The notes under the pieces were generated by a model. The model was not told the origin of the DNA and did no database searches. It worked only from the letters and a program-made list of their open reading frames with translations. The position numbers and the translations under genes were made by a program. From Nitrososphaeraceae archaeon (GTDB lineage: Archaea > Thermoproteota > Nitrososphaeria > Nitrososphaerales > Nitrososphaeraceae): 64,000 bases of DNA. Location: positions 1 through 64,000 of the forward strand of contig DATGZA010000063.1 of the NCBI GenBank assembly GCA_035297365.1, in the 5' to 3' direction. This document shows positions 1 to 64,000 of the stretch, piece by piece (the first letter of the stretch is position 1; each line of letters begins with the position of its first letter).

Positions 1-239
1 ATTCGCTGGAAGTATATATCAATAATACCGTAAACAAACGTGCTATATCTCTACCTATTTGAAGGTTAAGAATAAAGAAAACCTTAATTGTCCACCGTTT
101 CTTGATAATTTAGACATCTTTCTGGGAAATAATCTGTGCATTCGGGCAATATGAGATAAAAGAAATTCGATACCTTTTTTTACTTTTCTATAATGTTCAA
201 TTGTAATTGATACGTTAATTTCCTTTTTTTATGTTCCAA
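1..239 (-). pseudogene. Degraded N-terminus of a thaumarchaeal primase-like (PriX-domain associated) gene; runs off the window edge
   Basis: Minus-strand frame reads KKGIEFLLSHIARMHRLFPRKMSK, resembling the G(L/I)xF(I/L)LSH..LFPR start of this family as I recall it; frameshifted and interrupted by stops. Confidence 0.4.
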
Positions 240-284
240 TAAATTGACTAATATTTTAAAAATATGTAATATGATAATTAAAAA

Positions 285-363
285 ATAAATCTTAAATATT
301 ATTCATGATACTGTAACATTGGACTCTTATTTTTGTACTGCTATCGGTGTTACTGCCGACGGG
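285..363 (+). repeat. Dispersed repeat copy 1 (TATA-like upstream part, core and ~47-bp arm)
   Basis: taaatcttaaatattat...ctg taacat tggactcttatttttgtactgctatcggtgttactgccgacgg; the arm aligns ungapped with copies 2-6. Confidence 0.85.
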
Positions 364-434
364 TAGGTTATGTATTGGGCTTACTATACAAGTATAGACA
401 ATAAATTATAGAGAAAAAAGGAGACTAAAGGAAA

Positions 435-960
435 ACGACATATAATCTATCTACAACAATCAATAATATTGAAAGAGATGTTCTTAATAGAGAAAATAAA
501 CAATTATTATTGAAATTCTATGAGTTTATGAAAAGATTATTATTGAAATTCTATGAGTTTATGAAAAGAATTGGAATCGCTGAAAGATATCAAAATAATA
601 GCCTGGAAGCAATCATAGCCTATAGTAAATCTCGTGGACCATTAATTTCCTTTTATCAAATTAAAGAAATAAGTAAAATATCTTCTTATTTGGATACAAA
701 AATAAAAACTATTGAGGAAGATTCAGATAAACATTGGATTACAACCTGGAATGATCAAGTTGTATGAATCAAATATTTTTTCAGATGGATGTATAACTGT
801 AAGGATAAAGATATTGACGATGTTCCATTTTCAGATTGATAAACACCTGAATTTGTAAGAATAAAGAAGAAAAGTAAAAGGATTAATCCATATCTTGAAA
901 ACGAATTGAAGAGTAAGGATTTATGTTATTTTGACTTTTGAAAATAGTATTGGCATTAAG
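435..960 (+). pseudogene. Truncated tyrosine recombinase/integrase-like pseudogene (N-terminal part only)
   Basis: One frame reads LSTTINNIE...FYEFMKRIG..YQNNSLEAIIAYSK...LDTKIKTIEEDSDKHWITTWND*IKYFFRWMYN...SD**TPEFVRIKKKSKRINPYLENEL, resembling Nitrososphaeraceae integrase N-termini as I recall them; stops at 765, 837 and 840, ACG at the likely start position, no catalytic domain. Confidence 0.65.
504..569 (+). repeat. Perfect 2 x 33-bp in-frame tandem duplication
   Basis: ttattattgaaattctatgagtttatgaaaaga at 504-536 and 537-569 (LLLKFYEFMKR twice). Confidence 0.95.
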
Positions 961-1221
961 AGAATTGTTCTGATTTTTTAAAGGATTTTATCGAATCTGA
1001 ATACAAGTTACTATATAATGTAACAGATTAATATATATAAATATGAAACGTATTAGAGAATTTAGTAAATCTCCAGTATCTATAAACAATTCTTAGTATT
1101 CTCATCCCATTTATGTATCTATTACGGTATATCAATCCCTATAAAAATGAAAGAAAAGGAATTATTCTTTCACTCTTAGCGAAATAGTTAAATTAAATAA
1201 TTACCTGATTTAATTAAGGCT

Positions 1222-2172
1222 TTGGGAGAAGATAAAGATGAAGAAAATGAAAGTCATAAAAAAGATGTTAGTTATAATACCAAACTTAAAAATGAAGACA
1301 TAGAAGAAGAAAGATCAATCGATATAGAGAATAATCATGATGAGGAAAACACCAAAGAAAAAATAATAGAAAAAATGACTGATAGAAATAATAATAATAC
1401 ACATAGCAAAACAGACACGTACACTAATAGTAATACATTATCATCTATTGAAAATAGAATTATTTATGATTTACAAACATTACTATCACAAAGACAAGAA
1501 AGGCTTTGGAGTGTTTTACATGAGCGTTATCAATACAATACATCAATAAAGAGAGGACAAGACTTTCTTCTCAATCACGTTGATTCTAAACTTTCTCTTG
1601 CGGTAATGTATGCTGATTTAGTAGGTTCAACAAAGATGAGTATGGTTTTACCAGTCGAAAAAATGGCAAAAATAATCAAAGCCTTTTCTCATGAATTGTC
1701 TTCCGTTGTTGAAAGTTATAATGGATTTGTATTAAAGTACGTAGGAGATGCAGTTATTGCGTTCTTTCCAAGTGGCTATAACAAGTATCTGTCTTGTGAC
1801 ACTGCATTCCAATGTGCTAAATCAATGATTAATGTAATAGAAAATGGTATTAATCCAATTTTAGAAAAAGATAAAGATAATTATCCAAAATTAGCTGTTA
1901 AAATAGCAATAGATGAGGGAGAGAATTTAGCTATACAATATGGATATGATAAAAGCGCACCTATTGATCTGATAGGATATCCTATGAATGTAGCAGCAGA
2001 GATGGAGGAATCCCTGACAGGACCAAACAAAATTTCTGTTGGAAATAATGTATATAAATTGCTACATCCTACAATAGTATCAGAATTTCAAGAAATACAG
2101 ATAAAAGAAACAGAATGGAAATATATTGATCTGGAAACTAATTCGCTATACAAAGTTTATACAACGAAATAA
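1222..2172 (+). CDS. Class III adenylate/guanylate cyclase domain protein with acidic low-complexity N-terminus
   Basis: Metal-binding motifs YADLVGST and KYVGDAV, plus DLIGYPMN. Confidence 0.85.
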   Translation: MGEDKDEENESHKKDVSYNTKLKNEDIEEERSIDIENNHDEENTKEKIIEKMTDRNNNNTHSKTDTYTNSNTLSSIENRIIYDLQTLLSQRQERLWSVLHERYQYNTSIKRGQDFLLNHVDSKLSLAVMYADLVGSTKMSMVLPVEKMAKIIKAFSHELSSVVESYNGFVLKYVGDAVIAFFPSGYNKYLSCDTAFQCAKSMINVIENGINPILEKDKDNYPKLAVKIAIDEGENLAIQYGYDKSAPIDLIGYPMNVAAEMEESLTGPNKISVGNNVYKLLHPTIVSEFQEIQIKETEWKYIDLETNSLYKVYTTK

Positions 2173-2384
2173 CATTTGTCTGTATGGGAACTTTATAAAA
2201 TTTATATGCAAGATATTCTGTTAGAGGATTTTACTGTAATTTCAATTATAGCTGTTATTACTTAAAATAAAAAGTCAATTTGTCCTAAATTACTACACAC
2301 ACCAATATTAAGTAATATATTAAATTAAAAGTTTTGAAAATGCTCAAATTTGTATTGATTATTATTATTCATAATAATAATCTA

Positions 2385-3030
2385 AGATTATAAAAAACGT
2401 TGAAACAAAACAGTAAAAAAAGAAAATTTAAAAAATGATACCAAAAATAAAAAGAAATAAGTATTAAAAAAATTAAATCTTCTAATTTAAATTCTAAAAA
2501 TATTTTGAATAAACCTAAACCTAAAAAAAGCAATAAATTGAATTCAAAAACTAAAAAAGATATATTTTTAAAAAGATAAAGTGGAAGAGAAAAGAAATTT
2601 GATACAAATAAGCTAACTCAAACTGGAAGTAGGTCAGTGATTCCTTTCCAGTTTCAAGAGATGTAGTAAAATCAAGGACAAAGAAAATTAAAAAATAAGT
2701 TCAAAATAAATCGACTTCAATAACAAAGAAAAAGAACAACAACAATCTTCCATCGTAGCAACTAAAGAACAATAATTAAAAATTAATACAAAAAAAGAAC
2801 CAGAAGAAGTGATTGTGACTGCAAGTTAAATAAAAAATTTGGTAGAAGTAAAGGATAGAAATCAACAAGATCATAGCCCATCATTTTCTGGCAATACTAC
2901 TACCAGTACTATTATAGATGAAGAATCATGCATGAAAATAACACTTAGTTACAGGGAACCAGTAATGGATAAAGTTGCAGCAAATAAGAAAGTTCTCTAT
3001 GATCCCAGTAAACAAAAAGGAAGTTCTTGA
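2385..3030 (+). pseudogene. Degraded paralogue of the Lys-rich ATP-cone gene at 13866-14501
   Basis: Clear nucleotide similarity (aaaaatgataccaaaaa, gtggaagaga, gtaggtcag, caagatcatagccca, gaaccagtaatggat) with stops and frameshifts; ORF 2839-3030 is its C-terminus. Confidence 0.85.
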
Positions 3031-3102
3031 CAATCTTCTTGTCTTTCTATATCTTTCATAATTTTTTAATCCAAAATTTCATTTCTTATTATATTATATA
3101 AC

Positions 3103-3179
3103 AAATAAGTTTGAATCATTCATAATACCACAACGTTAGACTCTTATTTTAACACAGTTATCGGTATTAATTTTGATGG
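3103..3179 (+). repeat. Dispersed repeat copy 2
   Basis: cca caacgt tagactcttattttaacacagttatcggtattaattttgatgg. Confidence 0.85.
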
Positions 3180-3306
3180 TGAATACTCATATGTTTGTAG
3201 TTATATCATTCGAACACATAAGGTATCTTAGTTATAGATTAAATACATTAAAAAAATACTAAAAAATATTTTTACAGGTATACTTATTTAATTTATGATG
3301 ATTGCG

Positions 3307-4119
3307 CTATTTTACATTTCTTAAAGCATTCGAAATATGGAATTTATTATACCAAAATAAAGCCCCTGACATTATAATAAAATCTGTTATATAGAATAGT
3401 TCCCAAAACCAGAGATTTTCTGAATTGCTTGCTACAAAATCATTAACATATCCATCATCCGCTATTGCATTCACTAATAATGACAATGAAGAAAGAAACC
3501 ACGGGATATTGTACTCATAATCTTTACGTAAGATTAAAAGTATTATTAAAGAAGGTATAATTAATATAAAGTCTAAAATAGGATACAAAAGGGTTACGAT
3601 GAGAGCTATAAAATCATTTTCAATGTTAGAATCATAAGAAAGAAGATTAACTAAATTATAACTAATAAAGAGAGTTGTAAAAATTGATGCCGCAATAACA
3701 ATTTTGGATTTTATTTTAATACATAATGAATGTAATATTATAAACAAATGTAGAGCAAGAAATCCATATCCAGCAAACCATAAAGCATCAGTAATAGTTA
3801 CAAGTCTTTGTTCTTCTATTCCCAATGCATAATAATCATATAAAAGTGTAAAATCAGCCGAAAACCAAAATATAAGACCAAGTGTAAGAAACAAATATGA
3901 TTTACCATGAAGTCCATGAAATCCATATCTACAGATAGCGATAATACCTAAAATCGAAGCAGTAGCTGCAGTTATATTTAATATGAAAAGAGAAACAAAA
4001 TGCTTACTATACGCTTCTGAAAATATTACATTAGCATTTGCAATTATTATAACTATTATCATTGAAAAAACATAATATTTTAGTGTTAATCTATGTGCAG
4101 TCTTTTCATTTGAAGGCAA
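3307..4119 (-). CDS. Polytopic membrane protein, hypothetical
   Basis: 270-aa ORF with about 8 hydrophobic segments. Confidence 0.75.
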   Translation of the reverse strand: MPSNEKTAHRLTLKYYVFSMIIVIIIANANVIFSEAYSKHFVSLFILNITAATASILGIIAICRYGFHGLHGKSYLFLTLGLIFWFSADFTLLYDYYALGIEEQRLVTITDALWFAGYGFLALHLFIILHSLCIKIKSKIVIAASIFTTLFISYNLVNLLSYDSNIENDFIALIVTLLYPILDFILIIPSLIILLILRKDYEYNIPWFLSSLSLLVNAIADDGYVNDFVASNSENLWFWELFYITDFIIMSGALFWYNKFHISNALRNVK

Positions 4120-4408
4120 AGTTTATTGACAATAACATAACATCTTTTAGATTTTTAAGGATTCGTCTCAATTAAATTGATAATTATGTAGTTATAAGTA
4201 AGTTATCGTCTAAAACCTCCACTCTTATCTTGAATGAAGAAAAAAGGCGATTTCAATTTCTTTGATAAAACAAATAAGTAAATTGTTATTAATATAAAAC
4301 CTAATAAAGAATATCTATTTTATATATATTTTAGTATAATTTTACCTAATTTTTACTTTTAATTATAGTTTATAAGTTACAAAAACTATACTAAATTTAG
4401 TTAATAAT

Positions 4409-4954
4409 ATGGCAAACTTAAATGATGAAAATAAGCAACAAAATAACAATATAAAAGAAGATAAAGAGAATTTTTTAGACAATCATAGAGAACTGTTAGA
4501 AAATATAACATTAAATATTCCAGATACAACAAATAAGCTTACTAGTACTATCAATGAATATCAAAATACAAATAATGACAGTCTTGAAAAAATTTTAGAT
4601 ACAGCAAACAAATATCAACAACAAAATATTAATACAATCCAATCAATCTCTAACAATTATGTAGAATTACAAAAGAATATTCTTATTACTTATCAATCAG
4701 TATTTTCTAAATTTATAAATAAATCTTATTGGAATAAATTTATTTATCCACTAGGATATACAGATGTTTATAATGATACCAACCAAAATATTACAGATAA
4801 TAAAATAAATGCTAAAAGAGGAATAAATGACTTTGTATTTGGTTATACAGAAACCGTTAACAAATGTATGGAAATTGCACAAAAAAACTATAATCATTCA
4901 GTTCAAAAATTCTTTAGCTTTGTAAATGAGATTCAAAAATCTTATAACTACTAA
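4409..4954 (+). CDS. Asn/Gln-rich helical hypothetical protein (phasin-like thaumarchaeal family)
   Basis: 181-aa ORF; INEYQ..INTIQSISNNYVELQKNI resembles IAEYQEQTIQTIKDIASDFIEAEKEV of 17168-17737. Confidence 0.6.
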   Translation: MANLNDENKQQNNNIKEDKENFLDNHRELLENITLNIPDTTNKLTSTINEYQNTNNDSLEKILDTANKYQQQNINTIQSISNNYVELQKNILITYQSVFSKFINKSYWNKFIYPLGYTDVYNDTNQNITDNKINAKRGINDFVFGYTETVNKCMEIAQKNYNHSVQKFFSFVNEIQKSYNY

Positions 4955-5015
4955 TTTTTATTTTTTTATTCTACCGTAAAAATTATTAGTTGTTTAATTT
5001 CGTGAGTAATACTAA

Positions 5016-6125
5016 ATGAAAAATTTTTCTTCAAAAGAAATAAGATTTTCTGGTGATTCAATAAAAAGTTGTGTAGTTTTTATTGATTTGGTAGATTCTA
5101 CTAAAAATACCATTACAATGGACAATTTAGAACATATTAGAATCTATTATTCTAAATTTATGAATTCAATATCAAAAATAGTTAAAAATTATGGTGGGAA
5201 AGTTATCAAAAATATTGGTGATTGTTTATTATTATATTTTCCAAAAGTATCTGATAATAAAAACGAAAACGCTTTTAGAGAAGTTATTGAATGTGGCCTG
5301 AAAATCTTAGATTCCCGCTATGCTGTTAATCAAGAATTGTCCAAGCACCATCTTCCACCATTCAGCTATAAAATTAGTATGGATTTTGGTGTTTTAGATT
5401 TAGCTTTAGTTGGTGATTATAGTCAGATAGATTTATTCGGGTCAACTGTAAACCGTTGTTCAAAGATAAATTCATCGCTGTCTATTTCAAATCAAATAAT
5501 TATTGGAGATAATTTTTATAGAATTTTAAAATCGTTTTCTAATATTGCTAACAATTATAATTTTATAAATAATGGTGAATGTAAGATAACCGAAACAATT
5601 GGATACCCTACATATAGTATAAAAAAAGTAAATAATTTATCTCTTGATGAAGGTAATACTACATACTTTCTGAGGAAGAAAATGTCAGGTTCCTATACTG
5701 ACAATTTTACAGTAGCTAAAAGTGATAAAGATCTGTTTTTTCCTAAAAGAAACAATACCAAAAGAATAATTTTAGTCGATGATGACCCAGATGTACTTTT
5801 TACCTATGAATCATTTTTAAAGGATAATGATTATGAAATAATTTCTTTTACAGATCCTTCCAAGGCATTGAATTTTATTAAAGATCTTCCAAATTTTAAT
5901 GATTTACTAGTAACACTCGATATCCGAATGAAAGATTTGAATGGATTCCAATTACAACAGCAAATAAAATCAATAGACCCAACAATCAAAATTCTTTTTA
6001 TAACTGTTTTAGATATATCAGATGAAATATTAACCGTAGTTCCAGGTTTATCCAAGGAACAAATATTGATAAAACCCGTTGATAGAAAGATATTAATAAG
6101 TACTGTTAAAAAATTGTTAAAGTAG
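5016..6125 (+). CDS. Class III nucleotidyl cyclase fused to a C-terminal receiver (REC) domain
   Basis: FIDLVDST, KNIGDCL and DLFGSTVN; REC motifs ILVDDDPD, LDIRM and IKP. Confidence 0.88.
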   Translation: MKNFSSKEIRFSGDSIKSCVVFIDLVDSTKNTITMDNLEHIRIYYSKFMNSISKIVKNYGGKVIKNIGDCLLLYFPKVSDNKNENAFREVIECGLKILDSRYAVNQELSKHHLPPFSYKISMDFGVLDLALVGDYSQIDLFGSTVNRCSKINSSLSISNQIIIGDNFYRILKSFSNIANNYNFINNGECKITETIGYPTYSIKKVNNLSLDEGNTTYFLRKKMSGSYTDNFTVAKSDKDLFFPKRNNTKRIILVDDDPDVLFTYESFLKDNDYEIISFTDPSKALNFIKDLPNFNDLLVTLDIRMKDLNGFQLQQQIKSIDPTIKILFITVLDISDEILTVVPGLSKEQILIKPVDRKILISTVKKLLK

Positions 6126-6156
6126 TAAAATTCAACTTTATTATTATTAAGATTTA

Positions 6157-6230
6157 AAGTAAATCATAAATAATATCCCTTTGTACTATAACATTAGACT
6201 CATATTTTTGCACCGCTATCGGTATTTATT
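6157..6230 (+). repeat. Dispersed repeat copy 3
   Basis: aagtaaatcataaataatat...cta taacat tagactcatatttttgcaccgctatcggtat. Confidence 0.85.
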
Positions 6231-6335
6231 TCTATAAACTAAAACTTTCCAATTCTGTAAATGCTGCTATAATTGAGCAATTCTATGAATTGCAAAAAAG
6301 CAAATATATATACAAAACAATAAGAACTTAGGTAT

Positions 6336-6572
6336 ATGCCCAAGTTCCTTGATGTTCACTCTTTGAAAGGATTTGATGAAGAGACTTTAAGAAAATTGCA
6401 ACAGTCTCCTGTAGATGAATTCGGAATTACACATATTAACATAATGTATAACAAAGAAGAAGACAAGTTCTTTTGCCTTCTTGACGCACCCAATAGAGAA
6501 GCAGTAGAAAATCATCATCATAAACACGGCGTCAAGTGTGAATGGATAACAGAAGTGAAAACTACCTCTTAA
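6336..6572 (+). CDS. DUF4242 / SCO4226-like small metal-binding protein
   Basis: MPKFLDVH...FCLLDAPNREAVENHH..HG..CEWITEV pattern. Confidence 0.8.
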   Translation: MPKFLDVHSLKGFDEETLRKLQQSPVDEFGITHINIMYNKEEDKFFCLLDAPNREAVENHHHKHGVKCEWITEVKTTS

Positions 6573-6819
6573 GGTACTATAGATTCTATCACTTTAATTA
6601 AATATTTGATAAATAATATTAGCAAAATAAAAGCAACTAACAATTAGGTTATTTTATCTTTTTTCGAGTTCATAAATTATAATTCTCGCGTTATCTTCCA
6701 CCTAATCTAATATAGGTTCGAATTATCTAATTTTACTATTTTTGTCTCATTACAGAAATGATAATTTACACGTTCGTAATATATCTATATAATATTAAAT
6801 AATTTTAAAGAATAAGTAT

Positions 6820-6902
6820 CTAATACTAGAAGCTAACTATAAGTTAGTAGTATATTCACATTAGATTCTTATTTTAGAACCGCTTTAGGTATTTCTCCGG
6901 AC
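6820..6902 (+). repeat. Dispersed repeat copy 4, with an alternative upstream arm shared with 8031-8074
   Basis: ctaatactagaagctaactataagtt...tcacat tagattcttattttagaaccgctttaggtatttctccggac. Confidence 0.8.
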
Positions 6903-7046
6903 TCAATTGCATGACTTCTATACCTATAATTCTAGGAATAAAAAAGTCTCAATTACAAGAAGTTCCTTTTATCTATAGGTCCAGACTAAAAACCAAAAAA
7001 AGGAAATAGGAGAGACAAACAGAGAAAAGTTCATTAAATATAATCA

Positions 7047-7830
7047 ATGTGGCATTTATGTGGGAAAATTTTTACTGACAACAAGTTTTTTTACCTTGAT
7101 TTTAATTTTACTTCTGGTAACTCTGTCAATGTAATGTCAATTAGTGGAGGGAATTCTAATACTACTACATTTATAAATAATAATACAAATCTTGATATTT
7201 CTAATTTAGTTTACGAGATAGATTCCAAGCCTTTTAATGTTTCATATGTAGAGTGGACAGAGAAAATGGTGGCAATGGACATATTCTATTCCTTGGGATA
7301 AAAATCCCTCATACGATGATACTGGAAAATATTGCAGTGAAAATCAAAGTGGACCAGTTTGGTTTCTAACTTTAGCTTATAAACATGCAGTTACCCGCAC
7401 ATGTGATATTCCTGAAAATACAGCTTTGTTTATAACTCTATTAAATTCTGAATGCTCTTATGCAGAATTTCCGTTGTTAAAAACTGAAGAAGAACTAAGA
7501 GAATGCGCTAAACGTATCCAAGACCTTGTAGTTAGAGTAAATGCTTCACTTTATAAAGTACTTGTACCAAATTTAGAAAATTATCGTGTCCAGACTGATA
7601 TTTCCAATTTTACTTTACCCGAAAATAATATTTTGAATTTATCTTCTCAGACGACACAAGCTGTTGCAGATGGAAATTGGTTATTGCTTAAACCTCTCAA
7701 TCCTGGAATATATGAATTAAAAGCAAAAAGTGATATTAATGCAACTTCTACAATAGAGATTAATGGGAATAAATATAATGGTCCTGTTGGATGGAACTAT
7801 ACGACTAAATACATTTTAAATGTAAAATGA
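7047..7830 (+). pseudogene. Frameshifted conserved secreted-type hypothetical gene (two track ORFs form one gene)
   Basis: DSKPFNVSYVEWTE continues as KWWQWTYSIPWDKNPSYDDTGKYCSENQSGPVWFL after removing one A at ~7264-7267, and that frame joins ORF 7426-7830. Confidence 0.75.
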
Positions 7831-8030
7831 GCTAAAAATTAAAATAGAAATTGAAAGATCACATAAAAGGAGAAATCTCTATTATCTGATATAAACAACA
7901 TTAATAAAGCTATAAAATATTATCACATTCAGCCAGATTTGTATGTAAATAAATCATAATTCATACCAATATTACCCGCAGCAAATTATATATTCTGAGT
8001 CTTAGAACAATTTTAGAATAAGTTACATTA

Positions 8031-8074
8031 CTAATAATAAAAGCTAAATACAAGTTGTGTGAGGTCTACTACAT
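8031..8074 (+). repeat. Second copy of the alternative arm plus CTA-NNACAT core, lacking the downstream arm
   Basis: ctaataataaaagctaaatacaagtt matches 6820-6845 at 22/26 positions and is followed by gt cta ctacat. Confidence 0.55.
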
Positions 8075-8520
8075 CGACGATTCAACTGTCGACCTATTAC
8101 CCGAATATATAAATGAAACACTATCATGTTATGATGATGATCTCCATCAGGTAACAAAAGCTATAATCAAATAAATACGTTAATTTATTTTTATCATTAT
8201 CAAATTATTTTTTGTGTTAATTATTAATCAAATTCAAAGATGTGGTAAAGATATAAGATTATCTTTAAGAATGTAAATACAAGGTGTTAGAACCCTAATT
8301 CATAAGTTCTATTTGGAAAATGATTAACTTAATAACTCATCATAATAAACAAAATTTTACAATATCATATATTAAAAATAGAATATTATAGTGTATTTAA
8401 TTCTGTCTAATCATTCAGTATGGGAAGAATCTATGATTAAAGTAAATTGTCCAAATTCAATTGGTAAATCTATCGATATCATGATAAAAACTTTTATAGT
8501 ATATTTATTTTTCAATTAAC

Positions 8521-8937
8521 ATGAAAATTCTATCAATAATATCTTTGATTGTAGTATTCTCTTTGTCTTTATTCACTGTTATGAGTAATATGAGTACAGT
8601 ATTACAACATGTTAACGGACAAGATCTTGAAGAAAATACTGGTGAAAAATTGTATGTTTTACTATTTGAACAAAACAAGATAGGGAACATAGATAACTCT
8701 ACTAAAATTGTATCTGCTATCGTAGGTAATAATTTAATTAAAATTGAGGAAGAACTATTAGAAGAAATAAGTTTAACACCCTCTCAACAATTAAAAGAAC
8801 AGATGAGTGAGATAATTAGAAACGGTACGAGTGGATTATCTTGTAATGCTTCTCTGACTTCAGAGGATGGAGAGAATGTTGGAATAGATTGTATCTCGTC
8901 TGGAAAGTATATTATTTGGCATATCTATCCAAAATAA
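8521..8937 (+). CDS. Secreted hypothetical protein
   Basis: 138-aa ORF with a signal-peptide-like N-terminus and two Cys. Confidence 0.7.
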   Translation: MKILSIISLIVVFSLSLFTVMSNMSTVLQHVNGQDLEENTGEKLYVLLFEQNKIGNIDNSTKIVSAIVGNNLIKIEEELLEEISLTPSQQLKEQMSEIIRNGTSGLSCNASLTSEDGENVGIDCISSGKYIIWHIYPK

Positions 8938-8999
8938 TATACTATTTTTTGAATTATAAGGATTTACATTCTAAGAAGAGGATGAGGATTAATTGATAA

Positions 9000-9330
9000 A
9001 GATATGACATTTAGTCATACAGATGACTATTACAGAATCATGTGAATTGAATATATGAATTATAGATTATTCAAATGATGTATTTTATAAACAAATAATG
9101 GATGAAAAAGAAAGTGATTTTTATCTAAATTACCAAGATTTGCATATTTTCCATTTTGAGGTCGAATCAAGTCGTGTATTGAAAAACATGGACTACTAAT
9201 AGAATTCATGCTCTATCAACAATATTTCAAAGCTGAAAGATATTCCCTGCAGAGCGAGCTCAATAAGTTTTTATCCAATAAACCTTGGTTTTATTAACTC
9301 AAAATATTCTAATAAATTAATAGTTAAAAG
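9000..9330 (+). pseudogene. Cytochrome P450 C-terminal remnant (boundaries approximate)
   Basis: 9121-9186 reads LSKLPRFAYFPF*GRIKSCIEK, a decayed form of the heme-ligand motif FPFGGGxRxCIG. Confidence 0.55.
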
Positions 9331-9627
9331 AAGATAAGGAGTTTAGAGTAATCTAAACTGGGTTCTTGATACCAATAGCAAATTGTTCAGATAGAGTTGA
9401 CATACTGGATTAAGATGGTTTTATAGCATAAAATAATACCATAGAAAATGCTACGACTAACAACATAATCATATTTTTATCATTTTCCTTCATAAAATTA
9501 TTAAAAAAATATAAATTTTCTCTCTTTTTCTCTAATTGTAACTAATATCTACAATGATTCTATTATAACTTTCTTTTGTTTTCTTCTAACAGAATATTAA
9601 AATAAGTAAATCACGTGTATAACAAAT

Positions 9628-9888
9628 ATGAAATACAGAAGTAGAACCGAAATAGTGAGTAATATACTTAACGCTGCAAATGGAGGCACAACAAAGACAA
9701 GAATTATGTATAAAGCTTTTCTAAGTTATACCCAATTAAAAGAATATCTTTCTGTTTTGATAGAAAACAGCCTGATAGAATATATTGATGGGACTCATAC
9801 ATTCAAGACCACCGAAAAAGGATTAAACTTTCTTAAAATGCATAACGAAATGGGAGAATTATTACAAACTACCATCGAAAACAAGTAA
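9628..9888 (+). CDS. Winged helix-turn-helix regulator (archaeal HTH_45/ArnR1-like)
   Basis: MKYRSRTEIVSNIL..A.GG.TKTRIMYKAFLSYTQLKEYL...FKTTEKG. Confidence 0.9.
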   Translation: MKYRSRTEIVSNILNAANGGTTKTRIMYKAFLSYTQLKEYLSVLIENSLIEYIDGTHTFKTTEKGLNFLKMHNEMGELLQTTIENK

Positions 9889-10177
9889 TTAATATTATAT
9901 TTTGATGCATGGTAACAATTGAAGAGTCTTCAACAGCTGGTGAATAATCAATAACCAACTATGACCCAGGTGATACAGCAATTGTTAATAGGCTGTATTA
10001 TTATGTATATTTAACTCCGAATATTATTCGTACTATGCAGTAAAAGTCTTGAGTTTTTATCTCCCTGCTTCCGTTATAATATAATTTTTCGATAATTTTT
10101 AAAAATAGCTTTACATATAAGAATATTACGTTAGCAATGTTGGTAACTTTTGAAAACTTTATCTATATCTATGACTA

Positions 10178-10576
10178 TTGAAGATTATGGAAAATATGAT
10201 TGGAATGCTTGCAAAATCATTTGGAATAGATCCAAAAATTGCGGCTGTAGCCGTGAGCAGTGCAACCAAGCTATTTCTTCAAAAATCTACTCCCAAGGCT
10301 GCTTCAGGTCTTCTGTCTGCTTTACCCAAAAGTATTACCGACCAATTTGATGACAATGATAAACAAAAATTTAAAACAACACAAGATAATGTAAATCGTT
10401 ATGATTTGATAAAACAATTGTCAGAAATAACAGGTATAAAAGATTTAGACAAATTAGACAATTTTGCAGATGTTGTACTGGATAGTATAAAACAAAATAC
10501 TAGAATTGATTTAAGTGATGGTCTTGATGAAAGAGAATTATTAGAAGGGTTGAAGGATCTATCAAGACGACAATAA
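10178..10576 (+). CDS. Hypothetical protein
   Basis: 132-aa ORF with protein-like composition; true start may be the ATG at 10187. Confidence 0.7.
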   Translation: MKIMENMIGMLAKSFGIDPKIAAVAVSSATKLFLQKSTPKAASGLLSALPKSITDQFDDNDKQKFKTTQDNVNRYDLIKQLSEITGIKDLDKLDNFADVVLDSIKQNTRIDLSDGLDERELLEGLKDLSRRQ

Positions 10577-11457
10577 TCTGGTCAATTTTAATTATTTAAT
10601 TTTGTCGTGTCATTTTATCATTAAAGTTCTTTCTATAGTATTTTGTGTAGGGAAGAATAGTATGCGAATATTCTAATTAAAAGTACAAAATAGCAAAGGT
10701 GATTTTATCAACATTGTTAAATTACTAATTTTTTCTTTCAATAAATTGGAAACTGGGAATAAGCACAGGCTGATTTGTATATTCACAAGATAAAACAAGG
10801 ATAGGGATTATTATTTTCTCTCTAGTATATAAAAATCATATATTTTATTATTTGTCTATGATAACTAATAATCATTATTAATGTAAAATATAAATGCTGT
10901 GAAAATTGTATGCGCAAAGCGATGAGCTTTATCCTTCATTATAGTATAATGAACGTCTTGATGAAGAATGTAACATAACTTTTGATTTTAGTTTTTTGTA
11001 GGTACAATTTTATAATTATTTAGTGAAATCTTGATATTTAGTTTTGTAATATATAATGCATTATATTGAAATTGAAGGTTAATATCCATACATACTGCTT
11101 ATAGTATTATTATTTTTTAATTTGTTAGATATTATTAGTTGCGCAAACTTCTTTTTCTTCTTTTTATTTAAATTAATTAGTCTATTCGTGTAGCAATATT
11201 TTGTTATAATTCTATATCTTACATAGATCAATTTCTGTGCAATTTAAATAAAACGTATAGTTTTAGACAGAGGATTGTTTAGAAATTTTCATATAATATC
11301 ACAGAAACCAATTGTACTTTCTTAATATGTACGTATATTTCAACAACGACTTCTTATTTTACACAAATATAAGAAACATAACTGATGTTTTAAATATTTC
11401 TTTATTATTACTTCATCCCTGCCTTTTCTCCATTATAAAGGCAATTTGTAATACAAT

Positions 11458-11544
11458 AAGTAAATTTAAATATTATTGATATTGTGACTATTACATTAGA
11501 CTCTGATTTTTGTACCTGTATAAATATTACCATCGTCGGCTAGG
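11458..11544 (+). repeat. Dispersed repeat copy 5
   Basis: aagtaaatttaaatattat...cta ttacat tagactctgatttttgtacctgtataaatattaccatcgtcggctagg. Confidence 0.8.
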
Positions 11545-11588
11545 GGCCACTAATTTTCTAGACTAACACTATTTTACAAATTCAATCA

Positions 11589-11792
11589 TTATTTAATATC
11601 CTTTTTGCTAATAATTATATTTTTTTTAATTAATATTAACATCATATGATAAAAAGATAATCCCAATTTCGATGCTAGAACGTCAATATTTTTTAGAGCA
11701 TATCTTGAGGATTCATTACCTGATGATGATAAGATAAATTCATCTATAATTTTTTTAAATCTATCATCATCGTGGTGATAAAATATCATCAT
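11589..11792 (-). CDS. Small hypothetical protein
   Basis: 67-aa ORF with ATG start and no recognisable motif. Confidence 0.5.
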   Translation of the reverse strand: MMIFYHHDDDRFKKIIDEFILSSSGNESSRYALKNIDVLASKLGLSFYHMMLILIKKNIIISKKDIK

Positions 11793-11980
11793 ATTAGCTT
11801 GAACACAACATAGTTATTAAGAGATTGTCAAAAAATTTATCAGCATAATATACAATTGCAATATTTAAAGTCTCTAGGTAATTATCTGGTATATAACAAT
11901 TACATACAATTTATGATAATTTACTCGACATATTGAAGCAATTTTCTACCAATGTACTTTTTATATAAATTAGTATTTCT

Positions 11981-13048
11981 TTATATATTTTTGTTAAAAT
12001 ATGGTAATACCTTTTTTGTAAACTTTTGAATAAATTGTACTTCATTTGGACTTGTACTATGTGTATATACTTGGGTAAAACCAGCTTTGAAATATTCTTC
12101 TATTGGTTTAATTAAATCCTCTATAGAGGTAACTATTAGTATTGATTTTTTTAATTCTTCATCTGTTACTTCTCGCTTTGCTGTTTCTTCTAGTACTCGT
12201 GGATCATTTATATCTCTATCAAACGCATCATCTATTTTAGAAGTTCTCCAAAATTCACATGATCTGAAAGCCTTGTCATAGTCTTCAGAATAAGAAATCT
12301 TAGGTTTAGCTATTTTTTCTAGTTTATCAGGATCTTTTCCCTCTTCTCTTGCTGCTTTATCAAATATATCGAATGTCTCCTTACAGTCATTTGGCTTTGA
12401 AGTAGTAATCAATCCATCAGTTAATTTACCCGCAGTTTGTATAGCTTCTTCTCCTGAACCTGCCATGTAAAGAGGAATATTAGTAGAAGGGGGAGTATAC
12501 AGCTTGGCATTTTTTAGTGTAAAATACTGACCACTAAAATTTACAAAACCATCTTTATCCATCATATTATCATCATTTTTATTTGATGACGGACGTTTTC
12601 CTTTAAGAACACCATTGCTATTTTCTTTATTCCATAATTTTTTTATTATTTGAATAGCTTCAGTTGTTCTTTCTAATCTTGTTTCTGCAGAGGGCCAATC
12701 AAAACCTAGAGATACTTCATTCATAGCTTCCCCCGTACCGATTCCAAGACCTATTCTTCCAGGATATAATACATCTAATGATGCAAATGCTTGTGCTATT
12801 ACACCTGGGTTATATCTATATACAGCTGCAGTTACTCCGGTTACAAATTTCATATTTTTCGTTCTTTCAGCGGCAGCCGCTAGCCAAACCCATGCAAAGT
12901 TTCCATAACCATTAGTATGTGACCATGGATGAAAGTGATCACTTGTAAGAGTCTGATCAAATCCACCATTTTCGGCTTCTTTTACAAATTTAATTAGATC
13001 ATTCATTGAATATTGTTCTTGTGAAGCCCAATATCCTAATTGTTTCAC
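11981..13048 (-). CDS. F420-dependent LLM-class oxidoreductase (G6PDH-F420 family)
   Basis: ASQEQY, SDHFHPW and LGIGTGEAMNE motifs. Confidence 0.92.
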   Translation of the reverse strand: MKQLGYWASQEQYSMNDLIKFVKEAENGGFDQTLTSDHFHPWSHTNGYGNFAWVWLAAAAERTKNMKFVTGVTAAVYRYNPGVIAQAFASLDVLYPGRIGLGIGTGEAMNEVSLGFDWPSAETRLERTTEAIQIIKKLWNKENSNGVLKGKRPSSNKNDDNMMDKDGFVNFSGQYFTLKNAKLYTPPSTNIPLYMAGSGEEAIQTAGKLTDGLITTSKPNDCKETFDIFDKAAREEGKDPDKLEKIAKPKISYSEDYDKAFRSCEFWRTSKIDDAFDRDINDPRVLEETAKREVTDEELKKSILIVTSIEDLIKPIEEYFKAGFTQVYTHSTSPNEVQFIQKFTKKVLPYFNKNI

Positions 13049-13865
13049 ATATTTTAATATTTAACATATTTTATTAAGGTATTATAATGATAATAAAAAA
13101 ATGCGACCACACGATAACTCCTATGGTATATAACTCTTCTTGTTTTATCTCTCTTTTTAAGTTTCTTTTTTTTTGATTTTATTATTTAAGTAATATGTGA
13201 TATATCTTACAATCCTATCTTGATAGAATCCATCACCTTCGAATAAGCGAACGGTAACTCATCAAAAATCGAGGTTAGAATACAATAAATAGATGGATTG
13301 TCGATAATGATACACTTAGTGGTATATATGAATAATGAAATATGTCTCTTGTTTGTCATTGAATCCTAATTCAAAATACTTGCAAAGGTGGGATCTATAA
13401 TGATAATTTTTGTTTAGCCGGTGACTAGCAATGTAGATTTATTGAGTCATCAATCTGATGTTTCTAGATAAACTGATACAGTACCTATCATAAGGAGTTT
13501 ATTTAGCTAAAAATAACGATTTTTAATTTGTCTTAGAGTTCAAGGAATGTAGTTGCAGATGAACGTTGTGGGTTTTATCGTTCTAGCCTAGAATATGCAA
13601 AAATTTGCAAAGGGCACTAGTTCCTTTTTCATTGATACCTAAAAACATAGTATTAATTCTATAACAAATTTCAGGATCTAAGAATTTATTCTTAGATGTT
13701 TTTCGGAATAGGGAATTTATATTATATATCTTATATCTCTATAATCTAAAGAATCAGTTTATCTGAAATTAAACGGCTTTTTTGGATTACATTAGATGAA
13801 TTTAATTAAAGATTTGAAAATATTTAAGTTTGTAATTGTTCTTATTACCTTAGAAATAATATAAT

Positions 13866-14501
13866 ATGATAAAAAAGATATCTAAACAGAATAGTAAACA
13901 AAAAAAAATTAAAAATGATACCAAAAAAGAAAAGAAAAACGTATTAAAAAAAAGTAAATCCAACCTAAATTCTAAAAATGTTTCAAATAAATTAAGATCT
14001 AAAAAAAACAGTAAGACTACCAGCAAAGCTAAAAAAGATATAGTTTTAAGAAGATCGAGTGGAAGAGAGGAGAAATTTAATACTAATAGGTTAACTCAAA
14101 CCGTAAGTAGGTCAGGTGTATCTTTTCCTGTAGCAAGAGATGTAGCAAAATCAATAACAAGGAAAATAGGAAGATCAATCCAAAATAGATCGACAGGTAG
14201 TACAAAGAAAAAACAACAAGGATCTTCTCCAACATCAACTAAACAAAAATTGAAAATTACTTCAAAAAAACAACCAAAAAAAGTGCTTGTTACCGCAGAT
14301 CAAATAAAAAATTTAGTAAAGAACGAATTAAAAGACAGAAATGAACAAGATCATAGCCCATTTTCTGACAACGCCAATACCACTAACGTAGGTGAAGAAT
14401 CATTGACGGAAATAACACTTAATGACAGAGAACCAGTAATGGATCAAGTCGCAGCAAATAAGAATAAGGTGCTCTTTGATCGCAGTAAAGGAAAACGGTA
14501 A
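13866..14501 (+). CDS. Highly basic protein with a stand-alone ATP-cone-like domain
   Basis: VLRRSSGREEKFNTNRLTQTVSRSG...VAKSI...VTADQIKNLVKNEL; Lys/Ser-rich N-terminus and insert. Confidence 0.7.
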   Translation: MIKKISKQNSKQKKIKNDTKKEKKNVLKKSKSNLNSKNVSNKLRSKKNSKTTSKAKKDIVLRRSSGREEKFNTNRLTQTVSRSGVSFPVARDVAKSITRKIGRSIQNRSTGSTKKKQQGSSPTSTKQKLKITSKKQPKKVLVTADQIKNLVKNELKDRNEQDHSPFSDNANTTNVGEESLTEITLNDREPVMDQVAANKNKVLFDRSKGKR

Positions 14502-14537
14502 AAATCTTCTTTGCCTTTCTATAGCTTTTTTTAATTT

Positions 14538-15466
14538 TTAAAATCCAAATTCCAAAATTTCATTTTCTTTTATCTCAACAATCCATATACCTTTTCGACC
14601 CAACAATAATAAAATACGTAATTTTGATTTTAGTTCAGTATAAAGTCCTGGAGCAAATTCTTGTGGTGCATCCGGTAGGCTTGGTATTGCACCGCCCTCA
14701 GGAAATCCAGCTAATGTTTCAACTTGACCATCTTTAAAAGGCGAATCTCCATTAAATATCAAAGATAAACCAGATTCTTCGTTTGTCATTGTCCATTACT
14801 GATTATGCAAATTCAATTCTTCCAATTCTCTTACCTCTGGCATTTTAGAAGTATCAACTTTTGGAACAGGTAAAATTTTGTTCCAATTCACTCCTAATGT
14901 TTCTAATGCTTTGGCAAATACTTTTTCATGTGCTAAATCTCTTACAATTAAATAAGATATAGTTGCCCTCCATGCTTTATTGTCGCTCATCTGATATAAT
15001 CTACATTTTTGAAGTCTACCTGTTGTCTTAACATTAAATTATAAAGCATGTTTAAGACTAAGTTTCCACTATCATACACATAAGTAGCAGAAGATGGGTT
15101 GCCAGCAGCATCTACTGGTCTAGAACTTTGGGCAGCAACGAGATAATGATGTATATTTGGGGAATCAAGGGCCACAGAAAGGGGTAGTTCCGTAGGATCT
15201 TTCTGTTGTGAAGAGCCCTCCAATAGCACATTAATTGTATTAGCAACTAATTCAATATGACCCACCTCTTCTGCTGCAATTGACCTCAATAAATCTTGAT
15301 ATGGTTTGGCATCTCCTCTAAAATTTATATTCTGAATAAATATTGCATCATAGTTCTCATTTCTCCAAATTGTCCTCCAAGTCCTTCCTATAATGCATGT
15401 GCTGCTTTGGGATTAGGCTTGTAATTCCTAGGAATAGGATGGAACTTTATTTATCGATATAAACAT
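14538..15466 (-). pseudogene. Manganese catalase pseudogene split across at least four frames
   Basis: AL*EGLGGQFGEMRTMMQYLF / QNINFRG..YQDLLRSIAAEEVGHIELV / YLIVRDLAHEKVFAKAL; one nonsense codon plus frameshifts. Confidence 0.9.
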
Positions 15467-16240
15467 GATCTTATTAGTTTCATAAACTATATAACGATTG
15501 TAATAAATGAAATCATATTTCCAAGTTTCTAGAACAATATCATAAATATCAAGGCTTTCAATATTTGACTTTATGAAATATCAGTCTCTAAATGTTAATA
15601 AGATGATTGATGTGAATTATATTTTATATTTAAATAATTCGAAGTTTCAATACCCTAGTTCCTATGCTATCGTTTCATAGGATGAGAGGCAAATTTTTGA
15701 ACTATTATATATCGCAAGCTGTATGTTCATGAATTGTAATCAGGTTAGTGGAAAAAATCATTAATAAGACAGTCTTTGCAAATATTGATCACAGTCTAGT
15801 ATTGATAGATACTAGCCGCCATTATTTTGGATGATCAACTTTTTTTCTACTTAAGCACACTTTATCTATTGCTTCATCGTCATCATTGTACAATTCTTCC
15901 AGGTTGTTATTTTTCATTGAATGTAAATAACAAATAGTTTTTTCAGTATTTTTAATTTTTTTTAGAATCTTATGACTTTATAACATTCTAGAAACTTAGC
16001 TAGAAATAATCCATGTTTGTTACCATAAATTTCGATAGGAAAAATATTATATTCTGTCAGTTAGATGACTAACCCTTATCATAATGCTTTAATATGAAAG
16101 CATTGTATATATCAATTTGTTAACTAACAATTTAATTTTTCTCTCCTGTTCACATTATTAGTTCGTTAGAATCGCAAGATGTAAACAAACTATCGAAAAC
16201 TGCTATTTGCATTATAATTATGATTTAACAATACGATTGT

Positions 16241-16870
16241 CTATATAAAATTACTACATTTTTTTGAATTGATATCTGCAATCCTTAAAGGTTCTGGAAT
16301 AAATTCGGTTTTTTTGGTAAGTTTTTTAATAATATCAATTGCCGTTTCTAAACTAATTTTATGTCCTACACTAACATAGACATTTTTTTTATTATTCTTG
16401 CTAATTTTATATCCAAGAATTGTCTTATTATATTCGACATAATCGTTTTCCATTATTGATCCACATAATAGTGTCTTTGCAACACCTATTGTTGGTTTGT
16501 CAATCATAATACCTATGTAGGATGCCAATCCACATTTTCTTGGATGTAAAATTCCATGACCGTCAATTAATACTAAATCAAATTTATTTTTTAATAATCT
16601 TAAAGTTCTTAGTAATGGTTTTGCCTCTCTCAACATAAAAAGCCCTGGAATGTATGAATATTTAGCAATACTTTTTTTATTTGCTATTTCGATTATTTCT
16701 AAAGTATTTTTATTAACTATTACAGCAGAACAAAAAGCATTTAAATCCTTATAAGAAACATCTATACCACAAACATTACGAATGCTATTATTATTCTGAT
16801 AATCATGAGTTATAACCTTCTTGGCAAATTCATTTTGTAATTTAATAGTTTTTGTATAATTTTCCTTCAT
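16241..16870 (-). CDS. nfi: Endonuclease V
   Basis: GIDVSY, YIPGLFMLRE, DGHGILHPRKCGLAS, IGVAK, YVSVGH and PEPLR. Confidence 0.95.
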   Translation of the reverse strand: MKENYTKTIKLQNEFAKKVITHDYQNNNSIRNVCGIDVSYKDLNAFCSAVIVNKNTLEIIEIANKKSIAKYSYIPGLFMLREAKPLLRTLRLLKNKFDLVLIDGHGILHPRKCGLASYIGIMIDKPTIGVAKTLLCGSIMENDYVEYNKTILGYKISKNNKKNVYVSVGHKISLETAIDIIKKLTKKTEFIPEPLRIADINSKKCSNFI

Positions 16871-17167
16871 TCTTTAAATTTGCAATATATCTTATCTACT
16901 AATTTATTTATTGATATTTCATAGAAACCTAAATACAGTGTAGTAAAATTCTACCCTAAGACGTCATTCCTGAAAGATAGTATTACCAAAAAATGACATA
17001 TAATTATCTAATTTTCATAATTCTTCTTAATAAAAATACTTCTTAATTTGCTTATAAAATAGAATAGAATAAATATTACTAATAGTACGATTTAAAAAAT
17101 AGTAAAGATTATTAGACTGTGTTAGATATTTAACATTCCATTTTTACTTACTGGTATTATTTCTAAT

Positions 17168-17737
17168 TCATTGTGTATTGACTGATTGTCCTACTGATTT
17201 TATGTAACTAGCATTTGTTCTTACCAAAGTCTTTAGATTCTCACGTGTTTGTTCTAGTGCTGTATTGTATACCCTCATATTTGACGCTAGAGTGTTATTT
17301 ATGAGATTACTCGTGTTTAATAGATAACTTGTGAAGTTATTCACCAATACTGCATGATTTTCAACAATTTTCTGTGGGTTATACAAGTCCCATAATCCCA
17401 TGGAGTTTACACCACTTTTTCTATCTACCTGTGATTGAAAAGAGTTTATTACTTCTTTTTCTGCTTCAATGAAGTCAGAGGCAATATCTTTTATAGTTTG
17501 AATAGTTTGTTCTTGATATTCAGCAATACGTTGTGTGTATTTTGGAATTTCTCGCGTAGCTTCATCAGTGGTTCTCTTTATATTATGTAAGGTGTTGTCG
17601 AGTGTCTTGCTTATTATATCTTGTTGTTGATTTAAGGTGTTATTGTAGTCTCTACTTGTTCTTTCATTGAAATTATTGTTGTCTGGACTAAATTTAGTTG
17701 TATTTTTTTCATTTATCTTTTCTTCTTTTGCTGACAT
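17168..17737 (-). CDS. Asn/Gln-rich helical hypothetical protein (phasin-like thaumarchaeal family)
   Basis: 189-aa ORF containing EATREIPKYTQRIAEYQEQTIQ; similar to 4409-4954. Confidence 0.65.
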   Translation of the reverse strand: MSAKEEKINEKNTTKFSPDNNNFNERTSRDYNNTLNQQQDIISKTLDNTLHNIKRTTDEATREIPKYTQRIAEYQEQTIQTIKDIASDFIEAEKEVINSFQSQVDRKSGVNSMGLWDLYNPQKIVENHAVLVNNFTSYLLNTSNLINNTLASNMRVYNTALEQTRENLKTLVRTNASYIKSVGQSVNTQ

Positions 17738-17887
17738 AATTATACATAAGTTACCTAGATATATAAACTAATGTACTAGTATCTAGTGTATAATCACATT
17801 CTTTAAGTACACTTTTTTTTATTGTTTAAATTTTCCAACAATTGGAAACTTTTTATTTGTAATTCTAAGATATCTTTGGCATTATTT

Positions 17888-18424
17888 TCATTTTTGAGTA
17901 TTCTTCTTCTTTAATGATGAAAAGATTTTGATACGTTTTGAGATTATATTTATTGCTAAATAGGATATAGAAGAAGCAGTTATAGAAGATATTATAGCTG
18001 CTTCAAAAGGTCTCAATCCTGTTAATAATAATTCAAATAATATTATCCATCGTGATATATTGTTAACAATGTCAAATATAGACCAAGCAAACACCATCTT
18101 CTTTATTATTTGTTTTAGAATATTGAAATTAATCTGCCTAGTAAATTTATCGGTGTATTTTTGTTTGTTGTCGATATGAAAAAGAACTATAAAAATGACC
18201 TTGTATATTATAAATCCAACCAATACTGTTACTGTGGAAGTTAATACATTATTAGGAGAATAAATCGCATATAGTTCAGCTATAACAGCACTAGATAAAA
18301 ATCCAAATGTGCCAGCAATAAGTAAATCCTTATTCATTAAAATAGTTTCTCTATATTTCTTGTAAAAGTTAGTAGTAAGTCTGTTGAAAATTCTATTATT
18401 CCTTGTATTATTTTTTTTACCCAA
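17888..18424 (-). CDS. Four-TM membrane protein (GtrA-like), hypothetical
   Basis: 178-aa ORF with four hydrophobic segments. Confidence 0.65.
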   Translation of the reverse strand: MGKKNNTRNNRIFNRLTTNFYKKYRETILMNKDLLIAGTFGFLSSAVIAELYAIYSPNNVLTSTVTVLVGFIIYKVIFIVLFHIDNKQKYTDKFTRQINFNILKQIIKKMVFAWSIFDIVNNISRWIILFELLLTGLRPFEAAIISSITASSISYLAINIISKRIKIFSSLKKKNTQK

Positions 18425-18801
18425 ATAACAATTATCTAAATATACACACCCCTTTATGTCTTTAAAGATCTGATTTAGCTAAATGAGAAGGTGGTTAGTA
18501 ATTTATATCAAACAGCTACAACAATAATAAGATCAAAGTTAACTACAATGACATTTACTTCCTAATCATCCATTTCAATCTTTTAAAAAAAATTGTTTGC
18601 ATATTTGTATAATGTGGTTGCTTCACAATCCACCTTCTAAATGTTGTGATAATTTATTCATTTTTGTATAGAATCTATTTTTCATTTAAAAATTGTTATT
18701 TTAAGATTCATTTTGTCTAGCTTATTGAATCTTATAATACCAATTTTTATAACTTATATTATTACATATACAGCTTGTCATATTTTTGAAAATAGAATAC
18801 C

Positions 18802-18881
18802 GAGTAAACTTAATTATTATCTCATTTTACTAATACATTAGACTCTTATTTTCACATTGCTATAGGTGTTACTCCCGACGG
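18802..18881 (+). repeat. Dispersed repeat copy 6
   Basis: gagtaaacttaattattat...cta atacat tagactcttattttcacattgctataggtgttactcccgacgg. Confidence 0.85.
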
Positions 18882-19303
18882 CGCAGCCCAGTTTTCTAGG
18901 GTTCACTATTTGATATTGAAGTAAGGAAATCAATCAATCAATCTTATTATTTTAATATCATAATTAGATAAAAAAACGAATGTCTGTTCTGATTCGGTTA
19001 ATTATATAGATTTGATCAATTTACCATTTAGTAAATAAAAAATCGTGTAAGCTTGCAAATTAGTCCAAATTTCTAAATTCTGTTCTTATTTTGATATAGA
19101 TTTAACTTTGGTTACAAATTTTCTACTCTTTACCTGTTTTGAAACAGAGCAAAGAATTTCACAATAAGTAACATCCACACCTTCAGCGAAGCACAAAATT
19201 TAAGTCTAGCTTATTTGGATCCTCAGCTAATTATATTTTGATAATTTTTGATGCATTTTGAGCAGTTTCTTCAGATACACAATCAATATTTTCAACATCA
19301 AAT

Positions 19304-20023
19304 GGCTCTGTTCAGATAAGCAGCAAAAGCTATAGCTGAGAACGTTCTAAATATACTATGAAAATTTGAAAGAAATAAAACATCTTCTTTTATTGTAATG
19401 TATTCTCTTTATCTATACTTTCTTGGTCTCAGTTTAAGAAATACTTCCAAGGCATTAACTATATTTAGAGATCGGAAGAGAAGTTATGTTTCTGTTTGGA
19501 ATTGGATTCAGAGATTTGGATCCTGTCAGATCTATAAGACAGAAAGAATTTCTGCATTCATAATAGATGAAACTATAATTCAGATTGGTAGTCAACATTT
19601 CCGGTTGTGGATCTGTATTGAACCAGTACATAGTTCTGTACTTGGAATCTATCTCTCAGAGGAGAGAAACATGATGGTTGCTGAAAATGAAAAATTTATT
19701 AGGTCTCTGGTATCAAGGTATGGAAAACATACTGTGTATACAGATAGAGGTACATTGTATGAGGAAGCATGTAACGTAATTGGATTAAAACATTATCTAC
19801 ATTCTTCAATAGAGAAAAGTCCAATGGAACGGGTCAACTAGTTTTTGAAAGACAGAATAGAAAATTTTGATGACTATTATCCGTGTATCCAAGAAGAATG
19901 TAATCTATTTCACGTACATAACTGGATACAATTCTTTGTTTCGATGTATAATGATACTATAGCAAATAATAACAATAATTATTTTCAGTTAGAGGAGATG
20001 ATTATTATCTTAAATTAAGAGCC
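19304..20023 (+). mobile_element. IS6-family insertion sequence (720 bp), defective
   Basis: Ends GGCTCT...AGAGCC; flanking 8-bp near-duplication catcaaat (19296-19303) and aatcaaat (20024-20031); internal DDE transposase. Confidence 0.88.
19358..20018 (+). pseudogene. IS6-family DDE transposase with nonsense codon and 5' frameshift
   Basis: [44 protein letters not shown]; TAG at 19839-19841 with the frame continuing. Confidence 0.88.
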
Positions 20024-20365
20024 AATCAAATCTCTCCTCTTCTGCAATTTCCTTAATCAAATCTTCCATTTCTTTTTGTTGCTTGCTTGTTTCCTCTTTC
20101 ATAGTTATTAATTCCCTTTCCTGTTCTACTTTTGACAATCCTTTTCGAATTAGTACTTCAGACTTTTGAGTGTGAAATTTTCAAGCCAATTGCTTTACCA
20201 ATTTTTTGCTCAATTTTTTTTATCATTTAGTTTTCATTGTAAATGTTACAATAAAGTTAATAAGTATTTTAACAACTGATGTAATAGTGATTATTAAAAT
20301 ATTTATCTAATATGTTTAATAGAATTTCTAAGCGAAGAATTCTCTTAAATATAATTTTTAATAAT

Positions 20366-20389
20366 AAAAATATGAGTCTAATGTTTAGG
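20366..20389 (-). repeat. Dispersed repeat copy 7 (inverted, truncated)
   Basis: Reverse complement acattagactcatattttt is identical over 19 nt to copy 3. Confidence 0.7.
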
Positions 20390-20680
20390 ACTTTATCCAC
20401 CATCTTATCAAAGAATATCCACCATAGATGAACCACCAAAATGATTTAAAATTACTATTAATTGTTGGTCCAGATAGTTTGCATTTTTAATATTTTTTAA
20501 AAAGTATTAATTGTAAAACTAGAGGCATCACAATTTCACGTTATACCAATACCTAGTTTAATTGTCCCTTGATATTTATACTAAATCCTGAAGTTATTAC
20601 AATAACCTATTATACTAAATGAATATTAAATATCTAGAATCTTGGCAATTTACTATATAGGATAAACAACTCTTATTAGT

Positions 20681-22264
20681 TTGTTATTTTATCAAAAAAC
20701 ATTGGTCGAACGCCTATCCACAGGTATAAGTGATCTTGATACACTCATTGAGGGTGGGATACCAAAAGGGTTTACGGTTTTATTAGCAGGTAATCCAGGT
20801 ACAGGTAAAACTATACTTGCATCTCACTTTCTTTATGAAGGCCTAACACTTAGGGAAAGTTCTGTATACGTTTCATTCAGTGAGTCTAAAACTCAATACT
20901 ACGATAATTTTGAGCGATTTGGAATGAATTTTATAGATTTTGAGAAAGATAATAAATTTGCATTCTTAGACTTTTCTGCTGTAACAAAGGAAGGTATAGC
21001 AGATGCACTAGAACAAATTATTGAAACTTGTAAAAGTATTGATTGTAAAAGATTAGTAATTGATTCCTTTTCTGTAATACAACTTGCTTTTGATAGTATT
21101 ATCGAGTCTAGAATTGCCTTGCAGGTTGTTTTAGGGAAGATGTTAAGAGCTGAAGGTGTAACAACTATACTGATAGTCGAGATTCCTTTTGGAAGCAAGA
21201 GCATAGGTTCAGGAATGGAGGAATTTGTGGCTGATGGTATTATACAAGTTGAACATGGTTTTACGGAGGCAGTTCCGCTTATTCTGAGGGTAATTAAAAT
21301 GAGGTCTACTTCGATAATTAGGGAACCTCATGTCTCTTTTATTAAAGAAAAAGGTATGGTAGTATATCCAAAACAACCACTAAAGATTAATCTCCCAGTT
21401 TCAACCGATAGGATTAGAACTGGGATTTCAGGTTTAGATGAAAGAACTCAGGGAGGACTTTTCAAGTATTCTACAACAGCATTGGTTGGTGCATCAGGTA
21501 CAGGTAAAACTACTTTTGGATTTCAGTTTGTTGCGGAGGGGGTTCTTGATGGTCAGATTGGCTTATTCTGTTCTCTTGAAGAATCGCCTGATGACATTAG
21601 AACTGGTGGTCAATCCATTGGTTACGATGTGAAGAACCTTGAGAAAAAAGGACTTCATATACTATCTTGGGTCCCAGAAAATCAGAGTCAGGATGCATTT
21701 ATTTCAGAATTAGCATCTAATATAGATACCATAAAACCATCACGTATAGTGGTAGATGGATTGTCGGCATTCAAATATTCATCTAATCAAGAAATCTATT
21801 TAATCGCAAAAAGGCTATGTAATCTATTTCGGAGTAAAGAAATCACTTCTGTAATAACCATTCTACAACCCCAGCAGCCAGGTATTAATGTAACTTCACT
21901 TGGTTTATCGTCTATTTTTCACAATATCATTGTTCTCCGATATTTCGAGGTAGAATCACAAATAAAGCGCTCGTTATTGATACTGAAAATGAGATCTTCC
22001 AATCACGACCAGTCAATCATAGAATTTTTGATTGTCAGTGATCGAGGAATGAAAATAATAGGTCCAATGAAAAAATATATAGGTATTATGAGTGGTATTG
22101 CTCAGAAAACCTATCAACGATCTACTGATAGGGAACAAAAGATAAAATTTAATGAGAATATGGAGAGGCGAAAAAGAAAGCAAAAACTTCCAATACATCT
22201 GAAAGAAATAGGCAAGAAAGAAAAAAATATGAAAAATAAACGTAGGAAAACAATTTACAAATGA
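20681..22264 (+). CDS. Double-domain KaiC/RAD55-family ATPase
   Basis: Walker A motifs GNPGTGKT and GASGTGKT, Walker B motifs LVIDS and IVVDG, KMR fingers in both halves. Confidence 0.92.
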   Translation: MLFYQKTLVERLSTGISDLDTLIEGGIPKGFTVLLAGNPGTGKTILASHFLYEGLTLRESSVYVSFSESKTQYYDNFERFGMNFIDFEKDNKFAFLDFSAVTKEGIADALEQIIETCKSIDCKRLVIDSFSVIQLAFDSIIESRIALQVVLGKMLRAEGVTTILIVEIPFGSKSIGSGMEEFVADGIIQVEHGFTEAVPLILRVIKMRSTSIIREPHVSFIKEKGMVVYPKQPLKINLPVSTDRIRTGISGLDERTQGGLFKYSTTALVGASGTGKTTFGFQFVAEGVLDGQIGLFCSLEESPDDIRTGGQSIGYDVKNLEKKGLHILSWVPENQSQDAFISELASNIDTIKPSRIVVDGLSAFKYSSNQEIYLIAKRLCNLFRSKEITSVITILQPQQPGINVTSLGLSSIFHNIIVLRYFEVESQIKRSLLILKMRSSNHDQSIIEFLIVSDRGMKIIGPMKKYIGIMSGIAQKTYQRSTDREQKIKFNENMERRKRKQKLPIHLKEIGKKEKNMKNKRRKTIYK

Positions 22265-22356
22265 TAATATTAACAAGAACAAGAAATAAAGTTTCAATAT
22301 TCTCAATAACTTCGACTGCTAATGAATCTAACTTAAATAATAGTGATTTATGACTC

Positions 22357-22695
22357 ATGTCTAAAAATATTTCCTTTGAAGAAGTTTATGCAGAATCTGT
22401 AGATAATGCGATAAAAATATTGGGGGATATTGTTTCAAAAATCGTAACTGATTATTTAACACATAAATACTCTATTGATATTACCAAAACAGCTAATAAA
22501 CCGCATATACTTGACGAAGCATTAAACCATGTAATAGATGGTGGCAAATTAATTATTGAAAGAAGGATAATAAACATTCTTTATAAAAAAATAGGATTGT
22601 TAGAGAATCTTTCAAGTACAGATATTGTCTCATTCGAAGAACGTATAAATGAAGCTCGAGAGAGATATAACAAACTTCTAAAGAGAAACTTATAA
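22357..22695 (+). CDS. Small KaiC-associated-type hypothetical protein (DUF3227-like)
   Basis: 112-aa ORF directly after the KaiC-like gene; VDNAIKILG...L..V...GK.IIERRI...LYKKIG pattern. Confidence 0.6.
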   Translation: MSKNISFEEVYAESVDNAIKILGDIVSKIVTDYLTHKYSIDITKTANKPHILDEALNHVIDGGKLIIERRIINILYKKIGLLENLSSTDIVSFEERINEARERYNKLLKRNL

Positions 22696-22777
22696 TTTTT
22701 GGTTAGTTACATTTATCTTATTTATACATACTAACTGTTGTCCAAATTAGAGAAATTATCATTTTTTACTCAATTGG

Positions 22778-24172
22778 TTAGACCAATGGCAATAAAAAGC
22801 CAAATTCTGCCCCTTGGCCTATATCTTTAGGTTTATTCCTACCCCATATTTTGCCACCATGTTCTTCAATAATCTTCTTTGATATGTATAAACCAAGTCC
22901 AGTTCCACCCTCATATTTGGAAGTACTAGTAAATTTTGTAAATAGTTTTGGCAATATTTCAGGATCGATTCCCTTACCATTATCCTGTATAGTTACTGAT
23001 ATTTTGTCGTCATTATCAGATTCTTGTTTTCTTATTTTGATATTAATGTTACCATTTTCTGTAAATCTATTTGAATTATTTAATAAATTATATAAAACTT
23101 GTTGTATTCTATCTCTATCAGCATTTACAAATAATTGTTTTCCTTTTTTTTCTATTTTATTGTTATCATTTATTTTGTCCTTGTAATGGATGTGGTGATC
23201 ATAATCATTGTAAGATAGTAATAATTTAAAATCGTTATTATTATTTTTGGACTCATTGATGAAATCTGTCAGTGTTTCATTTACTAATTGAATAATATCA
23301 AAATTTCTCTTGTCTAAATTTAGATTATCACTTTCTATTTTGGCAATATAAAAAAGGTCTTCTGTCAATCTGTAAAGTCTGTTTAAATTTCTATCTAATG
23401 GTTCAAGATATTTTGGAAGGTTATGTGGAAAATTCTTTATCATTTCAATATATCCTAAAATTGACTGAGTAGGGGTTCTAAGTTCGTGAGCTGCCATGTT
23501 GAAGAACTCTATTTGTTTATTCTTTTGTATTTCAATCTCTTTATTGGCTGATTGAAGATTCTTATTTGTTTTAGCAAGAGCCTCGAATGATATGCGCAAG
23601 TCAGAATAGAGATCAATTAATTCTTCATTTTTTCTTTCTAGTTGCAAATTCTTTTCTTGTATGTGTTGATGTAAATCTGTTTGATGCCAGAGTAAATTAA
23701 ATATGTAATGATAAGAAGAAACGATATAGCTTCTAGTAGTAAGGATTGCAGAATCAATATTTTGAGAAAAGTTATTACTAATATTATCTTTTAATATGAC
23801 TATGAATACTAAACTTCTATCAACCACAAAGAATGAGGCAGCAGAAGAAGTTGGAATTCCTTCTATTACTTTAACTTCTATACTCTTGTTATATTTATTG
23901 TCTATTTCTGGATTAATTGATTTATTAGACTCAGTTTTTTGGATTAACACTTGAACTCTAATGCTCTTTTTAAGAGATCTTAATATTTCGAATATTCCGC
24001 TTCTCTTATAAGAAATTGTATTACTATTGTGATAGATCCAATGTATTTCACCGGCAGCTGACTTCAGAATTTCTATGTGTTTTTTCAAAACAACATTAGA
24101 ATCATGTATGACTTTTAGATCTTCAACTCCTAGATGATCTGATCCACCATCATACATTGATATCTCATACAA
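22778..24172 (-). CDS. Cytoplasmic sensor histidine kinase
   Basis: H-box AAHELRTP, N-box NLLNNSNRFT, G1 DNGKGI and G2 GTGLGL. Confidence 0.93.
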   Translation of the reverse strand: MYEISMYDGGSDHLGVEDLKVIHDSNVVLKKHIEILKSAAGEIHWIYHNSNTISYKRSGIFEILRSLKKSIRVQVLIQKTESNKSINPEIDNKYNKSIEVKVIEGIPTSSAASFFVVDRSLVFIVILKDNISNNFSQNIDSAILTTRSYIVSSYHYIFNLLWHQTDLHQHIQEKNLQLERKNEELIDLYSDLRISFEALAKTNKNLQSANKEIEIQKNKQIEFFNMAAHELRTPTQSILGYIEMIKNFPHNLPKYLEPLDRNLNRLYRLTEDLFYIAKIESDNLNLDKRNFDIIQLVNETLTDFINESKNNNNDFKLLLSYNDYDHHIHYKDKINDNNKIEKKGKQLFVNADRDRIQQVLYNLLNNSNRFTENGNINIKIRKQESDNDDKISVTIQDNGKGIDPEILPKLFTKFTSTSKYEGGTGLGLYISKKIIEEHGGKIWGRNKPKDIGQGAEFGFLLPLV

Positions 24173-24412
24173 TCAATATCGAACCTGAATATATATAGTA
24201 TTTCCTAAGATTTTTGTATCTGAATTTATGGATTATTTTATTATTCATCCTTAAACTTGGATCCAGTGTTGATATATTTTATCAGGTGAATGAGTATAAC
24301 TTTCTATAAGAATAAGATCATTCAAACATTCATTTATTCATCCTTTGGTTATGATCATATAGTTATAATATGTATTAGCCCACCAAAGCATATTTTTATT
24401 TTTTACTTTGTA

Positions 24413-24871
24413 TTATCCTTTATTTTTCATATTTTTATTCATATGTTTTTCATTCCAATGGTTTATAAAATATTCAATTAAAGGTTCAAAATCACTTCTT
24501 GTTACATCTTCTTTTATATTTTTATTCTTTGAAATACTTGAAAATTTACGTGCGTACTGTATACACGTCCAGCATCCAACAAGCGGAATTAAAAATGCTA
24601 AATAATATCCAGTATATCTTCCTGAAAATTTCCACGCTTCACCTACAACACAATACTTTGAATCCCGCTCCATCATGAATTTATCCACTCTATCCAATCC
24701 TAAAGATAGTTTTTTAGACCAAATTGGGCATAATTCATTAAATGTAATGTTTTTAGTCACCGTGTCTTTTGATGACTCCAAATGCTTATTCTCTTCAAAA
24801 TCAGCATTATTCTTATCATTACTGCTACATTGAGGAAAATGAATATTAGATGTACTAACCCTGATCATCAT
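24413..24871 (-). CDS. Cys/His-containing hypothetical protein
   Basis: ELCPIW, YCVVGEAW, CWTC and HWNEKH suggest a metal-binding family. Confidence 0.7.
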   Translation of the reverse strand: MMIRVSTSNIHFPQCSSNDKNNADFEENKHLESSKDTVTKNITFNELCPIWSKKLSLGLDRVDKFMMERDSKYCVVGEAWKFSGRYTGYYLAFLIPLVGCWTCIQYARKFSSISKNKNIKEDVTRSDFEPLIEYFINHWNEKHMNKNMKNKG

Positions 24872-25167
24872 AGTGTATATACGAAAACATACATATAATG
24901 ATTTATTATACCGACAGTTTAGCTTTTCTTTCTTGTTCTTCTTATTAGTTCTTAAGCATTACTAGATGTGTACAAACAAACAAAAACTAAATCAATTAAC
25001 TATTACATAGTAATAACAGAATTAAAGACACTGTAATACACAAAAAAAGGAAATGAAGTAATAATGATTTCTAAATCACGTTAAACAGACAGACTAATAC
25101 GAATGAGTTTAATAGACAAAATGAGAAAATAAAACTTCTTTTTATTTATTATATATGATTAAATATA

Positions 25168-25240
25168 AAAATAATTTTAAATATTATCTTCTTAATTACT
25201 AAAACATTCTACTGTTATTTTGCATCGCTATGGGCATAAA
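25168..25240 (+). repeat. Dispersed repeat copy 8 (degenerate)
   Basis: aaataattttaaatattat...cta aaacat tctactgttattttgcatcgctatgggcat; one gap relative to copy 3. Confidence 0.55.
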
Positions 25241-25822
25241 TCCATACTTGTATTGAGTCTGTATACTAAATGAATTAAAGTCTAATAGAGTATATGTGTA
25301 AATATGGTAAAATCGTATTCCTGGAATTACGAAATTGGGTCAAAGGCGTTACAGTATCTCTAACTATAACATAACAATAAAATGCCTACTTCATTTGACC
25401 AATAACGTTCTTAATTCTTCTTATTAAATAAAAGGAAAGCAAAATATTTTGCAATCTACAAACCTGTACTTTCTTATTGTTTATTATCTCGCTTCGAATT
25501 TTAATAATGGGCTTTTAAATACTGTTAAATGATATCCTTTATTATTAGAGCATATATAGTAATTAAATATAATAAAAGGCAAAGAGTGACTGCAAAAAGG
25601 TCTAAAAAAATACCTATAAATTTTCACATCATCATTTTTATTTTCTAAAAAATATAATAAAAAAATAATTCAAATGCTATTAGCTAAATTCAGATAGTAG
25701 GATTATACTGCATGGAGGATTCCGCTCCTGGCGGACCAGCATTTATCAGTGTTGATACGGGTTATTGGACAATATATATTAATAATAATTAGTTACTTCA
25801 ATAGATTAGAAAATCAGAATTT

Positions 25823-25852
25823 CTAATCTCAAATGATCTAATCTCAAATGAT
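25823..25852 (+). repeat. Perfect 2 x 15-bp tandem repeat
   Basis: ctaatctcaaatgat twice. Confidence 0.9.
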
Positions 25853-26059
25853 TCAAGTTATCAGATGTTTGGAATTTTTAATCAAGAAAAAATCTTTTCA
25901 CAAGTTAATTTTATTGATGATATAGTAAAATTTTTAGGGACATGAAGAAAAAGGAAACAGAAATTGTCTTAATTAATAGGACCGAATTTAGTATTGAAGT
26001 TCACATAATTACAGATAGAAATTTTAAAATAATACATCAAGTTTTCACTAGTTTTTGGA

Positions 26060-26869
26060 TTGATACCGTGGTTTTTTGATCTAAATCCTATTACACAAGC
26101 ATTACTTGCTACTTTTTTTACATGGTTTGTTACAGCCGTTGGAGCATCTTTAGTATTCTTGCTCAAAGATATGAATAGAAAAATTTTTGATGGGATGTTA
26201 GGATTTGCTGCAGGAGTTATGCTTGCTGCTAGCTATTGGTCTCTTCTTTCTCCAGCATTAGAACTTTCAAGGCAAGATCTGATGCCATGGTTACCAGTTG
26301 CAATTGGTTTTCTATTGGGAGGTATATTTATTAGAATAATCGATAAAATCTTACCGCACCTTCATCCAAATCTGCCTCCTGTAGCCTTAGAAGGCCCTAA
26401 AACAAAGTTAAAGAAAAGTAATCTTCTAGTCCTTGCTATTACTATACACAATATTCCTGAGGGATTAGCTATTGGTGTTGCATTTGGTGCTGCGTCATTG
26501 GGTTTACCGGAGGCAACTCTAGGGGCTGCAATTTCTCTTGCCATTGGTATAGGTTTACAAAACTTTCCTGAAGGCCTTGCTGTTGCTATGCCACTAAAAC
26601 AAGAAGGATATTCGACCAGAAAAAGTTTTTTTTATGGCCAATTATCAGCTTCAGTTGAACCAGTTGCAGGTGTTTTAGGGGCACTCTTTGTTTTTATAGC
26701 TCAGCCACTTTTACCTTATGCCTTGAGTTTTGCGGCAGGTGCTATGATATTCGTTGTTGCCGAAGAAGTAATTCCAGAATCCCATAGACGTGGTAATATA
26801 GACTTAGCAACCTTTTTTCTGTTATTTGGATTTGTATTGATGATGATCCTTGATGTATCTTTAACTTGA
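26060..26869 (+). CDS. ZIP-family metal transporter (GufA/ZupT type)
   Basis: GFAAGVMLAAS, HNIPEGLAIG, QNFPEG and EEVIPE. Confidence 0.93.
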   Translation: MIPWFFDLNPITQALLATFFTWFVTAVGASLVFLLKDMNRKIFDGMLGFAAGVMLAASYWSLLSPALELSRQDLMPWLPVAIGFLLGGIFIRIIDKILPHLHPNLPPVALEGPKTKLKKSNLLVLAITIHNIPEGLAIGVAFGAASLGLPEATLGAAISLAIGIGLQNFPEGLAVAMPLKQEGYSTRKSFFYGQLSASVEPVAGVLGALFVFIAQPLLPYALSFAAGAMIFVVAEEVIPESHRRGNIDLATFFLLFGFVLMMILDVSLT

Positions 26870-27284
26870 TTGTTAGATCCAGAAAGATTATCATCGTTTG
26901 CTAATCGATTCTTTCAGATACTTCGCCCCATATATTATCTAATATTCACTTTAAGATCAGGGTTTTTCTTTTATTCTTTTAAAGTTTTGATAATTTAATA
27001 ATATTTTATAAACTCTAGTATTTTTTCTGTATCCAGTGTTTAATGATTTTGTCATTTAGAAATAATTTTTTTAATTGTCTATTTATTTACGTATTTTGGA
27101 TACTAATTCTAAGCTTATACTGGTGTTATTTTCTTTTAAAATTTGATATTATTTTGATGATAGTGTAACTCTATTGAAGGTATAACAGTCATGGGCTTTA
27201 GTCATTTGTTGAATATTTTTCTTATAAAGTGCTTTCATATCAATGTATGTTTTTCTGATTTTAAAGTCTCCATAGATCCTACAA

Positions 27285-27670
27285 AATAGGAGATACCAAG
27301 ACCCTAAAACAAGAAGAAAAAGAGTACTATTCAGACAAGAGGAAAAGACATTCTGTATGTAAAGACACAACTGATCGTCAACAAAGAAGATATAATTTAG
27401 TATAAATCAAATCACAACAAGAAGACAGGAAGACGACATTCCTACACTTTTTACAACAATGAATATCCAATTATATTATCTAATGTAGAAACCATTTCGA
27501 TCTTTGGTAAAAGGAATAGAAAAGAATTTTCGCAAATTGAAATTTGTCGTGACTACAAGAAGAAAAGTGATATTGAATGAAAAGGATAAATAGTTTAGCT
27601 ACAAACAGTGGAAAGAAGAGTAATGACAATAGAATATACGTCATTTGACGAATAAAGAATTTCTGTATAA
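27285..27670 (+). mobile_element. Decayed IS5-family (ISL2/DDE_Tnp_4-like) transposase remnant
   Basis: Fragments IPRP / EYYSDKRKRHSV / KTQLIVN / GRRH resemble the PRP...YSGKKKRHTVKTQ motif; many stops and indels, no ends found. Confidence 0.6.
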
Positions 27671-28100
27671 TGGCTACACAATACAGTAACAGGTAAAAAG
27701 CACATTATGCGATATCATATATTGTATCCGGTTTTTCATTTTACGTAATAATGAATTGTGTCTCAGCATAAAGCTATATCACATCATCTATAAAAATTAA
27801 TAGTGATCTATTTTAATTAGTTGAGAGGTTTTATCTGTTACAATGAGTTTGCCAGATCTTCTTTTTGGAAACCATATAATCTAGCTTAATACGCTAGGAC
27901 ATATTTCTATTTATCTTAACAATCTTATTTAAAGCATAATAATTCTTTTCAATTTAATTCTCGAAAAATAATTTAAAAATTCAAGTGTTTTGTTATGGAA
28001 TCTAAAAATATATGAAATTTAGAAATTAAAATCCTAAAAAAATTAGTTTATAAAGATTTCCAACCAAAACCTATATACCTTTAAAGCTTAAAAATAAAAA

Positions 28101-28925
28101 ATGAGTGAATCATTAGAAAATGATACTGTTAAAGGAAGTGAATCTGATTCATTTGAACTTAGTTCTCCTGATTTAGCAGTTATTTTATGTACAAAAAATT
28201 CAGGTAGTACAATTGAGAATGTCTTGATAAATGTAAAAAGTAGCTCATTTAAGCCAGATATTATAATAGTTGATGGTTTTTCTACAGACAATACAATAGA
28301 AATTGCAAATAATGTTGGTGGCGTTAAGATAATACAACAAGCCTTGAAAAAATTTCCGGGTAAAGGATTAGCTATGAAGGCTGGCTTGATTGAGGCAATA
28401 AATGGTAATATTAATCCTAACAATCCAGGAAAAACCTATAAAGCTATTCTTTTTTTAGACTCCGATATAAAAAATATTAGTCCTGAGTGGGTTGATGATT
28501 TGGCAAAACCGGTATTGGAAGGAGGGTTTGATATGACCAGAGGCTTCTATCAACGACTCCCTCGTGACGCTGCTGTAACTAAACTTATTGCAAAACCTAT
28601 GCTACGAATTTTCTTTCCTGAACTATCTCATATTGAACAACCATTAAGCGGAGAGGTATGTTCCAACCTTGCGGTATGGAAGAAAATGCTGGATTGTAAT
28701 CCTCCTGATGGATGGGGAATAGATGTTTGGCTCTTAATTGAGGCAGCCGTTTCAGGGTATAAAATTAAAGAAGTCTATCTTGGAAATAAAAATCATTCTT
28801 CGTTTGATGAATATAAAGATGATGTTTCTGTACTCAGTAAAATGGCAGAACAGGTATCATTTGCTATTATAAAAGAGGCTATAAAACACGAAAGATTTGA
28901 AACCTATAAAGAGATAGATACATAA
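28101..28925 (+). CDS. GT-A glycosyltransferase, glucosyl/mannosyl-3-phosphoglycerate synthase-like
   Basis: VDGFSTD, GKGLAM, FLDSD, VTKLIAKP, QPLSGE and GWGID. Confidence 0.82.
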   Translation: MSESLENDTVKGSESDSFELSSPDLAVILCTKNSGSTIENVLINVKSSSFKPDIIIVDGFSTDNTIEIANNVGGVKIIQQALKKFPGKGLAMKAGLIEAINGNINPNNPGKTYKAILFLDSDIKNISPEWVDDLAKPVLEGGFDMTRGFYQRLPRDAAVTKLIAKPMLRIFFPELSHIEQPLSGEVCSNLAVWKKMLDCNPPDGWGIDVWLLIEAAVSGYKIKEVYLGNKNHSSFDEYKDDVSVLSKMAEQVSFAIIKEAIKHERFETYKEIDT

Positions 28926-29786
28926 TTTAAAAAATCAATAGATTTTTTCGTAAATTGATTAATTAAAAATTATAAAAGTATAGAAAAAAAATATTCTCTT
29001 AAAAATGTAATACCTAAAGATTTAGGAACAGTTTTAGCGAGAATATTTGTTAACATATAAAATATATCTTTGTCTGTTATTGAATCTGAATTCTATCTCT
29101 TTTGATATAGATGAAAATATTGTTTAGGAACTCCTCAATAACGATACAACGATGTATTGGCATAAATTCAGAATCCTTCAATTCCAGTAAATAAGTATTT
29201 TCTTACCTATTCCTCTCTTCAATGGGCCACTACTTGATGTTGTGCAATTTTTGTGCTCGATTGAACCCACATTCGCGTTTAAATCCTGTTTTATGAGGAA
29301 CGAATAATCCTTCATCAATTTCAATTTGACACGATAGTTTTAGATTTCGCATCTCTTCAAATAGAGTATCATGATTGGTTGTCTAAATATTTTTAATGTT
29401 CTTTCTATTGTTTTTATAATGATATGTACTTAAAATCGTGTTCTGTATGCAGGGATACTTAATGTATAGATGTAAACAAGATGATGTATTATATCTTGGG
29501 AATCGTTAAATTCTCCAATATAAGTTCAAGTAAAATCACGCAATTTGTATGTCAACATTTACATATATATCGTTCATACTCTTAAAATAATATAATGATC
29601 GATAGGGCCATCTTATACATGTTCTTCCTTTCTATCTTGCATGACAAAAATATACCCTACTTTTGTCACATTTCCAATGAGTTTTATAGAACTAATCTCA
29701 TGCATGAATCAGACATGATATTATAAATTTTGTAGTTTCTGTTCCAAATTATAGGCTATTATCTTCAAGAATAATAAGCCCATCTA

Positions 29787-30245
29787 CTATGAAATCGAGA
29801 GATGTAAGATTACCAAAATTACAAGTAAAATTGTGAGAATAATATGCGTATGTATTATTCTATTTAACTGGTTAAGAATTCTTAATTTTGCAAATCTCAT
29901 CAAAATACCACTAATAGTAAGTGTAGTTATGACAATGATTAACGATATAGAAATAAAATCTATTCCCCTAATTAACAATACTCCATGAAATATGCCTGTA
30001 AAAAATCCAATTAGATTCAAAATAATATGGAAATTAATTATTGGTCTATGTTCTAGAGAAAGATTTCGCGTTAGACTGTCAGCTCCACCTAATTTTTTAA
30101 CTGATAATCTCTTTACGCGTACGTATAAAATGAATGGAATATTAGCAATTAATCCACAACTAATAGAAAGCCATCCTAATAATTCTGCATTGTCATGTAA
30201 ACTTCTATTATGATTATCACCATGAGCATACTGAATCAATAACAA
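29787..30245 (-). CDS. Membrane protein with four intramembrane His residues (cytochrome b-like)
   Basis: INFHIIL, GIFHGVL, IIHTHII and VILHLS in hydrophobic helices; the frame stays open upstream to a TAG that follows an in-frame ATG at 30314. Confidence 0.6.
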   Translation of the reverse strand: MLLIQYAHGDNHNRSLHDNAELLGWLSISCGLIANIPFILYVRVKRLSVKKLGGADSLTRNLSLEHRPIINFHIILNLIGFFTGIFHGVLLIRGIDFISISLIIVITTLTISGILMRFAKLRILNQLNRIIHTHIILTILLVILVILHLSIS

Positions 30246-30319
30246 TAATGAAATTGATATTGGTACTAATATGTAATTTCTAAAAAAATTTTTTTTATCA
30301 ATTGACTAAACCATTATTA

Positions 30320-30691
30320 TTATTTTTTTGGTTTGGAATGATTGGATTTTCTTCTGATTATCAAAATTTTGTATAATGCATATGAACTTACGGCAACAAT
30401 AACAATTATTGTTACAAGTATGATCAAACCGGCAAAGTCATTATTAAAAATTTGAGAATCGTTCTCAGCATGTATTCTAGCACGTTCTCTTTCTTGTACT
30501 CCAAACCCCTTCTTATCATCAACTTTTGAGTCATTATCAGCATGTATTCTAGCACGTTCTCTTTCTTGTACTCCAAACCCCTTCTTATCATCTTGTGAAA
30601 ATATTGTAATATTGAAAAACTGAATATTAAAAAATAATATTATTGTGAAGGAAAAAATAAATAAAACAAATTTGGAAATAAGAAATTTCAT
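30320..30691 (-). CDS. Small membrane-anchored protein with an internal repeat
   Basis: N- and C-terminal hydrophobic segments flanking DDKKGFGVQERERARIHA twice. Confidence 0.7.
   Translation of the reverse strand: MKFLISKFVLFIFSFTIILFFNIQFFNITIFSQDDKKGFGVQERERARIHADNDSKVDDKKGFGVQERERARIHAENDSQIFNNDFAGLIILVTIIVIVAVSSYALYKILIIRRKSNHSKPKK
30465..30592. repeat. Two identical 56-bp blocks, 72-bp period
   Basis: tcagcatgtattctagcacgttctctttcttgtactccaaaccccttcttatcatc at 30465 and 30537. Confidence 0.95.
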
Positions 30692-31141
30692 CCATTTACT
30701 GAAAACTAACGATTATATTTAAACATTCAAATTATACGTATCTTATTAAAAGTAATTCCAAGTCAAATACAAAAACCTCATCATTTGACAGCCTATTCAA
30801 CAGTTACAGGTTTCAGAAATAAAATATGTATGTATCTTAGAAGAAAAAACTTTAATCTAGATATAAGAAACTATCTGTTAGGACATTTCAGCTAACATAT
30901 GATTCGTGGTATGATAGATTAAAATATGTCTAAAAAGTTATCAAAAATAATATCAAATTTCAATTTGAGTTATATTATTTTAAATTTAAATACAACTAGA
31001 GGAACTTAATTATACTTAAAACCCGTCTATATTTTCATATTTCACTTGTTAGTAATACTTGAAAAATATCCACTTTGGTTAAAAGAAAAAACGGCTTTAA
31101 TTATTTAGGATTACTATGAACATGTTGTTAATTTTGCGATA

Positions 31142-31216
31142 TGCGAGATGCGGGATTTGAACCCGCGACCCCGAGCTTGGGAAGCTCGTACCCTAACCGT
31201 CCTAGGCTAACCTCGC
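31142..31216 (-). tRNA. tRNA-Gly(CCC)
   Basis: Acceptor stem GCGAGGT/ATCTCGC, anticodon arm CGAGC-TTCCCAA-GCTCG, GGTTCAAATCC T-arm; CCA not encoded. Confidence 0.97.
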
Positions 31217-31299
31217 AATATTGAAAAAAATACAATTCAGATATATATTCTTAATAGTTATTTTCAATTTGTTTCTATTTTTGAATGCTCTAAAATACG

Positions 31300-31665
31300 T
31301 TAGGGAAAGGGTACTGGAAGAATAAATGGTGCACTATTAGTACTAAGAGACGTTAATTCTTGAGATGGATCTTCAAAGATCATTTTATTATTATAGTCCA
31401 ACGATTCAATTGAGATGAATTGTTCTTTAAATGTTTCATGGGATTCGCCACTATTAGAAACGTATGAAGATGAACCACCTAATGCATTATTTATCATGAA
31501 TGTGAGATATGATTGGGTGTATTTCGATGGAAGATATTGTTCTTTAAAGGCGAAAATAACTGGAAAATCCTCAGCAAATACAAAATTTGTAAACGATGAT
31601 AGAAAAATGAATGTACAGACAAGCCCACTTATTAATAAAATCTGTAAATTCATTTTTGCTCGCAA
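31300..31665 (-). CDS. Secreted hypothetical protein
   Basis: Signal-peptide-like start ending in VFA; C-terminal APFILPVPFP. Confidence 0.65.
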   Translation of the reverse strand: MRAKMNLQILLISGLVCTFIFLSSFTNFVFAEDFPVIFAFKEQYLPSKYTQSYLTFMINNALGGSSSYVSNSGESHETFKEQFISIESLDYNNKMIFEDPSQELTSLSTNSAPFILPVPFP

Positions 31666-31895
31666 TATCTAGTTCTAAATAAATATATTTGATTTTGGAT
31701 AGTTCAATCCATAGTAATCTGTGATTATATTTGAATGGAAAATAATATGTAAAATAATATTAGAAGATTAATACAGATAAGAGTATAATTGAAATTTGAT
31801 ATATCTTGTTATTGAAAGATTTTTAAAGATAAAAATATAATATTATTTTTAAATCAACTTATAAAAAGGAAAACCTAAAAATTTCTTAAACATTA

Positions 31896-33782
31896 TTAAG
31901 TTTTATCATCTAGTGGAAGCTTGAAGAAAAAAGTAGCTCCTGTGCCGTTAGGATTGTTCTGAGCCCATATTTTACCGTGATGTGCATCAACTATATTTTT
32001 AGAAATATACAGACCCAATCCAGTACCTTTATCAGATTTTGTAGCAAATTTACAAAATAGACGAGGATAAATCTCAGCATCTATTCCACTGCCAGTATCT
32101 TCAACACTAATAAGTACATCCTGACCTTTCTTAGTAACACTGATTTTAATAAAACCTTTTTCTGTAAATTTCAATGAGTTACTCAATAAATTACTAATTA
32201 CTTGATTTATCCTCTCCTTATCTCCAAAAATCCTCACATTAATTGGTTGATAGATAGCTTTAATATTTTTGGCAATACCATCTCCGGAAGATATACGTTT
32301 CTGGATATCTTCGATGGAATCAGAAAGAATATCATTAAGATCAAAGTAATCTTTTTGAAGGACTAAAGAATTGCTTTCGATCCTAGTTACATCGAGGATG
32401 TCAGAAGCTAATCTATCTAACCGTTTTGCATTCCTAATGATTAATTTAATTTGTTCTTCTTGAACTGTTACAGTCTTGTCCTGGGGATCAAGGTCTTCTT
32501 CTATTAACTCAACCTCTCCTAGAATGGGCATTATAGGGGTTCGTAATTCATGAGCTGCAATGTTAATGAATTCTTTTTGCATTTTATCGTGTACCTTTAG
32601 CTGTTCATTTGCTTCTTCCAGCAGCCTATTTGACTCCACCAAAGACAGATTGATATTTTCTAATTGTGACGTTCTAGTACTAACTTCTCCCTCTAACCGT
32701 CTGTTCCAGGAAAGAATTAGATATATTATTCCAACGGTGACTGACCCAGTAATTACAACTATCAGAGTACTGAAATTATTTTGTTGAGCTATCAGAGAAC
32801 CTACGTTACTGGCAAGCTGATGTGGAAAACTAACATATAACGTCCACAGGTATTTATCACTAATTACTATTGGCTCGTATGATAAGGTTACTGTAGTTCC
32901 ATTATACACTAAATCTTCCGCAAGGGACTTTCCTTCAAGACCTTTCTTAAGAATACTATTATAATCTCCCCTGAGATTCTCTGGAATTAAAGATTGAAAT
33001 TCGGTGGAAAGATAATTGTTGCCTATCAGAGACTGATTTCTAGCATAGATTATCACACCATTTCTATCCATTAAACCAACATTACCGATAATAGAAGATA
33101 CCATTTCATTTTGTAAAAATATACCCAAGGATTTTACACTTATTGCAGCAACAATTACCCCATCAAATGTCTGCCTTATGCTATAGGTATCATTTTGATG
33201 TTTTATTATTTGTTGTTTTAATATAGGATATGAAATGTATAAAAAAGAGGAGGGGCTATCTTCTGACTTGATCGAAGTACTATAGTAAGGAGATAATGTC
33301 TTTTTTGGGTATAGAAAAAAAGGTTGATTTTGAAGGTTTAGATTTGTATTGAGGTTTTCTCCTTGATAGATTTTGCTAGAGCTAACTATTCTACCATTAA
33401 TATCCATCCAATAATATGCATCAGTTATTTTCAAGGTTGATAGCTGTGCAGTATAAAGAAGGTTTTGAATCTGGTCAAGATCGTTTTGCAAAATCATGGG
33501 AGAAGAAGTTAAGAGTTCTAGATTTGAAATAATAGAGTCTAAACTATGAACAAGAATCCTAGAAAGGTCATAAGTCTGTATTCTTGCATTAGAACGGATA
33601 TCTTCCTGAGCAATCTTTTTTATCTCATCTGCAGTAAATGAAGCCGACTGATAGGATATTATGGAAAGAAAACCAATACCGATTATTATAATTATCAAAA
33701 GAAAAGAAAAATTGTTTTTTATTATGGAGAAACCTACCAACTGCAGACAAATAAGAAGATTATATTCTAATAAATAAATCAA
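31896..33782 (-). CDS. Membrane sensor histidine kinase with an extracellular Cache-like domain
   Basis: Two TM segments; AAHELRTP, NLLSNSLKFT, DTGSGI and GTGLGL; true start may be ~20 codons downstream. Confidence 0.93.
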   Translation of the reverse strand: MIYLLEYNLLICLQLVGFSIIKNNFSFLLIIIIIGIGFLSIISYQSASFTADEIKKIAQEDIRSNARIQTYDLSRILVHSLDSIISNLELLTSSPMILQNDLDQIQNLLYTAQLSTLKITDAYYWMDINGRIVSSSKIYQGENLNTNLNLQNQPFFLYPKKTLSPYYSTSIKSEDSPSSFLYISYPILKQQIIKHQNDTYSIRQTFDGVIVAAISVKSLGIFLQNEMVSSIIGNVGLMDRNGVIIYARNQSLIGNNYLSTEFQSLIPENLRGDYNSILKKGLEGKSLAEDLVYNGTTVTLSYEPIVISDKYLWTLYVSFPHQLASNVGSLIAQQNNFSTLIVVITGSVTVGIIYLILSWNRRLEGEVSTRTSQLENINLSLVESNRLLEEANEQLKVHDKMQKEFINIAAHELRTPIMPILGEVELIEEDLDPQDKTVTVQEEQIKLIIRNAKRLDRLASDILDVTRIESNSLVLQKDYFDLNDILSDSIEDIQKRISSGDGIAKNIKAIYQPINVRIFGDKERINQVISNLLSNSLKFTEKGFIKISVTKKGQDVLISVEDTGSGIDAEIYPRLFCKFATKSDKGTGLGLYISKNIVDAHHGKIWAQNNPNGTGATFFFKLPLDDKT

Positions 33783-33920
33783 CTAGAAAAAATATTATAG
33801 AAAAATCGTATACTAATATTTTCTTCTTAATCTTATCCGTTCCCATGAAAGTTATAGCACTGCCTTAAAAACAAGAAACTGTAATTCAAGATGAAGTTCT
33901 AGAATATTTAAAATATCAAA

Positions 33921-34418
33921 TTACCTATTTTTATATCTTCTTCTAGTTTTGTTACCACAAATTGTGCATTCAGTTACCTTAGGTGAATAACCTTTACCAC
34001 AGGTTTTACAAAAATTGATCCATCTGCGGATTTTTGAAATTTCAGATATACCTAGAGAAATGATCTTAATACCCATGATCTTTGATACATTTTGAACACA
34101 ATAATCATCTGAAACTAATGGATATCCTAATTGATAAGATAGAGAAATAATTGAAATATCCGCATCAGAAAGTCTATCTATGTCTCCAGAACTAAATGCA
34201 GTAGTTCTGGTCATTGAAACGGATTCAAGATTTGGTTCCAGTTCGAATAATGACTCTGAAATAATTAACGCATCATAACTCGAAGTCAAATTCGTTAAAT
34301 GACGAACTTCATCAAGAATCAACGGAGTAGTGTAATATTTTTTACCATCTGAAAGATGAAATCCAGAATAAAAAGCACTAGAATCCAATACAAATGCTTC
34401 AGAATCCAAGTTTTTCAA
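33921..34418 (-). CDS. nob1: NOB1-family PIN endonuclease with zinc ribbon
   Basis: VLDSSAF, LSDADIS, SDDY, CKTC...CTICG. Confidence 0.9.
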   Translation of the reverse strand: MKNLDSEAFVLDSSAFYSGFHLSDGKKYYTTPLILDEVRHLTNLTSSYDALIISESLFELEPNLESVSMTRTTAFSSGDIDRLSDADISIISLSYQLGYPLVSDDYCVQNVSKIMGIKIISLGISEISKIRRWINFCKTCGKGYSPKVTECTICGNKTRRRYKNR

Positions 34419-35229
34419 GTTGCCTTAACCCTTTTTTTCTTAATCGAATAAATCTAGCATTAATTTCATATCTTTTTATGGTAATTGGTTCTTCTGCGTC
34501 TACTAAATATCTGTCTTGCCCATCCACTATCAAGTCTACATTGTTATTACAAATGATTTCTATATCATCTGGAGGGATTATGAATTGTGGTAACTTGTTG
34601 ATAGAAGCTATTGGATTGATAATTAAACAATATAGTTCCTCGTGCACTATTGGACCACCTAGAGATAGACAATGTCCTGTAGAGCCTGTCGGAGTAGATA
34701 TCAAAATTCCGTCCATACGTTGAACTATCTTGTCTCCCCGATATTTTATAGTAAATGTCGGTGTTCGTGTAAGATTTGACCTGAATAATAATACATCATT
34801 TAATGCAGGAGGGAATAATTGGTTTTCAGAAGAAACTTGAATTCTTAACCTTTCCTCATAGAAATAATCACCTTTTATAAGTGCGTCAATTGCACTACTA
34901 ATTAAATCAACTTTAATTTCTGATAAGATTCCTTTAGTACCGCCAACATTAATACTAAATACAGGAATATTGCTTGGATAAAATCTAAATGCACGTAAAG
35001 TAGTTCCATCGCCACCAAGACAAATAATAAGATCAACGTCTTCAACAGATTTAAAATTTAAAGGTATTGTAGGAGTACCAGATATTTCGAAAGGCGGAAA
35101 TGAATATACTTTGATATTTTTTTCCAACAAAACTTTTGTGATGCGTTTCTCGAATTCAGCTGCAAGATCATTTCGATTTTTTGTAATTATAGCAATGTTA
35201 CGGATCTTGTCTTTCATTAATAATATCAT
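34399..35229 (-). CDS. nadK: NAD(+) kinase
   Basis: GGDGT, ALND and DGILISTPTGSTGH. Confidence 0.95.
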   Translation of the reverse strand: MILLMKDKIRNIAIITKNRNDLAAEFEKRITKVLLEKNIKVYSFPPFEISGTPTIPLNFKSVEDVDLIICLGGDGTTLRAFRFYPSNIPVFSINVGGTKGILSEIKVDLISSAIDALIKGDYFYEERLRIQVSSENQLFPPALNDVLLFRSNLTRTPTFTIKYRGDKIVQRMDGILISTPTGSTGHCLSLGGPIVHEELYCLIINPIASINKLPQFIIPPDDIEIICNNNVDLIVDGQDRYLVDAEEPITIKRYEINARFIRLRKKGLRQLEKLGF

Positions 35230-35377
35230 ATTACAATTTTATAGTCTTAAATGCATTATTATTCATATAAATTTTAGTAGTTTTATCTGCAAGAGAGACT
35301 ATATTTTAGAAAATCACAAGATAAATATTTAAATTGTCTCGGAAATAAAGCACCAACAAAATAATAATCTGTATAGA

Positions 35378-35451
35378 GGGCCGATAGCTCAGCTTGGTGG
35401 AGCGTTCGACTGATAATCGAAAGGTCGAGGGTTCAACTCCCTTTCGGCCCA
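35378..35451 (+). tRNA. tRNA-Ile(GAT)
   Basis: GGGCCGA/TCGGCCC acceptor stem, TTCGA-CTGATAA-TCGAA anticodon arm, GGTTCAACTCC. Confidence 0.97.
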
Positions 35452-35549
35452 TCATCTTATCATATAATTATGAATCTAACAATCAATGGATAAGTCAACA
35501 GAACACTATTAAATGAATTGGTATGAAAGAGAAAAAATAATTAGAGTTA

Positions 35550-35670
35550 TGTTTGTGGTTACCTTTATTTGCTACATACAAGTTTCCAGTGCGAATCAAC
35601 AACAATTCCCCATGGCGTTTTAAATTGACTGTCTCTAGTACCTTCAGATCCCCACATTCCTTTAAAATGA
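35550..35670 (-). pseudogene. Single NHL beta-propeller repeat remnant
   Basis: WGSEGTRDSQFKTPWGIVVDS, then after a frameshift TGNLYVANKGNH. Confidence 0.65.
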
Positions 35671-35749
35671 TATTCCATGAATTAGAATCCCTCTATATCG
35701 AATTTCTCGACATAATGGTTGCTAAAAATTATATAATGATTTACTTTTT

Positions 35750-36376
35750 TTATTTGTAACTCTTACATAATCCTAATAACTTTGCGATTACTTCTGGATA
35801 ATCTTGTTCACCATCAAGATCATTTCTACCTATACTAAATCTATGGATGACAATATCATATAAATAATATAATGATGAAAATGATCCTATAAAAATCAGT
35901 TTAACAAATGGAGAAATAGGATCTATATCTATAATTAGAACATAAGCAAATACTAGTAATCCTATTAAACCTATGATCCATAACCGAGAACCGTCAGTCT
36001 TTAGTAATTCTACAGAAATTCCACTTTGTTCTTGCACCTCGTCTTGTTTGCTATTTAAAACTGAATCTACACATATGTGAATATCACGGTTTAACAACCC
36101 ATGCTCGATTCCTGTCCAAGCACATCCACGTAAGTTTTTTATTCCGATTAAAAGAAAAGAAAACCAAAGAAAAACAACATATGAAATACCCCCACCACTA
36201 AAAATTAGTAATGCGATGTCATAGATATTCATAAATTTAGTACTTAAATACTCCCACATATTATTCGCTGATGCGATACTTATTAAAAGTAAACTAAAAC
36301 CTGTTCCAAAAACCAATCCTCTTCGAAATGATTCTAGTTTATGTATATTTTTTGTATCTGTAATGGGAACTCCCAA
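35750..36376 (-). CDS. Membrane hypothetical protein
   Basis: 208-aa ORF with about four hydrophobic segments. Confidence 0.6.
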   Translation of the reverse strand: MGVPITDTKNIHKLESFRRGLVFGTGFSLLLISIASANNMWEYLSTKFMNIYDIALLIFSGGGISYVVFLWFSFLLIGIKNLRGCAWTGIEHGLLNRDIHICVDSVLNSKQDEVQEQSGISVELLKTDGSRLWIIGLIGLLVFAYVLIIDIDPISPFVKLIFIGSFSSLYYLYDIVIHRFSIGRNDLDGEQDYPEVIAKLLGLCKSYK

Positions 36377-37008
36377 TATGCCTTGAGTATATTTGCACTA
36401 CTATTAGAAGAGTTCGCTGAAGAATTGAAGATATTAAATAAAGAACTTCAGGATTAATCTCAGTTTCTAAATTTTTTAATCAATGTTATAACCCAAAATT
36501 GCTAATCCCTAATAATCGGTAACTTCTCACTTAAGTAAAGCTTTGGATGGTATTTACTATCACTTTGTAGTTGATATTAATGATACATAGTTATAGAATA
36601 AAACAATTCAATGATTTGATAAGCACAATAGGAATTCATTTTCTTAGAATTATCGATTTATTAAAAAGGTCAGAAACAAATTTTCAGGTAGATAGATATC
36701 CTTAGTCAATAGTTATAAAAATGTACTAAGGAATAAATTATATACTATTTTAATAGACAATTCATGTCTGGCAATTTTAAAAAAATTATCAATAATTACG
36801 AGATTCAAGATCATTAAATTCTTTCATAAAATCTATTCCTAAACGAGAGCAAGTCTTCCATTAATCAATAATACAAGCAAGAGGATTGTTTAATTAAAAA
36901 TCTATAACTATTTGACATCCATTTTTAGAAAGAACTAAAATATCAAAGATCTAAAATCAGTTCACATATTAAATTTAATAAAAAGACTTATCTGTATCAC
37001 AGCACCCT

Positions 37009-38379
37009 TCAAATCTCAATTAACTTTACGATATTTTTTTCTTTGTTTACCTCCAGTGCATACATTTTTGATAAAGGATGAAGTAAATTAACACAGAGTA
37101 CATCATTAATTAAGACAAGTTGAAAATGGAAATCAGGAAATATTACACCAGAATATTTATTTGAAACATCAAACGTCTTTAACATAAATATTATATTCAT
37201 ATGATTCTTTAGATTATCTAATGCTGCAAGGTCTATTTTTTGATCCGTGTCTATATCTATAATACTAAATATAGGAGATTGAGATTTAAATTTCTCTATC
37301 TCATCAATAAAATCATATGACTGCATATTTTCTGTAACATGCTGATCATTTTCAGAATTATTTCCAGATTTTTTAAAGAAATTAATATATCTGATCAATT
37401 CATCATCATGATTTTTAATTATCTGATTTAATAATAAACTATATGAATTTTTCAAACTATAGTCTAAAAATATGGAGTATAATTTTTCCATCGATTCACT
37501 AATAAATTGTGATAAAAAAATAATAGCGGCATTGATTCCAATTCTAGGATCATATTCAATCAGGACTACAGACTTATCTAAAAAACCACCATTAAAATCT
37601 CTGTCGATAACCTCATATCCAGAACTAAATTTCTTAGCAGTAGACAAATTTGAGGATTTATCTAAATCAGATTCAGAAATTTGGATCGACGGTGAAGAGG
37701 GATCTCTATAGGATTCAAATGTCTTAAAAATACCTTCATGTAGTGTGAATAAATAAGAATTTTTTATTACATTTACTCCTCTTAACTTATTTAAAGATAT
37801 TTCTCTGAGATCTCTTCCGTAATAATTTTTGTTCCTTAATATCACTACCCCATCAACTAAATAATCCAATGTGGATGTGGCTGTTCCTTCTCCGACTAAT
37901 ATTAGACGGCCGCCCGCTCTTTCTAACCAAGTCTGTAATACTCTTTCGTTGTTTAATCTGGATTCTCTATCCATAAAAGATGCCACACCATCCCAACTGT
38001 CGACAATAATTAAGGGAGCACGTACGTCCATAAGTTGATTTGTAATTCGTTCAAATAGGGACTCTGGTTCATCCAGTCGAGCATCTTCGAAAAATGGTCC
38101 AAACGTAGTTTCAGTTTTAGAAGATTTATTATGTAGATTGGAAGATTTGATTTTAAGGTATTTATTTACCCATTTAAAGTAATAAAATAATTTATTTGGA
38201 GAAACTCTAGTAGATATGTAAAAGAAATTATTTTTAATATTCAATTCCTTTAAAATAGCAAGACACAATGCTGTTTTACCGATACCAGGTTCACCTTTAA
38301 TTAATAACGAATAAGTTTCATTTTTAAGAAAAAGTAATAGTTCATCTGGTATTTTAAAAGCTTGATTATTTTTGCTCAA
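37009..38379 (-). CDS. KaiC/GvpD-like P-loop ATPase with a degenerate second domain
   Basis: GEPGIGKT, YISTRVS, IVDSWD, LDYLVDGVV and KLRG; second half begins FSSGYEVIDRDFNGG but lacks Walker A. Confidence 0.85.
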   Translation of the reverse strand: MSKNNQAFKIPDELLLFLKNETYSLLIKGEPGIGKTALCLAILKELNIKNNFFYISTRVSPNKLFYYFKWVNKYLKIKSSNLHNKSSKTETTFGPFFEDARLDEPESLFERITNQLMDVRAPLIIVDSWDGVASFMDRESRLNNERVLQTWLERAGGRLILVGEGTATSTLDYLVDGVVILRNKNYYGRDLREISLNKLRGVNVIKNSYLFTLHEGIFKTFESYRDPSSPSIQISESDLDKSSNLSTAKKFSSGYEVIDRDFNGGFLDKSVVLIEYDPRIGINAAIIFLSQFISESMEKLYSIFLDYSLKNSYSLLLNQIIKNHDDELIRYINFFKKSGNNSENDQHVTENMQSYDFIDEIEKFKSQSPIFSIIDIDTDQKIDLAALDNLKNHMNIIFMLKTFDVSNKYSGVIFPDFHFQLVLINDVLCVNLLHPLSKMYALEVNKEKNIVKLIEI

Positions 38380-38476
38380 TAATAATACTCACCCAGAGAA
38401 ATAAACATCTCCTATTATAATAATAGTTCTTATCATCAGAATATAAAAAAAATCTTTAAAAAAATGAGGTATAAAA

Positions 38477-39574
38477 TTAAGGTAACCATGGATTGATATT
38501 TTTCTGAAATCGTAATGAATCTATTAATCCTTCTGCATAACCAATGCTTAAGACGGCTAATTCATATTTATTTTGATTAAGAAATCTCTCTGAATCAAGC
38601 AAGTAATATTCAGCGTTTTCTAGTACATTGTACATGCCCTTATTATCAGGTTTATTGTTCTTAGTAGAGATACTATTTTCTTTATCTAGAAATGACTTCA
38701 TTTTTTTTAGCGCTTCTTTAGCTTTTGGGAGATATCTGTTAACCATTGATACGGCAAGGTGTTCGAATAGTTTTGTATTATCAGATGGATTGTCAAAATT
38801 TTGATAAAGTGATGTTATAGAATCAATTTCAGTAAAGTGAAGTTGTCCGGGAATGATTATAGAATGAGGTCCTTCACCAAAATCAATATTTTCAAAAGAA
38901 TGAATCTTTCCTGATTGAATTTTTTGAGAATCCGTTCCAATTCTTGATCCAACTATAATAAAAGTTTCCTCTGATATAATTCCATATTTTAGATCTTTTT
39001 CAACTTCCACTAACATTTCAAGAGCTAATTGAGGATTTAGAAAGAAAAAATCTTTATCATCCTTATTGTTATATTCTGTTAATATCAAGGTATGATTTCC
39101 TACTTTGAGATTTTCATAAATAATATTATAGACACTTATTGCAGATGGAGGATCTGACATTATTGTAGTGGTACGACCAAATTTATAGTTATGAAGGCCA
39201 CTTTCCCCCATGAAAGAAAAAAGTCCAGAAGAGCTGTGAACAATACGTGTTTCAATTAAATTTCTTTTAGCTCTGATCAGTAATTCATTCATTGTTGTTG
39301 CCATAAATGGGTCACCATAAGTTACTATTGCAACAATTGCATTTTTAGATTTGGAAAGTATCTCTTTTCCATCTTCAATAAACCAACGTTGCACTAAATT
39401 AATTTTTTTTTCCTTTTCGGGATCTATAAGTTGAGCTAGTTTTTCTATTTCTTTTTTACTTATGTAACTCGTAAATCTTTCAATATAAATTATCTGACAA
39501 CCTTTCATAATTTCTATAGCATTTAAACTTATACTGTTACAACCGTCTATTCCTATTCCAACAAAGTATAACAT
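38477..39574 (-). CDS. dph5: Diphthine synthase with C-terminal DUF357-like extension
   Basis: MLYFVGIG, GDPFMATT, GLHNYKFGRTTT, GPHSIIIPG.LHFTE; tail AEYYLLDSERFL...SIGYAEGLID. Confidence 0.93.
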   Translation of the reverse strand: MLYFVGIGIDGCNSISLNAIEIMKGCQIIYIERFTSYISKKEIEKLAQLIDPEKEKKINLVQRWFIEDGKEILSKSKNAIVAIVTYGDPFMATTMNELLIRAKRNLIETRIVHSSSGLFSFMGESGLHNYKFGRTTTIMSDPPSAISVYNIIYENLKVGNHTLILTEYNNKDDKDFFFLNPQLALEMLVEVEKDLKYGIISEETFIIVGSRIGTDSQKIQSGKIHSFENIDFGEGPHSIIIPGQLHFTEIDSITSLYQNFDNPSDNTKLFEHLAVSMVNRYLPKAKEALKKMKSFLDKENSISTKNNKPDNKGMYNVLENAEYYLLDSERFLNQNKYELAVLSIGYAEGLIDSLRFQKNINPWLP

Positions 39575-39629
39575 GTTATTAAAAATAGATAAGATCGTCT
39601 TATTATCTTTGGGATATAGTAGGTTTGGA

Positions 39630-40745
39630 TTATTTTCTTTGATAATTGTGTAACCTGGACATATGAAAAAGGGATCTTTTAAAGACCTCTATTCCGGTAA
39701 TATATTCCTGGATATCAACATGCTCGTCTATACTATGAGACGAATGAGGATCTCCCGGTCCATAAGTAACTACAGGTATTTTAAGCGCATTACCAATAAT
39801 ATTCATGTCACCAGTGCCCGTTTTTCGTAATAAATTCGGTCGTTTTTTACAGACATCCAGAATTGCAAGAACTAGAGACCTTACCAATGGAGATGAATGA
39901 TCTGCTTCAAATGGATCTGTAAAATCTTCGATTATATAATTGGATTTTATTCCTTTTTGACTAGATATATTAGAAATTACTTTATCAATCATGTCCAATA
40001 CTTGTTGACATGTATTTGTAGTAGGAATCCGTATGTCCATGGTAAGCTTACATTTTTGAGGAGTAACATTATGACTCGACCCTCCAGTTATTTCCGTCAG
40101 ACTGCAACTTATTGAACTAGTTTTTTTTTCACTATTGTTTGTTTTGTTAATTTCCTTTTTTATGGCCTGCCAAAACTCATAAGATTCTTCAATCGAATTT
40201 TTTGCTAGCCAAGGGGCACTTGCATGAGCACTTTGGAGGACGTCGCAAATTAGTTTAATTGCTAATCTACCTTTATACGATATCGTTATGTTCTCTATAC
40301 CGCTCGGCTCACCAAAAATGGCATAATCAACACCTATATTATTTTTAACAAGTTGTTTGCTACCAGTAGCGCTTCCTTCTTCATCTACTACACCTGCGAA
40401 AATAATAGTTCCGTTTTGTTTAGGAAATTCCGAAGCTGCTAAGAGCATGGCGATTAAAGGAGCTTTAGCATCTGAGGCACCACGACCATACAATAAACCA
40501 TCTTCTATTCTGATAGGCACTTTATTTGGAACTGTATCCATATGTCCGCAAAGAAGAATCCTAGGATATCCTGTTCCCTTTGTAGCTATAACATTTCCTA
40601 CACTATCTATCTGAGCTTGTTCAAATCCCAGATCATCAATACATTTTTCCTTAAGCATATTAGCTAATTGAGATTCAGATCTTGAGGGTGTATAGAACTC
40701 TATTGCTCTTTTTAAGAGCTCCACAGCATAATTAGGTGAGACCAA
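39630..40745 (-). CDS. lysK: [LysW]-lysine/[LysW]-ornithine hydrolase (M20 family)
   Basis: GHMDTV, GRGASDAK, DEE, KTGTGDMN and YGPGD; operon context. Confidence 0.92.
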   Translation of the reverse strand: MVSPNYAVELLKRAIEFYTPSRSESQLANMLKEKCIDDLGFEQAQIDSVGNVIATKGTGYPRILLCGHMDTVPNKVPIRIEDGLLYGRGASDAKAPLIAMLLAASEFPKQNGTIIFAGVVDEEGSATGSKQLVKNNIGVDYAIFGEPSGIENITISYKGRLAIKLICDVLQSAHASAPWLAKNSIEESYEFWQAIKKEINKTNNSEKKTSSISCSLTEITGGSSHNVTPQKCKLTMDIRIPTTNTCQQVLDMIDKVISNISSQKGIKSNYIIEDFTDPFEADHSSPLVRSLVLAILDVCKKRPNLLRKTGTGDMNIIGNALKIPVVTYGPGDPHSSHSIDEHVDIQEYITGIEVFKRSLFHMSRLHNYQRK

Positions 40746-40759
40746 TTTTAATAATAATA

Positions 40760-41620
40760 TTAGTTGTATTGCAAAGAGTAATCAACTATCATATCTTGAA
40801 TTGGTACTCCTGTTACTCTGACAGTATTTTTAAACTCTGTTGTATTATTAACTTCGTGAACCAATAAACCATCTCGTGAACTTTCCATAAGATCTACTCC
40901 AACTATTTTTCCATCTACTGCTTGTGTAGATTTTATACATATATCTTCGAGCTCTTTTGTAATTGGACATGATTCTGCTCTGCCTCCTAAAGCCATATTG
41001 GTTTTCCATTCGCTATTTTCCGAATAACGATATATAGCAGCTACTACTGTATCGCCTATTACTATTGCTCTTATATCTCTAGGCGGTCTATCAACAAATT
41101 CCTCAAAATAATATATTTGATAAAGTGGAAACATATGTTGTCTATCTTCAATTACGGCCTTCGCTGCATCTTTGTCTTTTAGTAACGCAATTAATCTTCC
41201 CCAACTTCCAATTGTAGGTTTAATTATGGTCGGATATCCAAAAACATCAAGAGCAGAAAGTGCGGCTTCATATGAAAAAGTTGTTATGACTTTGGGAGTT
41301 TTTATTCCAGCGTTTTTCAATTTCATATGTGTAAATAATTTATTACCACAAACAATAGAAGTATTAAGTGGGTTAATAACACTAGCTCCCAAACCTTCCA
41401 GTGCAGCAGTAGAATGAAGACTTTTGAAATAACTAACACATCTTTGTATAATTATTTTATTAGAATAGCTAGGACCGTCTAGTTCCAAAATTAGATCTTT
41501 ACAATCCACATTCGTTATGTCAATTCCTCTTTTTCTAGCAGACTCGTAGATAGCTTTTTCTTCCCAGCGTATATTATCATAAAGAAGAGTGAGGGAGGTT
41601 GTGTTCTTTCTCTCAGTCAC
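40760..41620 (-). CDS. lysX: Alpha-aminoadipate--LysW ligase (ATP-grasp)
   Basis: GSWGRL, WKTNMALGG and EVNNTTEFKNT; likely GTG start at 41620 overlapping the lysW stop (GTGA). Confidence 0.92.
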   Translation of the reverse strand: MTERKNTTSLTLLYDNIRWEEKAIYESARKRGIDITNVDCKDLILELDGPSYSNKIIIQRCVSYFKSLHSTAALEGLGASVINPLNTSIVCGNKLFTHMKLKNAGIKTPKVITTFSYEAALSALDVFGYPTIIKPTIGSWGRLIALLKDKDAAKAVIEDRQHMFPLYQIYYFEEFVDRPPRDIRAIVIGDTVVAAIYRYSENSEWKTNMALGGRAESCPITKELEDICIKSTQAVDGKIVGVDLMESSRDGLLVHEVNNTTEFKNTVRVTGVPIQDMIVDYSLQYN

Positions 41621-41784
41621 TGTCCCCAATCCTCGCCAACTACTTGAGATGGCTTAATACTGAATCCATCTGCTCCCTTGACTAGTTCATAGCTTGAACC
41701 ACAATCTGGACAGGCAACTATTTCGCCTTCAATTGAATCATCGGGGATTCTTATTTCTGCGTCACATTCTTTACATTTGACCAT
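41617..41784 (-). CDS. lysW: Amino-group carrier protein LysW (55 aa, ends EDWGQ); not in the ORF track
   Basis: MVKCKECDAEIRIPDDSIEGEIVACPDCGSSYELVKGADGFSIKPSQVVGEDWGQ*. Confidence 0.95.
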   Translation of the reverse strand: MVKCKECDAEIRIPDDSIEGEIVACPDCGSSYELVKGADGFSIKPSQVVGEDWGQ

Positions 41785-41790
41785 ATTCTT

Positions 41791-42999
41791 TTACTCCTTT
41801 ATCACATTTGGCGATCCTTCATTAAGTATTTTTCTTTCTAGACGTTCATCCAGAAACAATTCTAAAACGTCACCCATCCTAAGTTCCTTTAATCCACGGG
41901 CGAGAGTTTCAGCCTCATGTTTGCTCGTTTCGAGACCCAATAACGATAAAAGGTAAGCTGCTCCGTTTTTACCTGCTAGCTCGCCAAAAACGATTTTTCT
42001 TCTATTTCCTACAAGTTTGGGTTCAATTATCTCATAAGCAGAAGGATTTCGAAGAATGGCTGCAAGATGTGTTCCTGCTTTATGCTTATATGCACTATCA
42101 CCTACGATCGGTGTAGATTCTGGAATGTCCAGACCTGTATATTGAGATATTGTTTTTGATAAATCTTTCAACATATGTAACCTAAAATTATTGCTAGATT
42201 TGTAAATGAGATTTAAAGCTATAGAAGTTTCAGCGAGAGAAGGTATTCCGGTTCTTTCTCCGAATCCATCTATTGTTGTGTGAATCTGATCTGCACCAGC
42301 TTCACATCCAGCCAATGCATTTGCTAGTGCCAATCCAACATCATTGTGACAATGAACATCAAGTGAGCTCTTGGAATTGTCAATATTATCATAAACCATT
42401 TTCACCAAATTATACATGCCATTTGGTCTCATAATTCCAACAGTATCAGGGATACTTATTCTTTCAACGCCCAGTCCATTAATTTCTTTGCACATTTCTA
42501 ATAGAAATGAGGGTTCAGTTCTACTCGCATCCTCCATTGTAAATCGAGATTTTAATCCATGGGATTTTATATATTCGACTACTTCTATTGCTCTCATTTT
42601 TGCTTCTTCTCTAGAAATTTTTAATTTAGCACTTAAATGTATATCAGAAATTCCCATATATGTCGCTACCCAAGTAGCGTTAGTTTTAATTGCTGTATCC
42701 ACATCAGATTTTATTGCCCTAACATGGGCAACAATATCTGCTTTTAATCCTTGTTTAATTATGATTTTGGTTGCTTCAAAATGATCTTGAGAAACAACGG
42801 GGCTGATCTCTATTTGATCAACTCCAAAAGAATCTAACATCCACGCAATTTGAATCCGCTGTTTGCTAGTAAAAGATACTCCAGGATGTTGTTCTCCTTC
42901 TCGTAGAGTCGAATCTAGAACCTTTATTTTTTTTTGTCCCTCACTTACTTTATTATAGTAGTGCGCATAATAGTTAGGATCATCCGATTTTAGTGTCAT
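41791..42999 (-). CDS. hcs: Homocitrate synthase (LeuA/DRE-TIM family)
   Basis: DSTLREGEQ, HCHND, GERTG and HKAGTH; directly upstream of lysW-lysX. Confidence 0.85.
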   Translation of the reverse strand: MTLKSDDPNYYAHYYNKVSEGQKKIKVLDSTLREGEQHPGVSFTSKQRIQIAWMLDSFGVDQIEISPVVSQDHFEATKIIIKQGLKADIVAHVRAIKSDVDTAIKTNATWVATYMGISDIHLSAKLKISREEAKMRAIEVVEYIKSHGLKSRFTMEDASRTEPSFLLEMCKEINGLGVERISIPDTVGIMRPNGMYNLVKMVYDNIDNSKSSLDVHCHNDVGLALANALAGCEAGADQIHTTIDGFGERTGIPSLAETSIALNLIYKSSNNFRLHMLKDLSKTISQYTGLDIPESTPIVGDSAYKHKAGTHLAAILRNPSAYEIIEPKLVGNRRKIVFGELAGKNGAAYLLSLLGLETSKHEAETLARGLKELRMGDVLELFLDERLERKILNEGSPNVIKE

Positions 43000-43114
43000 T
43001 GTAATGCATCTAAAACATCTTTCGTATATGATATAAATGTTTATGACGAAATTATTTAAAAAAAAGCGAAATCATTCTAAGTTGATGAGACTAAATTTCG
43101 GGATATAAATAAAA

Positions 43115-43540
43115 TTACTTCAGAGTTTTAAGGATAATCACTGTATTGGTATCAGAAACACCTACAATTTTTCTTACATCATCAATGTATGAATTTATTT
43201 CGGAAATAGTAGAAGCACTTATTATTGCTGCAATATCATATTGTCCAGTTATCTCGTATACTACTTTTACTCCTCCCAGATTCAACAACCTAGAGGTGAC
43301 GGTAGAAGTATCTGAAGTAGAAGCGACTGAAATTAGGGTTATTGCGCTTGTCTCTTCCTTTTGATTTACTTCAATAGTAAATTTTTTTATTATTTGATTT
43401 TCTATTAAATTTTTAACTCTTCTTCTTACTGCAGATTCTGAAAGTCCGACAGAAGTAGCTATTTCTACAAATGATTTACGTGAATCATTTTGTAGGATCC
43501 GAATAATTTGTTCATCAAAAGAATCAATATTATTTAACAT
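43115..43540 (-). CDS. lysM: Lrp/AsnC-family regulator LysM
   Basis: DSRKSFVEIA..VGLSESAVRRRV and YEITGQYD; inside the lys cluster. Confidence 0.88.
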   Translation of the reverse strand: MLNNIDSFDEQIIRILQNDSRKSFVEIATSVGLSESAVRRRVKNLIENQIIKKFTIEVNQKEETSAITLISVASTSDTSTVTSRLLNLGGVKVVYEITGQYDIAAIISASTISEINSYIDDVRKIVGVSDTNTVIILKTLK

Positions 43541-44711
43541 TTCTTCTAACCTCTTCTTTGCTCAATATATTATCCATGATTTCCAAGGTTTTTAATACCT
43601 TTACTTCATCTAACACTAAAGGAGGAAGTAACCGAATTATATTTCTGCCTGAATATAACATAAGAAGTCCTTCTTTTATTCCATCCATTAAGACATCTCT
43701 AACATCAAAGCGTAATTCTACTGCAAGCATCAATCCTAATCCTCTTACGTCTCGAATTATTTTATGTTTTTTTTGTAGTTCTAATAATCCATTTTTAAAT
43801 AAATTTCCTATGTGAAGAGCATTTTCTACGAGCTTATCTTCTACAATGGAATCAATTGTAGCTATTCCTGCAGAGCAGGCAAGTGGATTACCAGCGAAGG
43901 TTGATGAATGCTCACCGATTTTTATGGAATCAAGAATTTCAGGTTTACAAAGAGTCAAGCCCATAGGCAATCCACCAGCAATACCTTTGGCAAGACACAT
44001 AATATCAGGAGTAGTTTTCCAATTTTGTCCGGCCCACATTTCCCCTGTCCTACCCAATCCAGTTTGGATCTCATCAAAAATTAATACTAGATTATTACGG
44101 TCACAGATTTCTCTAATTTCTTGTAAAATTCCATCTTCCGGGACTATTATACCAGTTTCTCCCTGGATTGGTTCAACTATTACGGTTCCGATACTTTCAT
44201 CCAATACCTCCTCGATCACTGACGGAGTATGGGGTGGAACAAATTTTACTCCTTCAAGTAGGGGCTGGAATGATTTTCTATATTTCTCATTGAATGTTAC
44301 AGATAAAGCCCCGAAAGTTTTTCCATGATATCCACCATTCATAGAAATTATTCCACTTTTTCCAGTATACTTCCTCGAAAATTTAATTGCTGCTTCTACG
44401 GATTCTGCTCCACTATTACTAAAGAAAAACCTTGAAAGTTGTTTCGGAGAAATTTCTGATATTTTTTGCAGAAATTTTAATCGTGTATCATTATAAATCG
44501 ACATGTGACAAGTTATTAAATTCTCTACTTGCTCCTTAATTGCCTGTACCACCCTATCATTACAATGCCCAACCAAGGCGACTCCATATCCTCCCATACA
44601 ATCAATATATTCTCTGCCAGATGTATCCCAGACTGTCGCGCCTTTCCCCTTTGCTATATTGATAGGAAACCTCTGGTAGATGTTTCCTACATAAAGATCC
44701 TCGCCGTTCAT
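43530..44711 (-). CDS. lysJ: [LysW]-aminoadipate/glutamate semialdehyde transaminase
   Basis: SGAESVE, EPIQGE, DEIQTGLGRTG and LAKGIAGG. Confidence 0.93.
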   Translation of the reverse strand: MNGEDLYVGNIYQRFPINIAKGKGATVWDTSGREYIDCMGGYGVALVGHCNDRVVQAIKEQVENLITCHMSIYNDTRLKFLQKISEISPKQLSRFFFSNSGAESVEAAIKFSRKYTGKSGIISMNGGYHGKTFGALSVTFNEKYRKSFQPLLEGVKFVPPHTPSVIEEVLDESIGTVIVEPIQGETGIIVPEDGILQEIREICDRNNLVLIFDEIQTGLGRTGEMWAGQNWKTTPDIMCLAKGIAGGLPMGLTLCKPEILDSIKIGEHSSTFAGNPLACSAGIATIDSIVEDKLVENALHIGNLFKNGLLELQKKHKIIRDVRGLGLMLAVELRFDVRDVLMDGIKEGLLMLYSGRNIIRLLPPLVLDEVKVLKTLEIMDNILSKEEVRRNVK

Positions 44712-45508
44712 TTGCTAATCACCGTACAATTATCATGAGAAAGAGCTGCAGATATAGGATTTTCTACATTGCCCGATGCAATAATCGCTTCTTTTACACC
44801 CATTTCTATAGCTTCCGTACAAGCAAGAACTTTCTTTTCCATTCCATGACCAATTTTGGGCAGTGATGCCTTAGCCTCGGTATAATTCATATTTTTCACT
44901 AACTCATCCTCTAAAATTAAACCATTTACATTGGTAATAAAAATAACTTTATCTGCCCTCAGACTCCCCGCAATATATGCCGCAGCCCTATCACCATCTA
45001 CATTTAGAAATTCAGTTTCCTCACTCAAAGCGATCGGAGAAATGATAGGAACAAAACCATTTGACAATAATATCTTTATCAAAGCAGGATCTACATTTTT
45101 TATTTTTCCAGTATATCCTCCATCGATTGCCATCTTCCTTCCCTTTGCATTAAGAATAACCAATTTTTTCTTTCTTTCTGCTTTTATGGTTGCACCATCA
45201 ATTCCAGAAATACCTACTGCAAGGATATTACTATTCAATAACATTTGGACAATGGCTTTGTTTATTTTACCGGACATCACCATCGTATAAATCTCTACAG
45301 TCTCTTTGTCTGTATATCTACTCCTCACACCTCCTGGAGAGACTATAAACTTTTGTTCCTTACCTAATTTATTTCCAATATTTGTGACTTCTTTTCCCCC
45401 GCCATGTACGAGAACAATTTTTTCATTTTCCAGCAAAGTTTTGATGTCAGAAATAGTAGAAGGATGTAATCCATCTACTATACTTCCACCTATTTTGATA
45501 ACTATCAT
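44708..45508 (-). CDS. lysZ: [LysW]-aminoadipate/glutamate kinase
   Basis: VIKIGGS, VHGGG, SRYTD, NVDGD and GMEKK. Confidence 0.94.
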   Translation of the reverse strand: MIVIKIGGSIVDGLHPSTISDIKTLLENEKIVLVHGGGKEVTNIGNKLGKEQKFIVSPGGVRSRYTDKETVEIYTMVMSGKINKAIVQMLLNSNILAVGISGIDGATIKAERKKKLVILNAKGRKMAIDGGYTGKIKNVDPALIKILLSNGFVPIISPIALSEETEFLNVDGDRAAAYIAGSLRADKVIFITNVNGLILEDELVKNMNYTEAKASLPKIGHGMEKKVLACTEAIEMGVKEAIIASGNVENPISAALSHDNCTVISK

Positions 45509-46557
45509 ACTGGAGTCAGAGGAGTGTATCTGAGACCATCCATTTCATCAAATCCAAACATGACATTCATATTTTGGATTGCAGATCCTGCGGCACCTTT
45601 CATTAAATTATCAGAAGCGGACAGTGCAACAACACGTTGATTATCTTCATCTATATCAAATCCGATATCACAAAAGTTTGAACCTATCAAAAATTTCGGA
45701 TCGGGGAACTTGTAAAGTCCTTTTTTATCTTTTATGAGACGTATAAATGGTTCATGACTGTAGAACTCTCGATAAACTTTCCAAAGATCTAACTCACCAA
45801 TGGGCTTGTTGAGAAATGTATGATTTGTAGTTAGTATTCCTCTAACAAGATTTACCGCATGAGGACTCATACTAATCTTGATCTCTTTTTTTGCTAGGAG
45901 ACTTAATTCTTGTATTATTTCACCAGTATGCCTATGTTTTGCTGGTTTATATGGTCGAATTACTCCGTATCTCATGGCATGATGAGTACCTGCGTTAGCT
46001 TGAGCTCCTGCCCCAGAAGATCCAATTTTACTATCAACAACGATATGATTCGTGTCAATAAGATCATGTTCTATTAAGGGTTTAAGTGCTAGTAAAGAAG
46101 TGACTGCCATACATCCTGGACACGAAACCAATTTTGCGGTTTTTATCTCCTCGCGATGAAATTCTGGGACACCGTATATAGACTTGGAAAGAAGTTCTGG
46201 ATATGGATGCTCCCATCCATACCACTTTACATAATCTTTGGGATTTTTTAATCTAAAATCAGCAGAAAGGTCTATAATTTTAACATCGCCTTCGTAGAGA
46301 TCTTTCACTATTTGATTTGCACTTCCATGTGGAACTGATACAAAGACCAAATCACATGAGTCTAAAACTTTTTTAATATCCATTGGTGAAAAAGTGAGAT
46401 CAATGAATCCTTTAAGACTTGGATGAACTCTATGTACGTATTCCCCTGCTTGTTGTCGAGAAGTCACCATATTAAGCTCGACTTTTGGATGACTTACAAG
46501 TAGTCTAATTAACTCGCCACCAACATATCCTGATGCTCCTATGACTGCTACCTTCAT
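45505..46557 (-). CDS. lysY: [LysW]-aminoadipyl/glutamyl-phosphate reductase (ArgC-like)
   Basis: GASGYVG, DLSADFR, PGC, HRH and DNLMKGAAG. Confidence 0.94.
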   Translation of the reverse strand: MKVAVIGASGYVGGELIRLLVSHPKVELNMVTSRQQAGEYVHRVHPSLKGFIDLTFSPMDIKKVLDSCDLVFVSVPHGSANQIVKDLYEGDVKIIDLSADFRLKNPKDYVKWYGWEHPYPELLSKSIYGVPEFHREEIKTAKLVSCPGCMAVTSLLALKPLIEHDLIDTNHIVVDSKIGSSGAGAQANAGTHHAMRYGVIRPYKPAKHRHTGEIIQELSLLAKKEIKISMSPHAVNLVRGILTTNHTFLNKPIGELDLWKVYREFYSHEPFIRLIKDKKGLYKFPDPKFLIGSNFCDIGFDIDEDNQRVVALSASDNLMKGAAGSAIQNMNVMFGFDEMDGLRYTPLTPV

Positions 46558-46662
46558 TATGTTAAACTATAGATCAGAATATTGCTGTATCTTATGAATT
46601 TTATTATAAGTGTAAAAGAATAATCCTTATCATTATTAAAATTAGGTATCTTCTAGTAAGAA

Positions 46663-47517
46663 TTATTTCTTTGAAAACTGAAGAACATAATCAATCATGT
46701 GACCTGCAATATTAGATTGCGATACCTGAGAGGCCCCACGAAATTCGACATTGCTATTAATTTCATGAACTACAAACCCTCGAGTTTTATCTTCCATTAC
46801 ATCAACACCAAGTATTCCCCCGCCAACTGCTTTCGATGCATTTAGAACAATCTCCTCAAGCTCATTAGTTAAAGGAGCTAGGGCAGTATGACCTCCTCTG
46901 GCTACATTTGTTCTCCATTCATTCTCTGCAGAATAACGATATATTGCAGTTACGATTTGATCTCCTACTACAATACATCGAATATCGCGTGGCGGTCTCT
47001 TTATCATTTCTTGAACATAATATATTCTTGAAAATGGAGAATCGTTTTCTTCCCGTGTTTCTATCAACATATTTGCAATCTCTTCATTTCTTACCGGAAA
47101 AACACCACGTCCCCAAGATCCCACAATTGGCTTTAAGACAATTGGATAACCAAGTTTATCGATCAGAACTTTAAATGAATCTGAGTTAAAGCAAAGATAT
47201 GTTTTTGGACCAGCTACTTTTGATTTTGCTAAAATTAGGGATGTTCTTAATTTATTTCCGCATATTTCGCTTACTTCATACTTGTTTATTACCGGATATC
47301 CCAAGAACTCTAAACAAGAAGTGATATAAAGTCCTCTAAAATGACTGATACATCTTTGTAGAAAAATATCTCCAAAATATTGATTATCATTAAATTCAGT
47401 ACTTATTGAAACAGATTTTGCATCAAGTAATCTAGTATTAACTCCTTTCTTTACTGCATCATCGTAGAGAGCTTTTTCTTCAAATCGTAGTTTATCATAA
47501 ATAATAGATAGTTGCAT
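46663..47517 (-). CDS. argX: Glutamate--LysW ligase (second LysX paralogue)
   Basis: GSWGRG, WRTNVARGG and EINSNVEFRGA; downstream of argG-lysW. Confidence 0.82.
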   Translation of the reverse strand: MQLSIIYDKLRFEEKALYDDAVKKGVNTRLLDAKSVSISTEFNDNQYFGDIFLQRCISHFRGLYITSCLEFLGYPVINKYEVSEICGNKLRTSLILAKSKVAGPKTYLCFNSDSFKVLIDKLGYPIVLKPIVGSWGRGVFPVRNEEIANMLIETREENDSPFSRIYYVQEMIKRPPRDIRCIVVGDQIVTAIYRYSAENEWRTNVARGGHTALAPLTNELEEIVLNASKAVGGGILGVDVMEDKTRGFVVHEINSNVEFRGASQVSQSNIAGHMIDYVLQFSKK

Positions 47518-47529
47518 TTTTTTTCAAAT

Positions 47530-47703
47530 TTATTCTCCCCAGTCTTCTCCTACAGATTCTGCATTTTTTAATTCAATGTTACCATTTGACTTTGAAGATA
47601 TTTCAAAGTCACCTCCGCAATCAGGACATGAAACAATTTCGCCAACCACGGCATCGTCTGGAATATTTATTTCTCCTCCACAATCACTACATTCTTTCTT
47701 CAT
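47530..47703 (-). CDS. lysW: Amino-group carrier protein LysW (57 aa, canonical EDWGE); not in the ORF track
   Basis: MKKECSDCGGEINIPDDAVVGEIVSCPDCGGDFEISSKSNGNIELKNAESVGEDWGE*. Confidence 0.96.
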   Translation of the reverse strand: MKKECSDCGGEINIPDDAVVGEIVSCPDCGGDFEISSKSNGNIELKNAESVGEDWGE

Positions 47704-47704
47704 T

Positions 47705-48922
47705 CTATTGTTCTTCTCCTTTATTCTCTTTTTTATTTAAATTAATTGCTATAGAATTTGCAGTAACCGATTGTAATCCCCATAATTCAACAAAACCCTT
47801 CGCTAATGTTTGATCAAAAATAGAACCAGAAGAATAAGTTGCCAATTCGTTTTTGTACAAAGAGAATTCTGATCTTCTTCCTACAACCCTTATAGAACCG
47901 TTTTGCATTCTCATCTTTACTGTTCCTGTAACTCTGTTTTGCGTTGCATCTATAAACCTATCCAAATCGTTTACCAATGGATCTTGCCATAATCCTGAGT
48001 AGGTCATCCAACTCCATTGTTGGTCTACCAAATGTTTAAATCGTAATTCATAGGAAGTTAAAACCATTTTTTCAAGATCTTGATGTGATTCGATCAAGAC
48101 ACAAGCAGCTGGACATTCATAAATTTCTCTAGATTTGATACCTATTACTCTATCTTCCACATGGTCAATTATGCCTACCCCATAAGACCCTGCCTTAATA
48201 TTTACATAATTTATCAAATCTGCCAAATTCATTCTTTGTCCATCTACACAGACAGGAATTCCCGCTTCAAAATCAATTTCTAAATATCCTGCTTTCGGAT
48301 TATCAAACTTGACATATTTGAAACACTCATCTGGTGGTTCATTTAATAGATCCTCTAGATCGCCACCTTCAATAGATCTGCCCCATAAATTTTCGTCAAT
48401 GCTATATCTCTTTACCTCAGTATTTACAGGTATTTTATGTTCGTTGGCAAACTGTATTTCTTTATCTCTTGTCAGATTCAAATCACGTATCGGAGCAATA
48501 ATTTTTAGATCAGGATTTAAGCATCTAATAGTAATGTCGAATCTTATTTGATCATTACCTTTTCCGGTACATCCGTGTGCAATGTATTTTGCATTTTCCG
48601 TTGTTGCTATATCTACAGCTTTTTTAGCTATTAAGGGCCTTGCTAAGGCTGTAGCCAACGGATATTTATTTTCATACAATCCATTTGCTTTTATAGATGG
48701 AATGATGTAATTTTGGGTGAATTCTGAGGAAGCATCAATGTTATGATGTTTTATGGCGCCTACTAGTTTAGATCTATTTGCTATCTCCTCGAAATCATCA
48801 TTCTGTCCAATGTTTACGGTAACAGTAATTACATCTAGATCATGCAATAACTGTAAATACTTTATACATACTGAAGTATCAAGACCACCCGAATAGGCAA
48901 GTACGCATTTCTCTTTAACCAT
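47705..48922 (-). CDS. argG: Argininosuccinate synthase
   Basis: LAYSGGLDTS, HGCTGKGNDQIRF, DENLWGRSIE and GIKSREIYE. Confidence 0.97.
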   Translation of the reverse strand: MVKEKCVLAYSGGLDTSVCIKYLQLLHDLDVITVTVNIGQNDDFEEIANRSKLVGAIKHHNIDASSEFTQNYIIPSIKANGLYENKYPLATALARPLIAKKAVDIATTENAKYIAHGCTGKGNDQIRFDITIRCLNPDLKIIAPIRDLNLTRDKEIQFANEHKIPVNTEVKRYSIDENLWGRSIEGGDLEDLLNEPPDECFKYVKFDNPKAGYLEIDFEAGIPVCVDGQRMNLADLINYVNIKAGSYGVGIIDHVEDRVIGIKSREIYECPAACVLIESHQDLEKMVLTSYELRFKHLVDQQWSWMTYSGLWQDPLVNDLDRFIDATQNRVTGTVKMRMQNGSIRVVGRRSEFSLYKNELATYSSGSIFDQTLAKGFVELWGLQSVTANSIAINLNKKENKGEEQ

Positions 48923-48966
48923 AGTTAGGCGATGCCAATAATTACATTAAATTTAAACTTTTTGGT

Positions 48967-48999
48967 GATACTAGATTCAGATACTAGATTCAGATACTA
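48967..48999. repeat. 2.5 x 13-bp tandem repeat in a divergent promoter region
   Basis: gatactagattca gatactagattca gatacta. Confidence 0.9.
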
Positions 49000-49042
49000 A
49001 AGAATATGATGTACTGTTGGTAAAATTGAGTGAACATGCTAA

Positions 49043-49981
49043 ATGTTTTTGTATTCTATCAATAATCTTAGATTATTGTATAGAAGATATACAATTGATG
49101 AAATTAAACATAAAGTTATTGAAACTCTGAAAAAGAATGATGCAGGCATGTCTAGTGTCGAATTAGCTGATGCCATTCATGTAAATCGAATGACCATAAC
49201 GAAATATCTTAACATTTTGGCAGTAATAGGATTAATTAAAAGAAAGAAAATTGGTTCGGTAAATATTTGGACATTGGAACCGGGCGTGATGGAATTAGAA
49301 CTTCCTTTAAACTATTTGCAGATTCAACAAAATTTTATTACTGCATTATTAGGTAATAATAAGAATGAAACAGGTAAAATATTATTAAGTACTATTTATT
49401 CAGATAGGGATATTATTAGAATAATCAAAGAGATTTTTATTCCTTCTTTTAATACTTTGAATGAGATTTACAATCGAGGAAGATTAGGAGAAACAGAATT
49501 AATTTCGTTAAATAACCAGTTATTTGACTTGATGATTTTACTCTCACAGCATCATCATAGAGAAACAGCTAATTATGATGTATATAATATATTCATAGCA
49601 GGAAATGAAGATCAAACACATAATTCTAAAATTGCTTCAATAGCATCTGAAATAATAGGATTTCATACTATTTATGTAGGAAATATAGAAATGCATATAG
49701 ATCCTTTTTTTGATATAGACATTCAAAGATATATAACCAAATTATGGGATCGTAAAAAAGGATTAAAGAATATATTTATCTTTTCCTCAGAAGAAACTTC
49801 TCTTCGATTTCTATTTACAACTGCGAAATTTTTAAAAAATAAATTGACTGAAGAAATCAAGATAATCCTATTCGTTAAACGAGAAATTCTGTCGATTGCA
49901 AAAGACCTCAATCCCGATTATGTAACCTCGGATATCAACAGTCTAATTGCTTGGCAGGAAAATTTGAAAAAATATTTCTAG
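49043..49981 (+). CDS. HTH transcription regulator with a B12-binding-like (helical cap plus Rossmann) C-terminus
   Basis: MSSVELADAIHVNRMTITKYL HTH; FITALL...IIKEIFIP...YNRGRL cap-like region. Confidence 0.7.
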   Translation: MFLYSINNLRLLYRRYTIDEIKHKVIETLKKNDAGMSSVELADAIHVNRMTITKYLNILAVIGLIKRKKIGSVNIWTLEPGVMELELPLNYLQIQQNFITALLGNNKNETGKILLSTIYSDRDIIRIIKEIFIPSFNTLNEIYNRGRLGETELISLNNQLFDLMILLSQHHHRETANYDVYNIFIAGNEDQTHNSKIASIASEIIGFHTIYVGNIEMHIDPFFDIDIQRYITKLWDRKKGLKNIFIFSSEETSLRFLFTTAKFLKNKLTEEIKIILFVKREILSIAKDLNPDYVTSDINSLIAWQENLKKYF

Positions 49982-50043
49982 AATCAATAAATTTGGAAGT
50001 AAAGGATTAAATTATTTATGGGAATCGTTTAAACTATTGTTTG

Positions 50044-50901
50044 TCATAAATCGTATTTTTTTGAGATTTTTTTTATATAATTAAGGCCATATTTAAGATC
50101 TGCTGTATAGTTTTTAGGAGGGAGAATAATTTCAAAACTGATATTATTTTTGTAATTAATATTCTTTAATGATTTTATTATCACGTCAAAATCTATATGA
50201 CCTCGTCCTGGCATTAGTCTATTGTTATCAGATAAGTGAATATGTTTTAGAAATTTTTTACTGTCATTGATTGATTCAGAAAAATTTTTCTCCTCAATAT
50301 TCATATGATATGTATCTAATAACAGGAGTAAGTAGTCATGATTGATCTTTGAAGAAAGATCTATCGCATCTTTGGCTTGAACAAAATATGGTGTCGAATA
50401 TCTATTCAAGGGTTCTAATAAGAGATATACACCATATTCTTGGGAGAATTTTGATAGATCTGATAAAATTGACATTATTTGTTGCAAAGATTTCTTTTTT
50501 TGTCGGGGAGAAATATATGTATGATTGAAATCTTGTAATTCTGAATAATCAGATAACAAACAGATATTAAAAAAGTTTCCACCTAAAAAGTTACACATTT
50601 TAATACAATTTTGGATATATGTTATTGAATATGATAATTTATTATAATCATTTGTTAGAAGAATTGGAATATGTTCATTCTCAACATCTCTTTTTGTCCA
50701 CGCTCCCGTTACTCCGATTACTGATAAATTATAGGACTTTATATTATCCCGATATTGTTTCCACGAAAATTGATTTGGCGTTCCCTCAATTTCTATTCCA
50801 TCATAATTACATCTCACTAGATTTCCCAGAATTTTGTCTAGTGATTGAGTGTCATGGAATGAATTGAGTGTGATACAATAATTTATCAAATACAGCACCA
50901 T
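50044..50901 (-). CDS. Sugar phosphate isomerase/epimerase (xylose-isomerase-like TIM barrel)
   Basis: YDGIE, EPLNRY, DTYHMNIEE, HIHLSDNNR.PG.GHIDF and FE. Confidence 0.88.
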   Translation of the reverse strand: MVLYLINYCITLNSFHDTQSLDKILGNLVRCNYDGIEIEGTPNQFSWKQYRDNIKSYNLSVIGVTGAWTKRDVENEHIPILLTNDYNKLSYSITYIQNCIKMCNFLGGNFFNICLLSDYSELQDFNHTYISPRQKKKSLQQIMSILSDLSKFSQEYGVYLLLEPLNRYSTPYFVQAKDAIDLSSKINHDYLLLLLDTYHMNIEEKNFSESINDSKKFLKHIHLSDNNRLMPGRGHIDFDVIIKSLKNINYKNNISFEIILPPKNYTADLKYGLNYIKKISKKYDL

Positions 50902-50910
50902 ATAATGTGA

Positions 50911-52242
50911 TTAGATAGAACCAATCAAATATTTTCCAATATCTACCACGTTGATGGCATTTTCAGAATCCTTTTGAATACCAGATTTAATATTAGAAAC
51001 ATAAAGTGAATAACCCTCCGAAGTTTGGGGATTGAACGGTCGTCCATGTGAACCTTTAATTAAATTAGTTTCAAATGGAATAGATTTGGTTTGAGGATTA
51101 ATGAATAATTCGAGCGGATCATAACCTGGTTTTCTATGGATATCCACACGTTTAGCAAAATCTGGTGCATGTTCCTTGTCATACCACCAGTAGTAACTAA
51201 ACCATTTATTACGTTTTGAGACTGCTATAATATCTCCTGTACGTTCATGGTTAATATTAAAAAATTTTTTCTCTTCGTTAGTTATTATTATTTCTATATC
51301 TGGAATATTTTGAAGAATTTTTAATACGTTGCTGAATTCTTGACTAGATTTAATATAAATATTAGCAACTTGATGATCTACTACAGCAAATGCCTTACTG
51401 AATTCAAAATCTACGTATTCTTTTCCATTTATCTCTCTAACATTTAGCATAGATTTATCTCTAAGAACCAAATTGATAGGGATAGCATCAGTAACGTTAT
51501 TAAAAGAATATTCTGAAAAAATTACAAATTGAGTATTATCGTAGATTCCAGCGTTTTTTGTAGATTCGATAATCCTTTCAACAAGCATATCAGCGTTTAC
51601 TAGATCGTTATGAACTTCACTACTATCTTTTCCAAATCTTTGAGCTGAATAATCAACATGAGGAATATATGTAAACATGAGATTGGGTTTATATTTTTCG
51701 ATGGTATATTGAGTTGCATTACAAATCCATTCACTAGATAAGTGTGATGCGAATGGCCCCCAATATTTTGATAAATCGAAATTGCCAATTTTTTTCCCAA
51801 TCTCTTCATAATAACCAACAGGTTTTGAATAACACCACATGATCATCTCATTTTCTAAATGGATGGGTTTTGGAGTTATTATAACATCTGAGTTTGCATA
51901 TAGAGTATTCTGCCAAAAAAGTACTGCAGTATTTAAGTTAGGATCTCTTCTCTTTACAAGATCCCATACTCTAGGAGCTTGAACTAACGAAGAATATTGT
52001 TCCCAAAATGATACATTGTATGTATTACGATCCATAAAACCGTTGGATACGATTCCATGTCTGTTTGGATATTCACCAGTTAAGAAGCTAGTCTGTACAG
52101 AACAAGTAACTGCTGGAAATACCGGTTTTAGTTTGCAATATTCTCCAAGGCTTGCAAGATTATTTATTGTAGGAAGATGGTTCGAAGCAAGATGTTTTTC
52201 TTCTAATCCAACTATATCAATAACTATGATATGTCTTTTCAT
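50911..52242 (-). CDS. Alkaline phosphatase / type I phosphodiesterase family protein (EboF-like)
   Basis: IDIVGL, FPAVTCSVQ, HGIVSNG, DHQVA, DIHRKPGYDPLELF and KGSHG. Confidence 0.85.
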   Translation of the reverse strand: MKRHIIVIDIVGLEEKHLASNHLPTINNLASLGEYCKLKPVFPAVTCSVQTSFLTGEYPNRHGIVSNGFMDRNTYNVSFWEQYSSLVQAPRVWDLVKRRDPNLNTAVLFWQNTLYANSDVIITPKPIHLENEMIMWCYSKPVGYYEEIGKKIGNFDLSKYWGPFASHLSSEWICNATQYTIEKYKPNLMFTYIPHVDYSAQRFGKDSSEVHNDLVNADMLVERIIESTKNAGIYDNTQFVIFSEYSFNNVTDAIPINLVLRDKSMLNVREINGKEYVDFEFSKAFAVVDHQVANIYIKSSQEFSNVLKILQNIPDIEIIITNEEKKFFNINHERTGDIIAVSKRNKWFSYYWWYDKEHAPDFAKRVDIHRKPGYDPLELFINPQTKSIPFETNLIKGSHGRPFNPQTSEGYSLYVSNIKSGIQKDSENAINVVDIGKYLIGSI

Positions 52243-52345
52243 GAAATTGTAATAGTATTTGGGTATTACTAGATTTAAAGAATATGGTTTAAAAATAAAT
52301 TTTTTCTATAACATGTGTCCTTTATAAGATACTAAAAATAAAAAG

Positions 52346-53242
52346 CTATGTCATATACATCTTTTTCCCAAGAAATATAATAAGAGGTATTAGAAGAAGT
52401 ACGGTGGATCCATATAAATATCCTATGCTATCGGCTATAAAAATTGAATCGTATATAATCATAAAAATTATGAGCAATGATATTAATTTTTGTATGGAGA
52501 TTTTATTTTTGTAGAAATATAGGTGTGAATAAACTATAGCAACTGTAAATATTATAGTATTTATTATTGAATCGAAGTTAAAGATGTCAATAAAAATTAG
52601 AAACAATATTGAAAATATTATTAAATAAATTATAGAAAATGATAACAGAAAGTGATTCTCTGTAGAATCTATTTTAACCTCATTTCTGCTTGTGAATGTG
52701 ATTACAAAAACATATAAAAATTCAAGAAAGAGGATAATAATAACTTTAAGGCTAGTAAATTGTAGATCGAACAAGGAAAAAGAAATACTAGAACCTAATA
52801 GAACGTTCAAGCTTCTTATCAATCCCATATTTACAGATCCTGGGGATCTTTCTTTTGAGTATAAATTATAGATAAAAATTAAAACAATTATTATAACAGT
52901 TATCAAAAAGCCAGTGACACTTGTAAATATAGATAAAATTAACGAAGATGAAATAGATATAATGTAAATATAGAGAGAATTCTTCTTTGGAATTTTGTTT
53001 GAAGGAAGTGGTCGTGAGGGTCTTTCTTTTTTATCTTTTTTTAAGTCTACATAATCATTTAAAACTATTCCTCCAATATACAATAAAATAGAAATAGATA
53101 TCAATAAAAGCAGATCCATATAATTTGTATCCTTTATATGAGTAAATAGAAAATATCCAACAAGGATATTTGGTATAGTGGTAAAAATATTTGGCAACCT
53201 TATGAGAGTCAAGTAATTTGTTATAGTATCAGACCTAATCAC
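52346..53242 (-). CDS. UbiA-family prenyltransferase (EboC-like)
   Basis: LIRLPNIFT, GGIVLNDYVD...D..ERPSRPLPS and MGLIRSLNVLLG. Confidence 0.88.
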   Translation of the reverse strand: MIRSDTITNYLTLIRLPNIFTTIPNILVGYFLFTHIKDTNYMDLLLLISISILLYIGGIVLNDYVDLKKDKKERPSRPLPSNKIPKKNSLYIYIISISSSLILSIFTSVTGFLITVIIIVLIFIYNLYSKERSPGSVNMGLIRSLNVLLGSSISFSLFDLQFTSLKVIIILFLEFLYVFVITFTSRNEVKIDSTENHFLLSFSIIYLIIFSILFLIFIDIFNFDSIINTIIFTVAIVYSHLYFYKNKISIQKLISLLIIFMIIYDSIFIADSIGYLYGSTVLLLIPLIIFLGKKMYMT

Positions 53243-53507
53243 ATTTACACACCAGAGGAATGCATGTCATTAACAGAGGAAATATAGCATTGCATGGTTT
53301 GTATATATTTACAAGAGCAATATAAGAAATTCCAAATTAGTATCAGTAGCTTTATCACTTTTCTATTACAAACTGAAATTAATTTATTGTGGACACCAGT
53401 ATACTCTAGAGATTTTTTGAAAAAATATGATAAATAAGATAAAAAAAGGATTACTAATATCATTTAACAATACATGGTCATAGATATATAATATTATAAA
53501 AATTAAA

Positions 53508-53614
53508 TGGAGGAGGTGGGATTTGAACCCACGAACCCCTAAAGGACGGGATCACCCATTATTCAAGATTTGATCTTGAGTCCTGCGCGTTTGACCAGGC
53601 TTCGCGACTCCTCC
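53508..53614 (-). tRNA. tRNA-Leu(CAA) with a 22-nt intron at 37/38 (53553-53574)
   Basis: GGAGGAG/CTCCTCC acceptor stem, CAGGA-CTCAAG[intron]A-TCCCG, long variable arm, GGTTCAAATCC. Confidence 0.93.
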
Positions 53615-54192
53615 AACTCAAAATTAGAGTTTTTTAACAATTTTGCCTGACAATAATACAATTTTAGCTTGGATATTTAGAGTTATCATCCCAAATCAAC
53701 TGACAATAGATCCGGAATTTTTAATCTAAATTTGATCCTGACTAATTTTGATACCAAAATTCTGATGATTTTTGTACTCTGTTTTGAATTTAAAATTACG
53801 TATATACAATAATTTTTTTCTTCTTGAAAAACAATGATCATCATTAAACACAAAATGAAATATAACGGAAGATTTTCATTTTATTTGCAATACCAATATG
53901 CAGCAAGAATAAATATATTTTCATTAACTTTTAAATTGGCGATAATTTTTTATGAATACGTTATTTGTTTTTAAATATGAGCATTTTTTCATTATTAAAA
54001 AATATAAAAATTATAGCATCAAACTCATGAGTTAATTTTGATTCAACTATAATGTATTTAATGGGTTATATAATTGCAAACATTTTCTTTAAAATAAGAC
54101 CGCTGTGAGTATGCCGTCAAATGAAAATTATACCAACTTTTCCACTAATTTCAAAGAATTTAATAAATATCAGGTGCAAATTGATTTAGCAT

Positions 54193-55182
54193 TTGTCGGA
54201 TCAAAATAATAGTAATACACTCATTGATGAATTTGCCAGAGATGTAAAATATGGATTGGGCCGAAAAAGAAAGAGACTTGACCCAAAATACTTTTATGAT
54301 AAGACAGGCTCAGAACTTTTTGAATCAATTTGTACTCAACCCGAATATTATTTAACTAGAACAGAATATAAAATAATCCTAAAAAATATAGGAGAATTAG
54401 TTAATTATTTTGACAATCAAAATGTGTCCATCATTGAATTAGGTAGTGGTAGCTCTAAGAAAACCAAAATAATCCTCAAATATTTTCTAGAAAAACAAGA
54501 GAACAAATTGCATTATTTTCCAATAGATGTATCTTACGAAATGTTGTTCAATAGTAATAAAAAACTGCTAAAGGATTTTCCAAAAATTACGAGTCATCCA
54601 ATATCCTCTGATTATTTTGATGGAATAAGACAAGCTAATGAATATATTCATTCCAATGGTAACATTCCAGATAAAAAATTAATACTATTCTTTGGTTCAA
54701 GTTTGGGAAACTTTGAACCAAAATATGCGATAAGCTTTTTAAGATCCATTAGAAAAGGATTAGCCCCAGATGATTCTTTTTTGATAGGATTTGATCTTGT
54801 AAAGAAAAAGGAGGTTTTGGAAGCAGCTTATAACGACGGAAACGGAATAACAGCTCAATTCAATTTAAACATTTTAAGGAGAATAAATAATGAATTGGAT
54901 GGAGAATTTGATTTAGAATCATTTAAGCACTTTGCTTACTTTAACGAAAAAAAAAGTAGAATTGAAATGCATCTTGTTTCAAAAATCAAACAAAATGTTA
55001 AGATAGGAAAAATTAACAAATCATTTAATTTTTTAAAAAATGAATCAATCCACACTGAAAATTCTTACAAATACAAGATACAAGATATTAAAAAATTCGC
55101 TAAAAAGAGTAATATGAAGGTGGAAAAAAACTTTTTAGATGATAACAACTGGTTTAGTTTATCTCTGTTAGTTCCAAATTAA
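54193..55182 (+). CDS. egtD: L-histidine N-alpha-trimethyltransferase
   Basis: PKYFYDKTGSELFE, EYYLTRTE, ELGSGSSKKT, GSSLGN, AYND..GITAQFNLN and TENSYKY. Confidence 0.95.
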   Translation: MSDQNNSNTLIDEFARDVKYGLGRKRKRLDPKYFYDKTGSELFESICTQPEYYLTRTEYKIILKNIGELVNYFDNQNVSIIELGSGSSKKTKIILKYFLEKQENKLHYFPIDVSYEMLFNSNKKLLKDFPKITSHPISSDYFDGIRQANEYIHSNGNIPDKKLILFFGSSLGNFEPKYAISFLRSIRKGLAPDDSFLIGFDLVKKKEVLEAAYNDGNGITAQFNLNILRRINNELDGEFDLESFKHFAYFNEKKSRIEMHLVSKIKQNVKIGKINKSFNFLKNESIHTENSYKYKIQDIKKFAKKSNMKVEKNFLDDNNWFSLSLLVPN

Positions 55183-55184
55183 GA

Positions 55185-56525
55185 TTATTTTGCACAACGA
55201 AATCCTGCAAAGAGGATCCGTTCGTGGGGTTTGAAGTAGTTTCTATAGCTGTTTCGAATTTGACGTCGTGGTGTTGCAAAAGATCCGCCGCGTAAAACTT
55301 TTTGGTTTATAGCCCATTTATCGGTGTACTCCGGAAATTTTGGTTGAAATCCTGGATAAAGAGCGTATTCAGAGTTTGTCCATTCCCAAATATCACCAAT
55401 CATTTGATAACATCCGTAGAAGCTCTTTCCCTTTTCATAACAACCACATTTAGATGTTTTCCAAAGAAATGATTCTAACAGATTGGCGTTTTCAGGCTTT
55501 GGAGAATCATCCCCCCAAGGGTAAATTGTTTTTCTATTTAGATCTTCGTTCCAACTAGAAGCCTTTTCCCATTCTGCTTCAGTAGGTAACCTTTTTCCTG
55601 CCCATCTTGCGTAAGCATCAGCTTCATAGTAACTGATATTTATTACAGGTTCCTCGGGTTCTACTGGATTTATTCCAAAAAAATCCTTTTTCATCCAAAC
55701 CCCCTGCCTTTTAAACCAATAAAGAGGACATTGCCAATCAAATTCTTGAACAAGATCCCATCCATCAGACAGCCAATACCTGTATTTTTGGTATCCACCA
55801 TCGTCAATAAATCTCATGAAATCTTCATTGGATACGGGTGTAGTATCTATTTTAAAGGGATACAGAAACACTTTGTGTTCTGGTAGTTCATTATCATAAG
55901 AGAAACCTTTTCCAGAGAACCCAAGTTCATATATTCCACCTGGAATAGATATCATCTCTTTACTTTGTTCTTCTGAAATAGTTTTCTCTGGGTCCTTGTT
56001 AACTTTAAAAGGTTTGTAGTTATCATGTGGATCGGGAAATCTCTCGAAATAGTTTTGAAAATCATAAATCATCAATTCTTGATGTTGCATTTCATGTTGA
56101 TTCCCTAATTGTATATCATACAGGATGTTTGGCAAAAGATGGTTTTCATTGCCTACTGCTTCTAAAAATGAAATGACATTCTTTTCAATTTGCTTTCTGT
56201 AAAGAAGACTCTCTGATACAGTAGGTCGTGGAAATCTTCCTCTTTCATTTTTTGGTAAAATTGTTTCAAATTTTTGATAATAAGAATTTAGATAATCTAA
56301 ATTTAGGTTTTCAAAAGATACCGTAATTCCATATTTTGTCAATATCTTATGAAAGAACCATGTTACATGAGCTATATGCCAATTTGGCGGGCTTCCAAAC
56401 GGGTCGGATTGAATAACGGCATCCTCTGTCTTGAGGGACTTGAAAAGGTTATCAGTTAATTTTCTGACATCCCCAAATTCAGAAATAAGCGACGAAATGC
56501 CCTCAGTTATCACCTTAGTCATCAA
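55185..56525 (-). CDS. egtB: Ergothioneine sulfoxide synthase (DinB plus FGE-sulfatase domains)
   Basis: SPPNWHIAHVTWFF, NSYY, HEMQHQEL, RLPTEAEWEKA, VLRGGS and GFRCA. Confidence 0.92.
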   Translation of the reverse strand: MMTKVITEGISSLISEFGDVRKLTDNLFKSLKTEDAVIQSDPFGSPPNWHIAHVTWFFHKILTKYGITVSFENLNLDYLNSYYQKFETILPKNERGRFPRPTVSESLLYRKQIEKNVISFLEAVGNENHLLPNILYDIQLGNQHEMQHQELMIYDFQNYFERFPDPHDNYKPFKVNKDPEKTISEEQSKEMISIPGGIYELGFSGKGFSYDNELPEHKVFLYPFKIDTTPVSNEDFMRFIDDGGYQKYRYWLSDGWDLVQEFDWQCPLYWFKRQGVWMKKDFFGINPVEPEEPVINISYYEADAYARWAGKRLPTEAEWEKASSWNEDLNRKTIYPWGDDSPKPENANLLESFLWKTSKCGCYEKGKSFYGCYQMIGDIWEWTNSEYALYPGFQPKFPEYTDKWAINQKVLRGGSFATPRRQIRNSYRNYFKPHERILFAGFRCAK

Positions 56526-56665
56526 TATAATTTGTCCTTAAAATTAATTAAATCTTTACCTTTTTTTAAAAACGTGAGAACAAAAAAAAGTTGTTAAACA
56601 ATAAATTGACATAAATAAATATAATGTAAATTAATCGATTAATATCTGCTGGAAGTTATGTACAA

Positions 56666-57511
56666 ATGAGTCGTTTTTTCTCCCCTGATAGTGAACCAAA
56701 TCTACTAGAAAAATTAGTTAAGAATTCTTTCCGGTCAATAGATGAAGGATTGTATGAGGTAGCAAATTTTGATCATACACATGATGCAATGAGTCTTACA
56801 AACAACATTCGTTCCATGATCAATATAAGAAAAGTACCGATCATAACGGAAGTAAAATTTTCTTCTCCATCAAAGGGAAATATTGTTGATAGTCAAAAGG
56901 TAAATCCAGTAAATATAGCTAATCAAATGATAAGTGGTGGGGCTATAGGACTCTCTGTTTTAACACAAAAGTATTTTTTTAACGGCTCGATAAATAACTT
57001 TATAGTTATTAGAAAAAATGCTAGTGTTCCAATGTTGATGAAAGATATTATCGTGAGTGAAAACCAAATTGATTGTGCTAAAAAAATTGGCGCGGACTAT
57101 GTATTGTTAATAAAGACAGTATTTGATAAAAATTTAGCTGAAGCAAGTATAGAAAAATTTTCAGAGTATTCATACAGAAAAGGATTGAATGTTTTGTATG
57201 AGGTTCATTTAGAGAATGAATTCAAGGAGATACTTGATTTTAAGGTGGGCAGAAATGATTTAATTGGAATAAATAATCGCAATCTCGACAATCTGAAAAT
57301 TGATTTAAAAACTACTGAAAATCTGTTGAAAAAATATCACAAAGGAAGAAACTTGATTGTAAGCGAAAGTGGCATTGAGAATACAGAACAAATAAGATAT
57401 CTGAAAAAGGCAGGGGCAGACGCATTTTTAATAGGGACGAGCATAATGGAAAAAGCTGAAAATATCTCGTCCAAAGTAAAAGAACTCGTTAATGGTACGA
57501 GTAGCTACTAA
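56666..57511 (+). CDS. trpC: Indole-3-glycerol-phosphate synthase
   Basis: EVKFSSPSKG, SVLT, KDII, GINNRNL, SESGI and LIGTSIM. Confidence 0.95.
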   Translation: MSRFFSPDSEPNLLEKLVKNSFRSIDEGLYEVANFDHTHDAMSLTNNIRSMINIRKVPIITEVKFSSPSKGNIVDSQKVNPVNIANQMISGGAIGLSVLTQKYFFNGSINNFIVIRKNASVPMLMKDIIVSENQIDCAKKIGADYVLLIKTVFDKNLAEASIEKFSEYSYRKGLNVLYEVHLENEFKEILDFKVGRNDLIGINNRNLDNLKIDLKTTENLLKKYHKGRNLIVSESGIENTEQIRYLKKAGADAFLIGTSIMEKAENISSKVKELVNGTSSY

Positions 57512-57723
57512 CCAGCCAAGAGCCCCCCAAGAAATCATCGGATTCTTTAAGTAATATCGCAATTCTAGCCAATATTAGATTACCTTCGTTAATTGTTTGT
57601 TGTTACAAAATTGGTATATTGCCTCATTTCATATCGTCCCACTAGTCATAAAGTTTTAATTGTAATTTTAAAATATTGTCTCCATAATTAGAAAAATAGG
57701 AGTTCCCTGCCGATAATTTAATG

Positions 57724-57975
57724 AATTTTTGTTTATATCTGTAATATCTTTCTGTATTGGTTCTGGAAATATCTTACCAAATAGTAATTGCGAAAATATT
57801 TACAGAAAAGGAAGAAAAAGGTTTGTTATCAATGCTTTCTTTTTGTTTATATCTTCAAAATATCATTCGGATAGCTATTTGTAAAGACGCTGCTACATAA
57901 TATCAAATTGAATTTTTAACAAAAAATATATTACTTTATTGTAAATATTACACAAATTTTTGTTTATATCTGTAA
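57724..57975 (+). repeat. Three near-evenly spaced direct repeats in the trpC-trpB intergenic region
   Basis: aatttttgtttatatctgtaa (21 bp) at 57724 and 57955; 15-bp core tttttgtttatatct at 57840; spacing 114 and 117 bp. Confidence 0.85.
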
Positions 57976-58431
57976 ACCTCTATGATTTCAATCAATTAAA
58001 ATTGGATATTAAATGAAGTTTATACCTCAAAAGTTATGGAGGTCTATCACTTGGATTTGATAAAATTTATTTGTAATCTTACTGACTTTTGCACTCTAGA
58101 AAAAATTCGAAAGTTAGAAAATTCTAGTAATTTGCAGTTTTGTGTAGAAACTTTTAGGTGATTGAGGCAGTTGATATTCGTCAAACCAGTATCGACAGTA
58201 CTGCATTCCAGAAATCCTTATCATGCATTCCTATTATGCTCGAATTTTTTTTTAAAATGTTAGTATCAGGTGAAATAAATAAATTTTAATATATTGGTAC
58301 CAGCCCCTTCAATATTTTAGTAACGGTGATAGGAATTTATTTGGTATATAATTAATTATATCTTCTAATTTTATACCAAAATTAAGTATATCAATTCATA
58401 TTGTCTATAAATTGATTAACAGCATTACAAG

Positions 58432-59619
58432 ATGAAATATAATTTTCCAAAAGATGGCAGATATGGAAAATTTGGTGGGAAATATATTCCAGAAACCTTA
58501 ATTCCTGCTATAGAAGAATTAGAATATTCATATCAAAAATATAGCAATGATCCGGATTTTAAAAGAGAACTATCCGAATATTTGAAAGACTATGCAGGAA
58601 GACCAACACCCTTGTATTTTGCTAAAAATCTAACAAAATATGTTGGAGGCGCAAAGATTTACATTAAAAGAGAAGATTTGCTTCACGGGGGAGCTCATAA
58701 GACCAATAATACCATTGGACAGTGCATTCTAGCGAAAAGAATGGGCAAGAAGAGAATAATCGCAGAAACAGGGGCGGGACAACATGGTGTCGGTACCGCT
58801 TTAGCATCGGCGGTTCTTGGACTTGACTGTGAAGTTTATATGGGTTTAAAAGATACTGAGAGACAGAAACTTAATGTCTTTAGGATGAAATTATTAGGAT
58901 CCAAGGTTCATCCTGTACTATCTGGTTCACAAACACTAAAAGATGCAATTAATGAAGCACTACGGGATTGGATAACCAATGTCAAAACTACCTATTATGT
59001 AATTGGTTCAGTAGTTGGTCCTCATCCTTACCCAATGATAGTTAGAGATTTCCAGAGTGTTATTGGAAAAGAAATAAAACAACAATGTAATGAGAAATTT
59101 GGTGGGTTACCCAACGCAATAGTTGCCTGTGTGGGTGGCGGCAGTAACGCAATAGGTTCATTCTATCCCTTTATTGACGATAAGGAAGTATCTTTGTATG
59201 GAATCGAAGCAGGAGGAAGTGGTACAAAATCTGGAAAAAATGCTGCAACTTTAGTATCAGGATCAATAGGAATCCTTCACGGGATGAAGACCTATCTACT
59301 ACAGGACAGCACAGGACAGGTTTCTGAAACTCATAGTGTATCTGCGGGCCTAGATTATCCAGGTGTAGGTCCAGAACATTCCTATTTGAAGGAGATAAGG
59401 CGAGTAATTTACAAAGCCTGTACAGACGAACAAGCCATACAAGCCTTCATGACACTATCAAAACGTGAGGGAATAATTCCTGCACTCGAATCAGCTCATG
59501 CTATCAGCTATGGGATGAAATTAGCTAAAAATATGCGGTCAACAGAAAAGATTGTCATCACTTTGTCGGGAAGAGGAGATAAAGACGTAGAAATAGTTCA
59601 AAAATATATTGAGAAATAA
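58432..59619 (+). CDS. trpB: Tryptophan synthase beta chain
   Basis: [43 protein letters not shown] and SGRGDKD. Confidence 0.98.
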
Positions 59620-60471
59620 TTGGAGATGGCATTATTGACCAAAATTATATCAAACAGAATAGATAAAAAATTTAAAGAGCTAAAAGAAAAAAAAGACAAT
59701 GCTTTAATATGTTATGTTGTGGCCGGATATCCAGACATAAAAACTTCTGAAGATATTATTGTGGCTCTGATTGAAGGGGGTGCAGACATGATAGAGATTG
59801 GAATTCCTTTTTCAGACCCCATTGCAGATGGTAATACCATACAAGAGGCTATACATCAATCCTTACTATCAGGAATTACACCAGAGCAGTGCTTAGAATT
59901 ATCATACAGAATTAGGAACAAATTTCCAGACGTACCATTAATTATAATGACATATTCTAATATTTTATTTAAGAAAGGTTATGAAGAGTTCTTGAGCTTG
60001 GCAAAGGGAAAAGGTATCGATGGATGTATATTGCCCGATATTCCAGTTGAGGAATCAGAAGAATATGTTACTGCAGCAAGAAAGACAGGAATTGCTACAA
60101 TTTTCTTGACAGCTCCTAATACAGAAGAAAAGAGGGTGAAAGATATTAATGATATTTGCTCTGGATTTTTATATGTTGTTTCGGTATTGGGAATAACTGG
60201 TGAACGTAAAAAGTTTGACCGATATACATATGACGTAATAAAGAAAGTTAAAAAGATAACTAAGAACAAGTTACCTATTGCAGCAGGATTTGGAATAAGC
60301 AAACCTGAACATGTAAGAAATATGCTTCATGCGGGTGCAGATGCAGTGATTGTTGGAAGCGCTATTATAAGAAAAATAAAAGAAACTGAAAATAAGAAAA
60401 AGTTACCAACTATATTAAGAGATTTTACAGTGGACATGAAAAATGCTTGTCATGAAATTAGAGGAAAATAA
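59620..60471 (+). CDS. trpA: Tryptophan synthase alpha chain
   Basis: EIGIPFSDPIADG, MTYSN, GITG, GFGIS and VIVGSA. Confidence 0.97.
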   Translation: MEMALLTKIISNRIDKKFKELKEKKDNALICYVVAGYPDIKTSEDIIVALIEGGADMIEIGIPFSDPIADGNTIQEAIHQSLLSGITPEQCLELSYRIRNKFPDVPLIIMTYSNILFKKGYEEFLSLAKGKGIDGCILPDIPVEESEEYVTAARKTGIATIFLTAPNTEEKRVKDINDICSGFLYVVSVLGITGERKKFDRYTYDVIKKVKKITKNKLPIAAGFGISKPEHVRNMLHAGADAVIVGSAIIRKIKETENKKKLPTILRDFTVDMKNACHEIRGK

Positions 60472-60494
60472 TAGAGTTAAAGTATTATAAATAA

Positions 60495-60821
60495 TCAACA
60501 AAGTACTAATCCCGAGGTATCTTTTGCAAATAACATATTATTAATACTAATATGATACGATCTTCCATGTCTGTTTACTATTAATTCGATATCATCTAAT
60601 GTTTCTGAAACCAATTCACCCTCATATTTTTTAATTACAACATGAATAGTTTCATGGGATATCAGAGATTCCATGAAAGGTTCAATATATTGAAAATCAT
60701 TTTTGGAAGTCATCGCACTGGATCTGGATTGAATGATAATCATGGTATCTTCATTATCATATGTAAAATATGCGGGTGAATCATCAATAGAACACGCGAA
60801 AAAAAAATCTTTAATAGACAT
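60495..60821 (-). CDS. Hypothetical protein with an HExxH motif
   Basis: 108-aa ORF containing ISHETIH. Confidence 0.7.
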   Translation of the reverse strand: MSIKDFFFACSIDDSPAYFTYDNEDTMIIIQSRSSAMTSKNDFQYIEPFMESLISHETIHVVIKKYEGELVSETLDDIELIVNRHGRSYHISINNMLFAKDTSGLVLC

Positions 60822-60925
60822 CAGAAGTATATCAGAATATATTTTTATTAACTGTATTTATCAGAAAGACATGAAATTCTTTTTATTACAAAAAATACAT
60901 GAATTAAAAATCACAAATAAAATAT

Positions 60926-63451
60926 TTATAGAATGAAATATTCTGCCTCAGGATGATGCACTACTATAGCAGCAGTGGACTGGTCTGGTATTATCTGTCC
61001 AGATTCTGTTAAAGTCATTCCTGATTTTGACGGATCTAAAAGAGTCCATACTAACTTATGTTGAGAAATGTCTGGGCAGCTCGGATATCCCCAGCTATAC
61101 CTAAGACCACGATTAGATTCAAGTTTTAGATCTTTACGGATTAAGTTGTTAGTCCAATCAGCTAATGCTTCAGCAGTTTCAACTGCAAGACCATGTAAAA
61201 AATATGCGTCAGTATATAGATTTTCTAAATTCCATTTTTCGATAATCTCAGAAACCTTCACTCCCACTGTAACTGCTTGAAATGCCACGATGTCTTCCTT
61301 CCCAAAATAGTCAGTTATGCACAGGTTTTTTCTCTTTGTAGAACGCGGAAAGTCAAATACAACCTGATTACCGTCCGGAGAATCAACAACAAGTTTATTT
61401 CCGTTGTTATGACATCTAAAGTAGCCATACACTACTTTAGGTGAAAATAGATCTTCATCTATAACTTTTTTTTTCCATTCTATAAATAACTTTTCTGATT
61501 CATCAGATAATCCCTTTGCTGCCTTTCCCCGAAAACTCCAGGAAAGAACAAAAAGCGATTTTTTATTTATGAATTTCCACACTTCGTTGAGGTCGATACT
61601 CTCTGTTTCAAGTCTAATAGGGATATTAATATGAGGGGGTATTGGAGGTTCAACTGGTTTGATGCCGCTATGTGGAAGTATTTTTTCAGTTGTCTCTATC
61701 GCAATTTTTGATTCTTTCCATTGCTGTAATCTTTGTCTCCAATTTAGTACATATTGATCTCTGGTATCAGACATTATATTGTTGATTACATTTAATCCTT
61801 CGAAGGCGGTCTTGCAATAGAAGACACCTGGTTCATAAATTTTTTTTTCTTTAGCAATTCTGTTAATATAATTACTGTTTATTGCGGCTCCTCCACACAA
61901 TACGGGTATCCTCAAATTATGTTCTTTTGCGTAATCTACAAATATCTGCATCTGTTTTGATGTTGACACCAAAAGCGCAGAAAGTCCAACTGCATCTGCT
62001 TTTACTTCTTCAATTTTCTCAAGAATATTTTGTAATGGAACCTGTTTACCAAGGTCATATACTGAATATCCGTTATTTGTCAAGATAGTTTTAACTAGAT
62101 TCTTTCCAATATCATGAACATCACCATAAACAGTACATAATACAATCTTACCTTTTGATACATCTTTCTGTTTAATGAGATATTTTTCGAGCTCCGCAAC
62201 AGCTGCCTTCATACATTCTGCAGATTTAAGAACAAATGGTAAAATAATTTCTCCCGCTCCAAATTTATCTCCGACTTCTTTCATTGCTGGAAGAAGAGTA
62301 TCATTTAGAGTCTGGACAGCAGCATCATGAATATCTTGTTTAGAAACAACGTCAAAAAGTATCTCAAGAGAGTCTATCTTCGTTCCTTGTTCTTCTTTAT
62401 TCTTATTTGTTATATTGTCCTTTATTGCGCCAATTACATCTCGCTCAATACCATCTGGTAATCTGTTAACAATTCTATAGTAACATTTTTTATCATAACT
62501 CCATTTAGGATCTAAATCTAATTTTGTAATCTTTCCTATTCCCTGATTTGAGTCCTTTTTGTTTTCAAAATAAGATATTAATTCAGCTAACGCATTATTA
62601 TTCAGATTAAAAATCAGATTTTCAACGAGTTCCCTTTCCTTAGGAACAATATCACTATATGCTACTATGTCTTTAGGATTTATTATCACCGAATCCAATC
62701 CGGCTTTTATTGCATGATATAAAAAGACTGAATTAACTATTTTCCTTGCTTGAATTGGAAGTCCAAAACTAACATTGCTTAAACCTAGCGTGGTAAAGCA
62801 GCTGGGAAGATTTTGTTTTACAAGGCGGACACCTTCTAATGTATTTTTTGCAGAATCAAGAAATTCTTCCTGTCCCGTAGCCAAAGTAAATGTTAATACA
62901 TCAAAAAGGAATTGCCAGGGTTTTAAACCATATTTCTTTCCTGTTTCAAATAAGAGCTGGGCAGTTTCTAGTTTCTCTTGTGGGGTCTTAGCCATTCCCT
63001 TTGGACCAATACACATTGCAATTGCTGGTAATCCATATTTTGCCATAAGAGGTGCTAAAAGATGATATCTGCTTCCATCTCCTTCCAAATTTATTGAATT
63101 TATTATTGGTCTTCCTGGAATCTGTTTAATTGCTGCTTCTACTACAATAGGATCTGTAGAATCTATTACCAACGGTGCTTCGATTTCTAAACTTAGTCTT
63201 TTGACTAGTTTACACATGAAATCGAGTTCGTCGGATCGTTCAGTAGTAGCAACACACACATCTAAACAATGAGCTCCTTCCTCAACCTGTGTTCTTGCTA
63301 AATTTACTAACCCATCAATATCATCACGTAATACCATATCCTTGGCTTTTCTTGAGCCTTGACTGTTTACACGTTCTCCAATAATAAGTGGAGGTGGATT
63401 TTGTTGTATATCTACTGCATTTAATGCAGAACTAATTCTTGGGATCATCAA
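60926..63451 (-). CDS. metH: Cobalamin-dependent methionine synthase, folate-, B12- and activation-domain subunit
   Basis: IGERVN..GSRK, IDST, GLSNVSFG, GDVHDIGKN, SALL and RYSWGYPSCPD. Confidence 0.95.
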   Translation of the reverse strand: MMIPRISSALNAVDIQQNPPPLIIGERVNSQGSRKAKDMVLRDDIDGLVNLARTQVEEGAHCLDVCVATTERSDELDFMCKLVKRLSLEIEAPLVIDSTDPIVVEAAIKQIPGRPIINSINLEGDGSRYHLLAPLMAKYGLPAIAMCIGPKGMAKTPQEKLETAQLLFETGKKYGLKPWQFLFDVLTFTLATGQEEFLDSAKNTLEGVRLVKQNLPSCFTTLGLSNVSFGLPIQARKIVNSVFLYHAIKAGLDSVIINPKDIVAYSDIVPKERELVENLIFNLNNNALAELISYFENKKDSNQGIGKITKLDLDPKWSYDKKCYYRIVNRLPDGIERDVIGAIKDNITNKNKEEQGTKIDSLEILFDVVSKQDIHDAAVQTLNDTLLPAMKEVGDKFGAGEIILPFVLKSAECMKAAVAELEKYLIKQKDVSKGKIVLCTVYGDVHDIGKNLVKTILTNNGYSVYDLGKQVPLQNILEKIEEVKADAVGLSALLVSTSKQMQIFVDYAKEHNLRIPVLCGGAAINSNYINRIAKEKKIYEPGVFYCKTAFEGLNVINNIMSDTRDQYVLNWRQRLQQWKESKIAIETTEKILPHSGIKPVEPPIPPHINIPIRLETESIDLNEVWKFINKKSLFVLSWSFRGKAAKGLSDESEKLFIEWKKKVIDEDLFSPKVVYGYFRCHNNGNKLVVDSPDGNQVVFDFPRSTKRKNLCITDYFGKEDIVAFQAVTVGVKVSEIIEKWNLENLYTDAYFLHGLAVETAEALADWTNNLIRKDLKLESNRGLRYSWGYPSCPDISQHKLVWTLLDPSKSGMTLTESGQIIPDQSTAAIVVHHPEAEYFIL

Positions 63452-63562
63452 ATTTTCTATCCTCGCTAATATCTATTTCCTCTTTAATTGAGTATACAGA
63501 GTAATATTCGTTTTAATAATCATATAAAGTATTGATAACAATGAATCATTCTGAAGGTTTAG

Positions 63563-64000
63563 TTAGGTTTGTTTATTATCATTTTTATAATATTTATTAA
63601 GCATTTTGTGTAATTGTGAAATGTGCTCAGGTGTTGTACCACAACAGCCTCCTATGATTCTGACTTTCTGAAATTTTAATATGAACTCCTCTAATTTTTT
63701 CCTCAATTGTTCTGGTGTCATCTTGTAGACTGCTTTACCTCCATCATTAAGTGGCATTCCTGCATTGGGAACTATCAATAGAGGAAGGTCATTTTGTTCA
63801 TTTAACCATATTACGCTAGGAGTCATCTCATCTGGACCTGTGGAACAGTTTAACCCAAAGACATCAATTCCCATATCACTAACAGTTGTAAATGCTGCTT
63901 GCACATTGGTTCCAAGAAGCATCTTTCCGTATTGGTCCAAAGTAACATTCGCAATGAGTGCAACCTTCTTTCCTAGTTTAGACATTGTATTCCTGCATGC
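63563..64000 (-). CDS. metH: Methionine synthase homocysteine-binding subunit (partial; begins beyond the window)
   Basis: GLNCSTGP, PNAGMP and GGCCGTTPEHI; stop at 63563. Confidence 0.92.
   Translation of the reverse strand, partial: ACRNTMSKLGKKVALIANVTLDQYGKMLLGTNVQAAFTTVSDMGIDVFGLNCSTGPDEMTPSVIWLNEQNDLPLLIVPNAGMPLNDGGKAVYKMTPEQLRKKLEEFILKFQKVRIIGGCCGTTPEHISQLHKMLNKYYKNDNKQT

Follow-up and report, generated by a model that had tools for sequence, protein, structure and literature searches.

The co-oriented repeats in the first 25.8 kb of the window, i.e., of the whole 64,000-nt stretch of DNA analyzed here, are very probably att junctions, each with a P arm and a core derived from a tRNA, that tyrosine-integrase elements left behind in successive insertions at the 3' end of tRNA-Lys(UUU). 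Three observations point to this reading of the sequence, the first of them decisive: the identity of the repeat core with the tRNA end, the exchange of arms, and an insertion break located in the core. Each junction would combine an element-borne P arm of ~110 nt, the tRNA core ACTCCCGACGGGCCCG, and the former right side of the partner site. The distal part of the P arm would occur in two forms, P1 or P2, and the proximal part either as B (ACATTAGAC + TCTTATTTTTGCACCGCTATCGGTATT) or as Y (GTAGTAGAACCCTACTAC ATGGACGATTCT). The stretch from 1 to 25.8 kb would represent one such array, truncated by the contig start (Table 1).

The repeat family in the window and across the genus

A repeat search of the window returned a gapless six-copy family (287-351, 3104-3168, 6162-6226, 6829-6893, 11464-11528, and 18806-18870, all on the + strand), as the sequence-only reading had described for copies 1-6. 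Searching with a 19-nt pattern (at most 2 mismatches), we detected + matches at 315, 3132, 6190, 6857, 11492, and 18834 and an exact match on the - strand at 20367-20385, which makes 7 matches, whereas 100 shuffles gave an expectation of 0.01. Copy 7 is more decayed; it was recovered by the profile, and its alignment requires a 1-nt gap. The previously claimed family of seven direct copies plus an inverted 19-nt fragment was thus recovered in full, with small corrections. Copy 2 has ACGT instead of ACAT at 3133, and the inverted fragment is present but lies one base off the 20366-20384 given before. The dyad CTA-NNACAT-TAG is indeed exact in copies 3, 5, and 6, but it is poorly conserved across the 31 genome copies, of which only 15-17 carry the prevailing CTA letters.

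The same reading overlooked a pair of sister-type (Y) junctions (~8021-8094 and ~25669-25738), the full extent of the unit (roughly -75 to +80 with ACAT as reference), and the genome-wide family: a profile search of the contigs found ~31 B-type copies in this genome (G000). They occur on contigs C63 (7), C20 (8), C58 (6), C14 (2), C23 (2), and C99 (2), with uniform strand within each contig. Neither the B nor the Y profile search found a copy beyond 25.8 kb of the window contig, in agreement with the earlier remark that the core half of the window is free of them.

Table 1. Features of the array between 1 and 25.8 kb of the window.
Feature	Coordinates	Strand	Content	Evidence
Junction 1, B type	268..397	+	P arm 268-351, decayed core ACTGCCGACGGGTAGG 352-367, A'-type P' arm, integrase remnant next	profile + CM matches
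Integrase pseudogene	438..920	+	interrupted by stops; catalytic part missing	tblastn, genome search
Junction 2, B type, decayed	3098..3194	+	core region is AATTTTGATGG	profile match
Junction 3, B type	6143..6272	+	P arm intact to GGTATT, then unrelated sequence	profile + CM matches
Junction 4, B type	6810..6942	+	P2 distal arm	profile match
Sister-type (Y) junction	8021..8094	+	P2 distal arm, hairpin GTAG..CTAC, ATCGACGATTCAACTGT, decayed core, C-like arm	Y-profile E=2.5e-9
Junction 5, B type	11446..11583	+	core partly decayed, A-like arm	profile match
Junction 6, B type	18794..18922	+	core ACTCCCGACGG, then A-type arm with hairpin	profile + CM matches
IS6/IS240-like element	19294..20028	+	broken DDE transposase gene	Pfam DDE_Tnp_IS240
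Inverted 19-nt P-arm fragment	20367..20385	-	remnant	exact match to 19-nt pattern
Junction 7, B type	25159..25254	+	strongly decayed	nhmmer E=1e-12
Last array junction, Y type	25669..25738	+	decayed core GCTCCTGGCGGACCAG	Y-profile E=3.4e-5

The arm of junction 1 matches the tRNA-Lys flank in genome G017 and a junction at G017:C8:291.6 kb. As noted before, copy 1 lies close to the integrase pseudogene: its core ends at 367 and the remnant starts at 438. The pseudogene aligns with residues 2-152 only of a 448-aa relative (64% identity over 162 aa, tblastn); compared with other genomes, it shows 69-71% identity and contains two TGA and one TAA internal stops. The flanks of junction 2 are kept in G017 at equal spacing (92-96% identical), and a paralogous segment (2319-3092) stops at the start of this junction. 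Junction 3 lacks the tRNA core, and its upstream homology with the C58 copies stops at +37 to +39. The last Y junction sits 320 nt before a ZIP transporter gene.

The P arm is conserved genus-wide, with 8-79 matches per genome in 24 of 24 other genomes, and is as similar between species as within one genome. Neighboring junctions less than 20 kb apart are co-oriented in 58 of 61 pairs. In G017, 13 junctions of common orientation lie downstream of the single tRNA-Lys, at 19-41 kb and on its strand; further arrays, oriented both ways, occur at a distance from this gene.

tRNA identity, integrases and arm exchange

The consensus 37-52 nt past ACAT, ACTCCCGACGGGCCCG, matches exactly the final 16 nt of an intron-bearing tRNA-Lys(UUU) gene of G000, which lies on contig C64 (not the window contig) and is followed by an integrase gene ~60 nt further on. 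Among 172 distinct right arms, 37 share at least 10 nt with the last 32 nt of this tRNA-Lys and 20 share all 16 nt of its end; the 23 tRNAs examined gave only one other match, of 11 nt to a tRNA-Val. A recognizable arm or full core is missing from 68 of 116 B-type junctions. The sequence-only reading had placed the crossover at the CTA-NNACAT-TAG dyad. This position is not supported: the core shared with the tRNA, like the homology breaks that recur, sits 37-52 nt downstream, and the dyad is poorly conserved; the exact crossover probably lies within or adjoining ACTCC.

In the three genomes with a long enough flank (G000, G017, and G014), an integrase gene begins 51-71 nt past tRNA-Lys, and the right arms at tRNA-Lys all differ. 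In G018, tRNA-Lys is followed by the common A arm. Across the genus, tRNA-Lys(UUU) is used by three or more types of integrase that come with three distinct P' arms, a diversity that does not fit the single integrase-bearing element proposed earlier. The integrase ORF beside the tRNA in G017 is whole (448 aa), with the core 71 nt upstream of its start, and on these grounds a split integrase of the SSV type, with attP inside the ORF, was rejected. The 448-aa protein matches PHROG_1 'integrase' (8.8e-11) and contains DARPHEL, IRHSAIT, and GTRYIKR, which fit the R, HxxR, and Y boxes of tyrosine recombinases. A match to Pfam Phage_integrase fell under the curated cut-off (20.2 vs 27.1 bits).

Allowing up to 4 core mismatches, we found a core 48-71 nt upstream of 7 of 11 distinct integrase N-termini: three at tRNA-Lys, two behind a B arm (window copy 1 and G017:C8:291.6 kb), one behind a Y arm, and one at an apparent other tRNA. 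The integrases found adjoin a tRNA or a junction and are oriented as the array. Intact integrases adjoin intact cores in G017; G000 has few intact integrases, and an integrase start could be shown behind the core in only 1 of its 31 B-type junctions. The tie between att-type junctions and tyrosine integrases that was proposed from the window, copy 1 included, thus stands, and these integrases presumably catalyze the reaction. A near-identical P arm lies behind different integrase types, for which arm-specific binding alone is an insufficient explanation.

Arms are exchanged combinatorially. In four genomes of the genus, tRNA-Lys is joined to four different right arms, and all four are also found joined to B or Y left arms elsewhere. 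The B arm occurs as B-A (29), B-A' (5), B-intA flank (1), and B-intC flank (2), and the Y arm as Y-A (10), Y-intA flank (2), and Y-intC flank (1). Contig C99 of G000 has one Y junction where G017 has two around a 5.56-kb insert; the left flank is about 93% and the right flank about 96% identical, and homology switches at ...ACTCC|, at the core. This insertion is seen at an older junction rather than at the tRNA itself. Synteny breaks had been expected at NNACAT; a break between species was indeed found, but at the core. A 470-nt module shared by C58 and C99 (96% identity) stops exactly at ACTCCCGA| of a Y junction. The earlier view that the sites divide the region into modules is supported. 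Some indels between close relatives break away from junctions: G014 is without window positions 24964-25863 and 16046-24301, with breaks off junctions, and one strain variant is without 10231-14972, with a break likewise not at junctions. On the contigs available, neither a circular or excised form nor a clean empty attB was seen (the G018 contig ends 125 nt after the tRNA).

Proposed serial insertion and alternative explanations

We propose that a circular element carries attP in the order P arm, core, P' arm, and int, with the tyrosine integrase encoded on the P' arm about 50-70 nt past the core, and that it would recombine with the tRNA 3' end. Earlier junctions that keep the core may serve as alternative targets. 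Every insertion would restore the target and add one co-oriented junction, which would yield an array of stacked elements downstream of tRNA-Lys. Subsequent decay would strip integrases and cores, probably together with deletions to secondary sites that the integrases mediate, leaving P arms joined to blocks (median ~2 kb) of unrelated accessory genes. We infer this deletion route, as well as a promoter in the P arm that would read across attP toward int.

A tentative and rather unlikely elaboration of this explanation is integron-like capture, in which small integrase-less cassettes with P arm and core would be moved in trans by few integrases, the insertion point being the tRNA-Lys end or older junctions. 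The scale of the units would suit it: 74 junctions show a median spacing of 2005 nt (interquartile range 977-3195), and units as short as about 97-140 nt core-to-core recur. So would the scarcity of integrases, the genus-wide P arm, the occurrence of one module in different neighborhoods, and the permuted order of the ZIP and ORF152 modules in G000 and G005. However, we found no attC-like fold: folding energies showed no advantage over shuffles (z +0.07 to +1.5), and RNAalifold gave 0 consensus pairs over 27 copies. Moreover, blocks contain genes of either orientation, and of the 24 junctions with an ORF downstream, only 13 have the nearest one in their own orientation (11 opposite; 7 further junctions have none). 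The sole insertion seen, the 5.6-kb insert of G017, bears an integrase-type P' arm, and ordinary integrative elements with decay and deletion can give an equal picture. In the strict sense, the integron-like system that had been suggested is not supported, given the missing fold, the integrases that lie by the core of incoming elements, and ORF orientation.

It is improbable that the repeats are old scars, once site-specific and now shaped only by RecA/RadA-type exchange between ~100-nt repeats. Many cores are decayed or missing, intact integrases are few in G000, and homologous exchange also predicts breaks at any repeat edge. Yet tRNA and P arms share only 16 nt and nevertheless swap right arms, and the similarity of P arms across species, together with the intact integrases by intact cores in G017, argues for current activity.

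We regard it as very unlikely that the repeats are small-RNA genes or conserved promoter-leader units with a function unrelated to recombination. They do have a TATA-like box at constant spacing. In 687 long ORFs, such hexamers are most frequent at -30/-29 relative to the ATG, which would put the start at the A/G of TAGAC for B arms and at the ATG for Y arms. The point of fusion is the same for two distinct promoter-like distal arms, and in the A arm a hairpin showing compensatory changes precedes a T-rich stretch. Against this, only three tRNAs reach the gathering score in an Rfam 15 search of the window, and none of the hits at copy 6, considered to an E-value of 10, attains that of its family; conserved secondary structure is absent and downstream genes show no orientation bias. 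Such units would also leave the tRNA identity, the integrase adjacency, and the arm exchange unexplained.

That the repeats are IS ends or MITEs is extremely unlikely: copy 6 and the inverted 19-nt fragment do bracket a DDE transposase pseudogene, but homology to ~40 other IS copies is limited to 19299-20024, well inside this pair, the uninterrupted target is present at C3:14228-14726, this IS is found mainly on contigs that lack the repeat, and repeat copies have neither terminal inverted repeats nor target duplications. An identity with an IS terminal repeat, raised beforehand as a possible refutation, was thus looked for and rejected; the IS6-like element is an independent insertion outside the repeat family.

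Comparison with known systems

Site-specific insertion of stacked elements is a known mechanism. What is unusual here, in a soil ammonia-oxidizing archaeon, is the density of junctions, with 8-79 copies per genome across the genus, ~2-kb blocks mostly without integrases, and a promoter-like P arm.

In lambda-type attP, P and P' arms surround a short core and the integrase gene lies by one arm. The junctions resemble it in that one side has a long conserved arm, the integrase lies by the other, and a short stretch is identical to the bacterial site; they differ in that the P arm, whose arm-type sites are only putative, resembles an archaeal promoter aimed across the core. Streptococcal CIMEs are integrase-less, att-flanked elements that accrete beside ICEs. 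They share with the present arrays site-specific accretion at one target and att-flanked modules without their own integrase, whereas CIMEs are bacterial, have few modules per locus, and are unrelated in sequence.

SSV-type 'suicidal' integrases of hyperthermophilic archaea integrate into tRNA genes (PMC7253208, PMC8371274). Insertion at a tRNA gene, which may switch off the integrase, is common to both systems; here, in contrast, the 448-aa ORF is whole beside the tRNA and the core lies outside it. At most, a presumed promoter in the P arm would be parted from the integrase. Integrons, including archaeal ones from MAGs, likewise have co-oriented short modules, a repeated site, and many arrays without a nearby integrase (PMC9668308); the text of that paper contains 0 occurrences each of Thaumarchaeota, Nitrososphaer-, and tRNA. 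Unlike them, the present site has no attC hairpin and consists of a tRNA-derived core plus a sequence-conserved arm, integrases travel with the elements, and modules are not single promoterless ORFs.

The closest parallels may be drawn with thaumarchaeal integrated elements, whose att sites have a median of 17 bp and mostly occupy the 3' portion of tRNA genes, some of them with introns, and whose arrays arise through site re-use (PMC6563490). The short core (16-17 nt here), the tRNA 3' target, the array formed by re-use, and the defence and accessory cargo are alike. In contrast to the elements described there, the present genomes contain dozens of junctions spaced by ~2 kb, most blocks are without an integrase, a ~110-nt P arm is common to elements with different integrases, and older junctions serve as targets besides the tRNA.

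A repeat unit built on the 3' end of tRNA-Lys

The repeat family proposed by the sequence-only reading exists as that reading described it, with six gapless copies, an inverted fragment and a decayed seventh copy recovered by profile. A 19-nt pattern allowing up to two mismatches matched six times on the + strand of the window and once, exactly, on the - strand, seven in total, compared with an expectation of 0.01 derived from 100 shuffles. According to the ORF map, all copies in the window are intergenic. Two junctions of a sister type, Y, had been overlooked. Using a profile search with a cut-off of E<1e-4, we detected 31 copies across all 110 contigs of the 2.52-Mb assembly, clustered on C20 (8), C63, which holds the window (7), C58 (6) and C14, C23 and C99 (2 each), with one copy on each of four further contigs. 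Within any one contig, all copies lie on the same strand.

Alignment of these 31 copies with 86 distinct copies from relatives revealed that the unit is modular. One of two unrelated distal left forms is followed by a proximal part, the best conserved stretch, the motif ACTCC and then one of several right arms; some copies continue after ACTCC into unrelated sequence. The sister left arm Y consists of P2, a hairpin and ATGGACGATTCT, placed before the identical ACTCC and identical right arms.

Features of the window and its relatives, and parts of the repeat unit
Feature	Position	Sequence	Remark
Copies 1-6	287-351, 3104-3168, 6162-6226, 6829-6893, 11464-11528, 18806-18870		gapless (repeat search)
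Copy 7	25159-25254		decayed; E=1e-12
Inverted fragment	20367-20385 (-)		exact 19-nt pattern
Y junctions	~8021-8094, ~25669-25738		
Integrase remnant behind copy 1	438-920		residues 2-152; three stops; 64-71% identical
IS6/IS240-like element	19294-20028		in-frame stop in transposase gene
Empty target of this element	C3:14228-14726		uninterrupted paralogue
Paralogous segments	2319-3092, 13800-14573		75% identical
211-aa ORF	13866-14501		decayed copy in the other segment
189-aa ORF	17168-17737 (-)		no clear Pfam family
ORF coverage by metatranscriptome contigs	1232-1644, 4581-5962, 6384-6660, 17181-17475		
Absent from G014	16046-24301		endonuclease V, junction 6, IS, KaiC, histidine kinase
Absent from G014	24964-25863		junctions 7 and Y2
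Absent from one strain variant	10231-14972		
Tandem pair of 72-nt units	30441-30584		88% identical
Segments 5.9 kb apart	40983-41589, 46892-47507		70-75% identical
107-nt tRNA	53508-53614 (-)		Rfam 42.3 bits
tRNA-Lys of G017	C8:2734-2821 (+)		
Distal left part, P1		AAGTAAATCTTAAATATTAT	unrelated to P2
Distal left part, P2		AAGTTTCTAATAATAAAAGCTAAATACAAGGTAGTAG	unrelated to P1
Proximal left part		ACATTAGAC	
Best conserved stretch		TCTTATTTTTGCACCGCTATCGGTATT	
Right arm A		CGACGGGCCCGTAGTTTTCTCGGGTTCA	
Right arm A'		..GTTATGTATTCGGGTTCATATAC	
Right arm B		CTCCTTGGAATATTTCA	
Right arm C		CGACCAGCTTGCTGAAAATG..	

A scan of the tRNAs of the source genome, G000, showed that ACTCCCGACGGGCCCG, which directly follows GGTATT in the consensus, is identical to the last 16 nt of a single tRNA, a tRNA-Lys(UUU) with an intron that is encoded on C64, a contig of 2.4 kb. 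ARAGORN named the copy of this tRNA in the relative G014 Lys(ttt) and left the other copies open because of the intron. Among 172 distinct right arms, 37 share at least 10 nt with the last 32 nt of tRNA-Lys and 20 carry all 16, and the other 22 tRNAs yielded one 11-nt match. The remaining P arm is not tRNA-like, and its reading as a diverged tRNA half is ruled out by equal or better alignments in 1719 of 2000 shuffles. The window also holds a 107-nt tRNA, probably with an intron, that ARAGORN missed.

A coding core is ruled out by the absence of three-base periodicity of conservation from the repeat and by short reading frames: of the in-frame ORFs running from the core, most stay below 30 aa and one reaches 91 aa. 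On C64 (stretch L115), 3' of tRNA-Lys, the frame through the att core ends in TGATG and overlaps the integrase start codon, and in Y arms a leaderless-looking ATG opens the core frame (M-D/E-D/G-S-T-P-D-G-P...); the length of this small ORF varies among other copies. A structured RNA is likewise ruled out: four copies, folded as single strands in both orientations, did no better than shuffles, a consensus fold of 27 copies contained no consensus base pairs, and the sole structure is a short A-arm hairpin. Downstream of copy 6, the DDE transposase pseudogene is part of an IS6/IS240-like element with about 40 mostly broken copies on other contigs. Because the shared IS homology spans only 19299-20024, and an empty target exists on C3, copy 6 and the inverted fragment are not IS ends, which rules out IS terminal repeats. 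No Rfam family matches the repeat.

Integrases, arm exchange and insertion at the core

An ORF with an integrase-type N-terminus lies 61 nt downstream of tRNA-Lys in G000, a 448-aa ORF 70 nt downstream in G017 and another ORF 51 nt downstream in G014, each beyond a different right arm; in G018, tRNA-Lys is followed by arm A. The 448-aa protein of G017 matched PHROG_1 'integrase' at 8.8e-11 and fell below the cut-off for Pfam Phage_integrase. It contains DARPHEL, IRHSAIT and GTRYIKR, which we take to fit recombinase boxes. The arm beside the G017 tRNA-Lys is A', and copy 1 of the window leads into the same arm and a remnant of the same integrase type. A second, intact copy of this integrase in G017 (80% identical) is preceded by B arm, core and A'.

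All right arms found at the tRNA recur behind B or Y left arms. B-left junctions comprise B-A (29), B-A' (5), B-intA flank (1) and B-intC flank (2), and Y-left junctions Y-A (10), Y-intA flank (2) and Y-intC flank (1). Furthermore, the core lies 48-71 nt upstream in 7 of 11 distinct integrase starts. Judged from the sequences, these arm combinations and the cores before integrases are the pattern expected of attL, attR and attP-like hybrids around one crossover region. Two 63%-identical integrases in G017 have as neighbours a tRNA-Arg(TCG) gene, identified by ARAGORN, and a tRNA-like sequence absent from the ARAGORN calls; the arms of these integrases look like A'. In G017 stretches L116, L126 and L127, the P' arms of three related integrases each hold, immediately ahead of ATATAC, a partial copy of the T-arm of the tRNA that the integrase targets (GGGTTCATATAC, GGGCTCATATAC and GGGAATTCATATAC), possibly an extra binding site.

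We searched 198 of 217 junction calls for flanks that recur at a different spacing. One Y junction on C99 of G000 corresponds to two in G017, where 5.73 kb separates the counterparts of the left (~93% identical) and right (~96%) flanks and both ends carry a Y junction. The left homology extends through the Y arm and ends at ..TCC, and the right homology begins at CGACCAATTG, immediately after ACTCC. The start of the G017 insert is the arm that flanks tRNA-Lys in G000. At the left junction of this 5.6-kb insert (L121 3404, G017:C8:23.4 kb), the 18-nt core region has consensus length and differs at about 12 positions, mostly by G/C to A/T changes. A 470-nt module shared by C58 and C99 at 96% identity has its end precisely at ACTCCCGA in a Y junction, and in two independent pairs of G000 copies the upstream homology stops at +37 to +39 from the conserved ACAT. 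The proposal that the copies are att-like thus held in substance, given the tRNA-Lys core, integrase adjacency, arm exchange and insertion at the core, but the crossover does not lie at the spacer around ACAT where it had been placed.

For a second candidate polymorphism (G017:C8:258.5 kb versus window 14554/16241) no clean boundary was found. G014, the closest relative searched (~94% identical nearby), lacks two segments of the window with breaks away from junction cores, and one strain variant lacks a third segment without a break at junctions. Neither a circular form nor a clean empty site was seen. The end of paralogous segment 2319-3092 coincides exactly with the beginning of junction 2, and a homologous gene end also precedes a G017 junction. 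The core half of the window contains a further repeated pair, probably paralogous genes.

Proposed mechanism and the promoter question

In our reading, the unit consists of a P arm and the core. A circular element with the layout P arm - core - P' arm - int would recombine with the end of the tRNA or with a junction formed earlier, each event bringing in the cargo of the element and one extra junction. In 68 of 116 cases the P arm switches to unrelated sequence immediately behind GGTATTA(CTCC); such arms may arise by recombination with secondary sites, including deletions by which the following element would lose its integrase-proximal part. Points against the model, or not accounted for by it, are that few junctions possess an integrase and that different integrase types come with one P arm, besides the breaks away from junctions and the failure to see a circular form or clean empty site.

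The P arm looks promoter-like. In 687 long ORFs, TATA-like hexamers are most frequent at positions -30/-29 relative to the ATG; by this spacing, B arms have a predicted start at the A/G of TAGAC and Y arms one at the ATG. Such a putative promoter would read across attP toward int, and integration would part int from it. A junction promoter driving cargo is ruled out by the absence of a downstream orientation bias (13 co-oriented versus 11 opposite). On the upstream side, 21 of 28 nearest ORFs share the orientation of the junction (p=0.0125). Contigs from two soil metatranscriptome sets, on 1-20000 of the window, cover ORFs, with no piece on a junction among those listed, and contigs cannot reveal small RNA and are uninformative on the promoter. 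In both of these runs, the 189-aa ORF stands out with by far the greatest contig depth, 456 and 27.7 for bin 17343-18009.

It is conceivable, though we consider it unlikely, that the junctions serve soil ammonia-oxidising archaea as a platform for integron-like gene capture. P arm and core would then mark a pool of small, mostly integrase-less cassettes of 0.1-7 kb, moved in trans by a few tRNA-Lys integrases and stacked at the tRNA or older junctions; a lambda-type att site would replace attC hairpins, and a junction promoter in the arm would confine integrase expression to the circular form. If true, this would represent a second, independent route to gene-cassette arrays.

Arrays, distribution and known systems

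In G017, tRNA-Lys is followed by an integrase, a RadA-like gene, an ApeA/HEPN gene, a type I restriction system and then 13 co-oriented junctions at 21.8-43.7 kb of C8, and more arrays in both orientations lie elsewhere in this genome. Across G000 and 110 kb of G017 (74 junctions), 58 of 61 neighbouring pairs are co-oriented, with a median spacing of 2005 nt (interquartile range 977-3195). With a covariance model, each of 24 other genomes from the genus gave 8-79 matches, and 16 genomes from 16 other families of the order gave none. In a draw from the family, all seven genomes of the genus had many matches, three other genera had 1-2 matches each in 3/6, 1/7 and 1/7 genomes, and fourteen genera had none. 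The exact core pattern occurs in 44 stretches, every one titled as a Nitrososphaeraceae or Nitrososphaerales MAG, and its 32-nt form had no exact match in viral contigs.

The repeat provides a sequence tag for variable islands across an uncultured genus of soil Nitrososphaeraceae, marking entry and shuffling of accessory genes such as cyclases, KaiC, histidine kinase, restriction-modification and HEPN defence genes. It may partly account for where assemblies break, as the contig of G012 ends at tRNA-Lys and that of a second relative 125 nt past it. Site-specific integration might be achieved with an integrase of this type, a candidate tool whose chromosomal target is defined, 16 nt long and part of a conserved tRNA; we know of no genetic system for ammonia-oxidising archaea.

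Within the main texts of the literature searched, no published description of the repeat or of arrays so dense was found. Two studies report for Thaumarchaeota short att sites (median 17 bp, down to 8 bp), integration into 3'-distal tRNA ends, intron-bearing genes included, loss of integrase genes and tandem integration (PMC6563490, PMC8371274); the kind of system is therefore known. The integron-like label of the sequence-only reading is not supported in the strict sense. Integrons in archaeal MAGs use attC and IntI (PMC9668308); the tRNA-Lys junction system has no attC-like fold and probably lacks IntI. The junction system belongs to a known kind, and what is unusual is its scale.

What the first reader, a model, noticed from the sequence alone, without database searches (positions are those of the whole stretch)
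41617..41784. LysW carrier ending in Gln (EDWGQ) in the lysine branch
Seen: the final codon is CAG, then TGA; the overlap with the lysX GTG start would equally allow GAG. Established: in Thermus and Sulfolobus, LysX/ArgX attach substrate to the gamma-carboxyl of the C-terminal Glu of EDWGE, and a Gln side chain has no such carboxyl. Inference: this carrier needs deamidation, uses the alpha-carboxyl or transamidation, or is regulatory while the EDWGE copy serves both pathways. I recall Q-ending LysW in other thaumarchaea, but this needs checking.
Basis: partly seen in the sequence, partly recalled or inferred. Interest (0 to 1): 0.7.

Follow-up and report, generated by a model that had tools for sequence, protein, structure and literature searches.

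The report
Lysine carrier protein ending in glutamine
The small carrier protein on which these archaea build lysine ends in glutamine where the textbook carrier has the glutamate that holds the cargo; this is the rule in ammonia-oxidising archaea and their relatives, so an undescribed activation step or a new way of attachment must exist.

Summary
Observation confirmed. The 55-aa ORF at 41617-41784 (-) is a LysW carrier (NF041070, 83.8 bits, cut-off 75) ending EDWGQ, last codon CAG, stop TGA overlapping the lysX start. It is not an error or a private mutation. An independent DNA contig and RNA-library contigs from three studies show no difference there. 60 of 72 homologues end EDWGQ. EDWGQ-stop occurs in 240 of 301 genomes of the class, and also in named Caldarchaeum and Terraquivivens records. 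The 'regulatory copy' reading fails: 28 of 42 genomes of the window's family have no EDWGE match, and closed genomes hold a single Q-ending carrier with two ligases. E and Q have swapped at least about ten times, in both the lysine and the arginine carrier. No other last residue appears. The Q codon varies synonymously (CAA/CAG). The partner ligases show no matching change. The own genome has one LysZ/Y/K set for both carriers. Best reading (0.55, inferred): the carrier is made as an amide pro-form and deamidated to Glu by a core pathway enzyme (LysK favoured), as Pup-Gln is by Dop. Rivals: attachment at the alpha-carboxyl, or direct use of the amide. No mention was found in searchable papers. 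New variant of a known kind; interest 0.72.

The parts
41617..41784 (-). LysW-type amino-group carrier protein, 55 aa, ending EDWGQ (stop included)
   Evidence: ORF. PF21344 at 1.6e-12. NF041070 at 83.8 bits against a cut-off of 75. End-to-end alignment with solved LysW chains.
41620..41622 (-). Terminal CAG (Gln) codon at the place of the acceptor Glu codon
   Evidence: No difference in an independent DNA contig or in RNA-library contigs. CAG or CAA stands at this place in relatives.
40760..41620 (-). LysX, the ATP-grasp [LysW]-aminoadipate ligase. Likely start GTG at 41620-41618, overlapping the last codon and stop of lysW; an in-frame TTG lies at 41629.
   Evidence: TIGR02144 at 321.4 bits, cut-off 275.6. 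GSWGR and HEVNNTTEFKNT motifs. 3vpd_A at 3.2e-61. A relative has ATG at the same place, CAATGA in L036.
39630..40745 (-). LysK, the M20 [LysW]-lysine/ornithine hydrolase; candidate deamidase (inferred)
   Evidence: TIGR01902 at 273.9 bits, cut-off 163.1. NF003367 at 281 bits, below its 363 cut-off. Single copy in the own genome.
41791..42999 (-). Homocitrate-synthase-like gene directly upstream of lysW
   Evidence: HMGL-like and HCS_D2 domains. TIGR02146 at 366 bits, below its 413 cut-off.
43115..43540 (-). LysM-like Lrp/AsnC regulator
   Evidence: NF040947 at 172 bits, just under its 180 cut-off.
43530..44711 (-). LysJ, class-III aminotransferase
   Evidence: Aminotran_3 at 2.1e-114. TIGR00707 at 406 bits.
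44708..45508 (-). LysZ, [LysW]-aminoadipate/glutamate kinase
   Evidence: NF010662 at 287.9 bits, cut-off 194. Single copy in the own genome.
45505..46557 (-). LysY/ArgC-type reductase
   Evidence: TIGR01850 at 429.9 bits. Single copy in the own genome.
46663..47517 (-). ArgX, the second LysX-family ligase (arginine branch)
   Evidence: TIGR02144 at 285.4 bits. Falls in the ArgX clade of the ligase tree. Motif HEINSNVEFRGA.
47530..47703 (-). Second carrier (ArgW type), 57 aa, ending EDWGE
   Evidence: NF041070 at 94 bits; ORF.
47705..48922 (-). Argininosuccinate-synthase-like gene heading the cluster
   Evidence: ORF. It keeps the same position upstream of ArgW/ArgX in relatives. The name is given by recall of the sequence type; the gene was not scanned against a family library.

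Best explanation
The gene encodes a working amino-group carrier (LysW) that is translated with a C-terminal glutamine, an amide-capped pro-form. Before first use the terminal carboxamide is hydrolysed to the gamma-carboxylate. LysX then loads alpha-aminoadipate on it with ATP, exactly as on an EDWGE carrier, and the one LysZ/LysY/LysJ/LysK set carries the chemistry through. After LysK releases lysine the carrier is in the Glu form and cycles normally, so the amide has to be removed only once per molecule. The deamidase is most likely a core enzyme of the pathway. LysK is favoured, because its normal reaction is hydrolysis of the gamma-glutamyl amide bond between LysW and lysine or ornithine, and Gln is that bond with ammonia as leaving group. 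The ligase itself is a second candidate. This mirrors Pup: Pup-Gln is deamidated by Dop, which is also the isopeptidase, before the ligase PafA can use Pup-Glu. Shown here: the Gln end is real, conserved, functional by comparative evidence, and interchangeable with Glu without change in the ligase. Inferred: the deamidation itself and the enzyme that does it.
For: 1. The Q end is conserved, not private. 60 of 72 homologues end EDWGQ. EDWGQ-stop occurs in 240 of 301 class genomes: own family f1 42/42, f2 190/192.
2. The Q carrier must be functional. In f1, 28 of 42 genomes have no EDWGE-stop. Genus g5 has two carriers, both Q, in 15 of 15 genomes. Genus g2 has one carrier, Q, in 8 of 8. Closed genomes G142, G154 and G103 have one Q carrier and two LysX-family ligases, and in G142 ArgG abuts ArgX with no ArgW between them. 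Five genomes outside the class each hold a single LysW, ending in Q, inside LysY-LysZ-LysW-LysX-LysJ clusters.
3. E and Q are interchangeable, and only they occur. All four E/Q combinations of the two carriers exist in f1. On the ligase tree of 116 carrier-ligase pairs the cognate terminus changes at least 10 times, at least 4 of them forced by well-supported branches. Among the 148 of the best 150 world-wide cluster representatives that were newly fetched and examined, 114 have an intact motif: 97 E, 17 Q, no other last residue. Restriction to the one residue that hydrolysis turns into Glu is what a pro-form predicts.
4. Q is kept at the protein level. Both CAA and CAG occur: arginine-type carriers of f1 have CAA 15, CAG 4; lysine-type carriers of f1 have CAG 24, CAA 6. 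In f2 neighbouring synonymous sites are mixed (Asp GAT 13 / GAC 12) while the last codon is CAG in 24 of 25.
5. There is no co-adaptation of the ligase. In 8 sister contrasts between E-partner and Q-partner ligases no column changes consistently; the one apparent hit is the overlap read in the LysX frame. GSWGR and the HE[VI]N..TEF active-site stretch are the same.
6. The own genome has single LysZ, LysY and LysK genes for an E carrier and a Q carrier alike, which argues for one linkage chemistry.
7. Q arose repeatedly in separate lineages. This fits a latent activity of a core enzyme better than a lineage-specific accessory enzyme.
8. Precedent, from passages of PMC8599861: Dop deamidates Pup-Gln to ligation-competent Pup-Glu and is also the depupylase.
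Against: No deamidation was observed; nothing here is biochemical. Passages of PMC12998189 say that Thermus LysK also accepts N-acetyl substrates. That suggests it grips the leaving amino acid rather than the acyl side, and Gln offers it no leaving amino acid. If maturation were cheap and complete, E and Q should drift freely. Yet family f2 holds Q in the lysine carrier (190/192) and E in the arginine carrier (187/192), so Q has some benefit that this model does not explain. No dedicated amidase gene was seen in the conserved cluster. All comparative evidence fits equally a lineage-wide attachment chemistry that ignores the side-chain end.
Confidence: 0.55

Rival explanations
1. Alpha-carboxyl attachment. 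In these archaea LysX and ArgX phosphorylate the free alpha-carboxylate of the last residue, as RimK-type relatives do on protein S6. The side chain (Glu or Gln) is only a recognition element, so the cargo hangs on an ordinary peptide bond.
For: LysX belongs to the RimK alpha-L-glutamate ligase subfamily (TIGR00768 at 278.6 bits; RimK structures hit). The model explains E/Q interchange without any change in the ligase. It needs no extra enzyme.
Against: The ligases pass the LysX equivalog cut-off. They share GSWGR and the active-site stretch with Thermus LysX, solved as 3vpd/1uc8; passages of PMC10433800 report the gamma linkage for the Thermus LysX-LysW reaction. Five enzymes (X, Z, Y, J, K) would have had to adapt to a tether two atoms shorter. 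A free side chain would be expected to tolerate more than the two isosteric residues E and Q, yet no other was seen.
Confidence: 0.13
2. Direct use of the amide. The ligase itself activates the Gln carboxamide, by O-phosphorylation or by phosphate attack as proposed for Dop, and passes the acyl group to aminoadipate with loss of ammonia. No separate deamidase acts. After the first turn the carrier is Glu.
For: Passages of PMC8599861 propose that the side-chain carbonyl of Pup-Gln or Pup-Glu alike attacks ATP in Dop. The model needs only core enzymes, which fits the repeated origins of Q. It also fits the lack of any ligase change.
Against: By recall, no ATP-grasp enzyme is known to do this; it was not searched. 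Amine attack on a phospho-imidate would tend to give an amidine rather than an amide. There is no evidence here.
Confidence: 0.12
3. Regulatory or decoy copy. The Q carrier cannot be loaded and only titrates or regulates the enzymes, while the EDWGE copy serves both pathways.
For: In this genome an EDWGE copy exists 5.9 kb away. One carrier serves both pathways in Sulfolobus, per passages of PMC12998189.
Against: 28 of 42 genomes of the family have no EDWGE-stop match at all. Closed genomes hold only Q carriers next to intact ligases. So do Caldarchaeum-type genomes. In genera g6 and g71 it is the arginine-branch carrier that is Q and the lysine one that is E.
Confidence: 0.03
4. Glu is put in at the last codon during translation, because archaea first charge tRNA-Gln with Glu; or the base is edited in the RNA.
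For: By established knowledge (recalled), the archaeal route to Gln-tRNA goes through Glu-tRNA-Gln. GatE is present in the own genome at 605.6 bits.
Against: Both CAA and CAG are used, so no special codon or tRNA is implied. Any such leak would hit every Gln codon. RNA-library contigs of three studies show the same letters as the DNA at the last codon, although contigs hide rare variants.
Confidence: 0.02

Closest known systems
LysW / ArgW amino-group carrier proteins of Thermus thermophilus, Sulfolobus/Sulfurisphaera, Thermococcus kodakarensis and Natrinema gari
   Same: Same sequence family: NF041070 over its cut-off and end-to-end alignment with 3vpb_E, 3wwl_A and 5k2m_E. Same zinc ribbon with four Cys and the same EDWG tail. 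Same gene neighbourhood: LysX/ArgX with GSWGR, plus LysZ, LysY, LysJ, LysK.
   Different: The last residue is Gln, not the Glu whose gamma-carboxyl takes the cargo. In Natrinema an E54A change of that residue causes arginine auxotrophy (passages of PMC10433800). As encoded, the acceptor group is missing.
Pup with Dop and PafA (actinobacterial pupylation)
   Same: A small protein whose C-terminal Glu side chain is ATP-activated and joined to an amine. In some species it is encoded with a terminal Gln, and E and Q forms both occur in nature. The enzyme that cleaves the gamma-glutamyl amide bond (Dop) also deamidates the Gln form (passages of PMC8599861). It is the model for how the Q carrier may work.
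   Different: No homology. Pup is disordered and ends GGQ/GGE. PafA and Dop have the glutamine-synthetase fold, whereas LysX is an ATP-grasp enzyme and LysK an M20 metallohydrolase. Pup tags proteins for degradation and is not a biosynthetic carrier. The likeness is in mechanism, not in family.
RimK and ribosomal protein S6
   Same: LysX is a RimK-family ATP-grasp ligase acting on the C-terminus of a small protein.
   Different: RimK adds Glu to the alpha-carboxyl. By published work, LysX and ArgX use the gamma-carboxyl. RimK matters here only as the model for the alpha-carboxyl rival.

Membership tests
LysW/ArgW amino-group carrier protein (NF041070, PF21344) | Sequence match to the curated family model over its cut-off | tested here: met
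   NF041070 at 83.8 bits against a cut-off of 75. PF21344 at 47.3 bits against 27.
LysW/ArgW amino-group carrier protein (NF041070, PF21344) | Zinc ribbon with two CxxC pairs in a protein of about 55 aa | tested here: met
   C4, C7, C25 and C28 are invariant in 45 carriers; the sequence is.
LysW/ArgW amino-group carrier protein (NF041070, PF21344) | C-terminal EDWGE motif whose last Glu offers the gamma-carboxyl for loading | tested here: not met
   The protein ends EDWGQ. EDWG is kept, but the acceptor Glu is replaced by Gln. The feature could be met only after deamidation, which was not tested.
LysW/ArgW amino-group carrier protein (NF041070, PF21344) | Gene next to a LysX/ArgX ATP-grasp ligase carrying the GSWGR motif, within a LysZ/Y/J/K cluster | tested here: met
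   The same order is kept in relatives.
LysW/ArgW amino-group carrier protein (NF041070, PF21344) | Covalent loading of aminoadipate or glutamate on the terminal residue | not testable with these tools
   Needs mass spectrometry or an enzyme assay.
Pup-like pro-modifier (terminal Gln deamidated before ligation) | Homology to Pup, Dop or PafA | tested here: not met
   The Pfam and NCBIfam scans of the carrier, LysX and LysK returned LysW, ATP-grasp and M20 families only. The likeness is one of mechanism, so the carrier is not filed in this family.
Pup-like pro-modifier (terminal Gln deamidated before ligation) | Natural alternation of terminal Gln and Glu among orthologues | tested here: met
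Pup-like pro-modifier (terminal Gln deamidated before ligation) | Enzymatic deamidation of the terminal Gln | not testable with these tools
   Inferred only.

The most novel reading that the evidence does not exclude
The amide end is neither a silent pro-form nor a neutral variant. It is either a new attachment chemistry or a switch. In the first case the ligase uses the carboxamide directly, or uses the alpha-carboxyl, so the ATP-grasp/carrier system of the most abundant nitrifying archaea runs differently from the textbook one. In the second case new carrier molecules become usable only after the last enzyme, LysK, uncaps them. LysK of Thermus binds its product lysine (recalled, not checked), so carrier supply would be throttled by the end product. 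Such a benefit would explain why Q is held in the lysine carrier and E in the arginine carrier in nearly all of the 192 sampled genomes of family f2 (190 and 187).
Probability: 0.25. Interest if true: 0.85.

Novelty: new variant of a known kind. Interest (0 to 1): 0.72.

Why it matters
The carrier-protein route to lysine and arginine is defined by one chemical group: the side-chain carboxyl of the carrier's last glutamate. In ammonia-oxidising archaea, among the most abundant microbes in soil and sea, and in the related Caldarchaeum and Terraquivivens lineages, that residue is commonly glutamine, and in many genomes exclusively so. Either a maturation step is missing from every metabolic model of these organisms, or the ligase chemistry differs. 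One such model is the genome-scale model of Nitrosopumilus maritimus SCM1, which simply gap-filled a LysW pathway (passages of PMC6038301). Annotation pipelines call these genes LysW without remark. The case is also a second, unrelated example of the unexplained Pup-Gln/Pup-Glu alternation. The question can be settled with one recombinant carrier, three enzymes and a mass spectrometer.

Tried and rejected
Sequencing error or private mutation: rejected.

Constraint from the overlapping lysX start: rejected as the reason for C rather than G, because GAGTGA occurs naturally at the same overlap. The overlap may explain why the third base is G in that copy. One relative has CAATGA, with ATG at the start position.

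Ligase co-adaptation: I looked for alignment columns that track the carrier's end in 8 sister contrasts. The only column with the same direction in five contrasts (T against R) is the lysW last codon read in the LysX frame upstream of the likely start, which is an artefact. A second candidate, N/S after the HEVN motif, failed on the full table: f2 ArgX has N with E carriers, and three of four g65 ArgX have S with Q carriers.

Tree of 106 short carrier representatives: 10 changes on the best tree, but only 2 forced by supported branches. It is too poorly resolved to count origins, so I lean on the ligase tree.

One pattern hit outside the class (L103, G371) is not a LysW. A hit in G103 reads TGG, not a stop. 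Both were dropped.

From the pair set (131 pairs) I dropped four before de-duplication to 116: L008 (frame cut by the contig end), L010 (no GSWG in the longest frame), L017 (cut, over-long frame) and the second copy of L085 (627-aa frame).

A dedicated amidase in the cluster: none seen among the ORFs of the window cluster or of relatives' clusters. I did not run a genome-wide phyletic screen for amidases.

Literature searches of the open full-text library:
- 'EDWGQ': 0 papers.
- LysW with 'deamidat': 1 paper, irrelevant on reading the passage.
- LysW or AmCP with 'C-terminal glutamine', 'C-terminal Gln' or 'terminal Gln': among the 15 best-ranked of 137 listed, none held a carrier term together with a Gln term.
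- LysW with E54Q, E53Q or E56Q: none.
- LysW with Thaumarchaeota: 3 papers. I read passages of only one (PMC6038301); they say nothing about the C-terminus. The other two were seen only in the listing.
The founding LysW papers in subscription journals are not in the library. Supplements are closed, so Table S1 of PMC12998189, an overview of pathways in the organisms used, could not be seen. A remark on Q-ending carriers there or in those papers cannot be excluded.

Complex prediction, structure prediction and fold search were not used, because a pass for the textbook pair LysW-LysX or LysW-LysK would not separate the hypotheses.
Full report
THE OBSERVATION

On the minus strand, 41784..41617 encodes a 55-residue protein, MVKCKECDAEIRIPDDSIEGEIVACPDCGSSYELVKGADGFSIKPSQVVGEDWGQ. 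Its last codon is CAG, followed by TGA. A GTG formed by the G of CAG and the TG of TGA opens the next frame, a 289-aa ATP-grasp protein.

The small protein is a LysW: Pfam PF21344 at 1.6e-12 and NCBIfam NF041070 at 83.8 bits against a cut-off of 75. It aligns end to end with the three solved LysW chains (3vpb_E, 3wwl_A, 5k2m_E). All three end EDWGE, and Q55 lies opposite their last E.

The downstream gene is LysX: TIGR02144 at 321.4 bits, cut-off 275.6, and 3.2e-61 to Thermus LysX, 3vpd_A. The cluster, all on the minus strand, reads: ArgG-like, ArgW (57 aa, ending EDWGE), ArgX, LysY, LysZ, LysJ, LysM, homocitrate-synthase-like, LysW (EDWGQ), LysX, LysK. These are the only two LysW genes in the own genome, which is 97.1% complete. 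That genome has single LysZ, LysY and LysK genes and two ligases.

The established chemistry is stated in passages of PMC10433800:
- The substrate's amino group is joined to the gamma-carboxyl of the carrier's C-terminal Glu.
- EDWGE is the conserved motif, read by GSWGR of the ligase.
- E54A in Natrinema ArgW gives arginine auxotrophy.

IS IT AN ERROR OR A PRIVATE CHANGE? NO.

I laid contigs of four public runs on 41300-42100. A DNA contig from a study other than the likely source covers the whole stretch, and RNA-library contigs of three studies cover the end of the gene. No difference is listed at 41617-41625. Contigs can hide rare variants and do not prove transcription.

Of 72 homologues in the 5.8-billion-protein collection, 60 end EDWGQ and 6 end EDWGE. 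One ends EDWGQWDWGQ and one EDWDQ. Four are frameshifted or cut.

SURVEY OF GENOMES

I sampled 301 genomes of the window's class, at least 80% complete, the own genome included.
- The family model finds a LysW in 291 of them, 543 matches in all.
- The DNA pattern for EDWGQ-stop is found in 240 of 301: own family f1 42/42, f2 190/192, f3 6/10, f5 1/4, and 0 of 51 in the other eleven families. That is 265 matches. The reversed-pattern control gave 0.
- The pattern for EDWGE-stop is found in 256 of 301, but in only 14 of 42 genomes of f1. Other figures are f2 187/192 and f3 10/10. It is present in all sampled members of families f4-f6 and f9-f15, in 6 of 8 of f7, and in none of the 10 of f8 (whose only LysW matches, in 2 of the 10, were weak). 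That is 271 matches.

So 536 of 543 family matches are accounted for by an EDWG tail ending in E or Q. These counts include the unpublished genomes G115, G213 and G265; they do not change any conclusion.

A closer look at 61 genomes of f1 found a match in 59, and 43 of those have only Q-ending matches (the counts include unpublished G319 and G320). The two paralogues are told apart by sequence and by position, about 5.9 kb apart. All four E/Q combinations occur:

| Lysine carrier | Arginine carrier | Where seen |
|---|---|---|
| Q | E | the window and four genus mates |
| E | Q | five genomes of g6, four of g71 |
| Q | Q | G168 of the own genus; g3, g4, g5, g7, g65, g66, g67, g68 |
| E | E | G306 |

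The E-only state holds in the deeper lineages of the order and class (f4, f6, g29, g37, and f7 and f9-f15 where a carrier was found). E therefore looks ancestral there, although the trees are unrooted.

THE Q CARRIER MUST WORK

Fifteen of 15 genomes of genus g5 have two LysW matches, two EDWGQ-stops and no EDWGE-stop. Eight of 8 of genus g2 have one LysW, ending in Q. Several of these assemblies are single contigs at 99% completeness.

Three g2 genomes (G142, G154, G103), one g5 genome (G167) and G344 from outside the class each have two LysX-family ligases over the curated cut-off. In G142 the ArgG-like gene abuts ArgX with no carrier gene between them. In G344 the second ligase stands alone. 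One Q-ending carrier thus faces two intact ligases, the Sulfolobus arrangement but with Gln. This rules out the reading that the Q copy is a regulator while an EDWGE copy does the work.

BEYOND THE AMMONIA OXIDISERS

In 401 genomes of the phylum the Q pattern also hits families outside the class: f23 13/16, f29 9/27, plus G476 and G485. One further hit, L103, is not a LysW. Five such genomes each have a single LysW, Q-ending (tails AEDWGQ, SEDWGQ, GEDWGQ), inside LysY-LysZ-LysW-LysX-LysJ clusters.

A scan of 185,579 species genomes with a motif from these carriers found 176 relatives. Among the 80 kept are records titled Candidatus Caldarchaeum subterraneum, Ca. Caldarchaeum sp., Ca. Terraquivivens, Aigarchaeota archaeon, Nitrososphaera sp. 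and Ca. Nitrosopolaris.

A profile of 45 carriers, searched against 1.84 billion cluster representatives, gave 1122 hits. Of the best 150, the 148 that were new were examined:
- 97 have an intact tail ending in E and 17 an intact tail ending in Q.
- 8 have variant tails (EDFGE, EDFGQ, ESWGE, FDWGQ, EDYGE, EDGGE), again ending in E or Q.
- 26 are cut, fused or unrelated.
- No other last residue was seen.

HOW E AND Q BEHAVE IN EVOLUTION

From fetched loci I built 116 distinct pairs of a carrier and the ligase gene that follows it (four pairs were dropped, see Tried and rejected). The ligase tree separates an ArgX clade (36 rows) from a LysX clade (74), with 6 deep rows. On it the cognate carrier's end needs at least 10 changes, at least 4 of them forced by well-supported branches. 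Shuffled labels need 32.8 on average (quick IQ-TREE, SH-aLRT support only).

Q is kept at the protein level. Arginine-type carriers of f1 use CAA 15 times and CAG 4 times. Lysine-type carriers of f1 use CAG 24 and CAA 6. One relative has CAATGA, with ATG at the place of the GTG start.

In f2 the neighbouring synonymous sites are mixed (Asp GAT 13 / GAC 12; Gly GGG 18 / GGA 6 / GGC 1), yet the last codon is CAG in 24 of 25 sampled lysine-type carriers. So in f2 the Q of the lysine carrier and the E of the arginine carrier are each held by selection. In f1 the states flip.

DOES THE LIGASE ADAPT? NO.

In eight sister contrasts between ligases whose carrier ends in E and in Q, no alignment column changes in a consistent way. 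The single apparent hit is the carrier's last codon read in the LysX frame. GSWGR and the active-site stretch are the same whichever end the partner has: HEVNNTTEFKNT in LysX, HE[VI]N[NS][TN]VEF[RKH]G in ArgX.

WHAT FOLLOWS

An ATP-grasp ligase needs a carboxylate. The data are:
- Q carriers are functional.
- Only E or Q occurs.
- The two swap freely with no change in the ligase.
- One downstream enzyme set serves both carriers in this genome.
- Q arose repeatedly in separate lineages.

The simplest model consistent with all of this is that the Gln form is a pro-carrier, deamidated to Glu before first use by an activity already present in the core pathway. After the first cycle LysK leaves the carrier as Glu, so one uncapping per molecule is enough.

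LysK is my favoured candidate, because its normal job is to hydrolyse the gamma-glutamyl amide bond between carrier and product. The precedent is exact in logic: Dop, the enzyme that cleaves the Pup-lysine isopeptide, is also the deamidase that turns Pup-Gln into the Pup-Glu that the ligase PafA needs (passages of PMC8599861).

Against LysK: Thermus LysK also accepts N-acetyl substrates (passages of PMC12998189). That suggests it recognises the leaving amino acid, which Gln lacks. The ligase itself is a second candidate. I put the pro-carrier model at 0.55. Within it, the share for LysK is perhaps half.

RIVALS

- Attachment at the alpha-carboxyl, in the manner of RimK. It explains the indifference of the ligase. 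It requires five enzymes to accept a shorter tether and does not explain why only E and Q occur (0.13).
- Direct use of the amide by the ligase, with loss of ammonia (0.12).
- A regulatory or decoy copy, contradicted by the Q-only genomes (0.03).
- Glu inserted at translation, or RNA editing. GatE is present, both Gln codons are used, and RNA-library contigs agree with the DNA (0.02).
- The remainder is for something not thought of.

WHAT IS UNEXPLAINED

What benefit holds Q in the lysine carrier of f2 (190 of 192 genomes) while E is held in the arginine carrier (187 of 192)? A neutral pro-form should drift. A gating role for uncapping, for instance by a product-inhibited LysK, is a speculation worth testing.

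KNOWN OR NEW?

The searchable open literature holds no mention. Passages of the genome-scale model paper for Nitrosopumilus maritimus SCM1 take LysW for granted (PMC6038301). The founding papers in subscription journals and all supplements could not be searched.

I file the feature as a new variant of a known kind. It is a member of the LysW sequence family that, as encoded, lacks the family's defining acceptor group.

Noticed in passing
window 41791-42999 (-), and the whole own genome: The homocitrate-synthase-like gene upstream of lysW is the only HMGL-type synthase that tblastn finds in the 97%-complete own genome at E<=1e-5. It scores below the curated cut-offs of both the isopropylmalate-synthase and homocitrate-synthase models. 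Either LeuA/CimA lies in an unassembled part, or this one enzyme has more than one role.
   Followed up: no
L191 (G142) 7275-9337; L192 (G344) 1963-2817: In a closed genome of a sister genus the arginine-branch carrier gene is gone: the ArgG-like gene abuts ArgX. The single Q-ending LysW sits 6 kb away next to LysX. In a genome outside the class the second ligase also stands without a carrier gene.
   Followed up: yes
proteins P0013 and P0036: One metagenomic homologue ends EDWGQWDWGQ, a duplicated tail, and one ends EDWDQ. These are rare departures from the EDWG tail whose function is unknown.
   Followed up: no
window 41600-41650: Many metatranscriptome contigs of three studies stop or start at 41623-41648, the conserved tail of lysW, while a DNA contig runs through. 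These are probably assembly forks between co-occurring strains rather than RNA ends.
   Followed up: no
window 41618-41629; L036: The ORF finder starts LysX at the TTG at 41629. Relatives keep G/ATG-A at the stop overlap (CAGTGA, GAGTGA, once CAATGA), which points to the start at 41620-41618.
   Followed up: partly
window 38477-39574 (-) and 37009-38379 (-): Just downstream of lysK lie a 365-aa ORF and a 456-aa ORF. Their beginnings recall a diphthine-synthase-type methylase and a P-loop ATPase (by recall of the N-terminal sequences; neither was scanned). I saw no sign that either is an amidase.
   Followed up: no
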